Origin: Candidatus Iainarchaeum sp. | GTDB taxonomy: Archaea; Iainarchaeota; Iainarchaeia; Iainarchaeales; GCA-2688035 | NCBI GenBank assembly: GCA_028713935.1 | Contig: JAQTNI010000013.1 | Location: 1 to 29,402, forward strand | Direction of reading: 5' to 3' | DNA length: 29,402 nt | In this document: in pieces, positions 1-29,402 of the stretch | Layout: each line of letters begins with the position of its first letter | Position numbering within the stretch: the stretch's first letter is position 1 | Program-made: the position numbers and the translations under genes | The notes under the pieces: model-generated | The model's database searches: none | The model's input: only the letters and a program-made list of their open reading frames with translations | What the model was told of the DNA's origin: nothing

Positions 1-1235
1 ATCTTGACCAGAATGTTTACAGCACTTTTTCAGCAAGGCTTATTGCAGTGCATAATGCAAAACTTGACTCTGAAAAAATGCCTTTGCTTGTGAATTATTT
101 GATGAAAAACGGCAAAATGACTGAAGCGCCAAAAGGCTATGAATCAAAAACCCTTTTCGATTTTTACAATGAAAACATTGATTTCAATTCTTATTTAATC
201 GGGGACAATTATTCTGCAAAATTCAGGGCGGATTTCGCAACAGAATATAACAATGTTGAAGAAGAAGGAATCGCTGGATTTGGAGAGAAAGCAAAAATTG
301 ATTTCCCAAATGAATTGCCGAATAAATTGGGTTCCGGAAAATACAATACGCAAATTGAGTATAGTTGGGAAACAAGTTCAATGCCTTGGGGAATTGTATT
401 TACAAAAATGGCTGACCTTGTAAAATTGCAAACAGAATTGGGCTCTGCAAAACTTGCAAGCAATGCTTTGCTGAGCATGCCGATTGACGGAAAAATGGCT
501 GCTAACTCCCAGAACAGGGATTATGGAATTTTATTCTCAGAAGCAGATGACTCTTTGAAAATTGCAAAAACAGAAGAAGGCATAGCAATAAATGCGACAG
601 AGGCAGTAGGCGGCACAATAACTCCAAGCCTGCAAACAGAATACTTAAACACAAAAAACGGGGAGATTTTAAAAATAACAAGCAGCGAAATGGTTTTTTC
701 GCCTTCAAGGCCAGTAACAATTTCAATGCCAATAACTCCTCTTGGAGGAAAGGCAAGCGTTTTGTACGGGCTTTTCAAGGCGCAAGAAACCGAAACAATG
801 ATTAATTCCCCTGTGTTCAAATGGGTTGGAACAAAGGATGCAATCACTGACAAAGAAATTCCTGCCGCAAAAGGAAAAGCAATTTGTGACTATATTGACA
901 ATAATTACATTGGATTGGATAATATTGCAATGAGTGCCGGCCAAACATATAAAACAATTGCATTTTTGCCAGCCGGGGAATCCTATTTAATCAAGGGGGC
1001 CTGCGCAAGCCAGTCCGCATCAATTACAATTGGTGACAACAAAATCACAATTGACTCAACATTAACAGAGCCAAAATCATTGGATTTGCCTGCAGCACAA
1101 AATGAGCTTACGGAAAACACTGTGCAGTCTTATCTGGAAAAAATTGGGACAAAACAAGTCTGCGTTATTTTCTCAGCAAACACTGGGGAAATGTCCCTCA
1201 AATGGAACACTGCTGAAATTGCAAAAGCAAACTAA
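1..1235 (+). CDS. 3' portion (about 410 codons) of a large surface/secreted protein, 5'-truncated by the window edge; paralog of the C-terminal module of the 2463-aa protein
   Basis: The reading frame starting at nt 3 is open from the window edge to the stop at 1233-1235. There is no stop upstream of the GTG at 48 that the ORF track used as a start. By eye the translation aligns with aa ~2030-2463 of the giant protein: IDFNSYLIGDNYSAKFRADF vs LNFNAYLIKDSYPEDFRKDF; GSGKYNTQIEYSW vs PAGKYNAVLDIEF; LSMPIDGKMAANSQNRDYG vs YLPFDGKIGLDSENGRQGYG; TVQSYLEKIGTKQVCVIFS vs SVEDILKLVKESKVCVVGS. Confidence 0.75.
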   Translation, partial: LDQNVYSTFSARLIAVHNAKLDSEKMPLLVNYLMKNGKMTEAPKGYESKTLFDFYNENIDFNSYLIGDNYSAKFRADFATEYNNVEEEGIAGFGEKAKIDFPNELPNKLGSGKYNTQIEYSWETSSMPWGIVFTKMADLVKLQTELGSAKLASNALLSMPIDGKMAANSQNRDYGILFSEADDSLKIAKTEEGIAINATEAVGGTITPSLQTEYLNTKNGEILKITSSEMVFSPSRPVTISMPITPLGGKASVLYGLFKAQETETMINSPVFKWVGTKDAITDKEIPAAKGKAICDYIDNNYIGLDNIAMSAGQTYKTIAFLPAGESYLIKGACASQSASITIGDNKITIDSTLTEPKSLDLPAAQNELTENTVQSYLEKIGTKQVCVIFSANTGEMSLKWNTAEIAKAN

Positions 1236-1285
1236 AAGCAGATATTGTAGTTATAATATTGTTGTGGGCTACTGTGTGGTAAACA

Positions 1286-1468
1286 ATGGGGCTGGCTGAA
1301 AAATTTATGCGAGTGTATGCCAATCTGCCACTAAACATAAGAAAAGAAATTGTTTTGGTAATTAATAATGAGCCAATAACTTGGAGTGTAGCATACAGGG
1401 AGATAAGCGGTAAAACTGCCTTGGGAGAAATCATATTAAAAAAACTTGGGGATTTAAAGATAATATAG
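1286..1468 (+). CDS. small hypothetical protein (60 aa)
   Basis: ATG-initiated ORF in the same orientation as its neighbours and tightly spaced with the next two genes. It has no hydrophobic segment. It loosely resembles the next small ORF (an LP/MP motif followed by an EI...GE.I..L pattern). Confidence 0.45.
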   Translation: MGLAEKFMRVYANLPLNIRKEIVLVINNEPITWSVAYREISGKTALGEIILKKLGDLKII

Positions 1469-1479
1469 GGGGTGCCTTT

Positions 1480-1680
1480 TTGTCCGTTACCTCTGAAGAA
1501 ATTAAACAATTGGTTATTGCACGGCTTGAAACCATGCCATCAACAATGAAAGTTTCCTTAGGCGATAGAGGCGTTTTCAATAAAGAAGAGCTCATAGCAG
1601 AGATTCAAAAAAATTCAGACATTGGAGAAAAAATAATAGAAGTGCACCTCAATTATTTGCGCTCTTTTTCCAAACAGTGA
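1480..1680 (+). CDS. small hypothetical protein (66 aa), TTG start
   Basis: The ORF starts at TTG 1480, preceded by a Shine-Dalgarno-like GGGGGTG at 1468-1474. It ends 4 nt before the next gene. The sequence is soluble and charged. Confidence 0.5.
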   Translation: MSVTSEEIKQLVIARLETMPSTMKVSLGDRGVFNKEELIAEIQKNSDIGEKIIEVHLNYLRSFSKQ

Positions 1681-1684
1681 TTCC

Positions 1685-2332
1685 ATGGACTTTTTTATTA
1701 CGCGCCCAGAACATGACGATACTACTTTTTATTTGTCCAATTGGTCAAAAGAGCTAATAGAACTAGCAAAAACAAATGGAATAAACGTATTAGACTTTGA
1801 CAAGGAAAGAGCCACAGCAACAGAAGTTGAAAAAATTTTAAAGAAAAAAAGTCCACGACTCGTAATGTTTAATGGGCACGGTAATAAAGAAACAGTAATG
1901 GGGCATCAGAATGCGATTTTAATAAAACATGGCGTAAACGAGGAATTACTAAAAAACAAAATTGTTTACTGCCGCTCTTGCAGCTCAGCTGCAATACTTG
2001 GAAAAGAAAGCATCTCAAAAGGCACAACCGCTTTTTTGGGTTATACTAATTTGTTTGGGTTTTCTTTTAACCCCCAAAGAAGCGCCACCCCGCTTAAAGA
2101 TGAATTTGCTAAACCTTGTTTAGAAAGCTCGAATCAAATAATAAAAGCATTGCTAAAAGGACACACTGTTCTTGAAGCGTACAAGAGTTCTCAACAAGCC
2201 ACAGATGATTGGATAGAAAAAATGCAAAGAAGTGATGCTCCCCCAGAAGCATCGCACATCCTGCTTTGGTTAGTTTGGAATAAAATTAACCAAAAATTTT
2301 ATGGCGAAGAAAGTGCCAAAATTTGTGAATAA
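1685..2332 (+). CDS. hypothetical protein (215 aa) with a clan-CD cysteine-peptidase-like (gingipain C25 / caspase-like) His-Gly...Cys signature; no signal peptide
   Basis: The motif LVMFNGHGNKETVMG (His65) is followed 31-34 residues later by KIVYCRSCSSAAILG (Cys96/Cys99) and then KGTTAFLGYT. From memory this matches the order and spacing of the gingipain catalytic region (..YTGHGSETAW.. then ..FDVACVNGDF.. then a G-rich strand). Each motif follows a hydrophobic beta-strand-like run. Confidence 0.55.
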   Translation: MDFFITRPEHDDTTFYLSNWSKELIELAKTNGINVLDFDKERATATEVEKILKKKSPRLVMFNGHGNKETVMGHQNAILIKHGVNEELLKNKIVYCRSCSSAAILGKESISKGTTAFLGYTNLFGFSFNPQRSATPLKDEFAKPCLESSNQIIKALLKGHTVLEAYKSSQQATDDWIEKMQRSDAPPEASHILLWLVWNKINQKFYGEESAKICE

Positions 2333-2416
2333 CCAAAAAGAATCTCTGGATATCATCTCAGCCCAGGAAATCCAGACGATTTAGTAATAATGGACTTTTT
2401 AAACAGGCCCAAGCAA

Positions 2417-2626
2417 GGGAAAACTTTTATCAAAAAATTTTCCCACATTGCAAACCTTGGGGTTTGCGACATTGGAAAGCAATGCTTTTCGATGCCACGC
2501 AAACAAAGTTTGCATGGTGCCTCACAAACCAAAAGGTTTGTAAGGGGGCTTTCGACAGTTTCTTTTCCCCAGGCTTCCTTACAAAGCAAAGCTTTGTGAG
2601 GCATCGCAAAACTTTGTTTTGCAATG
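2417..2626. repeat. array of seven short hairpins, six built from related palindromic units with a GCAAAC/ACAAAG-type core and an A/T-rich 3-4 nt loop
   Basis: The hairpins were read directly from the sequence. H0 2417-2444: GGGAAAA/TTTTCCC. H1 2448-2469: TTGCAAACC ttgg GGTTTGCGA. H2 2474-2490: GGAAAGC aat GCTTTTC. H3 2495-2517: CCACGCAAAC aaa GTTTGCATGG. H4 2521-2544: CTCACAAACC aaaa GGTTTGTAAG. H5 2577-2601: CCTTACAAAGC aaa GCTTTGTGAGG. H6 2602-2626: CATCGCAAAAC ttt GTTTTGCAATG. The region lies in a 420-nt spacer that is unusually long for this window. Confidence 0.7.
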
Positions 2627-2751
2627 TTCTTTTAAGAAAAGGCTGGCTTCGAAAGGCTTTTTAATAATAAAGATATAATTGATAGTGCAAATAAGCCATA
2701 TTAATTTTTTAATTGTATAAAATTGCAATGGCAATTCAAGAGATGAGTTGA

Positions 2752-5700
2752 ATGGGAGTTTTTGGCGGCATCAAAAGCATTTATTTTGCCTGCGAAGACA
2801 AATGGTATGCTTTTTGGGATAAGGTTGACGGAAAAATTCCTGTTTACGGGGTTATTGAAAAAATTGACAAGGCAATCCCGAGCTTTGCATTATTCCTGAT
2901 TATTATTGCCGCATTGATAATTTTTGCCTCATGGGGATTTATTGGCGGAATTTTTGTCCAATATAATTTTGGAGTTGCAGTGACTGATTCTGACGGCAAT
3001 CCCCTTCCAAATGTGCAAATTGAAATTTTGCAGGGAGACAAAAGCCTGTTGTCAGAGGCAACAAATGAGACAGGGGAAACAGGCACAATTAGCCTTCCGC
3101 TTGGCGCAACAGTAAAGGTGACCGCCACAAAAGAAGGCTTTTTGGAAGCAACAAGGGAAGCTACAATTGAAAAGCCGAACCAGAAGCTTGAAATTGCATT
3201 GCAGATAATGGAAGAGGAAAAAGAAATAACTGTCCTGATAAAAGACCAGTATAACCAGCCAGTGACAGATGCTGTTGTTATAACTTTTGCCTGCAAAAAT
3301 TCCAGTGTAACGCCTCCGACTGAAAAAACAATTACAAACGGGAGATTAAGCGTAATCGCCCCTGCTGGATGCGGAGGCCTTATTGCAACTCTTGACAGTT
3401 CAAGATATGCAAAAATAAGCTCAAAAGAACTGCAGACAGGCGAACAGACTGTTTTCTTAAAATCAATTGACAATCCGCTTTCCCCTGAAAACCCAAAAAA
3501 CGGCACTCTGAGAGTGCAATTGAAATATAACAATGAATTTGTAAGCGACACTGTTACTGTAAGCCTGTACAAGGACAATGGCGCAGGCGGAATCGGGCCT
3601 CTTGACACGGAAGAAAGCTTAAATGGAATAGCGGAATTCACAAAAGCACCGGGAACATATTTTGCAAAAACAGGCAGCACTTCCCTTTATGGGCAGGCTG
3701 TTTCAGGCATGGCAAGCATAGAATCAGAAAAAACAGCTACAATTGAAATTGCTTTGCATCGCAACATTGCGGGCATTGTAAAACTGCAATTGAAAGACGA
3801 GTCAAGCAAACAGGCAATTGCAGACGCACTTGTTTCCCTGAAAAAAGGAAATGACGAAATAGAATCAAAAAAATCAGATGAAAACGGAATTGCGATTTTT
3901 TCAGTGATGGAGGATGCATCTTACACTGCAATAATTGATTCCGAACAATACTGCCTGAAAGTGCTTGGCGGCCTGAGAATCAACAATGCAGTGCAGGCAA
4001 TTGAACTAAAAAAATATGCAAGTGATTGCGGGGCAGGCCTGAAAGCCAAAGTCCTTGACCAGGATGGCAAGGCAATAAAAGGCGCAATTGTCGGGCTTTA
4101 CAGCGAAGAAGGTTATAGCACTGGTTTTGCAACAAGAATAAGCGATTTAAACGGCATAGCGGAATTCACAAGAGTTTCATCAGGGGTGTACAAGGCATTT
4201 GCAACAAAAGGCAGTTTTTCAGGCTGGAGCGATGCGGAAAATTTCCAGCAGAGAATAGCGGACCAGACAATGCTGATTGTTACAATGATTGTCCCTGATG
4301 GGACACTGAAAATAAACGTAATGGACAAGGACGGACTGCCATTGCCAGGCGCAAATGTAACCTTTATTGATGCAATCACAAACGAAACAATTGGCGGAGG
4401 CTCAAGGCCGGTTGATGACGCAAATGGCACAACAATGGAATTCCTTTCAAGGGCAGACAAAAAAGTCTTTTTTACAATAACAAAGCCTGGCTATGCGGAT
4501 TTCACTTCAATTGTTTATCCGATAATCCCAAACACAACACAGGAAATAAGCGCGGTAATGGAAAAAGAAATAATCAGCGGGGAAATCAAAATAGAATTGC
4601 AAGGCCTGTACAAGGAAGGCCAGCTTGCAACAGTGCTCATGCCAGGGGAAACATACACTGCAAAACTGAAAATAAAAATACCAAAAAACAGGCAATACGC
4701 AAAAATAGGCCTGCATGTAAGAACAGGAACAAACAATCTCATGGAATCAGACCCTCTTGTGATAAAAGAGCTGAATGTTCCAGGCAGGGCAAGCATAATA
4801 AAGGCAACAGCCTTCAGGCCTGACAACAGCTATGAAGAGGATTCACAGACAATTACAACTGATGATGCAAAATGGGCAAATGCGGAATGGACAGAATTTC
4901 ATTCAGGAATAATCGAGGCAGAGGCAACAATAAAAGTCAAGGAAACAGCAAAGGATTCCGATGAACTTGTTTTCTGGTACAGGGCATATGCTGTTGATGC
5001 ATCGGGAAAATACATCAGGGACAAGGAAGACAAACAGCTCGGCTTTTCCGAAAACACACCGAAAAAGCAGGCATTGTACGCCGAAGCCTACCAGGCAGTT
5101 TATAATGTGGGAACAGAAACATTGTGCGATGGCACATTCTGCTTTTCCGCAAGCATACTTGACATTGAAGCAGGCCTCTCAGAATCAGCGCAAACAAATT
5201 ATACTGCAAAATTATACAAGGATTACCTTTTGACATTTGCAATACTGAATGCATCACAGGCAGGATATTTTTATGGTTCGGAACTGCGGATAATAAACGA
5301 GGACAATGGCCTTGAGCTTGGAAGCTATTCAATAAACAGCGCGCAAAACCAGAACATTTCAGGAACAGGCGCTGATTCGAAAACAGACTGGATTGCAGTT
5401 GGAGACTTTTTGCCAAACACTTCAATAAAGGGAAACATTGGGTTTGTTCCGCAAAAAAACAGCATTTCCACAATAAAATTCCAAATCAGGTCTGCACAAA
5501 GAATTGTTTTTGAAAAAATAATTACAATTAACGTTGAGGCAAAAAAAGAATTTGCTGTTACAATTGCGCCTGAATTCCTTCCAACAGGAGTTGAGAACAG
5601 GATTACTGTGACTGTCCTTGACAAGGAAACAAGCAGGGAAGTTTCCGATGCAACAGTAAAAATTGAAAACAAGTTCAGGGATGTGCTTGCAACAGCAAAA

Positions 5701-8700
5701 ACAAATTCAAAAGGAATTGCAGTCCTGACCCTTCCTGCACAGCAGCCGGGAGAAACATTGCTGCTTGTTGTTGAAAAAGCTGAATACAAGCCCTTTGAAA
5801 AAGAAATTGGCGTTGATGACAAGGTAGCTGCATTGCTCCCTGAAAAAATTGGAATAGGGTTGAACGCAAAAACCCTTACAGAGGGAGAAGCTGAATTCAG
5901 CATTGAAAACAAGTCAGGAATGGAACTTGTTGTTTCAAACCTTGAATTAAAAGGCAGGCTCCTTGGCCTGGTTGATGCGCAGGAAGCAAAAAACTGGCTT
6001 GACACTTTCCTCGGGGAAACAATTTCCGCAAAACAGGCAAAAAACTTTTCCCTAAAAGCAAGGCTCACAGAAGCGGGAAAGCAAGTAACTGAAACAAAAA
6101 CAATTGAAGCCACTTTAAGCGCAACAGTAACAGCCCTCGGAGGAGAATGGACTTACGAAATTCCTGTTGTAATAACAATCGGCCTTGGAGGAGAGGTTGA
6201 TGACCCAAGCTGCTTCAAAATAACAAAGCACGAATGGAAATCAATAACAGAAGGCCAGACAATAGAAACAGAATTTGAAGTTCAAAACAATTGTGCAGTT
6301 TCAGGAAACCCTGTTGCATTGAACGACATTGAAGCGCAAATAAACTGGCAAAGCAATGAAACAGGGACATTTGCAATTTCATCGCAGGAAACACAGGCAG
6401 AGCTTGTTTCAGGATACTTCAAAAGAATACTCGGCAGGCTGGAAGCCGGAGAAAAAATAAACGTGACGCTCAGCTTTGCGCCGAGCTCATCTCGGGGAGG
6501 GGAAGCAAAAGCGGAAATTATTTTCAAGGCAAGCAACCCAAGCGACAAGGCAGTGCAGGAACTGACAGACAAATTGTCGGTACAGATAAAAACAGTCAAC
6601 CTTCTGAACTGCATTGGCTTTGACAAGGAAATAATCACAATAAAACCTGAAGGAACTGGCTCTTTCACAATAGAAACAAATGGCTGCGGAGAAACCACTG
6701 ATTTCAGGCTTGTATCAGACCTGGAATTAAGCAGAAAAACATTTTCCCTGAAAGACAAGGACAAGATAACAATTGATGTGATTGCACAGGGAGCAATGGC
6801 AGGCCAGTATGTAGTAAGCGTTTTTGCAAAATCAAGCATTGACACAGAAGAAAGATTCATCAAAAACATAAGGGCAAGGGTGCAGTCAAAAGGCTGCATT
6901 GAACTCAGCAAGTTTGAATTTGATGTTTACAAAAATCCTGAAGACCAGTTCAGCGGATATGACACTGCAATTCTGACAAACCATTGTTATGACAAACTGG
7001 AAAACATAGAAGTAACCTGGAGCGAAAAAGACATGGGAAAAGCACAGGACGAAGGAATGCAGTTTGCAATGATAATGGGAATGACAAACATGATGGGCAA
7101 AATGGGAAGCCCAACTCAGATATTCAGCAAGGCAAGCGAAGGGGAAAGCTCTGACTGGTGCATGCTTGACGGAGGCACAGTGCTATACAAAAAAAGCGGA
7201 AGCTATTATGACAGCAGCGGAAAACAATATGTTGCTCCCCCGGAAGGAATGTGCCATCCATGGGGCAAAACAAAAATTTATGATTGCGCAACTGGAAAAC
7301 AAATAAGCGAAGAATATGGCTATATAAGCGGGACAAGCCTGCTTGGGCAGAATGGCCAGGCAAGAACAGACCTCCTATCAAAAGACGGCAAGCTGTGCAA
7401 AAATGTATCACCGGCAAATTCAGCAGAAACATCAAAACCTGCTGGAACTGGAGACATTGCTTTGCCTGTTACTGGAATGGCAACAACTCCTGCAGCAGAC
7501 ACTACAGGGAACACAGGAACTACTGGGGCAACAGCAGACACTGGAGGAAACACTGGCAGCTCTGGAACAGGCGGGACTTATGCAGGAAGGCCAGCTGACA
7601 AGCCAAGCACAATTATTGAGCCGCCAAGCAAAACCAGCAAAGATAGTTCAAGCAATGGCCTTATGGATAACGCGTCTTTGCCATTGCTGCTTGGAATGAG
7701 CCAGATGGGAGGCGGAGAACCAAACTTTTTGGCAAGCGCAATCCAGGGTTATATGATGGGAACACAAATGGCTTATTCAAAGCAGGGCGAAGGGCAATTT
7801 TCATACGAATCTGTGCAGAAAGACCTTGTTTACAGCAATTCAAAATTATTATTGCCTGGAGCAAAAATAGAAAAAGGCAAGTATTCCCAGGAAGAAAGCT
7901 CTGACATTGTTGTAAAAGAAGTCGGGGACAAGAGCACAGACCAGAGAGAAGACAATCCTGCACTGAATATTGAAAAAAGAAAAATTGCCTTTATCAACGA
8001 AGCAGGGGTAGTGCAGTCAGACCCTTCAAAGCCAATTTTCAGGGTATTGCAGGTAAGAGGAGAAAGAGTCGAGTATGAAACACAGTATGATTATAAGGAA
8101 GAAACAAAGCCAACCACAATAAAAGTGAAAAGCCGCACTCCCTATGTTGAAAATTTCAGGGTACAATTCAATTCTTTCAAGCCAACACTTACTCCAATAG
8201 AAGCAGGCCCTGTTCCAAACTGCCAGCTTGGGGCAATGTCAGGAGTTACAGGCAAAGACGCTGTTCCAAAAGTATTGCTGCAATGGGACTGGGCAAGCAT
8301 AAATGAAAATTCTTGTGATGCGGAAAACCCAAACTATGTTTATTGCGATGCAACGCAATTCAGCATTGAAATACTGAAAAAGCTTGAAAAAGTAAAAAAC
8401 TTTGTTGAACAATTCAGGCCATTTGACTGCCCAACAAGCGAAACAGCCGCAGCTGTTTCAGAACAGGCATTGTCAGAATTGGGAAAAGACTTTGCGATTA
8501 CAAAAATGCAGGCACAGTCTGCGGGAACAGATGCGAACATTGTTGTGACAATAGAAAGCAATAACCAGGAAGAGGCAAGCGGAAACATTACAATTACAAT
8601 AAAAGACTCGAATGGCCCCAAGGCTTCAAAAAAAATTGCCTTTTCAGTTCTAAGCAGGGAAATTGTTTCAGCAACATTCACTGGCCTGCCAGCGGGAAAT

Positions 8701-10143
8701 TATGATGCAGAAGCCTCAATTGAAATGCAATCCTGCGCAGGCTGCGAAAATTCCGATGCAACAAATGATTCAATAAAGGCAAAACTCAACATGACTTCTT
8801 CAGGAGTCGGAAAATGCACTCCTTACAGCACAAAACGGCTCAAGGACTTTTTGGAAGCATCGGAATTCAATGGGCATGCTGCCTGGACACAGGCGCAAAA
8901 AGAAGAAGTCCTCAATGCGCTGAATTTCAATGCCTACCTAATAAAAGACTCTTATCCCGAAGATTTCAGAAAAGACTTCCACGAATACTGCATGCACAAG
9001 TCCTTTTTTGACTGCCCAGAAACATACACAAAAAAACAGGGCTGGGGAGAATTCTTCAGCAGCAAAGACAATTTCAAATTTGATTATGGCAGTTCAGAAA
9101 ACTCGCCAGTCCCTGCAGGAAAATACAATGCAGTCCTTGACATAGAATTCAACAATTCCAATTGGAATTTTTTTGATGAAGAGGGACTTGGCGCAACAGT
9201 AAAAATAGAGCTTACACAGCTTGACACTCCAAGGCCTGACAATGCATTTTATTACCTGCCATTTGACGGAAAAATAGGCCTGGATTCTGAAAACGGACGG
9301 CAGGGCTATGGAGTTAATTACAAAAGCGGCTCTGAAATAAAAATAAACAATTCAGACGTGCAGCTTGTCACCACAACAGCAATTCCCTCAAGCACACCTG
9401 TTTCAGGGGCATGGGTTACAGGAGAAGAAACAAAAACCTTCAAGACACTGAATGCAGACAAGAGAGGAATAATAATGGACATAAAGGCAACAGACGAAAG
9501 CACAAAAATCAACCTGAGCCCAAGTTATGCAACCCCAGTAATAATGAATGTTTCCTATTCCACAGGAGAAAATGCCTATGGATTTTATTCGGTTGAAATT
9601 GATAACTCCCCCCAAAGCACTCTTTCAAGAATGATGCCTTGGAACGGCATAGGAGTGAACTGCAAAGACTTCAAAGATGCAGCAATGACAGATGCATGGC
9701 AGAACAACTGGGATTTGCACGGCGGAATTCCAGGAAACATAAAATGCGCAACAGGCACTGAAATTACTGATTACGGAGTCGAATGGTGCTCGCCTTCCAG
9801 AAAAGGCAATGTTTACCTCTGGGGAATAATTTTCACTCCCCAGGGAAGCAACAGCATAATGAAACGCAAAACTTATTCGGATTCAATGCAGTTAATAGGA
9901 ACAGACAGCAGCGGCACACAAATAGGCCTGAACGGAGTTCCAGGGCAGACATTCAACAGTTACGGAGTATCAGGAATAACCTCTGTTGAAGACATCTTAA
10001 AACTTGTAAAAGAAAGCAAAGTATGCGTAGTAGGCTCAAGCAACAGGGTAAGCAGCCAGTTCTTCTGGAACCCAAAACCAGTCCTTGATGCGCTTGCAGA
10101 CAAGAAAAAAGCATTTGAAAAAGAATGCATTCCGGCACAATAA
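2752..10143 (+). CDS. giant membrane-anchored surface protein (2463 aa) with an N-terminal single TM anchor and multiple prealbumin/carboxypeptidase-regulatory-like beta-sandwich repeats
   Basis: This is a single uninterrupted 7.4-kb ORF. One hydrophobic helix lies at aa ~44-68 (PSFALFLIIIAALIIFASWGFIGGIF). Six consecutive ~80-90 aa repeats at aa ~72-605 follow the pattern V.V.D..G.P...A.V.......T..NG.A.F....G.Y....K.G (for example VAVTDSDGNPLPNVQIEIL, LKAKVLDQDGKAIKGAIVGLY, LKINVMDKDGLPLPGANVTFI). A seventh repeat lies at aa ~934-1020. Three Cys-pair modules occupy aa ~1150-1420 and a Thr/Gly-rich linker occupies aa ~1556-1636. There is no C-terminal anchor. Confidence 0.9.
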   Translation: MGVFGGIKSIYFACEDKWYAFWDKVDGKIPVYGVIEKIDKAIPSFALFLIIIAALIIFASWGFIGGIFVQYNFGVAVTDSDGNPLPNVQIEILQGDKSLLSEATNETGETGTISLPLGATVKVTATKEGFLEATREATIEKPNQKLEIALQIMEEEKEITVLIKDQYNQPVTDAVVITFACKNSSVTPPTEKTITNGRLSVIAPAGCGGLIATLDSSRYAKISSKELQTGEQTVFLKSIDNPLSPENPKNGTLRVQLKYNNEFVSDTVTVSLYKDNGAGGIGPLDTEESLNGIAEFTKAPGTYFAKTGSTSLYGQAVSGMASIESEKTATIEIALHRNIAGIVKLQLKDESSKQAIADALVSLKKGNDEIESKKSDENGIAIFSVMEDASYTAIIDSEQYCLKVLGGLRINNAVQAIELKKYASDCGAGLKAKVLDQDGKAIKGAIVGLYSEEGYSTGFATRISDLNGIAEFTRVSSGVYKAFATKGSFSGWSDAENFQQRIADQTMLIVTMIVPDGTLKINVMDKDGLPLPGANVTFIDAITNETIGGGSRPVDDANGTTMEFLSRADKKVFFTITKPGYADFTSIVYPIIPNTTQEISAVMEKEIISGEIKIELQGLYKEGQLATVLMPGETYTAKLKIKIPKNRQYAKIGLHVRTGTNNLMESDPLVIKELNVPGRASIIKATAFRPDNSYEEDSQTITTDDAKWANAEWTEFHSGIIEAEATIKVKETAKDSDELVFWYRAYAVDASGKYIRDKEDKQLGFSENTPKKQALYAEAYQAVYNVGTETLCDGTFCFSASILDIEAGLSESAQTNYTAKLYKDYLLTFAILNASQAGYFYGSELRIINEDNGLELGSYSINSAQNQNISGTGADSKTDWIAVGDFLPNTSIKGNIGFVPQKNSISTIKFQIRSAQRIVFEKIITINVEAKKEFAVTIAPEFLPTGVENRITVTVLDKETSREVSDATVKIENKFRDVLATAKTNSKGIAVLTLPAQQPGETLLLVVEKAEYKPFEKEIGVDDKVAALLPEKIGIGLNAKTLTEGEAEFSIENKSGMELVVSNLELKGRLLGLVDAQEAKNWLDTFLGETISAKQAKNFSLKARLTEAGKQVTETKTIEATLSATVTALGGEWTYEIPVVITIGLGGEVDDPSCFKITKHEWKSITEGQTIETEFEVQNNCAVSGNPVALNDIEAQINWQSNETGTFAISSQETQAELVSGYFKRILGRLEAGEKINVTLSFAPSSSRGGEAKAEIIFKASNPSDKAVQELTDKLSVQIKTVNLLNCIGFDKEIITIKPEGTGSFTIETNGCGETTDFRLVSDLELSRKTFSLKDKDKITIDVIAQGAMAGQYVVSVFAKSSIDTEERFIKNIRARVQSKGCIELSKFEFDVYKNPEDQFSGYDTAILTNHCYDKLENIEVTWSEKDMGKAQDEGMQFAMIMGMTNMMGKMGSPTQIFSKASEGESSDWCMLDGGTVLYKKSGSYYDSSGKQYVAPPEGMCHPWGKTKIYDCATGKQISEEYGYISGTSLLGQNGQARTDLLSKDGKLCKNVSPANSAETSKPAGTGDIALPVTGMATTPAADTTGNTGTTGATADTGGNTGSSGTGGTYAGRPADKPSTIIEPPSKTSKDSSSNGLMDNASLPLLLGMSQMGGGEPNFLASAIQGYMMGTQMAYSKQGEGQFSYESVQKDLVYSNSKLLLPGAKIEKGKYSQEESSDIVVKEVGDKSTDQREDNPALNIEKRKIAFINEAGVVQSDPSKPIFRVLQVRGERVEYETQYDYKEETKPTTIKVKSRTPYVENFRVQFNSFKPTLTPIEAGPVPNCQLGAMSGVTGKDAVPKVLLQWDWASINENSCDAENPNYVYCDATQFSIEILKKLEKVKNFVEQFRPFDCPTSETAAAVSEQALSELGKDFAITKMQAQSAGTDANIVVTIESNNQEEASGNITITIKDSNGPKASKKIAFSVLSREIVSATFTGLPAGNYDAEASIEMQSCAGCENSDATNDSIKAKLNMTSSGVGKCTPYSTKRLKDFLEASEFNGHAAWTQAQKEEVLNALNFNAYLIKDSYPEDFRKDFHEYCMHKSFFDCPETYTKKQGWGEFFSSKDNFKFDYGSSENSPVPAGKYNAVLDIEFNNSNWNFFDEEGLGATVKIELTQLDTPRPDNAFYYLPFDGKIGLDSENGRQGYGVNYKSGSEIKINNSDVQLVTTTAIPSSTPVSGAWVTGEETKTFKTLNADKRGIIMDIKATDESTKINLSPSYATPVIMNVSYSTGENAYGFYSVEIDNSPQSTLSRMMPWNGIGVNCKDFKDAAMTDAWQNNWDLHGGIPGNIKCATGTEITDYGVEWCSPSRKGNVYLWGIIFTPQGSNSIMKRKTYSDSMQLIGTDSSGTQIGLNGVPGQTFNSYGVSGITSVEDILKLVKESKVCVVGSSNRVSSQFFWNPKPVLDALADKKKAFEKECIPAQ

Positions 10144-10213
10144 GCAACCAAAATGCCCGTTCAATATAATAAACAAATGTATTTTATATTATAATTCAAA
10201 TTTTATGGTCCTA

Positions 10214-10221
10214 TTTAAATA
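10214..10221 (+). promoter_or_regulatory. TATA-box-like TTTAAATA 22 nt upstream of the ATG at 10244 (leaderless-type archaeal promoter)
   Basis: An exact TTTAAATA octamer is present. Its spacing to the start codon fits a transcription start at or just before the ATG. The same octamer occurs at 23369-23376 ahead of the ATPase gene. Confidence 0.4.
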
Positions 10222-10243
10222 AACATTTGTTTTTGTATTTATT

Positions 10244-10795
10244 ATGTTGGAACAGTATACAATTGTAAAAGCAATTCAGCATGTCATCTCTTGCCCAGGC
10301 AAAAGCTTTTCAATACGGGGCCTGGCTGCAAGCATCAAAATAAGCCCAGGCTCTGCAAGAGAAGCTCTCGGCTTCATGGAAAAAAAAGGAATCGTAACAC
10401 TAAAAATTATTGGCAAAACCCACCAGTACCGAGCAGATTTAGAAAATCCGCTGTGCCGCCAGTGGAAAGTGCTTTTCAACCTTGACTTTATTGCAGATTC
10501 CAAACTTGTGGATGGCCTGCTCGAAAAAATTCCAAGCATCCAAACAATTCTTTTGTACGGCAGTTTTGCAAAAGGGACAAATGATGAAAAAAGCGATTTG
10601 GACCTGCTAGTTATTGCACATAAAACATCTAAAATGGATTTTGGCTTTCTGAACAAAACAAGAAAAGAAATAAATATTTCTTTGCTCTCTTTGAATGAAT
10701 GGAAAAAAAAAGCCCTCCAAGACAGGGTTTTTTATGAAAACGTAATTTATGATTCTGTTGTTTTGCATGGGGCTAACAGACCAGTGGTTTTATGA
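10244..10795 (+). CDS. nucleotidyltransferase (MNT-type, pol-beta superfamily) with an N-terminal winged-helix domain
   Basis: The signature LLYGSFAKGTNDEKSDLDLLVI matches the minimal nucleotidyltransferase motif (GS..G....D.D). The N-terminal ~70 aa look like a wHTH (SIRGLAASIKISPGSAREALGFMEKKGIV). Its stop overlaps the next start in an ATGA (10792-10795). Confidence 0.8.
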   Translation: MLEQYTIVKAIQHVISCPGKSFSIRGLAASIKISPGSAREALGFMEKKGIVTLKIIGKTHQYRADLENPLCRQWKVLFNLDFIADSKLVDGLLEKIPSIQTILLYGSFAKGTNDEKSDLDLLVIAHKTSKMDFGFLNKTRKEINISLLSLNEWKKKALQDRVFYENVIYDSVVLHGANRPVVL

Positions 10796-11217
10796 ACATT
10801 GAAGATTGCCTGAATGAGGGTCTGCTTGCCAAGGCAAAGCCGGATTTGCAAAAAGCAAAAGCTTCAATTGAAATGGCAGAGCACAAGCTTGAACTTGCAG
10901 AAAAAGAATTTGAACACGGGATTTTTGAAAATGCCATTACAAGCGCTTATGCTTCAATGTTTCACTCTGCAAGGGCCCTCTTGTTCAAGGATGGCTATAA
11001 AGAAAGAAGCCATTTTGCGGTTTATGTTTATCTGAATGAAAAGTATGCCTCGAAAATTGAAAGAAAATTCCTCAGCGAACTTAATTCATTGCGGCTGCAA
11101 AGGCATGATTTGATGTACGGCATAGAAAAAAGCGCTGAAATACAAGAAGTTGATGCAGAATCCGCAATACAAATGGCACGAGGCTTTCTTGAGGCAATAA
11201 GAAAAATCACAAATTAA
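10792..11217 (+). CDS. HEPN domain protein (partner of the preceding nucleotidyltransferase)
   Basis: The 141-aa protein looks all-helical. It shows the typical archaeal HEPN pattern (AITSAYASMFHSARALL ... ELNSLRLQRHDLMYG, that is L..LR..R.D..Y). It is translationally coupled to the MNT gene. Confidence 0.8.
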   Translation: MNIEDCLNEGLLAKAKPDLQKAKASIEMAEHKLELAEKEFEHGIFENAITSAYASMFHSARALLFKDGYKERSHFAVYVYLNEKYASKIERKFLSELNSLRLQRHDLMYGIEKSAEIQEVDAESAIQMARGFLEAIRKITN

Positions 11218-11236
11218 TTAATTTTTGGTTTTTGCA

Positions 11237-12115
11237 ATGGTTTTCACACAGCTTTTTGTCAACGGTCTGATTGCCGGTGCAATATATGCGCTTGTTGCAG
11301 CAGGCTTCTCACTGATTTATTCCACTACAAAATTCGTGCACTTTGCGCATGGAGCAACAGTTGCAGCAAGCGCATACTTCTTGTACTTTCTTTTTTCAAT
11401 GCTCGAAATAAACTTCTGGATTGCAGTTCCGCTTGCAATTACTTTCGGGGCATTTTTCGGCCTGCTCTGCAACATACTTGTTTATGAAAAATTTGTTGAC
11501 AAAAAAGCAAGCAATGTGATTTTATTAATAGCAAGTTTTGGATTACTGATTCTCTTTGAATCAATTATTCTTCTCTTTTTCGGAGCAGATGTAAAAACAA
11601 TCGGATTCATAAAAATTTCAAAAGGAATTGAAATTGCAGGAGCAATAATTACTCCACTGCAAATCTTTATTGTAATAAGCTCTTTTGTTCTGCTTGCAGT
11701 ACTCTGGTTTTTCATGAAAAAAACCAAAATCGGAAAAGCAATGAGGGCAGTTTCAGACAACAAGACAATTGCAGAAACCCTGGGCATTAATTCAAAAAAA
11801 ATTTTTAACTGGTCCTTTTTAATAGGCTCGGCAATTGCTGGCATTGCGGGAATATTTGTTGCTTTGGAACAAAACCTTGAACCCACAATGGGAACAAATT
11901 TAATCATCAAAGGATTTACAGGGGCAGTAATCGGCGGGATTGGAAGCGTGCCAGGCGCAATCTTGGGAAGCTTTTTGCTTGGCTTTGCAGAAAACTTTGG
12001 AATATGGTTTCTCCCCTCCGGATACAAAGACGCAATAGCGTTTGTAATCTTATTGGTTTTCTTATTATTCAGGCCAACAGGAATACTGGGAATAAAAAGA
12101 GAGGTGCAAAAATGA
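11237..12115 (+). CDS. livH: branched-chain amino acid type ABC transporter permease, LivH family
   Basis: LivH-like N-terminus LFVNGLIAGAIYALVAAGFSLIYSTTKFVHFAHGA, with multiple TM segments. The ATG at 11237 is preferred over the TTG at 11225. The stop overlaps the next start in an ATGA at 12112-12115. Confidence 0.9.
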   Translation: MVFTQLFVNGLIAGAIYALVAAGFSLIYSTTKFVHFAHGATVAASAYFLYFLFSMLEINFWIAVPLAITFGAFFGLLCNILVYEKFVDKKASNVILLIASFGLLILFESIILLFFGADVKTIGFIKISKGIEIAGAIITPLQIFIVISSFVLLAVLWFFMKKTKIGKAMRAVSDNKTIAETLGINSKKIFNWSFLIGSAIAGIAGIFVALEQNLEPTMGTNLIIKGFTGAVIGGIGSVPGAILGSFLLGFAENFGIWFLPSGYKDAIAFVILLVFLLFRPTGILGIKREVQK

Positions 12116-13233
12116 ACAACAAACTAATTTTGGGAATTACAATTGCAGCAACAATTGCAATAATTTTCTTTGCAGGCTGCACCCAACAACAACCTGAAAA
12201 CGGGAAAGAAATCAAAATTGGTGCTTTGGTTCCTTTGACTGGAAACTATTCTGTTTTGGGCAATAGAATAAAGAACGGAATGGAACTTGCAAAACAAGAC
12301 CTTTTGGTTGAAAACCCAAATAAGCAGATTGAACTTGTTTTTGAAGATGCCTGCCAGCCGAAAGATGCAGTTACTGCTATACAAAAAATGATTGAAGTTG
12401 ACAAAATAAATCTTATTGGAGGCTCTTTCTGCCTTGTAGGCCTTGTTCCAATAATCCCCATTACTGAAGAAAAAAAAATGATTGTGTTCAACACAGCTGC
12501 AAATCCGGACAGCGTATTAAATCACCCTTATGTTTTCTCAACAAACAAGTCAATCAAATCAGATGCAGCGGGAATGGCAAATTTTGCATTGCAAAAATTG
12601 AATGCAAAAACAGCAGTCACTGTTTTTTACAACACGCCTTTAGGGCAGGATTTTAACAAGCATTTGACAGAGACTTTCATTGCAGGAAATGGAACTGTGC
12701 TTTCAACACAAATGGTTGAATTGAACGCAGTTGATTTTAGAACAGAATTAACAAAAATAAAAGAACAAAAACCAGACGTAATTTTTATTATACAATTGTC
12801 AAATTCTTTGGGCTTATTTTTGAAGCAAGCAAAAGAACTGGGAATTGAAGCAAAAATCATGAGCCATTCAGAAGCAGAAGACCCGAATGTCCTGGCAACA
12901 GCTGCTGAAGCAGCAGAAGGATTTATTATTTCCTCTTCAGAACCAAAAATAAAAACAAAAGAAATACTGGATTTCAAAGAAAAATATTCAAAAGCATTTG
13001 GAGCAGAACCAGACATTTTAGCAGCAACTGCATACGATTCCCTCAAACTGCAAGTAATTGCTTTTGAAAAATGCAATGGCTCATCAGATTGCATGGCCGA
13101 AGAATTTCACAAAACAAAAAACTATGCAGGAGCAAGCGGAAACATCACAATCAACGCAAACGGCTCATCAGACAAACCAACAAACTTCAAAATAGTAAAA
13201 AATGGCAAATTTGTTCCATACGAGGGAAACTGA
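12112..13233 (+). CDS. ABC transporter substrate-binding protein, Leu/Ile/Val-binding (type 1 PBP, Peripla_BP_6-like) family, lipobox; paralog 1
   Basis: Signal/lipobox IIFFAGCTQQ. Family motifs are IKIGALVPLTGN, EDACQPKDAV, GGSFCLVG, DFRTELTKIKEQKPDVIFI, LKQAKELGIEA, AAEGFI, GASGNITINANGS and IVKNGKFVPYE. The start is taken at the ATG at 12112; the ORF-track start at 12004 lies inside livH. Confidence 0.9.
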   Translation: MNNKLILGITIAATIAIIFFAGCTQQQPENGKEIKIGALVPLTGNYSVLGNRIKNGMELAKQDLLVENPNKQIELVFEDACQPKDAVTAIQKMIEVDKINLIGGSFCLVGLVPIIPITEEKKMIVFNTAANPDSVLNHPYVFSTNKSIKSDAAGMANFALQKLNAKTAVTVFYNTPLGQDFNKHLTETFIAGNGTVLSTQMVELNAVDFRTELTKIKEQKPDVIFIIQLSNSLGLFLKQAKELGIEAKIMSHSEAEDPNVLATAAEAAEGFIISSSEPKIKTKEILDFKEKYSKAFGAEPDILAATAYDSLKLQVIAFEKCNGSSDCMAEEFHKTKNYAGASGNITINANGSSDKPTNFKIVKNGKFVPYEGN

Positions 13234-14346
13234 ATGAGAACAAAAAATTTTTTGATAATTGTAATAATTGCATTGGCTTTGTTGTTTGCTGGTTGTACAG
13301 AGCAACCAAAAGAAACAAAGATTAAGATTGGTTTTATGGCGCCTCTTACGGGTTCTTTTGCTGATTGGGGCAGAAGCATTCAGGAAGGCATGCAATTGGC
13401 CCTTGAAGATACAAACCACAAGTTTAATGTTGATTATCAGGACGATGCTTGCGACCCAAAACAAGGCGTTACTATTATCAATAAGTTTCTTGGCACAGGC
13501 GAAATTAATTTGATTATTGGGCCCGGTTGCATTGAAAGTTTAAAAGCAATAGCTCCGATTGCAGAGCAAAATAATATTTTGCTTTTTTCTACCGGCCTTC
13601 TCGACAATGAAGTTTTTGAAAAACACAAAAACATAATCAACTTGGCTTCACAAATCTCTACAGAAGGAAGGTATTTAGCCAGTTATTTGGACTCCCAGAA
13701 AGTTAAAAGAGTTGCAATAGTTTACGGAACAAATCCCTTTGGAGTAGAACACAGCAAAACATTTCCAATATTTCTCAAAGACTACAATATAGAAGTTACT
13801 TCAATAGAAGGTTCTGCGCTGGATACAACTGACTTTAAGACAATTATTTTAAAAGTAATGAATACCAATCCAGAAGTAATTTTTATTCATCAGGGAGAAA
13901 AGCAAATTGGACTATTTGTTAAACAGCTAAGAGAACTCGGATACAGCACACAAGTTTATGGTTACTATGGAACTGAAGCGCAATCAGTAATAGAAACTGG
14001 GGGAGAAGCACTTGAAGGAATGCTTTACACTTACCCCGTAAACAGCGCAGAAAATTCTCCACAAAAAAAGGAATTTGAAAGAAGATATTCTGAAAAATTC
14101 GGCAAAGACAAGGTACCATCAGCAACATCTTTTTTTGTATATGACGGAATGATGCTTGTTGATAAAGCCATGGCTGTGTGCCAATCTCTCGACACGGAAT
14201 GCATAAAAGGATTTTTTGAAGGGAGAGACTACATAGGAATATCAGGAAATATGAAATTTGAAAAAAATGGCAGCATTACCCGTCCATTCGGCATAAAAAA
14301 AATTGAAAACGGAAAATTTGTATGGGTAACCAAAAAAATTGAATGA
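13234..14346 (+). CDS. ABC transporter substrate-binding protein, Liv-type family, lipobox; paralog 2
   Basis: Lipobox LLFAGCTEQP. Motifs are IKIGFMAPLTGS, QDDACDPKQGV, GPGCIESL, DFKTIILKVMNTNPEVIFI, VKQLRELGY, GISGNMKFEKNGS and IENGKFVWV. The ATG directly abuts the previous stop (13233/13234). Confidence 0.9.
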   Translation: MRTKNFLIIVIIALALLFAGCTEQPKETKIKIGFMAPLTGSFADWGRSIQEGMQLALEDTNHKFNVDYQDDACDPKQGVTIINKFLGTGEINLIIGPGCIESLKAIAPIAEQNNILLFSTGLLDNEVFEKHKNIINLASQISTEGRYLASYLDSQKVKRVAIVYGTNPFGVEHSKTFPIFLKDYNIEVTSIEGSALDTTDFKTIILKVMNTNPEVIFIHQGEKQIGLFVKQLRELGYSTQVYGYYGTEAQSVIETGGEALEGMLYTYPVNSAENSPQKKEFERRYSEKFGKDKVPSATSFFVYDGMMLVDKAMAVCQSLDTECIKGFFEGRDYIGISGNMKFEKNGSITRPFGIKKIENGKFVWVTKKIE

Positions 14347-15233
14347 AGAAGGCCACAGAAATGATTGAAGCTTATTTAATTCATTTGGCAATTTTGATTT
14401 GCATTTACCTTATTCTTGCGATTTCTTTGCAGATTGCAGTTGGTTTTTCAGGATTGCTGAATTTGGGGCACATTGCATTTTATGCTGTAGGGGCATATGC
14501 TTCAGCACTATTGGCGCTTGCTGGTTTTCCATTTTGGGTTTGCCTGCTTGCAGCAGGTTTTTTTGCAATGCTCTCAGGCTTTATAATCGCCTTGCCAACA
14601 AACAAACTTAAGGGAGATTATTTGGCCTTGGCAACAATGGGCTTCAGCTTTGTTGTTTATGCAATTGCACTCAATTGGACTGATTTAACAAGAGGCCCTT
14701 TAGGCCTGCCTGGAATTCCAAGGTCCGAAATTTTTGGATTTGTTTTTTCAGACAATCTTGCTTTTTTGATTCTTGCTCTTGCAATTGCTTTGATTACTTT
14801 TTTGGCATTAAAGAGAATCACTTCTTCACAGTTTGGAAAAGTGCTTGAAGCAACAAGGGACGACGAATTGGCTACAAGAGTTTTGGGAAAAAATTCTTTC
14901 AAAATGAAAGCCTTTGCATTAGGCATAAGTGCTTTTTTTGCTGGAATCGCAGGCAGTTTGTATGCAAGCTACATTACTTTTATTGACCCAAGCTCTTTCA
15001 CTATTCTTCAAATAATCCCAGTGCTTGCAATAGTAATTATTGGCGGGCTTGCTTCTTTCAGGGGAACAATAATTGCAACAATTATCATTGTTCTGCTCCC
15101 TGAGCCATTAAGATTTATCGGTTTTCCTTCAAGCATTGTTGGCCCAGCAAGGCAGATAATTTATGCATTATTGCTATTGCTGATTTTGCTGTTCAAGCCG
15201 AAAGGATTGTTTGGAAAAGTGGAATTGGAATAA
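14343..15233 (+). CDS. livM: branched-chain amino acid type ABC transporter permease, LivM family
   Basis: LivM-like motif LLNLGHIAFYAVGAYASALLAL, with multiple TM segments. It overlaps paralog 2 in an ATGA (14343-14346). Confidence 0.9.
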   Translation: MKKATEMIEAYLIHLAILICIYLILAISLQIAVGFSGLLNLGHIAFYAVGAYASALLALAGFPFWVCLLAAGFFAMLSGFIIALPTNKLKGDYLALATMGFSFVVYAIALNWTDLTRGPLGLPGIPRSEIFGFVFSDNLAFLILALAIALITFLALKRITSSQFGKVLEATRDDELATRVLGKNSFKMKAFALGISAFFAGIAGSLYASYITFIDPSSFTILQIIPVLAIVIIGGLASFRGTIIATIIIVLLPEPLRFIGFPSSIVGPARQIIYALLLLLILLFKPKGLFGKVELE

Positions 15234-15608
15234 TCACTTTATTTTAATTTGAATTTCCGCGTATTTTGGCAGTGCTATTGTTGCTTGTTTTGATTTTTTT
15301 GTTTCAACCAAGCCGAGTTTTTTCAAGTGTGCAATATCCCTGCTGACTGCTTCCTGATGCCTTCCGAGGCTTTTTGCTGTCTGGGAAACAGACTTTGGGT
15401 TTTTCTCGTCCTGGTTTCCAATCAAATAGCGCAGGACATTAATTCTTGCGGGGGATAAAAGTTCAGCCAGTTGCGCATAATTGTCCAAATAAAGCATATT
15501 TTTAGATTGTTTTATCTGGTCAAGCGGTTTTCCAGAGAACAGCTCGTCCAGATCCCTATCCATTTTTCTGCCAATCACAATAGTTAAAATATTTTCTTTT
15601 TTAGCCAT
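15234..15608 (-). CDS. winged-helix (MarR/ArsR-like) DNA-binding protein, 124 aa
   Basis: The segment LSPARINVLRYLIGNQDEKNPKSVSQTAKSLGRHQEAVSRDIAHLKKLGLVE is a wHTH followed by a short beta tail. The start is taken at the ATG at 15608 (MAKKENIL) because the longer ORF-track start at 15695 would overlap the upstream gene. Its stop codon directly abuts the livM stop. Confidence 0.7.
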   Translation of the reverse strand: MAKKENILTIVIGRKMDRDLDELFSGKPLDQIKQSKNMLYLDNYAQLAELLSPARINVLRYLIGNQDEKNPKSVSQTAKSLGRHQEAVSRDIAHLKKLGLVETKKSKQATIALPKYAEIQIKIK

Positions 15609-15640
15609 AAAAACCACAATAAAGTTGTATAACATAAATG

Positions 15641-15976
15641 TTATATGCTTATGTTTTGTCTTTTTGAAAGAAACCATTGCTTGTACTTTTGCCAATTAGT
15701 TATAATCTCTCTTTTAAATTCCTTGGCTGTTTCAGAAGAAATTTCACTGTTAAGGTTTTCCCCCGCATGCTTTGCCCTTTGATAATAGCGATGGGCATGC
15801 ACAACACCATGCGCACTATCAAACTTGATGACTTCGTGTTCTTTCCCGCCCAAGAGGCAAATTTGCGCTACGCAAAAGCAAATAACTTTTTTTGTTTCGG
15901 CATCAAAGTCAATCGTGACCAAAACATAATCCTTCGAACTCAGCCACTCTTTCTTTTTAAAGTGTTCCATAACCAT
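15641..15976 (-). CDS. small hypothetical protein (about 110 aa) with the His-rich motif FDSAHGVVHAHRYY; co-oriented partner of the wHTH gene
   Basis: The ORF sits 32 nt upstream of the wHTH gene on the same strand. The start is ambiguous (ATG at 15976 or 15970; the ORF track extends to 16000). The H-rich motif and the pairing with a small wHTH protein recall archaeal two-gene toxin/antitoxin-like modules (TumE/DUF6516-type). That assignment is from memory and weak. Confidence 0.5.
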   Translation of the reverse strand: MVMEHFKKKEWLSSKDYVLVTIDFDAETKKVICFCVAQICLLGGKEHEVIKFDSAHGVVHAHRYYQRAKHAGENLNSEISSETAKEFKREIITNWQKYKQWFLSKRQNISI

Positions 15977-16089
15977 AAAAAATCTGCAAAACAAAAGCAT
16001 TATAAAAAACGCTTTCAGTAAGGCAATTGCCGAAAAGAAGAAAACAAACTATTTTAAAACAAAAAGAGCAATAACTTAATTGAAAACAA

Positions 16090-17217
16090 ATGCAGGCTAA
16101 AACAAAAACAAGCATTATAATTTGCATTACGCTTTTTGCTTTGCTTTTTCTTCTGGGTTGTGCCCAGCAATCTACAAGCCAAAACCCAGTTGTTAAAGTG
16201 GGGGCTGTTTTGCCTTTAAGCGGTGTCAGAGCTGATGGCGGGGCATATGCAACCAAAGGATTGAACATGGCCTTGGATGAAATCAATAGTGATTCCCAAA
16301 GAAAATTTGCAATTGACTTGGTTTTTGAAGACAGCGAGTACAAGCCAGAAATTGCTGCAAGCGCAATGCAAAAATTAGTCGCAATAGATGGAATAAAATT
16401 TGTTATTGGAGAATGGGGCTCAAGCCCTACTCTTGCAATGGCACCAATTGCAGAAAAAAACAAAGTCATTATGATTACTCCCTGGGCGCAATCCGATGAA
16501 ATTACTACTGCAGGAGACCATATTTTTAGAACGCAAATTAACACAAAACAAGAAAGCGCTTTTTTTGCAGAATTCCTTTCCAAGAGAACAAAAGAGGTTC
16601 AAATTATTGGAATTAACACTGCCTATTTGACATCATACATTGCTGCTTTTCAGCCAGCATTCGAAAAACTGGGCTGCAAAATCGGTTCAATCGAAAAAGC
16701 TGGCGCAGAACAAACAGACATGAAAACAGAACTGACAAAAATAAAAGCTGCAAATCCAACAGACATCCTGATTGTTTCAGTGCCAAAACAAACAGGATTA
16801 ATATTAAAGCAAGCCAAAGAACTTGGGATTGAAGCCAATTTTTATGCCACTTCCCCGATTGAAGGAAGCGAATTATTGAAAGCAGCTGGCGATGCTGCAG
16901 AAGGCCTTATTTTTCCTTATCCTTACAATCCAAATGATACCAGAGAAATAGCAAAAACATACAGACAAAAATATTTGGCAAAATTTGGAGAGGAAAACGA
17001 AGCTGGCAGCGCCATCTGCTATGACACTTTGTACATTCTAAGCAATTGTTTTGAAAAAGTTGGCACTGAAACAGAAAAAGCCAAACAATGCCTCTATGAC
17101 ACACAAAATTTTGACGGGGCATCCGGAACAATTTCTTTCGACAAAAACGGAGACGTAACAAAAAACTTTATTATAAAAACAATCAAAAATGGAAAATTTG
17201 TTGTTTATGAAGAATAA
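16090..17217 (+). CDS. ABC transporter substrate-binding protein, Liv-type family, lipobox; paralog 3
   Basis: Lipobox LFLLGCAQQS. Motifs are VKVGAVLPLSG, EDSEYKPEIA (no Cys), GEWGSSPT (no Cys), DMKTELTKIKAANPTDILI, LKQAKELGIEA, AAEGLIF, GASGTISFDKNGD and IKNGKFVVYEE. Confidence 0.9.
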   Translation: MQAKTKTSIIICITLFALLFLLGCAQQSTSQNPVVKVGAVLPLSGVRADGGAYATKGLNMALDEINSDSQRKFAIDLVFEDSEYKPEIAASAMQKLVAIDGIKFVIGEWGSSPTLAMAPIAEKNKVIMITPWAQSDEITTAGDHIFRTQINTKQESAFFAEFLSKRTKEVQIIGINTAYLTSYIAAFQPAFEKLGCKIGSIEKAGAEQTDMKTELTKIKAANPTDILIVSVPKQTGLILKQAKELGIEANFYATSPIEGSELLKAAGDAAEGLIFPYPYNPNDTREIAKTYRQKYLAKFGEENEAGSAICYDTLYILSNCFEKVGTETEKAKQCLYDTQNFDGASGTISFDKNGDVTKNFIIKTIKNGKFVVYEE

Positions 17218-18334
17218 GATTTTTTTGGAGGTCGTAATTTTTGCAATTGCGGCAACAATTTTGCTTGCAGGCTGCACTAATCCAAACCAGCCAAAATCAG
17301 AGCCCATTATGATTGGAGCGCCTTTGTCTCTTACGGGGGCGACAGCTTCTTTTGGAGAAAGGGTCAGAAACAGCATGGAAATTGCAATCAAGGAAATCAA
17401 TTCGGAACAGGCCACTTTTGAGCTTATTCCAGTTTACGAGGACACCCAGAGCGAAACCGCAAAGGCAGTTGACTCTGCAAAAAAGCTTATTGAAATAGAC
17501 AAAGTAAACATCCTTTTTGGTGTTGTAAGGTCGAATGAAGTAATGGCAATTGCACCTTTGACCGAAGAAAAAAAGATTATCTTGTTCACCCCAATGGCGG
17601 GTTCTGATGCTATTTCTTCTGCCGGTGATTTTGTTTTCAGGAACAGGGAAACAGCTTCATTGCATGGAAAACAAATGGCAGAATTTCTTTTTCAAAAAGG
17701 CTTCAGAAACATTGCAATTGTACGGGCAGAATCGGAAAACAGTATTTCCTATGCAAAGTTTTTTTCCAAGCGCTTCGAAGAACTTGGAGGAAAAATAGTT
17801 TTCAATTCAGCTTACAATGAAAAGGAAACTGATTTCAGGACAATTATTTCCCAAATTATGGAAAAAAACCCAGAATCTATCTACCTTTCGCCTGCAGCGG
17901 ATAAAGACGGAGGGTTTTTTGTAAAGCAATTAGGGGAAATGGGTTTTTCGGGGCAAATTGCAAGTTCTATTTCAATAGAAGGCCCTGGTTTTATCAAAAA
18001 TGCCGGAGAGGCAGCCGAAAATACTTTGATTACTTACCCTACTCTGGATAAAACAAATCCCAAAGCAGAAGAATTCTCAAAAAAATACTTTTCTCAATAT
18101 GGTTCAGAACCTGATTTTGTGGCTGCGAACTCTTATGATGGAATAAGAATTCTGTTTAATGCAATTATTTTCTGCAATAGTGATGAGCCTGCGTGCATAA
18201 GAGACTATTTGTACAGTGTAAAAGATTACAACGGCATTGGAGGCAACACAACTTTTGATTCAAATGGAGACGTAATAAAACCCCTTACAATAGAAATCAT
18301 GCACAATGGAGAATTTGTCAAGTATGAAAAATGA
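17207..18334 (+). CDS. ABC transporter substrate-binding protein, Liv-type family, lipobox; paralog 4
   Basis: Lipobox ILLAGCTNPN. Motifs are IMIGAPLSLTG, EDTQSETAKA, DFRTIISQIMEKNPESIYL, VKQLGEMGF, GIGGNTTFDSNGD and MHNGEFVKYEK. The start is taken at the ATG at 17207 (MKNKIF), giving an 11-nt overlap with paralog 3. The alternative ATG at 17189 cannot be excluded. Confidence 0.85.
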   Translation: MKNKIFLEVVIFAIAATILLAGCTNPNQPKSEPIMIGAPLSLTGATASFGERVRNSMEIAIKEINSEQATFELIPVYEDTQSETAKAVDSAKKLIEIDKVNILFGVVRSNEVMAIAPLTEEKKIILFTPMAGSDAISSAGDFVFRNRETASLHGKQMAEFLFQKGFRNIAIVRAESENSISYAKFFSKRFEELGGKIVFNSAYNEKETDFRTIISQIMEKNPESIYLSPAADKDGGFFVKQLGEMGFSGQIASSISIEGPGFIKNAGEAAENTLITYPTLDKTNPKAEEFSKKYFSQYGSEPDFVAANSYDGIRILFNAIIFCNSDEPACIRDYLYSVKDYNGIGGNTTFDSNGDVIKPLTIEIMHNGEFVKYEK

Positions 18335-18336
18335 GT

Positions 18337-19317
18337 TCAGTCAGTGGCAACGTAAGTGTATTTGAGCGATTCTCTTAATGTTAGTATTTCAATGTTTTTT
18401 ATTATGTCCCAGAATTTTTCCCTTAAAATAACAATGAATTCATCTAATTTTTTTTCAGATGCTTCCAGTTCAAGGCTTAAATCGTATGCGCCGATTGAAG
18501 AGAGCCACCATATTACGTTTGGATGCTGCATTGTAAAACTGCGCAGTGCTTTTTCCCTTGTTTTTGAAAGGTTTTTGAAATTAAGCAGAACAAGGTATGT
18601 TGAATAACCAATTTTTTCAAGATTAAGAAGAACACCGTGGCCTAAAAGTATTTTTTGTTTTTCAAGCTGCTTTATCCTGTTCCTGATTGTATCTGGGCTT
18701 GCATTGAATTTTTGTGCCATTTCAATGAAAGAAAGCCTGCTGTTTGCAGACAATTGGTTCAAAATTTTTTTGTCCAATTCATCAATTTGCTTTTGCCTGA
18801 ATTCGCCATCATATTCCTGCATTTCTATGGGGTTGCCGCCATAAAGATAAGCCCGATTAAAATTGAAAACTTCGTAATAAGAAACAATTTCTTTTTCCTG
18901 AATAAAATCTTCAAAACCAGCAATCATTTCAGAAAAAAGCTGCATAAAATGTTTCGGGTTATTGACAAACAGGGAAATAACCATGTCCCAATGGCCTCTG
19001 CACAAGGCAACCCAATTTACAAAGCCACAGTCAACAGCCCTTTTTACAATTGCTTTTTCCTTTTCAGCTGAAAGATTCTGGAAACGCAAAAAAACCCTGT
19101 AGCCAACAGGAAACAAAGCGCCTCTGCTGATAATGCAATAAATCTTGTTAATAAGCCCGGAATTGACCAAGCGCTCAATCCTGTAAGCAACAACGTGCTC
19201 GTTCACAGAAGCCAGTTTTGCAATTGCCTTGCTAGGCATTCTTGAATTCTGCTCCAAGGCCTTAATAATTTTCAAATCAACCTTATCAATGTTAGGAAAA
19301 ACCTCTTTCATATGCAT
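18337..19317 (-). CDS. tandem (duplicated) Lrp/AsnC family transcriptional regulator, 326 aa
   Basis: The polypeptide contains two complete HTH plus effector-domain modules. The first is DLKIIKALEQNSRMPSKAIAKLASVNEHVVAYRIERLVNSGLI followed by a RAM-like half. The second is DKKILNQLSANSRLSFIEMAQKFNASPDTIRNRIKQLEKQKIL followed by a second RAM-like half. Confidence 0.85.
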   Translation of the reverse strand: MHMKEVFPNIDKVDLKIIKALEQNSRMPSKAIAKLASVNEHVVAYRIERLVNSGLINKIYCIISRGALFPVGYRVFLRFQNLSAEKEKAIVKRAVDCGFVNWVALCRGHWDMVISLFVNNPKHFMQLFSEMIAGFEDFIQEKEIVSYYEVFNFNRAYLYGGNPIEMQEYDGEFRQKQIDELDKKILNQLSANSRLSFIEMAQKFNASPDTIRNRIKQLEKQKILLGHGVLLNLEKIGYSTYLVLLNFKNLSKTREKALRSFTMQHPNVIWWLSSIGAYDLSLELEASEKKLDEFIVILREKFWDIIKNIEILTLRESLKYTYVATD

Positions 19318-19322
19318 AAAAA

Positions 19323-19355
19323 CTATAAAAATAGTTAAAAATCTATTTTTTATAG
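19323..19355. promoter_or_regulatory. AT-rich inverted repeat in the divergent Lrp / binding-protein-5 promoter region (candidate operator overlapping TATA-like elements)
   Basis: CTATAAAAATAG (19323-19334) and CTATTTTTTATAG (19343-19355) are reverse complements except for one extra T, separated by 8 nt. The repeat lies 6-38 nt upstream of the Lrp start. A SD-like GGGGAG at 19411-19416 precedes the ATG at 19425. Confidence 0.4.
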
Positions 19356-19424
19356 AAAAAATATTTAAAAAATCTTATTAATGCCAAAAGCAGAGGCTTG
19401 TGTATTGTTCGGGGAGAAAAAACT

Positions 19425-20564
19425 ATGAAAAATCTAGCGGTTTTTGGCATTATGGCAGTTGTTGCAGTCGCCCTGATTATAATTGCGCTTGGATTTAACG
19501 GTTTTTTCAATTTGCAGGATGCTAAACAAGCACCAGTTCAGATTGGCGTGATTATGCCGCTTACGGGAGATGCTGCTCTGTATGGGGAAAGTATGGGAAC
19601 TGCCCTTGAACTTGCCAGAGAGGAAATTAATTCTAACGGGGGAATTATTGGAAAACAGGTTGAATTTGTTATTGAGGATTCTGCCTGCGATACAAAGGCA
19701 GGAGTGAATGCAGTAAACAGCCTGATTAATTTGAAAGGAATGAAAATAATTATTGCTGCAGATTGTTCAGGTCCCACTCTTGCGGCAGCGCCGATAGCAG
19801 AAAAAGCCAAAGTTTTTTACCTTGTGGCAATTGCAACTAACCCGGACATCAAATATGCCGGCGATTACATATTCAGAATTGCGCCAAGCGATTCCTTCCA
19901 AGGGAAAGACCTTGCACAGGCGGTTTACAAAAAAGGCTTGGCAAATGCAACAATTTTGTTTGTAGAAAGCTCTTATGGCCAGGGAATTGAAAAAATTTTC
20001 AAAGAAGAATTCGGAAAACTTGGCGGAAAAATTTCTTTAAGCCAGGGATTCAGCCAGACTGACTCTGATTTCAGGGCACAGTTAACAAAAATCAAAGATT
20101 CAAAATTTGATTCAATTATCATCATTGGTTACCCCCAATCATACGGGCTAATTTTAAAGCAAATGAATGAACTTGGAATCAAAGGGCAAATTTTTGCATC
20201 AGACACTTTCAAAGACAGTGCGCTCATACAAGATTTAGGGCCCCTCGCTGAAGGAATAATTTTTACAGGGTTTGCGGAAAAAAATTCAAGCGAATTTCTG
20301 GAATTCAAGGAGGCATACAAAAAAAGGTTCGGAAAGGACCTGGGGCCTTATGCGGAATACGGCTATGACAGCCTTTATGTTTTGAAAACAGGAATTGAAC
20401 TCGCAAAAAGCTTTGATCCGGAAATCCTGAAACAAAAATTTTACGGGGTAGAATTCAACGGAGCAACAGGGCTGACAGAATTCGATAGCTTTGGGGAAGT
20501 AACAAGCAAACACTTTGACATTTTAACAATAAAAAATGGAGAATTTGTAACTTACAAAGAATAA
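19425..20564 (+). CDS. ABC transporter substrate-binding protein, Liv-type family, N-terminal TM anchor without lipobox Cys; paralog 5
   Basis: N-terminus MKNLAVFGIMAVVAVALIIIALGFNGFF has no Cys. Motifs are VQIGVIMPLTGD, EDSACDTKAGV, AADCSGPT, FRIAPSD, DFRAQLTKIKDSKFDSIII, LKQMNELGI, GATGLTEFDSFGE and IKNGEFVTYKE. The ATG at 19425 is preferred over the non-ATG ORF-track start at 19398. Confidence 0.9.
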   Translation: MKNLAVFGIMAVVAVALIIIALGFNGFFNLQDAKQAPVQIGVIMPLTGDAALYGESMGTALELAREEINSNGGIIGKQVEFVIEDSACDTKAGVNAVNSLINLKGMKIIIAADCSGPTLAAAPIAEKAKVFYLVAIATNPDIKYAGDYIFRIAPSDSFQGKDLAQAVYKKGLANATILFVESSYGQGIEKIFKEEFGKLGGKISLSQGFSQTDSDFRAQLTKIKDSKFDSIIIIGYPQSYGLILKQMNELGIKGQIFASDTFKDSALIQDLGPLAEGIIFTGFAEKNSSEFLEFKEAYKKRFGKDLGPYAEYGYDSLYVLKTGIELAKSFDPEILKQKFYGVEFNGATGLTEFDSFGEVTSKHFDILTIKNGEFVTYKE

Positions 20565-21281
20565 TTATTTTTTTGCCATTTTCCATAACAGTTCAAAGTG
20601 GTGCTTGAAGTTTTCTGCAACTTCTTTGCTTGAAATAACTGTTGCAAAAGGGGTTTCTGCCCAGATTACAATTGCAACCTTTTCACCGAAAACAAAGGTA
20701 GTAACCGGCCCTGAAGAATATTCGTCAGGGATAAAGCGAAAGCTTGCATAAGCCTCTTTGATGCCCTGGGTTGTTTTTGAAGAAATGTTTACAACAATCC
20801 TTGACCTGATTTTTTTCTCAATTTTTCTTTTCTGGAAAGCAGAAAAATCGTGCCCCATTATTTCAAAAAACCTGCCCCCGGAGCCAAATGCAACATAGGA
20901 ATTGTAATTCAGGATATCCTGCAAAATGGATTTGATTCCTTTTTTTCCCTTGTAAATGTTTGATTCTTCTTTCTCCTTGCTTGCAAAAAACATTTTGTTG
21001 AGTTCGGGCAAAAGGTCTGAAGCAATTTTTTCCTGTTCCTTCAGCAATTCCAAAAACCTGCTCGGCGCTGCAGGAAAAAAAAGCTTTCTGTTTGCTTCAA
21101 TGGAAAAAGCCACAAGGCCTTTTGCAATAAGCCTTTCAAGCGCATCATAAGTGCTTGTCCTGTTAACCTGTGTCTGCTTGCTGATTTTTCCGGCCTGCGC
21201 AGAACCCAAGCGAAGCAAAGCCAAATAAATCCTGCTCTCGTTTGCATTCAAGCCAAATTTTTCAAGGGCACGGGAATCCAT
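20565..21281 (-). CDS. TrmB family transcriptional regulator, 238 aa
   Basis: The N-terminus LEKFGLNANESRIYLALLRLGSAQAGKISKQTQVNRTSTYDALERLIAKGLV is the typical TrmB wHTH, followed by a C-terminal effector-type domain. Its stop directly abuts the stop of paralog 5. Confidence 0.8.
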   Translation of the reverse strand: MDSRALEKFGLNANESRIYLALLRLGSAQAGKISKQTQVNRTSTYDALERLIAKGLVAFSIEANRKLFFPAAPSRFLELLKEQEKIASDLLPELNKMFFASKEKEESNIYKGKKGIKSILQDILNYNSYVAFGSGGRFFEIMGHDFSAFQKRKIEKKIRSRIVVNISSKTTQGIKEAYASFRFIPDEYSSGPVTTFVFGEKVAIVIWAETPFATVISSKEVAENFKHHFELLWKMAKK

Positions 21282-21388
21282 AAAGAAAGGCTTGGATGCG
21301 AGTATTTTTAATTATATTTAACTGTTGTAAGGAAACTCACAACAAAAATATTTAGCGCCCTTTGAAAGAAGTTATTTAGGGGGCGCTT

Positions 21389-22537
21389 ATGGATTCAAGG
21401 TTTTCAGCAATAGCAGCAGCCATAATCATTATTGCAATTGTGGGTGTTATTGGCTTTGGCATTACTGGTTTTTTCAGTTTGCCTTCAAATGAAAATGCGA
21501 TAAAAATTGGGGCAATTTTGCCTCTAACCGGAAAGAATGCGCGTTATGGAGAACTTGAAAAAACAGGCTTGGAAATGGCTTTGCAGGAAATTAATGCAAA
21601 CAACGGGATTAATGGCAAAAAACTGGAGATTGTTTATGAGGATTCCCAAGCTGATGCAAAGCAGGCCATTGCAGCATGGAGAAACATAAGGCTTGATTCG
21701 GGCGTGCCATTGATTATTTCTGGCTTGAGCAATATTGGAATGGCTTTGAGCCCTGTTGCAAATTCTGACAAAACTGTTTTGTTTGCAACTGACTGCTCTG
21801 CCGCCCAATTTTCAAGCGCGAATGATTTCACTTTCAGGATTACTAACAGCAATGCAATTGAAGGCGAAGAAATGGCTGTTTTTTTGCTTTCAAAAAGCAT
21901 TGATTCAATTGCTGTTTTGAAAATCAACAATGATTACGGAGAAGGCTTGTTTCCTGCCTTTGAAAAAAGATTTTTGCTGGGAAACGGAAAAATCGAAATT
22001 TTCCAGGCTTATTCCCAGGAACAAAGGGATTTCAAGACAGAATTAAGCAGGATAAAAGAATCAAAAGCGCAGGCAATTTATTTTATTTCTTACGGGCCTG
22101 ACGCAGAAATAATAGTTAAGCAAATAAAAGAATTCGGGATTAATTTGCCTTTATTCGCTGCTGAACCAATTGAAAACAATGACTTCTTGAAAAATTCAGG
22201 GGAAGCTGCTGAAGGAATTATTTATTTGAAGGCAGCACTTGCAGGCATAAAAGGGGAAGAATTTGCTGAAAAAGCCAAAGCCCGAATAGGAAGGCATCCT
22301 GAAACTAATATTGCAAGAGCATATGATTTGCTGTACGTTGCCTCAAAAGCAATCCAAGAATGCGACTTAGCAAAGAACTTGAATTCTCAGTGCGTAAAAG
22401 AGCAGTTGTACAAAACAAGCTTTGAAGGAGTTCTCGGCAAAATAAGTTTTGACCAGAACGGAGACGTGCATATTCCTTATGCCTTGAAAATAATAAAGAA
22501 TGGGCAATTTGTGCTTTATGAAAACAACCAGAGTTGA
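21389..22537 (+). CDS. ABC transporter substrate-binding protein, Liv-type family, N-terminal TM anchor without lipobox Cys; paralog 6
   Basis: N-terminus AIAAAIIIIAIVGVIGFGITGFF has no Cys. Motifs are IKIGAILPLTGK, EDSQADAKQA, FRITNSN, DFKTELSRIKESKAQAIYF, VKQIKEFGI, AAEGIIY, GKISFDQNGD and IKNGQFVLYE. A SD-like AGGGGG lies at 21378-21383. Confidence 0.9.
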   Translation: MDSRFSAIAAAIIIIAIVGVIGFGITGFFSLPSNENAIKIGAILPLTGKNARYGELEKTGLEMALQEINANNGINGKKLEIVYEDSQADAKQAIAAWRNIRLDSGVPLIISGLSNIGMALSPVANSDKTVLFATDCSAAQFSSANDFTFRITNSNAIEGEEMAVFLLSKSIDSIAVLKINNDYGEGLFPAFEKRFLLGNGKIEIFQAYSQEQRDFKTELSRIKESKAQAIYFISYGPDAEIIVKQIKEFGINLPLFAAEPIENNDFLKNSGEAAEGIIYLKAALAGIKGEEFAEKAKARIGRHPETNIARAYDLLYVASKAIQECDLAKNLNSQCVKEQLYKTSFEGVLGKISFDQNGDVHIPYALKIIKNGQFVLYENNQS

Positions 22538-22577
22538 CTGAAAATGCTTTTTAACCTGTTTTTGCAATATTAATTGC

Positions 22578-23315
22578 ATGCTTTCAATTCAAAACCTTCA
22601 CAAGCGCTTTGGCGGAGTAAAAGCAGTTGACGACTGCAGTTTTCAGGTGAAAGAAGGAACAATTACTGCTTTAATTGGCCCTAATGGTTCTGGAAAAACA
22701 ACTGTTTTCAATTTAGTTTGTGGAGTTTTGCAGCCTGATTCGGGAAAAATTGTTTTTTCTGGAAAGCAGATTTCAAAATTAAAGCCAGAAACAATTTCAA
22801 ATTTAGGAATTTCAAGACTGTTCCAGCAGGCAAGGCTATTCGGAAACATTACTGTAAGGGAGAATCTGCTTTTGGCTTTTGACAACGAAGACACAAAATT
22901 CTGGAAAAATTTTTTTGGAATGAATCCTGTTGCAAAGCAAAAAGAAGAAAAAGTAAGCGAGGTTCTGAAAACAATTGGAATGGAAAAATTTGAAAACAAG
23001 CAGGCAAAAGAACTAAGTTATGGGCAAAAAAGGCTTGTGGAACTTGCAAGGGCAATGATTAACCCGCACAAATTGCTGATGCTTGACGAGCCAGTTGCAG
23101 GAGTAAACCCAAAACTGCGTAGAGAAATAGCAGAACTGCTTTTGAAACTCAAAAAACAGGGAGAAACAGTTTTTTTAATTGAACACGACATGAATTTTAC
23201 GCTTGGAGTAGCGGATAACGTAGTTGTAATGGACGAAGGAAAAGTAATTGCAGAAGGCACCCCGCAGAAAATAAAGGATAATACAAGGGTTTTGGAAGCG
23301 TATCTGGGGGAATAA
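22578..23315 (+). CDS. livG: branched-chain amino acid type ABC transporter ATP-binding protein, LivG family
   Basis: Walker A GPNGSGKTT, signature LSYGQKRLVELARAM, Walker B LLMLDEP and the LivG-type C-terminus VLEAYLGE. Confidence 0.9.
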   Translation: MLSIQNLHKRFGGVKAVDDCSFQVKEGTITALIGPNGSGKTTVFNLVCGVLQPDSGKIVFSGKQISKLKPETISNLGISRLFQQARLFGNITVRENLLLAFDNEDTKFWKNFFGMNPVAKQKEEKVSEVLKTIGMEKFENKQAKELSYGQKRLVELARAMINPHKLLMLDEPVAGVNPKLRREIAELLLKLKKQGETVFLIEHDMNFTLGVADNVVVMDEGKVIAEGTPQKIKDNTRVLEAYLGE

Positions 23316-23368
23316 AAAAAGAACATCAACAAAATGGAATAAGCCGGTGCTAATTGGCAGTGATAAGG

Positions 23369-23399
23369 TTTAAATATTTATACTAATTACTAATTAGTA
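23369..23399 (+). promoter_or_regulatory. TATA-like TTTAAATA (23369-23376) followed by a perfect 19-bp palindrome TACTAATTA-C-TAATTAGTA (23381-23399) ending 2 nt before the ATG
   Basis: Read directly from the sequence. The palindrome has 9+1+9 symmetry with no mismatch. The geometry fits a leaderless promoter with an operator over the transcription start. Confidence 0.45.
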
Positions 23400-23401
23400 C
23401 T

Positions 23402-24661
23402 ATGGATAAGGAGCTTTTAAGGCAGATTGTGGCCCAGCAGAAGAATGGGTTGTTTGGGAACAAAACCATAAAAAGAGAGCTTTTGGATGAAATTTCAGGC
23501 AGTTTCAAAGACAACCGCATAATAATTCTTACAGGAATAAGGCGCTGCGGCAAATCCACTTTGCTAACGCAGTTAATGGAGACAAAAAAAAAGTATTGCT
23601 ATGTAAATTTTGAGGATGAACGGTTTATTGATTTCAAAGCACAGGATTTTGAACAATTAAACGAAGTTTTGATTGAAATTTATGGAAACCCGGAAACATA
23701 TTTTTTTGATGAAGTACAAAACATTGAAAAGTTTGAAACATTTGTAAGAAGGCTCCAAGACCAGGGGAAAAAAGTCATTATTACTGGTTCTAATGCTTCT
23801 CTTTTGAGCAAAGAGCTTGGCACAAGGCTTACTGGAAGATACAAGGCTTTTGGAGTTTACCCTTTTTCATTTTCAGAGTTTTTGGCTTTCAAAAAAATTG
23901 TGCCTGAAAAAAACTGGTTTTTTTTGGCAGAAAAAAAAGTGAAACTTGCAAGCTTGTTCAGCGAATACCTCCTTGAAGGCGGCCTGCCGGAATATTTGAA
24001 ATACAAAGACACTACCTATGTGAAAACTGTCTTTGAAAACATTTTGTACAGGGACATTATTGCACGCTACTCAATAAGAAGGCAGAAACTGGTTAAAGAA
24101 CTTGTGAATATTCTTGCAACAAATGTTTCTTTGCTTTTTACCTATAATGCATTGAAAAAATCGCTTGGATTGTCAAACGCAATTACAGTAAAGGAATACG
24201 TGTCTTATCTGGAAAATTCTTTTTTGTTTTTTGAAATGCAAAAATTTGATTTTTCAGTCAGGAAACAGCTGAATGCCCCAAAAAAAATTTTTTTGGCAGA
24301 TTCCGCCTTTCACAAAATCAGCGGGGCAAATTTTTCTCCCAACAAAGGCAGATTACTGGAAAACCTTGTTTTTATAGAATTAAAAAGAAGGGGCGAGGAA
24401 ACATTTTATTATGCGGGAAACAAAGAATGCGATTTTTTGGTTAAAAATGGAACCAAAATTAAAGAAGCCATGCAAGTCTGCTATGTTTTAAACAAAGAAA
24501 ACAGGGAAAGAGAGCTTAACGGGTTAATTGAAGCAATGCAAAAATTCAAGCTAAAACAAGGCATTATACTGACATTTGAACAAGAAGAAGAAATAAAAAT
24601 AAAAAACAAAAAAATAAAAATAGTTCCCACATTCAAATGGCTATTGGAAAACAAATGGTAA
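23402..24661 (+). CDS. AAA-type ATPase of the archaeal/bacterial DUF4143 (COG1373-like) family, 419 aa
   Basis: Walker A GIRRCGKSTLL, Walker B YFFDEVQN, and a C-terminal region with a nuclease-like fold pattern (ECDFLV). This architecture is typical of stand-alone ATP-binding proteins annotated as ATPase (AAA+ superfamily) with DUF4143. Confidence 0.8.
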   Translation: MDKELLRQIVAQQKNGLFGNKTIKRELLDEISGSFKDNRIIILTGIRRCGKSTLLTQLMETKKKYCYVNFEDERFIDFKAQDFEQLNEVLIEIYGNPETYFFDEVQNIEKFETFVRRLQDQGKKVIITGSNASLLSKELGTRLTGRYKAFGVYPFSFSEFLAFKKIVPEKNWFFLAEKKVKLASLFSEYLLEGGLPEYLKYKDTTYVKTVFENILYRDIIARYSIRRQKLVKELVNILATNVSLLFTYNALKKSLGLSNAITVKEYVSYLENSFLFFEMQKFDFSVRKQLNAPKKIFLADSAFHKISGANFSPNKGRLLENLVFIELKRRGEETFYYAGNKECDFLVKNGTKIKEAMQVCYVLNKENRERELNGLIEAMQKFKLKQGIILTFEQEEEIKIKNKKIKIVPTFKWLLENKW

Positions 24662-24663
24662 AA

Positions 24664-25740
24664 ATGAAAGCAAAAATTACCTTGGGAATTTGCATTATTG
24701 GGATAATTGCTGCAATATTCATTGCAGGCTGTGCCCAGCCAACACAGGAAGAAACAATAAAAATAGGGGTTAGTGAAACTTTAACTGGAGCTAATGCGGA
24801 CATAGGGAACGATGTTGCCAATGGGGTAAAAGATGCTTTTTCTGGAATTAATGCAGAGCAAATTTTTGGCAAAAAAATAGAGTTATTAACAGAGGACAAT
24901 ACAGGGGATGTAAAAAAGGCGGTTTCTGATTATCAGGCTTTTAAGATGCAAAATGTGAGAATTGTTTTTTCTGCTTTCAGCAGCATAATAGGCGCATTAA
25001 ATCCCCTGTCCAAACAGGACAAAATAATATTAATGTATAATGCCGTAACACCTTCCTTTGCAGAGGAAAATGAATTCGCTTTCAAAGTGTATGCGAACGC
25101 ACCGCAAGAAGCTGAAACAATTTTGGCCGCAATAAAAAACAAGAATGAAAGAATTGGAATCGCGTACGTTAATAATCCAACAACTGCCATTTTTTACGAA
25201 AAATTTTCCAAAGAGCTCACAGAGATTGCCCCTTACTCTTTTGACATAAAAGAAACTGATTTCCGAACAATAATATTAAAGCTCAAAGAAGAGAAAATTA
25301 ATACTCTGATACTGCTTGGGTATCCAAGCCAGATACTAAATTTTGTAAAACAGGCTGTTGAATCAGAATACTACCCTGAAAATATTTTTGTAAACAGCGA
25401 TAGCACAGTTAAAGAAGTAACTGACAAAATAGGAGATTCCCTTTCTGGCACAAAAATAAAATATTTTACAGTAGGATATGGATTGGAAAACCAGAACTAT
25501 ATTTTTGGTTATGATTTGGCAAAGACACTGATTGAAGGAATGAAAAAGTGCCATGAACTTGGAAAAATTCCGGATGACGCAGATTGCCTCAAAGAAGAAC
25601 TCAAAAAAATTAAAATAGAGGGAAAAAGCGGCGTTATTGACATGAACAACTCAAGAGTTGCTGTTGTCACATCAAAGCTTTTTTCAGTGCAGAACAAAAA
25701 ACTTGTTGAAGTGCAAGGCGATAAAAATGCTTTCAATTAA
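24664..25740 (+). CDS. ABC transporter substrate-binding protein, Liv-type family, lipobox; paralog 7 (most divergent)
   Basis: Lipobox IFIAGCAQPT. It keeps IKIGVSETLTGA, EDNTGDVKKA and DFRTIILKLKEEKINTLIL but lacks the usual F(D/E).NGD and IKNG.FV.YE C-terminal motifs. The ATG at 24664 sits 2 nt after the ATPase stop; the ATGs at 24637 and 24655 would overlap the ATPase gene. Confidence 0.75.
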   Translation: MKAKITLGICIIGIIAAIFIAGCAQPTQEETIKIGVSETLTGANADIGNDVANGVKDAFSGINAEQIFGKKIELLTEDNTGDVKKAVSDYQAFKMQNVRIVFSAFSSIIGALNPLSKQDKIILMYNAVTPSFAEENEFAFKVYANAPQEAETILAAIKNKNERIGIAYVNNPTTAIFYEKFSKELTEIAPYSFDIKETDFRTIILKLKEEKINTLILLGYPSQILNFVKQAVESEYYPENIFVNSDSTVKEVTDKIGDSLSGTKIKYFTVGYGLENQNYIFGYDLAKTLIEGMKKCHELGKIPDDADCLKEELKKIKIEGKSGVIDMNNSRVAVVTSKLFSVQNKKLVEVQGDKNAFN

Positions 25741-25815
25741 AAACCTGCATTCTGCTAAATCCTGAATGAGAGGATGGAATAAAAAAACTTCGTTCCAACT
25801 TTTTCTAGTGTTTTT

Positions 25816-26940
25816 ATGAAATTAAAAATTGCAATTTTTGCATTGTTGATTTTTTTAATTATTTTTTTATTTGGATGCACTCAACCTGAAAACTCCCAGA
25901 AGATTAAGATTGGTTTTATAGGGCCCTTGAGCGGAGGCCCTGCTTTGTGGGGGCAGGGTTCTTTGAATATGATTAATCTTGCTGTTGGGGAAATAAATTC
26001 TCAAGGCGGGATAAATGGAAAAACCCTGGAACTAATTGCAGAAGACGGAAAATGCAGTTCAGAGGGTGCTGTTTCTGCTGCACAAAAATTGATTGATATT
26101 GACGGAGTAAAGTTTATTTTTGGCGGCCATTGTTCCCCGGAAACAGTTGCAATTGTCCCAATTATTGACAAAGCAAAAGTATTCCTATTAGCAGGGGTTA
26201 CAAGCACTGATGATGCAGTTTCGGGAAGCAAATATGCTTTCAGAACAAGCCCGCCGACTCTGGATCAGGCAAAAATAACTTCCGAAACAGCTTACTATAA
26301 ATATGTCTACAAAAATATTGCTTTGATTACTGAAGAAGCTTCTTATTCCAAAAGTTTCAGTGAGGACATCAAAAAAACTTTTCAAGGAACAATTGTTGAA
26401 GAATTCTCTTATAATCCAGGGGAAATTGATTTCAAAAGCGGGTTATTGAAAATAAAAGAGAAGAATCCTGATGCGATTTGGATTTCTCCCCAAGATCCAA
26501 ATGAAGCAGTGCTTTTGTTAAAGCAAATGAAAGAACTTGACCTGCTAAATATTCCTTTGTTTGGCAATACTGTTTTTGTAAGCAAACAAGTGTATGAACA
26601 ATCTGAGAAGCTCTTGCCCGAAACGGCTTTTGCAATAACTCTCTTTGCAGATCCAAGCGCACCAAATTTGCTTGAAGTCCAACAAAAGTATAAGGAAAAA
26701 TACGGGGCAGATGTTCCTTATAATTTGTATTATGTTTCTGCAGCATATGACGGAGTTTATATGTTAAAGAACGCTTTAATGCAGTGTGGTGAAGATGTTG
26801 ATTGCGTGCAAAAATACTTTGAAAACATTAAAGATTATCAGGGAGTTGCGGGAACATTCACTTTCAAGCAAAACGGAGACCCTATTTTTAACAGTTGGAA
26901 GGAAATGAAAATAAAAGACGGAACTACAATACTGGACTGA
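25816..26940 (+). CDS. ABC transporter substrate-binding protein, Liv-type family, lipobox; paralog 8
   Basis: Lipobox IIFLFGCTQP. Motifs are IKIGFIGPLSGG, EDGKCSSEGA, GGHCSPET, FRTSPP, DFKSGLLKIKEKNPDAIWI, LKQMKELDL, GVAGTFTFKQNGD and IKDGTTIL. Confidence 0.9.
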   Translation: MKLKIAIFALLIFLIIFLFGCTQPENSQKIKIGFIGPLSGGPALWGQGSLNMINLAVGEINSQGGINGKTLELIAEDGKCSSEGAVSAAQKLIDIDGVKFIFGGHCSPETVAIVPIIDKAKVFLLAGVTSTDDAVSGSKYAFRTSPPTLDQAKITSETAYYKYVYKNIALITEEASYSKSFSEDIKKTFQGTIVEEFSYNPGEIDFKSGLLKIKEKNPDAIWISPQDPNEAVLLLKQMKELDLLNIPLFGNTVFVSKQVYEQSEKLLPETAFAITLFADPSAPNLLEVQQKYKEKYGADVPYNLYYVSAAYDGVYMLKNALMQCGEDVDCVQKYFENIKDYQGVAGTFTFKQNGDPIFNSWKEMKIKDGTTILD

Positions 26941-26997
26941 TTCACAGGGCAGCAATTTTATTAATCCCTTCTTGTTTTAATATACTAAGGTTTTTTA

Positions 26998-27702
26998 ATG
27001 CTTGAAATCAAAGGATTAAAAGCGGGCTATAATGGCACAGAAATTTTACATGGCATTGATTTGAAAGTATTCCCTGGGGAGATTGCTGCTATTATCGGCC
27101 CAAATGGTTCAGGAAAAAGCACTTTGCTGAAAAGCATTTTTAATTTGTGCAATGTTTTTTCAGGAAAAATTTTTTTCAAGGAAAAAGACATTACAAGGCT
27201 GCCAACGCACGAACTGATTTTTGAGGGAATTAGTTTTGTTCCGCAGGGAAGGCAGATTTTTTCCGATCTGACAGTAAAAGAAAACCTTGAAATGGGCGCA
27301 TTCATAATGCGGGACAAAGAGCTTGTTGAAAGAAACCTGCAGAGTGTTTTCAAAAAATTCCCTTTCCTGAAAGAAAAGCAAAACCATTATGCCTTTTCCC
27401 TTTCAGGCGGGCAGCAGCAAATGCTTGCAATTGCACGCGCATTAATGCAGAATTCAGAATTGCTTTTGTTAGACGAACCATCTCTGGGCTTGTCGCCAAA
27501 AATGATGAAAGAGGTTTTTGAAAAAATAGTGGAAATAAACAAAGAAGGAATCGGAATAATAATTGTTGAGCAGAACGCAAGGCAGGCAATGAAAATTGCA
27601 AAAAAAACCTTTGTCCTGGAAGAAGGCAAAATTGCACTGCAAGGCGGAAAAGAAATCGCAAACAACAAAAAAATAAAAGACATTTATTTCGGCGGAACAT
27701 AA
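26998..27702 (+). CDS. livF: branched-chain amino acid type ABC transporter ATP-binding protein, LivF family
   Basis: Walker A GPNGSGKST, signature LSGGQQQMLAIARALM, Walker B LLLLDEPS and the LivF-type C-terminus IKDIYFGG. Confidence 0.9.
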   Translation: MLEIKGLKAGYNGTEILHGIDLKVFPGEIAAIIGPNGSGKSTLLKSIFNLCNVFSGKIFFKEKDITRLPTHELIFEGISFVPQGRQIFSDLTVKENLEMGAFIMRDKELVERNLQSVFKKFPFLKEKQNHYAFSLSGGQQQMLAIARALMQNSELLLLDEPSLGLSPKMMKEVFEKIVEINKEGIGIIIVEQNARQAMKIAKKTFVLEEGKIALQGGKEIANNKKIKDIYFGGT

Positions 27703-27786
27703 CCTGGTGACTTGGCCGAGGCAAAAAGCCGAGCGCTCCGAAAAGGCTTTTGCGAAGCATTTTTGATAAAACTTTTGCCGAAGGCT

Positions 27787-27811
27787 AGACTTGCGAAGCA
27801 AGTCTTTTTTT
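27787..27811 (+). terminator. stem-loop AGACTTGC-GAA-GCAAGTCT followed by T7 (intrinsic-terminator-like / archaeal oligo-T signal) downstream of livF
   Basis: A perfect 8-bp stem with a GAA triloop (27787-27805) runs directly into TTTTTTT. It lies 85 nt after the livF stop. Confidence 0.5.
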
Positions 27812-27878
27812 CCCAAGGCTTTTTTTATAAAAAAAAGGCTTTTATACTTGGAAAGCCTATTTTTAGCTGGTACCTATT

Positions 27879-28268
27879 ATGCTTGATTTTGTTGCTTTCA
27901 GCCTGTTTGAATTCGGCAACGACATGATTTTTGTATTGAAAATTTTCATGCTCCTGACAATTATTTCCTTTGTATGGCAGCATCTTGGAAAAGGGCCTAT
28001 TGCAATAGTTGTAATTGCAGGGCTTGCTTACCTGATGCTCATGTCGCCGTTTGCATGGTTTTTTGAAAGCACATATATCCTAATGACACTCTTAATGTTT
28101 GGAATTGGCGGAGTATTGATTGACTTTGTGTTTGCATTCCCGGGAATAGGGGCTGGAATGGAAAGCCAGGTTGGCTCGGGAAAAGACCTTGCTGAAAGGT
28201 CAGGCAAATTTGCAGAAGGCAGGGAAAGAATGCACCCCCCAAAAACGAGGCTGCCTCCCCCAATATAA
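27879..28268 (+). CDS. small integral membrane protein (129 aa, or 114 aa from the ATG at 27924) with a Gly/Pro-rich charged tail
   Basis: There are three hydrophobic stretches (FVLKIFMLLTIISFVW, IAIVVIAGLAYLMLM, YILMTLLMFGIGGVLIDFVFAF) followed by a polar tail ending PPKTRLPPPI. The start is ambiguous. Confidence 0.6.
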   Translation: MLDFVAFSLFEFGNDMIFVLKIFMLLTIISFVWQHLGKGPIAIVVIAGLAYLMLMSPFAWFFESTYILMTLLMFGIGGVLIDFVFAFPGIGAGMESQVGSGKDLAERSGKFAEGRERMHPPKTRLPPPI

Positions 28269-28311
28269 ATTGCAAAAAAAAATTAAAATTATAAAATTTT
28301 AACAAAAAAAA

Positions 28312-28644
28312 GTGATTGCTTTGGATGAAAAAGGAAATTTGATTTTAATAATCATAATTGCGCTTATTGCAATAATAACATTGCCTGCCCTTGTAATGGT
28401 GGCCTTTCCACTGGCAGACATAATAATGCGGCTTGTGCTTGTTTTTCTTATTTTTTCAACAGTAAGAAGCTATCTTGGAAGCAATATTTTCACTATTCTC
28501 CTTTCAGGAATCCTCATTTATTTCCTGGTAATAAAATACGCATATGTAACGGCAACGCTTTACGTTCTGCTGTTTTTCCTGCTGGCATTCAATGTTTTCT
28601 CAATAGTAATATTTGGCATTGGAATGGGCCTGAGGAAAGGCTGA
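28312..28644 (+). CDS. small integral membrane protein (110 aa), GTG start
   Basis: The protein is almost entirely hydrophobic, with about four predicted helices (LILIIIIALIAIITLPALVMVAF, LVLVFLIFSTV, IFTILLSGILIYFLV, LYVLLFFLLAFNVFSIVIFGIG). No in-frame ATG lies near the 5' end. Confidence 0.55.
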   Translation: MIALDEKGNLILIIIIALIAIITLPALVMVAFPLADIIMRLVLVFLIFSTVRSYLGSNIFTILLSGILIYFLVIKYAYVTATLYVLLFFLLAFNVFSIVIFGIGMGLRKG

Positions 28645-28709
28645 AATTGAAACCGAAAATAATTAAAAACACTGGAAGCATAAATTGATATAAGAAGGAA
28701 TGATGAAAC

Positions 28710-28976
28710 ATGAATCTTTTATTGCCAGTTGCAATCAGCGCACTTGAAGCAGACCTCATAATAGTGCTAACACTTTTCTATTTCCTCTGGATTTTTTCAT
28801 GGGGAAAAAAAGTGCTTGGAAGCGCAAAACTAGCTGTCTTGTTTGCACTGATAATAACCTACCTTGTTTTTTTCCTGCACCCCGAACTGGTATGGATACC
28901 AGTAATAATCTTCTTTGTTGCAACATTCGGAACAAGCATGTTTGACAAAGTGCAGGTGTTCAAGGGAAAAGAGTGA
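28710..28976 (+). CDS. small integral membrane protein (88 aa)
   Basis: ATG start with three hydrophobic stretches (LIIVLTLFYFLWIF, LAVLFALIITYLVFFL, VWIPVIIFFVATFG). Confidence 0.6.
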   Translation: MNLLLPVAISALEADLIIVLTLFYFLWIFSWGKKVLGSAKLAVLFALIITYLVFFLHPELVWIPVIIFFVATFGTSMFDKVQVFKGKE

Positions 28977-28980
28977 AAAA

Positions 28981-29307
28981 ATGGACGTTTTTACATTCAT
29001 GATTGCAATAGTAATGATGATGATGGCAATACAATTCCAGCAAAACTGGCTAGCGCTCGGCATAGCAGCAGTGCTTGCGCTTACAACAAGAGACATAAAA
29101 TCAATTGTACTGCTTGGAATTGCAGCAGCAGTAATCTATTTAGTGGCAGACAACCTGAAAGAACTATGGCCATTCGTAGTATTTGGGTTAATCATTCTCG
29201 CAATTATCTTCGGAGTAGGCAAAAAACAGGAGGCTTCTCCCTATCCAATGGACATGGGCTTAGGCGGAGGAATGGACGAAGGGCTTCCGCCAATGGGCTA
29301 CGGCTAG
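28981..29307 (+). CDS. small integral membrane protein (108 aa) with a Met/Gly/Pro-rich C-terminal tail
   Basis: The ATG at 28981 sits 4 nt after the previous stop; the ORF-track start at 28915 overlaps the previous gene in another frame. There are three hydrophobic stretches and then the tail PYPMDMGLGGGMDEGLPPMGYG. Confidence 0.6.
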   Translation: MDVFTFMIAIVMMMMAIQFQQNWLALGIAAVLALTTRDIKSIVLLGIAAAVIYLVADNLKELWPFVVFGLIILAIIFGVGKKQEASPYPMDMGLGGGMDEGLPPMGYG

Positions 29308-29309
29308 GC

Positions 29310-29362
29310 CTTTTCTCTAAAGAGAAAAGCCCTGGGAAAAGAGCAATTTGCTTTGCAAATTG
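29310..29362 (+). other. two consecutive perfect 8-bp hairpins just after the last gene (possible terminator / structured 3' region)
   Basis: CTTTTCTC-taaa-GAGAAAAG lies at 29310-29329 and CAATTTGC-ttt-GCAAATTG at 29344-29362. No oligo-T tract follows, so a terminator role is uncertain. Confidence 0.35.
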
Positions 29363-29402
29363 TGGTTCGCTTCGCTCACACGAATTTAAACAAAAGGCAC
29401 AG

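Follow-up and report, generated by a model that had tools for sequence, protein, structure and literature searches.

Two very large genes stand close together at the left end of a contig from a DPANN archaeon listed in NCBI as 'Candidatus ainarchaeum sp.', which raises the questions of whether both belong to one protein family and of what the C-terminal region that they seem to share does for the cell. The window, meaning the whole stretch of DNA analyzed, is an entire NCBI contig of 29402 nt, so that no further sequence can be added on its left, and its left end truncates the first of the two genes. Its features are as follows.

3..1235, + strand: giant gene A, partial, 3' end of 410 codons (NCBI PHD95_02960)
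1286-1468, 1480-1680 and 1685-2332, + strand: three small ORFs of 60, 66 and 215 aa (ORF listing)
2640..2751, + strand: conserved proximal upstream region of gene B (alignment with locus L019)
2752..10143, + strand: giant gene B, 2463 aa (NCBI MDD5163146.1)
2752..2976, + strand: N-terminal segment of ~45 aa, then a predicted single transmembrane (TM) helix, aa ~45-70 (hydropathy)
2977..7059, + strand: stalk, a predicted array of beta-sandwich domains, aa 76-1436 (Pfam matches)
7060..8190, + strand: linker, aa 1437-1813 (composition, ortholog identity)
8191..10140, + strand: C-terminal module, ~650 aa (aa 1814-2463) with 14 Cys (family alignments, HMM)
8191-8451, + strand: N-terminal subdomain of the module, with the YCDATQFSIEILKK helix (alignments, HMM coordinates)
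8452-8793, + strand: Ig-like/CARDB-like insert of the module (alignments, HMM coordinates)
8803-10140, + strand: module core, ~430 aa (alignments, HMM coordinates)
10244..27702, no strand assigned: 17.7-kb insertion directly after the B stop codon (Pfam, PADLOC, junction alignment)
27879..29307, + strand: sm1-sm4, predicted polytopic membrane genes of 129, 110, 88 and ~107 aa (ORF listing)

The frame of gene A is open from nt 3 and, by translation, stops at 1233-1235; the fragment bears a divergent, A-type copy of the module core. BLASTP aligned aa 59-409 of this ORF with aa 2057-2447 of giant B at 24% identity (47.8 bits), with a single-comparison E value of 2e-9. On an HMM made from 20 other module sequences, with the partial ORF A left out, the ORF scored 83.6 bits (E=6e-25, profile positions 231-616 of 633) against a best of 5.6 bits among 1000 shuffles, and giant B, whose own module is in the profile, scored 906.9 bits over aa 1822-2462 of 2463. 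By profile match, both A and B belong to the module family. The upstream copy is cut by the contig end almost exactly at the 'Y-CDATQFS' helix, and its module ends 2 residues short of the stop codon. The top matches of ORF A are genes lying immediately upstream of B elsewhere (38% identity, E=8e-68 in locus L009), and the window's A is closer to the A genes of other genomes than to any B or C gene. The ortholog of A called as a gene in L006 is 2581 aa long, and that of L009, whose ORF is cut by the edge of the locus, has at least 1467 aa. The preliminary description, which placed two members of a giant-protein family side by side in ORFs at 3-1235 and 2752-10143, with a shared C-terminus, colinear motif blocks, an upstream gene that is not short and a single, N-terminal TM segment in B, is borne out on each of these points, the motif blocks by the family alignment.

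The shared region defines a family of proteins of 2300-3000 aa, which come mainly from records bearing the name Candidatus Iainarchaeum. Searches for the module recovered 848 clusters at 50% identity (E<=1e-3), or 530 at E<=1e-30, and the family members, mostly 2200-3250 aa long, always carry it at their extreme C-terminus. Ahead of the module, each protein has a short conserved N-terminal segment, a single TM helix, about 1350 aa of beta-sandwich domains of Ig-like, prealbumin-like or MG-like type, and a low-complexity linker that varies. Within the module, the N-terminal subdomain carries the YCDATQFS helix, an Ig-like insert is optional, and the core of ~430 aa has the motifs F.AYLI.D.Y..DFRKDF, FYYLPFDG..G.DS.NGRQGYG, SPSYATPVIM, W.G.G..C.DF, VCV and F.WNPK. 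The length of ~430 aa given earlier for the shared module therefore describes this core, and the whole unit is ~650 aa, starting near aa 1814. As had been suspected from the sequence, no named family matched it in searches of Pfam, NCBIfam and PDB sequences. AlphaFold2 models were obtained for the whole module (pLDDT 87.1, pTM 0.77) and for the core alone (pLDDT 82.7, pTM 0.75); in Foldseek comparisons with the PDB, only the Ig-like insert of the whole module was matched, and the core model gave nothing significant. Because the structure comparison spanned the PDB and BFVD, the view that the modelled core has no structural relative is provisional. The module constitutes a new, unnamed, cysteine-rich domain family.

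NCBI labels giant B a 'carboxypeptidase-like regulatory domain-containing protein', and its stalk matches CarboxypepD_reg (9e-23), SpaA/prealbumin-like (5e-8), bMG3 (1.7e-9), DUF7382 (7e-9) and Big_1 domains of Pfam. The scores for PF13620 (CarboxypepD_reg; 80.9 bits, cut-off 32.3) and PF17802 (SpaA type; 33.5 bits, cut-off 23.1) exceed their thresholds, and that for PF02369 (Big_1; 34.8 bits) falls just under its cut-off of 34.9; on these matches, giant B is counted among generic surface proteins with Ig-like/CarboxypepD_reg repeats. The stalk, which has no sequence match in the PDB, contains twelve Cys in six closely spaced pairs. The linker combines Met/Gly-rich amphipathic segments with a low-complexity Gly/Ser/Thr stretch (G 14%, S 12%, T 9.5%). 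N-glycosylation sequons are not enriched (24 observed, 20.5 expected), a point against the reading proposed below. Neither an archaeosortase/PGF-CTERM nor an LPXTG sorting signal was found at its C-terminus, which is hydrophilic (...KKKAFEKECIPAQ) and has no PGF motif; the single LPVTG, at aa 1571, lies in the mid-protein linker.

As for topology, which was assessed by simple hydropathy and inspection, the Kyte-Doolittle profile of giant B contains one strongly hydrophobic segment, at aa ~45-70 (maximum 2.81 at aa 33-75). The N-terminal motif EDKWY...DK.D...P....ID...PSF recurs in the giants of L001, L002, L006 and L007. We infer that the N-terminal ~45 aa are cytoplasmic and that the giants have a type-II anchor, which keeps the N-terminus in the cell and leaves the stalk and module outside. 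An extracellular stalk and module are suggested by the single N-terminal TM helix, by the paired cysteines of the stalk, by the 14 Cys of the module and by genomes in which gene B is split inside the stretch between stalk and module, since the separated module halves begin with a signal-peptide-like segment (P0014, P0016, P0018, P0013 and P0022, judged by eye).

Comparison with related genomes places the window in a broader context. In the 65 genome loci surveyed, 32 of which bear the title Candidatus Iainarchaeum (Ca. I. andersonii among them), the usual arrangement is a tandem of three giants, A, B and C, all with the module at their end, and then four to five small polytopic membrane genes (for example, L011-L014, L016, L018, L023, L024, L026, L031-L034, L041, L042, L046, L050 and L066). 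In 35 of 52 informative loci, at least two sm families occur no more than 3 kb from the last giant, and sm homologs come immediately after the giants in L002, L006, L009, L012, L019 and L023. In L007, the giants adjoin housekeeping genes such as PolD, Cdc6 and SepF. Gene C is absent from the window, as it is from L019 and L009, the two nearest relatives; the window's own clade has lost C, leaving a system reduced to A and B. The tandem of paralogs with sm genes is otherwise retained in the window, despite insertions of 1.5 kb and 17.7 kb. A set of two or three giant genes, kept adjacent in most of the related genomes sampled, probably encodes one cell-surface structure.

Both insertions are recognizable by their absence from the nearest relatives. 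Without the three small ORFs, the distance from the A stop to the B start is ~205 nt in L019 and 145 nt in L009. The three-gene cassette noted in the preliminary description does exist, as all three ORFs are also called as genes on the independent Logan contigs L003-L005 and NCBI annotates at least two of them; as part of the conserved locus it does not stand, and it is a lineage-specific insertion of 1.5 kb between A and B. Searches of Pfam, NCBIfam, PADLOC, PHROGs and PDB sequences gave no match for any of its ORFs. Similarly, the small membrane genes directly follow B in L019 and L009, with no 17.7-kb block. In the window, this block holds an NTase/HEPN pair, AsnC and TrmB regulators and an AAA_14/DUF4143 ATPase (Pfam, PADLOC), as well as components of a LivHMGF-type ABC transporter alongside 8-9 LivK-type binding proteins, and it is an insertion foreign to the giant-protein system. 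Beyond it, sm1-sm4 matched no Pfam or NCBIfam family, bar a sub-threshold PMT_2 match (E=2e-4) on the last ORF, and a fifth gene (sm5) would lie past the contig end.

The B ortholog of L019 is 83% identical over its full length and that of L009 63-65%, and identity is flat along the protein except in the linker at aa ~1500-1620, where it falls to 52% and 30%, respectively, against 75-93% and 50-80% elsewhere. By identity to L019 and L009, no hypervariable head exists among the B orthologs, and aa 1500-1620 are the sole hypervariable part of giant B. Between the paralogs B and C, ~1500 aa of stalk align at 28% identity and the head at 33%, and for A-type genes, too, the alignment with B continues upstream of the module over whatever sequence the loci contain. 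The three genes look like whole-gene duplicates, homologous beyond the tip wherever both sequences are available, and are old paralogs; the earlier picture of a 'conserved distal tip with divergent stalks' is not supported in that form.

On this basis, we tentatively propose, at slightly less than even confidence, that A, B and C are co-produced as subunits of one conserved cell-envelope structure and that the shared module serves as its assembly or docking head, through which the paralogous chains would bind one another or share an invariant partner, possibly the small membrane proteins encoded beside them. Such a head would be neither an enzyme nor a fast-evolving ligand-binding tip. Its assembly role is derived from the conservation pattern and gene order; even conservation together with fixed gene order fits a structural or assembly role somewhat better than a host-contact or effector role, and the same data would also fit binding of a conserved external ligand. 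As B has repeatedly been divided between an anchored N-part and a secreted C-part, the halves can presumably hold together non-covalently, and since C has been lost in the window's clade, a strict three-chain complex cannot be required. The window would then carry the system in its A + B form, as in the two nearest relatives, broken by the two insertions.

Archaeal S-layers of the stalk-plus-canopy type, such as SlaA/SlaB of the Sulfolobales and tetrabrachion of Staphylothermus, have long membrane-anchored stalks built largely of beta-sandwiches or coiled coil, with a distal assembly domain on the stalk and partner genes in the neighbourhood. The Iainarchaeota giants resemble them in having a long, anchored beta-sandwich stalk with a distal domain and neighbouring candidate partner genes; unlike those systems, they are anchored at the N-terminus, and no sequence or fold match links them. 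The S-layer models TIGR01564 and TIGR01567 (NCBIfam) matched neither A nor B at E<=0.1, and the ~101-kDa S-layer protein reported for another DPANN archaeon, Ca. Micrarchaeum harzensis, which is of the TIGR01564/7 type (10.1101/2021.04.28.441871), is not of the giant family.

Alternatively, the giants may be long tethers of a putatively episymbiotic cell, with the module as a distal host-binding tip. To our knowledge, no member of the Iainarchaeota has been cultivated. Bacterial giant adhesins (Embp, RTX-type) present a long Ig-like extender array that ends in a distinct terminal region, and the giants share this plan, with generic CarboxypepD_reg, Big_1 and SpaA-type stalk domains; they differ in secretion and anchoring routes, in the new family of their terminal module and in a locus of fixed content, where two or three paralogs stand together with small membrane proteins. 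Within the DPANN, to which the organism belongs, giant surface proteins have been proposed as host-interaction factors, for example, SPEARE of Nanohaloarchaeota, which combines serine-protease, laminin-G/adhesion and type III restriction-enzyme domains, usually has its anchor close to the C-terminus and a conserved part inside the cell, takes up a few percent of the genome and is proposed to act in cell-cell interaction (PMC6642349). The giants are comparably large, mostly extracytoplasmic and membrane-anchored; unlike in SPEARE, their conserved end probably lies outside the cell, opposite the TM anchor, and the Pfam scan found no serine protease, laminin-G/adhesion or type III restriction endonuclease domain of the SPEARE type. 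The core's weak Foldseek matches (E 0.3-0.6, probability <0.1) are not significant; most fall on binding domains of the jelly-roll type, such as CBM35, CBM40, the A domain of the Epa adhesin and the receptor-binding domain of BoNT. Moreover, the head has no hypervariable region among orthologs, the residues that it conserves best are mainly of a structural kind, and copy number and gene order are fixed, neither expanded nor shuffled. We therefore regard a host-binding tip as possible but on the unlikely side, with the reservation that this reading overlaps the assembly-head proposal, as a conserved ligand could be bound.

A third reading, suggested by analogy with Apilactobacillus kunkeei, is that the shared domain fastens the giants back onto the envelope, via sm1-5, while variable parts are displayed. 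In A. kunkeei, Giant1-5 are encoded by consecutive genes as very large extracellular paralogs occupying several percent of a small genome; they have a signal peptide and no TM anchor, alpha-helical or beta-solenoid extenders, and a shared C-terminal SH3b-like domain (DUF5776) thought to bind the cell wall (PMC12863079). Consecutive, very large extracellular paralogs occur here too, and synteny between the sm genes and the giants is tight; in addition, the split C-parts start with segments resembling cleavable signal peptides and must therefore be retained on the cell by some other means. However, the unsplit Iainarchaeota giants, unlike the bacterial ones, already have an N-terminal TM anchor, and neither DUF5776 among the Pfam matches, nor an SH3b-like fold among the Foldseek matches, nor any other known anchoring domain in either set was found, which makes an anchoring module rather improbable.

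More doubtful still is an enzymatic or toxic head that would degrade or perforate the envelope of a neighbouring cell. Other DPANN giants do carry effector-like domains, as SPEARE does with its protease and toxin-like regions (PMC6642349), and the module is large, with a core that had no significant fold match in the PDB. Nevertheless, among 100 B and C modules, the positions conserved in at least 85% are chiefly C, W, F, Y, G and P, together with a few D, R and N, and no set of His, Ser or Lys is conserved, which argues for a non-enzymatic head; no enzyme family was matched by sequence or fold, and A-type copies are retained despite the loss of many otherwise conserved positions. An effector head is thus very improbable. 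Finally, chance similarity, an assembly artefact or mobile/viral cargo, which the two insertions and nearby defence-like genes might suggest, is effectively refuted by the profile score far above shuffles, by the same tandem layout in dozens of independent assemblies, including beside housekeeping genes, and by the lack of meaningful viral structure matches.

Two further observations concern gene B. Its bMG3 match recalls bacterial alpha-2-macroglobulins, but this identity was rejected, as the 2463 aa contain no CxEQ thioester motif, the Pfam scan found no thioester or other A2M domain and the overall architecture differs. Upstream of the gene, the window aligns with L019 in the proximal segment 2640..2751 and not farther upstream, and the promoter region is likely to lie within this segment.

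The giant genes A and B at the left of the window are the part in view of a conserved group of two or three such genes that occurs mainly in Iainarchaeota and whose products end in a common 650-aa head without a named or solved relative. The window, an entire contig (29402 nt) of a metagenome-assembled genome at NCBI, belongs to Candidatus Iainarchaeota, DPANN/Nanobdellati archaea that were formerly called Diapherotrites and are uncultivated. Its features are laid out as follows, in window nucleotides.

Features of the window
3..1235, + strand: 3' end of gene A, an open frame of 410 codons entering at the left edge (stop codon 1233-1235)
1286-1468, 1480-1680 and 1685-2332, + strand: cassette of three small ORFs (60, 66 and 215 aa)
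2752-10143, + strand: giant gene B, 2463 aa, annotated by NCBI as 'carboxypeptidase-like regulatory domain-containing protein'
10244-27702: inserted block of 17.7 kb between the stop codon of B and the sm genes
27879-29307: small polytopic membrane genes sm1-sm4 (129, 110, 88 and ~107 aa)

The preliminary description had proposed that the ends of A and B are colinear. In a BLASTP comparison, aa 59-409 of the partial ORF A aligned with aa 2057-2447 of B at 24% identity (47.8 bits, E=2e-9). Because this pairwise score is modest, the partial ORF was also run against a profile of 20 other family members from which it had been left out, and it matched positions 231-616 of 633 with 83.6 bits (E=6e-25), compared with 5.6 bits for the best of 1000 shuffled sequences. 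Both results bear out a colinear shared C-terminal region, and the motif blocks listed in that description are family-conserved motifs that occur in the same order. Searches against other genomes placed the A gene of L009, a locus among the nearest relatives of the window, as the best match of the partial ORF (38% identity, E=8e-68); some 15 other A genes came next (E=1e-17 to 1e-29), and the best score to any B or C gene was about E=1e-10. As the A genes of other genomes match it better than any B or C gene, the partial ORF is, judged by sequence similarity, an ortholog of A. The A orthologs are themselves giant, with at least 1467 aa in L009, where the ORF leaves the locus, and a gene call of 2581 aa in L006, which agrees with the expectation that the truncated upstream gene is not short. 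The B gene of the window is 83% identical over its full length to that of the other nearest locus, L019, and 63-65% identical to that of L009.

Of 1.84 billion cluster representatives, all scanned with HMMER, 848 belong to the family at E<=1e-3 and 530 at the stricter E<=1e-30; the majority are 2200-3250 aa long and carry the module at the very end. When one genome per GTDB species was scanned with a 10-sequence alignment, 123 coding stretches at 65 loci were recovered; by record title, 32 of these loci belong to Candidatus Iainarchaeum (with Ca. I. andersonii among them), 27 to an 'archaeon' and two to Micrarchaeota. The remaining four loci (L018, L020, L022 and L057) come from bins titled Chloroflexi, Thaumarchaeota or Falkowbacteria (the AB_1215 bins of one study), and these are probably mis-binned contigs carrying an Iainarchaeota-type locus. 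A profile reading of all ORFs in the genome loci showed that the usual locus consists of three tandem giants, A-B-C, each ending in the module.

Giant genes of the usual locus
Upstream: gene A, with a divergent module (domain E-values 1e-6 to 1e-39)
Middle: gene B, about 2250-3000 aa, the ortholog of the giant in the window
Downstream: gene C, 2300-2700 aa

After the last giant come small polytopic membrane genes, four to five in number (sm1-sm5), and at least two sm families lie within 3 kb of it in 35 of the 52 loci with enough downstream sequence. None of sm1-sm4 of the window belongs to a Pfam or NCBIfam family. Across the lineage the giants keep a fixed copy number and order, and their system is linked with five sm proteins. 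B and C align along ~1500 aa of the stalk, the beta-sandwich array between the transmembrane segment and the linker, at 28% identity, and along the head at 33%; between A and B, too, an alignment upstream of the module runs to the limit of the loci. On these alignments A, B and C look like whole-gene duplicates. Paralogs of one giant family do stand side by side, as had been proposed; their stalks, supposed there to be divergent, are not unrelated. No description of the family or the locus turned up in the full-text literature searches.

The shared unit also proved larger than the ~430 aa first noticed, as homologs among public proteins extend it to ~650 aa, beginning near aa 1814 of B. The left end of the contig truncates the module of A almost exactly at the YCDATQFS helix, and therefore only ~430 aa appeared to be shared. 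The module comprises an N-terminal subdomain (G.TG..P.V..W.W..CD..N..YCDATQFSI.LLKK), an Ig-like insert of ~115 aa in the B copy of the window, and a core of ~430 aa (F.AYLI.D.Y..DFRKDF, FYYLPFDG..G.DS.NGRQGYG, SPSYATPVIM, W.G.G..C.DF, VCV, F.WNPK). The extra stretch that links the N-terminal subdomain to the core, ~165 profile positions long, is missing in some homologs (P0012, P0013, P0021 and P0022). The module is at the extreme C-terminus in every member, and that of B contains 14 cysteines. It had been described as assignable to no recognised family, and indeed no match was found in Pfam, NCBIfam or PDB sequences. AlphaFold2 models built with a 21-sequence alignment were confident for both the whole module (pLDDT 87.1, pTM 0.77) and the core alone (pLDDT 82.7, pTM 0.75). 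When the whole module was compared with the PDB using Foldseek, only the Ig-like insert found matches (CARDB-like and other beta-sandwich structures, query TM-scores ~0.12); the core alone matched nothing there at E<=1e-3 (best E=0.03, probability 0.08), and the viral structure library BFVD yielded no meaningful match. With respect to the PDB and BFVD, the modelled core would provisionally be a new fold, and the module as a whole would be a large, confidently modelled domain without a known structural relative.

The only strongly hydrophobic segment of B lies at aa ~45-70 and is preceded by a conserved N-terminal motif of ~45 aa, which paralogs and orthologs have as well. The stalk that follows (aa 76-1436) has Pfam matches to CarboxypepD_reg, SpaA/prealbumin-like, bMG3, DUF7382 and Big_1 domains and six closely spaced cysteine pairs, and found no match among PDB sequences. 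Between stalk and module, the linker (aa 1437-1813) combines Met/Gly-rich amphipathic segments with a Gly/Ser/Thr-rich stretch. This anatomy suggests that the giants are type-II oriented, with stalk and module outside the cell, and their common end is probably distal and outside the cell, in line with the preliminary description. B orthologs keep an even level of identity from end to end (75-93% to L019, 50-80% to L009), with linker aa 1500-1620 as the only exception (52% and 30%, respectively), and the head is not hypervariable among the B orthologs of the window, L019 and L009. An LPVTG sequence, considered as a candidate sortase-type processing site, is present in this hypervariable linker (window 7462-7476, giant aa 1571-1575), within a conserved island, 'LP.TGMATTP', that reads LPITG in L019 and, loosely, LPSVGM in L009; the 'LP..GM' island is conserved solely in these three. 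Seven of 78 giants have LPxTG in or near the linker, compared with ~1 expected by a rough estimate from composition.

In several loci (L001, L006, L007/L008, L028, L047-L049 and L065), B is split between stalk and module into two or three genes, giving an N-terminally anchored stalk of 1500-1840 aa and a module protein of 800-1200 aa (1704+964 aa in L001, 1840+983 aa in L006, 1502+587+808 aa in L007). The 587-aa protein of L007 is C-terminally anchored and encoded between the stalk and module genes. The split-off module protein begins, as judged by eye, with its own signal-peptide-like segment, and we infer that the halves of B can stay together non-covalently.

As to known systems, the stalk falls into the generic Pfam class of Ig-like-repeat surface proteins. 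The giants do not match TIGR01564/7 of TIGR-type archaeal S-layer proteins, and the Micrarchaeum S-layer protein, at ~101 kDa, is different. Membership in the alpha-2-macroglobulins was rejected because the thioester motif is absent, membership in the SPEARE group because none of its defining domains is present, and a C-terminal sorting-signal substrate because the C-terminus is hydrophilic.

Iainarchaeota may live freely or on a host, and host contact, the role raised in the preliminary description, would be one possible function of the tandem giants. Given the apparent whole-gene duplication, the even identity, the lack of a catalytic-type residue set and the fixed locus tied to sm proteins, we tentatively favor a conserved multi-subunit envelope structure in which the shared head serves as an assembly or docking element. 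The paralogous giant chains would be subunits of one such structure, and the head may join them to each other or dock onto an unchanging partner, for instance sm1-5. Adhesion to a host by way of a conserved ligand, which partly overlaps with this envelope structure, is a serious, if less likely, alternative. A fast-evolving host-recognition tip fits the even conservation of the head less well than an assembly or docking element does. An enzymatic head fits the evidence poorly: across 100 B and C modules, the residues kept in 85% or more are for the most part Cys, Trp, Phe, Tyr, Gly and Pro with a few Asp, Arg and Asn, and include no catalytic-type set. Caution in reading a function from a shared head is advised by A. 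kunkeei, in which the C-terminal domain that five tandem giants share is regarded as a cell-wall anchor and not a binding tip (PMC12863079).

Two Diapherotrites MAGs are about 1.05-1.09 Mb in size (PMC8561730), and two or three ~7.4-kb genes with five sm genes would occupy roughly 2% of such a genome. With this share, the giant/sm system, whose gene order is the same in most related genomes sampled, is a strong candidate for being the principal structure on the cell surface. We consider it unlikely, if worth stating, that A/B/(C) and the five sm proteins form an undescribed envelope or attachment organelle specific to Iainarchaeota, built on a new core fold, which replaces or overlies a conventional S-layer and takes up ~2% of a ~1-Mb genome. 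The system gives metaproteomics, antibody labelling and cryo-ET something definite to look for, and the module profile marks contigs of the Iainarchaeota lineage.

In L019 and L009, genes A and B are directly adjacent (gaps of ~205 and 145 nt), and sm1-sm5 directly follow B without a C gene; by comparison with these loci, two parts of the window are insertions, the cassette of three ORFs that separates A from B and the 17.7-kb block right after the stop codon of B. The cassette noted in the preliminary description exists as three ORFs, the third separated from B by a 419-nt spacer, but it is an insertion absent from the nearest relatives. Its proteins had no match in Pfam, NCBIfam, PADLOC, PHROGs or PDB sequences; the 'FNGHG ... 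YCRSC' His/Cys spacing of the 215-aa protein may resemble that of clan CD (caspase-like) peptidases. Logan contigs with this protein are short and start at window nt 40, an exact look-up of giant B returned no match, and when metagenomes were scanned with the partial ORF A, no relative was found. Sequencing runs from samples containing the organism include SRR22315506, SRR22315508 and SRR22315509. Encoded in the 17.7-kb block are an NTase/HEPN pair (PADLOC candidate PDC-M05A/B), LivHMGF-type ABC transporter parts (LivH/LivM permeases, LivG/LivF ATPases) with 8-9 paralogous LivK-type substrate-binding proteins, two regulators (AsnC-type and TrmB-type) and an AAA_14/DUF4143 ATPase (PADLOC PDC-S01, E=3e-115); so many amino-acid binding proteins seem unusual in a small-genome DPANN archaeon. 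The fifth sm gene would lie past the right end of the contig. Rfam and ARAGORN found no RNA family and no tRNA, respectively, in the window. Upstream of B, a palindrome-rich element of ~50 nt (GCAAAGCTTTGTGAGGCATCGCAAAACTTTGTTTTGC, window 2575-2628) is present as a single copy in the window and recurs in L019 (7660-7710), there downstream of B; its 15-nt core, GAGGCATCGCAAAAC, is present in 0 of the other 72 loci. The element may act as a terminator or as a hairpin with a regulatory role, or it may be a small mobile element.

Follow-up and report, generated by a model that had tools for sequence, protein, structure and literature searches.

A probable modular multi-receptor Liv-type ABC importer encoded on a DPANN archaeal contig

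Positions 11237-27702 of a 29,402-nucleotide stretch of DNA (hereafter the window, a complete contig labelled as a DPANN archaeon, Candidatus Iainarchaeum) probably encode a modular importer of the HAAT (Liv/Bra/Urt-type) ABC family, in which many exchangeable and individually regulated receptor cassettes serve a single pump. By Pfam assignment, this region carries one gene each for LivH, LivM, LivG and LivF along with eight Peripla_BP_6 substrate-binding proteins (SBPs; Table 1), in agreement with the gene content and order given in an earlier note on this DNA. Genes for a TrmB regulator, a double Lrp/AsnC regulator, an HVO_A0114-family winged-helix protein with a DUF7718 partner, and an AAA_14 ATPase are placed between them. 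Pfam searches found no second Liv-type permease or ATPase within the window, and no domain marker gene is present there. GC content is slightly uneven among its segments (0.34-0.40).

That note had read the locus as a multi-receptor uptake hub suited to a scavenging or host-dependent cell. The single translocon, the many receptors and their differing pockets survive our analysis, and the DPANN label fits a scavenging lifestyle. However, the supposed rarity of the layout and the role given to two of the four inserted modules do not, and the receptors did not arise by duplication in place.

Table 1. Coordinates of genes and candidate control sites in and next to the locus
Feature	Position	Strand	Basis
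MNT-type nucleotidyltransferase	10244-10795	+	Pfam Polbeta/NTP_transf_2; PADLOC PDC-M05A/B pair with HEPN
HEPN, MNT partner, immediately upstream of locus	10792-11217	+	Pfam HEPN; PADLOC PDC-M05A/B pair
LivH-type permease (HAAT family TMD 1)	11237-12115	+	BPD_transp_2, E 4e-43
SBP1, type I binding protein, lipobox (FAGC)	12112-13233	+	Peripla_BP_6, E 4e-49
SBP2, lipobox	13234-14346	+	Peripla_BP_6, E 1e-48
LivM-type permease (TMD 2)	14361-15233	+	BPD_transp_2, E 2e-49
HVO_A0114-family winged-helix protein (ArsR-like wHTH)	15234-15608	-	PF25212, E 4e-14
DUF7718 protein, same direction as wHTH gene	15641-15970	-	PF24839, E 1.5e-12
SBP3, lipobox	16090-17217	+	Peripla_BP_6, E 5e-50
SBP4, lipobox	17207-18334	+	Peripla_BP_6, E 4e-46
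Tandem (double) Lrp/AsnC-type regulator, divergent from SBP5	18337-19317	-	two HTH_AsnC-type domains
AT-rich inverted repeat CTATAAAAA-N15-TTTTTATAG, Lrp-SBP5 intergenic	19323-19355		100% complementary
SBP5, N-terminal TM helix	19425-20564	+	Peripla_BP_6, E 1e-54
TrmB-family regulator, divergent from SBP6	20565-21281	-	Pfam TrmB, E 1e-15, residues 6-72
Palindrome TGTTGTAAGGAAACTCACAACA	21323-21344		sole exact match in window
SBP6, N-terminal TM helix	21389-22537	+	Peripla_BP_6, E 2e-44
LivG-type ATPase (NBD 1)	22578-23315	+	ABC_tran and LivG-type BCA_ABC_TP_C tail
AAA_14/DUF4143 ATPase	23402-24661	+	Pfam; PADLOC candidate defence family PDC-S01, E 3e-115
SBP7, lipobox, most divergent receptor	24664-25740	+	Peripla_BP_6, E 5e-31
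SBP8, lipobox	25816-26940	+	Peripla_BP_6, E 3e-53
LivF-type ATPase (NBD 2), final gene of locus	26998-27702	+	ABC_tran, E 2e-33
Hairpin AGACTTGCGAAGCAAGTCT then T7, terminator-like locus end	27787-27815	+	top-scoring such site in 11000-28400

A conserved translocon and its receptors

The two permeases and two ATPases would form one translocon, whose genes belong to a tight clade (LivM 55-93% identical, 99-100% bootstrap) shared by DPANN archaea and CPR bacteria. Within this clade the four proteins are 48-95% identical, versus 25-47% to those of ordinary bacteria and Methanothrix. LivH is 95% identical to the copy in the closest relative (locus L001) and 55-87% to those of other CPR and DPANN loci, LivG is 92% identical to that of L001, with a clade-wide range of 48-71%, and LivF spans 56-76%. 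Archaeal members are from Iainarchaeota, Woese-, Pace- and Nanoarchaeota, and bacterial members are from Pace-, Falkow-, Kuenen-, Buchanan-, Staskawicz- and Vogelbacteria. For most loci these names are the record labels of metagenome-assembled genomes, with marker genes checked for two bacterial loci (L002: secY-adk-map/infA; L003: bS16, bL33, TrmD) and an archaeal one (L021: aRF1). Both domains occur on either side of a 100% split in the LivM tree, whose inner nodes have weak support. Lateral exchange appears to have spread this highly conserved lineage across both DPANN archaea and CPR bacteria.

SBP genes lie between translocon genes in nine of 14 complete clade loci versus two of 34 ordinary Liv loci. 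Prototype orders are H-S-M-S-G-S-F (L005) and H-S-S-M-G-trmB-S-S-S-S-trmB-S-S-F (L028), the latter a CPR locus that also has eight SBPs. No clade locus carries more than one LivH or LivM gene. Receptors are far more varied: clustering 109 SBPs at 45% identity gives 79 clusters, of which 60 are singletons, eight span both domains and only two contain two SBPs from one locus.

Within the window, LivH, SBP1, SBP2 and LivM are tightly coupled by start/stop overlaps and junctions. The previously noted ATGA overlaps at 12112-12115 (LivH stop with SBP1 start) and 14343-14346, and the TGA|ATG junction without intervening nucleotides at 13233/13234 (SBP1-SBP2), are all present. The LivH reading frame opens at a TTG (11225), and the ATG at 11237 yields 292 amino acids as in homologues. 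Because LivM homologues, found at 75-93% identity in hundreds of contigs, are 290 amino acids long, the true LivM start may be 14361, 14 nucleotides past SBP2, instead of the alternative at 14343 that overlaps the SBP2 stop. SBP4 overlaps the end of SBP3 by 11 nucleotides (29 if it starts at 17189), LivG begins 40 nucleotides past SBP6, and SBP8 ends 57 nucleotides before LivF. The hairpin past LivF resembles a terminator, although terminator-like sites between 11000 and 28400 are no more numerous in total than expected by chance. If LivG were transcribed only with the putatively TrmB-controlled SBP6, the whole pump would be tied to one inducer, which argues for additional promoters.

None of the eight SBP reading frames is truncated or disrupted, and each encodes export and anchor signals (a lipobox in six, an N-terminal TM helix in two); Pfam E-values run from 5e-31 to 1e-54. 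SBP7 covers only model positions 1-236, yet it is full length and has an orthogroup at 49-59% identity that includes Patescibacteria and Pacearchaeota. Pairwise identities among the eight are 21-34%, and the motifs from which the earlier note deduced motif-level similarity are seen in the alignment. Orthologues of the receptors examined reach 44-69% in other phyla, exceeding these values, and this supports the proposal that they are ancient, non-redundant paralogues. SBP1 belongs to an orthogroup of ~100 proteins (40-60% identity) from Pacearchaeota and Patescibacteria, and the top orthologue of SBP3 (44%) is in a Patescibacteria locus. Orthologues were likewise found for SBP4 (48%, Parcubacteria locus L060), SBP5 (69-70%, beside the L001 Lrp gene) and SBP6 (59% in Iainarchaeum AR10, 53% in Buchananbacteria). 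Those of SBP2 (54%, Woesearchaeota locus L010) and SBP8 (66%, Nanoarchaeota locus L027) occupy the same slots as in the window, immediately before LivM and LivF, respectively.

Pocket positions, compared with LivJ Y18/S79/T102/Y150/Y202/E226 (reference checked), differ among the SBPs in alignments of 20-30% identity, wherein columns move by one or two residues between alignments (e.g. position 226 of SBP7 and 100-102 of SBP1). SBP5 (Y/S/T/Y/Y/D), whose PDB matches include LivJ/LivK (E 1e-26), and SBP6 (Y/S/S/Y/Y/E) keep the LivJ amino-acid-binding signature. Residues are also conserved inside orthogroups: the S79, Y202 and D226 equivalents are invariant in 14 of 14 SBP7 orthologues, and N102 occurs in 74 of 84 SBP1 orthologues. 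Only SBP5, SBP6 and probably SBP7, a minority of the receptors, keep the signature and look like amino-acid binders. For the remainder, other small carboxylates or amides are the probable ligands. An AlphaFold model of SBP1 (pLDDT 95) has a closed two-lobe solute-binding fold similar to small-molecule binders (TM 0.84-0.89 to 3TD9 and 4EVQ), and the fold search does not discriminate among ligands. With all eight receptors presumably docking on the one translocon, each from a different orthogroup and with a different pocket, several uptake specificities would be available to a single pump.

Receptor turnover between close relatives

The window and L001, whose LivM proteins are 93% identical, align collinearly in four blocks at 81-90% nucleotide identity. 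The 2.3-kb cassette at 16044-18325, in which SBP3 precedes SBP4, is without counterpart in L001, where its flanks are directly adjacent. A second, 2.0-kb cassette at 20560-22584 (TrmB and SBP6) is replaced there by 57 nucleotides. The slot between LivH and LivM has also been replaced, as evident by the fact that the SBP1 mature domain is ~25% identical to that of the unrelated L001 SBP in the same slot, while the signal peptides are nearly identical.

Neighbouring genes form a mosaic with dS values from 0.09 (the double Lrp gene, 96% identity) to 1.43 (SBP5). Nucleotide identity falls from 94-98% to 58-78% rightward of the 19323-19355 repeat, placing a recombination breakpoint at ~19360. For SBP5 and its orthologue, dN/dS is 0.15, indicating purifying selection, and the high divergence with saturated dS points to allele replacement over positive selection. 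These cassette differences, the receptor replacement and the mosaic indicate that the locus was built by gain, loss, replacement and lateral transfer, and not by duplication in place. The four translocon genes would act as a fixed scaffold, and recombination would add, remove or swap the receptor genes between them, which move singly, in pairs, or as divergent TrmB-SBP or Lrp-SBP units with their own operator.

Regulators, candidate operators and passenger genes

TrmB genes in our survey are divergent to an SBP gene in 47 of 60 cases, and double Lrp genes in five of six. The top homologue of the window TrmB (68%, L024) is paired with a 59% SBP6 orthologue, and thus the pair is orthologous as a pair; an SBP7 orthologue (L087) is also paired with a TrmB. 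Both halves of the double Lrp match NCBIfam AsnC and LysM models, below cut-off. Pfam detected no effector domain in either regulator. The palindrome at 21323-21344 is a candidate TrmB operator that would sit between back-to-back TATA-like boxes for trmB (~21312-21321) and SBP6 (~21345-21354), and the inverted repeat at 19323-19355 is a candidate Lrp site. Among TrmB-SBP intergenic regions, TGTTGT-N9-11-ACAACA occurs exactly in five of 45 and with at most one mismatch in 11 of 45 (about a quarter). Exact sites are enriched ~60-fold: the 726 kb of clade loci hold only eight, and shuffled sequences none. We infer that separate signals, acting through Lrp and TrmB, turn on at least SBP5 and SBP6, respectively.

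The earlier note had every minus-strand regulator forming a unit with a receptor, which applies to the conserved Lrp-SBP5 and TrmB-SBP6 units. However, the HVO_A0114/DUF7718 operon is divergent to SBP3 in the window alone, and abuts the Lrp gene in the closest relative. This presumed pair of wHTH genes includes one such protein (80% identical to its counterpart in the corresponding position of L001); its partner is a DUF7718 protein rather than an HTH protein, merely 52% identical to its L001 copy (dS 1.39). The two are possibly a passenger module. The AAA_14 ATPase, which has its own TATA-like box upstream and is kept after LivG in L001 (95% identity), likewise looks like a passenger and a candidate defence gene. 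Of the four modules once described as regulatory or auxiliary, the HVO_A0114/DUF7718 pair and the AAA_14 gene do not appear to be transport regulators. The MNT/HEPN pair looks like a passenger toxin-antitoxin or defence-candidate module, and the Liv loci at L003, L010, L019 and L029 contain similar pairs. A 2463-amino-acid surface protein adjoins the locus.

Alternative readings and comparison with ordinary Liv loci

Such passengers raise the prospect that the locus is a hotspot of insertion and recombination and not a functional unit: the translocon genes would offer homologous anchors, and accessory genes of any kind would collect between them. Only one to three SBPs would then feed the translocon, and several others would work with other transporters, serve as sensors or be close to loss. 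Unrelated AAA_14, HVO_A0114/DUF7718 and MNT/HEPN genes do occupy the same intergenic slots, here or in other clade loci, and the mosaic dS, sharp breakpoints, rapid turnover even at 93% LivM identity and many singleton clusters are as expected. We nevertheless consider this unlikely, given that all eight receptors are intact and exportable, SBP1, SBP2 and SBP4 are translationally coupled to or overlap their neighbours, SBP5 is under purifying selection, and orthogroups keep their own pocket residues. Moreover, each locus has one HAAT translocon, and we know of no function for SBPs of this family without one.

It is less probable still that receptor diversity arises mainly from surface conflict or host recognition, with ligand transport secondary. 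The SBPs would then be abundant episymbiont surface lipoproteins, swapped as virus or host targets or as binders for attachment to host surfaces. Their surface tethering, their extreme diversity versus a near-frozen translocon, the exchange of entire mature domains behind a constant leader, the co-located defence candidates and the neighbouring large surface protein are consistent with this idea. However, the sole measurable orthologous pair, SBP5, points to constraint and allele replacement, the SBP1 model is that of a small-molecule binder, and pocket residues are conserved within orthogroups. Nutrient control typically employs dedicated ligand-responsive-type regulators such as TrmB and Lrp, which here come with a conserved operator.

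It is very improbable that Liv loci of co-occurring populations were merged by an assembly or binning artefact, even though the contig is metagenome-assembled, its GC varies slightly and some insertions are missing from L001. Four blocks are collinear with that independent assembly from another site, and over 20 independent assemblies, among them contigs of 155-788 kb, carry loci interleaved in the same way. The insertions join their surroundings precisely at gene boundaries, leaving reading frames intact and start and stop codons overlapping, and each translocon gene is single-copy, whereas a chimera would tend to duplicate them.

A modular importer with exchangeable receptors thus remains the reading we favour. 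The layout, earlier called unusual, is so when set against ordinary Liv loci, but it is the rule in this CPR- and DPANN-wide clade, where eight receptors are also not peculiar to the window. Its modular order and cassette-like receptor swaps recur in ultra-small archaea and ultra-small bacteria.

The translocon and its receptors

An ORF listing and Pfam scans confirmed the gene map proposed in the earlier note, in which single copies of LivH and LivM (permeases) and of LivG and LivF (ATPases) lie scattered among eight substrate-binding protein (SBP) genes, numbered SBP1 to SBP8 in gene order. The ATGA overlaps and the 0-nt junction described there are present in the sequence, and the translocon is indeed single in the window, where Pfam finds no further permease or ATPase of HAAT type.

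Judged by the sequences of its permeases, ATPases and receptors, the locus is classed as a HAAT-family ABC importer (TC 3.A.1.4). LivH and LivM show the weak similarity expected of an H/M pair (29% identity across a 91-residue local alignment), the two ATPases are 32% identical to each other, and the eight SBPs match Peripla_BP_6 with E values from 5e-31 to 1e-54. Because no translocon protein of the window reaches the NCBIfam equivalog cut-offs for LivH, LivM, LivG, LivF or UrtB through UrtE (scores versus cut-offs: LivH 128 versus 379, UrtB 156 versus 250, LivM 204 versus 366, LivG 244 versus 362, LivF 215 versus 441, UrtE 222 versus 286), we use the name 'HAAT-family importer' and not 'branched-chain amino acid transporter'. 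The homologues of LivM are 290 aa long, and its gene may therefore start at 14361 and not at 14343.

Features of the locus and its flanks in the window
Feature	Position	Strand	Basis or remark
ORF	48-1235		no Pfam match
ORF	1685-2332		no Pfam match
Predicted surface protein	2752-10143	+	2463 aa; CarboxypepD_reg, Big_1, bMG3/SpaA-like Ig repeats
MNT-type nucleotidyltransferase/HEPN pair	10244-11217	+	PADLOC PDC-M05A/B
LivH-type permease	11237-12115 (ORF opens 11225)	+	PF02653 BPD_transp_2, E 4e-43
SBP1	12112-13233	+	Peripla_BP_6
SBP2	13234-14346	+	Peripla_BP_6
LivM-type permease	14361-15233 (ORF opens 14343)	+	PF02653 BPD_transp_2, E 2e-49
HVO_A0114-family wHTH	15234-15608	-	Pfam
DUF7718 gene	15641-15970	-	Pfam
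SBP3	16090-17217	+	Peripla_BP_6
SBP4	17207-18334	+	Peripla_BP_6
Tandem Lrp/AsnC regulator	18337-19317	-	two HTH_AsnC-type domains (Pfam)
SBP5	19425-20564	+	Peripla_BP_6
TrmB	20565-21281	-	PF01978
Candidate operator	21323-21344		TGTTGTAAGGAAACTCACAACA
SBP6	21389-22537	+	Peripla_BP_6
LivG-type ATPase	22578-23315	+	ABC_tran and BCA_ABC_TP_C (PF12399, LivG-type C-terminal extension)
AAA_14/DUF4143 ATPase	23402-24661	+	Pfam
SBP7	24664-25740	+	Peripla_BP_6
SBP8	25816-26940	+	Peripla_BP_6
LivF-type ATPase	26998-27702	+	ABC_tran only
ORF	27879-28268		no Pfam or PADLOC match
ORF	28312-28644		no Pfam or PADLOC match
~70-nt element	29311-29380		contains GCAATTTGCTTTGCAAATTGTGGTTCGCTTCGCTCAC; no Rfam or tRNA match

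Scans for sigma-70 promoters, which are not expected to fit an archaeon, and for intrinsic terminators gave counts at or below shuffle expectation, with a hairpin 3′ of LivF as the one notable site from the terminator scan. Control by a riboswitch or another known RNA was rejected, as the window contains no Rfam match at the gathering threshold and no tRNAs.

Just upstream of the locus, the gene for the predicted surface protein has a GC content of 0.41-0.45 versus 0.34-0.40 in the remaining contig. The four ORFs that lack a Pfam match encode 110-395 aa, and the two nearest the locus also lack a PADLOC match. The ~70-nt element occurs once in the window and is 90% identical to positions 4848-4919 and 118-64 (minus strand) of L001, the closest related locus, also from Iainarchaeum; it could represent a small repeat that is dispersed in this lineage.

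An interleaved clade in archaea and bacteria

Related loci were collected as neighbourhoods of LivM relatives and by surveying the genomes of 80 GTDB species, and were annotated by phmmer with the window proteins. The closest relatives occur in three other Iainarchaeia MAGs (L001/L007, L008 and L024). Together with further CPR and DPANN loci they form a tight clade, whose identity to the window is 55-93% for LivM, 55-95% for LivH, 48-92% for LivG and 56-76% for LivF. Ordinary Liv loci, defined by a LivM less than 45% identical to that of the window and including those of Methanothrix, Bacteroidota, Firmicutes and Proteobacteria, have the compact order S-H-M-G-F (S denotes an SBP gene) with an HMGF span of ~3.3 kb, and an SBP lies inside this span in only 2 of 34. 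SBPs separate the translocon genes in 9 of the 14 tight-clade loci that have all four genes in view, and many further interleaved loci of the clade run off a contig end. Representative orders are H-S-M-S-G-S-F (L005), S-H-S-M-G-S-S-S-S-S-F (L002), H-S-S-M-G-trmB-S-S-S-S-trmB-S-S-F with eight SBPs (L028, Buchananbacteria) and H-M-(trmB-S)x4-G-S (L024, Iainarchaeum AR10), and a second H or M is absent from every tight-clade locus surveyed. Thus, the arrangement is as unusual as the earlier note supposed when set against ordinary Liv loci, but it is typical of the tight clade and no curiosity of a single contig. Interleaving looks derived within the clade, because its most basal members (L035, L041 and L038, at 55-60% identity) remain compact, with the order H-M-G-F.

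A second, more distant lineage is represented by L048 (JAVBPW010000004.1, labelled Alphaproteobacteria), which has a LivM at 44% identity that groups with Uhr- and Taylorbacteria, and its order is H-S-S-S-M-S-G-S-S-S-F. Interleaving is therefore not confined to the tight clade.

The LivM of the window is 100% identical to a protein labelled 'Candidatus ainarchaeum sp.', a DPANN archaeon, and the window itself holds no domain marker gene. Such markers were checked at three other loci, and the remaining domain labels are those of the MAG records. The 155-kb contig that carries L003 also encodes bS16, bL33, TrmD and RNase III, and L002 is situated between map and infA in the secY-adk-map cluster, a context in which its PF01176 match is the bacterial IF-1; both are accordingly bacterial (CPR). 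L021 carries the archaeal marker aRF1, and its PEP-synthase neighbour is common to L018, L030 and L024, all with an archaeal label. The LivM proteins of L003, L002 and L021 are 72-79% identical to that of the window. In a bootstrapped neighbour-joining tree of LivM (Kimura distances), the tight clade receives 99-100% support, and archaeal- and bacterial-labelled sequences are found on both sides of one split with 100% support. From this pattern, in which most labels come from MAG records, we infer at least two inter-domain transfers. Because the inner nodes of the tree are weak, events were not counted beyond this minimum.

Several side observations concern these contigs. The entire seven-SBP Liv locus of L002 (GCA_030616605.1, JAUWWY010000001.1), with a few other genes, occupies positions 6847-18254 between map and infA. 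The PEP synthase/PPDK gene adjoins the archaeal Liv loci at L018 1-2397, L021 4556-7045, L030 2240-4702 and L024 1070-9161; in L024, several separate genes carry only a PEP-utilizers mobile or only a PPDK_N domain and may be split paralogues. L022, L031, L032 and L043 are labelled Gammaproteobacteria or Nitrospinaceae, yet have a tight-clade or CPR-type LivM, and are probably mis-binned CPR/DPANN contigs from automated MAG sets.

The loci also carry apparent passengers. PADLOC assigns the AAA_14/DUF4143 gene of the window to PDC-S01, a candidate defence family (E 3e-115, residues 21-417). The MNT/HEPN pair, which is upstream of the locus in the window, has counterparts between translocon genes in L003 (12267-12976 and 13953-14802), L010, L019 and L029. 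The HVO_A0114/DUF7718 pair adjoins LivM in L001 too, without a tie to an SBP there. We see no evidence that any of these modules serves the transporter, and their presence indicates that accessory DNA of any kind can settle between the translocon genes.

Receptor exchange, ligand pockets and regulation

Alignment of the window with L001 reveals the pattern of a recombination mosaic. LivH, LivM and LivG are 95%, 93% and 92% identical, and DNA collinear with L001 forms blocks at 11225-12243, 14360-16043, 18326-20559 and 22585-24678. The slot between H and M comprises 2.1 kb in the window (the rest of SBP1 plus SBP2) versus one unrelated SBP in L001, and yet other SBPs in L008. The SBP3-SBP4 segment of 2.28 kb has flanks that are directly adjacent in L001, and the TrmB-SBP6 segment measures 2.03 kb versus 57 nt there. 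Divergence at synonymous sites likewise varies from gene to gene, with dS values of 0.09 (Lrp), 0.32 (AAA_14), 0.38 (LivG), 0.57 (LivM), 0.61 (LivH), 0.85 (wHTH), 1.39 (DUF7718) and 1.43 (SBP5). A sharp breakpoint lies near 19360 in the Lrp-SBP5 intergenic region, where identity to L001 falls from 94-98% on the left to 58-78% on the right. The dN/dS of SBP5 is 0.15, and its divergence is therefore attributed to allele replacement under purifying selection and not to decay.

How the receptors came to be exchanged can be weighed on the same data. The SBPs in the H-M slot of the window and L001 are almost identical over their first 26 residues (signal peptide and lipobox), and their mature domains share ~25% identity; the breakpoints look like products of homologous recombination in conserved genes and leaders. 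An integron-like or integrase-driven cassette array, which would call for an adjacent site-specific recombinase and recombination sites around the cassettes, was rejected; the lone tyrosine recombinase found, beside L087 (12983-14071, minus strand, directly 3′ of LivF on a 764-kb Pacearchaeota contig), has no homologue in the window or the 86 other loci. Nor do the slots follow positional orthology, with a fixed SBP type after H or before G or F, since their occupants differ even between close relatives.

The earlier note took the eight SBPs for old duplicates, and here the two parts of that view separate. The 109 SBPs of 39 clade loci fall into 79 clusters at 45% identity, of which 60 are singletons, two hold two SBPs of one locus, and eight contain both domains. 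Orthologues of the window's SBPs were traced at 69% for SBP5 (L001), 66% for SBP8 (Nanoarchaeota), 59% and 53% for SBP6 (Iainarchaeum AR10 and Buchananbacteria), 54% for SBP2 (Woesearchaeota), and 48% and 44% for SBP4 and SBP3 (Patescibacteria); the orthogroups of SBP1 and SBP7 extend at 40-60% identity into Pacearchaeota and Patescibacteria. Identity among the eight themselves is only 21-34%. The traceable SBPs are closer to outside orthologues than to their neighbours, and the paralogues are therefore old, but the set was assembled by gain, loss and replacement and not by duplication in place. Decay of SBP7 was also considered and is ruled out by its conserved orthogroup and invariant pocket residues.

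Six of the receptors (SBP1, 2, 3, 4, 7 and 8) are predicted to be anchored as lipoproteins, as each has a signal peptide that ends, at residues 18-24, in a lipobox (pattern sought: [LVI][ASTVI][GAS]C), reading FAGC, FAGC, LLGC, LAGC, IAGC and LFGC in this order. In SBP5 and SBP6 the anchor is an N-terminal transmembrane segment without a cysteine. These two anchors (encoded at 19425-19520 and 21389-21490) both end in G(F/I)xGFFxL and, unlike the other six, lack a lipobox; the same two SBPs are the ones adjacent to a regulator and the ones whose pocket appears LivJ-like.

Ligand-contact positions were transferred from E. coli LivJ, using a reference identical to 1Z15_A on which the numbering was verified. 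We take Ser79, Thr102, Tyr202 and Glu226 of LivJ to hold the α-amino and α-carboxylate groups of the ligand. Three alignments were used, at 20-30% identity, and some columns shift by 1-2 residues. Within these margins, SBP5 has Y18, S79, T102, Y150, Y202 and D226, and SBP6 has Y, S, S, Y, Y and E at the same positions, which suggests that both keep the amino-acid signature of LivJ. All 14 members of the SBP7 orthogroup retain S79, Y202 and D226. The SBP1 orthogroup carries L/I/F18, L/V/A/I79, N102 (74 of 84), F/L150, L/F202 and Y/S226, a pocket predicted to be hydrophobic and to lack the ammonium-binding acid. Of the three positions S79, Y202 and E226, two or more appear to be lost in every one of SBP1, 2, 3, 4 and 8, and all three are kept in only 18 of 109 clade SBPs. 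Because these positions differ, the pockets are, by the aligned residues, not 'essentially identical', and the idea of the earlier note is not refuted on this count. The structure model of SBP1 (pLDDT 95) has TM scores of 0.84-0.89 to 3TD9 and 4EVQ and superposes equally well on amino-acid and 4-hydroxybenzoate binders, so that the fold search cannot tell an amino-acid binder from an aromatic-acid binder. Binders of keto acids, urea, pyroglutamate and fatty acids belong to the same fold family, a breadth that agrees with ligand screens in Rhodopseudomonas palustris (PMC3223731).

Divergent pairing with an SBP was seen for 47 of the 60 TrmB genes in the loci surveyed and for 5 of the 6 genes for a tandem Lrp. 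The best homologue of the window TrmB (68%) is in L024, where it is paired with the 59% orthologue of SBP6; this orthologous pair and the clean TrmB-SBP6 indel relative to L001 indicate that regulator and receptor travel together. The TrmB-family winged helix is confirmed by PF01978 (E 1.2e-15, residues 6-72), and weak matches to TrmB/TrmBL2 structures span the N-terminal 90-150 residues. Pfam finds no classical C-terminal sugar-binding domain past residue 72 at E values up to 5, and the NCBIfam TrmB equivalogs score 25-40 bits versus cut-offs of 500-650 on this 238-aa protein (versus ~340 aa). For the tandem Lrp, Pfam finds no RAM domain (PF01037, AsnC_trans_reg) at E values up to 5; positions 4-127 of 153 of the NCBIfam AsnC model align with residues 175-301, including the RAM region, at 76 bits versus a cut-off of 227.

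The TrmB-SBP6 intergenic region contains a palindrome of the form TGTTGT-N10-ACAACA, the single exact site in the window. Among 45 intergenic regions between a TrmB and an SBP gene, 5 contain an exact TGTTGT-N9-11-ACAACA and 11 contain it with one mismatch or none, in archaeal- and bacterial-labelled loci; 9 of these 11 lie 29-41 nt (up to 62) 5′ of the TrmB start. Across the 726 kb of clade loci the exact palindrome turns up only eight times, and shuffled controls contain no copy. This strong enrichment makes the palindrome a candidate TrmB operator. The window copy appears to sit between two AT-rich TATA-like boxes facing trmB and SBP6, a placement that would have the geometry expected of a repressor occluding both promoters. 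The Lrp-SBP5 region holds AT-rich inverted repeats.

A possible shared uptake platform and its known counterparts

From sequence, the locus provides one translocon with eight tethered receptors of different orthogroups and pocket residues, in which H-SBP1-SBP2-M is tightly coupled and the regulator-receptor units are conserved, with a candidate operator. In the working that we propose, different small molecules would be delivered by receptors competing for one docking site, that on LivHM. Induction would run via Lrp for SBP5 and via TrmB for SBP6, and LivM (after SBP2), LivG (after SBP6) and LivF (after SBP8) may be co-transcribed with whichever receptor is on. The observation that began this work is confirmed, and its interpretation as a multi-receptor uptake hub is supported in part.

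For the clade as a whole our proposal is more tentative, a reading that we consider quite possible but stop short of calling probable. CPR bacteria and DPANN archaea may share, by repeated inter-domain transfer, one plug-and-play uptake platform, with a near-frozen HAAT translocon whose four genes act as recombination anchors. The cassettes for its receptors, many of them bringing along a TrmB repressor and a TGTTGT-N10-ACAACA operator of their own, would come from a very large pool open to free exchange, and most of the receptors would not be amino-acid binders. If so, the receptor set of each genome would be a record of the host or community metabolites used by that ultra-small cell.

A large part of microbial diversity belongs to CPR bacteria and DPANN archaea, which are without most biosynthetic pathways and of which almost none have been cultured. 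A central open question about these cells is what they import and by which means. If one conserved pump, with receptors that are exchangeable and self-regulated, is their common solution, the annotation 'branched-chain amino acid transporter' hides a far wider range of substrates, the receptor cassettes offer a tractable route to the metabolic dependencies needed for cultivation, and recurrent inter-domain gene flow in shared habitats has in this locus a clear example that can be dated. The TrmB-SBP units with their short palindromic operator would be compact, portable sensor/receptor pairs. Four aspects appear to be new: the interleaved scaffold-plus-cassette architecture as a rule of the clade, the repeated TrmB-SBP units that share a palindrome, the extreme turnover of receptors against a near-frozen translocon, and a system common to CPR bacteria and DPANN archaea. 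The literature covered, which is partial, mentions DPANN/CPR Liv importers only in passing, and neither the interleaved architecture nor TrmB-SBP cassettes were found described, which is absence of evidence only.

The best-known HAAT systems (TC 3.A.1.4) are LivJ/LivK-LivHMGF of E. coli and BraDEFG with BraC/BraC3 of Rhizobium leguminosarum. The window locus resembles them in its two BPD_transp_2 permeases, its two ATPases (one with the LivG tail), its Peripla_BP_6 receptors and a translocon shared by more than one receptor. However, in those systems the HMGF genes form a contiguous block, accompanied by two close-paralogue receptors or by an orphan receptor encoded elsewhere, whereas the eight receptors of the window (21-34% identical) lie between the translocon genes and are membrane-tethered; its LivM has 290 aa versus ~425 aa. 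Borrelia burgdorferi has an Opp system with five OppA receptors. There, too, a reduced genome broadens its substrates by multiplying receptors and not pumps, and some receptors have their own promoters. Opp differs in belonging to the peptide ABC family, in receptors that are not interleaved, in the lack of regulator-receptor cassettes, and in that there is no evidence of a scaffold shared laterally across domains.

That several or orphan substrate-binding proteins can serve one ABC transporter is established, with LivJ/LivK, Bra and the Borrelia Opp system as examples, and is the subject of a review by Thomas (2010, 'Homes for the orphans', cited in PMC3223731). The COG0683/Peripla_BP_6 expansion of R. 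palustris binds aromatic acids, fatty acids and dicarboxylates (PMC3223731; PDB 4EVQ, 4EY3, 4F8J). Its receptors have the same fold, and SBP1 resembles them as closely as it does amino-acid binders, but in R. palustris, a free-living organism with a large genome, they are spread over many separate loci, each relying on a translocon of its own or on a distant one.

The trehalose/maltose ABC cluster of Thermococcus litoralis and Pyrococcus furiosus is controlled by TrmB and known for lateral transfer. In both cases a TrmB-family regulator is encoded inside an ABC importer cluster; there it binds a promoter palindrome, and here a candidate palindrome is present. The Thermococcales transporter is a sugar (CUT1) importer with one receptor, whereas that of the window is of the HAAT family with eight, and the C-terminal sugar-binding domain of Thermococcales TrmB (structures 3QPH and 5BQT) is not detectable in the window TrmB. 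Unlike in that cluster, TrmB genes recur within single loci of the window clade, in numbers that reach five or more, and each is paired with its own receptor.
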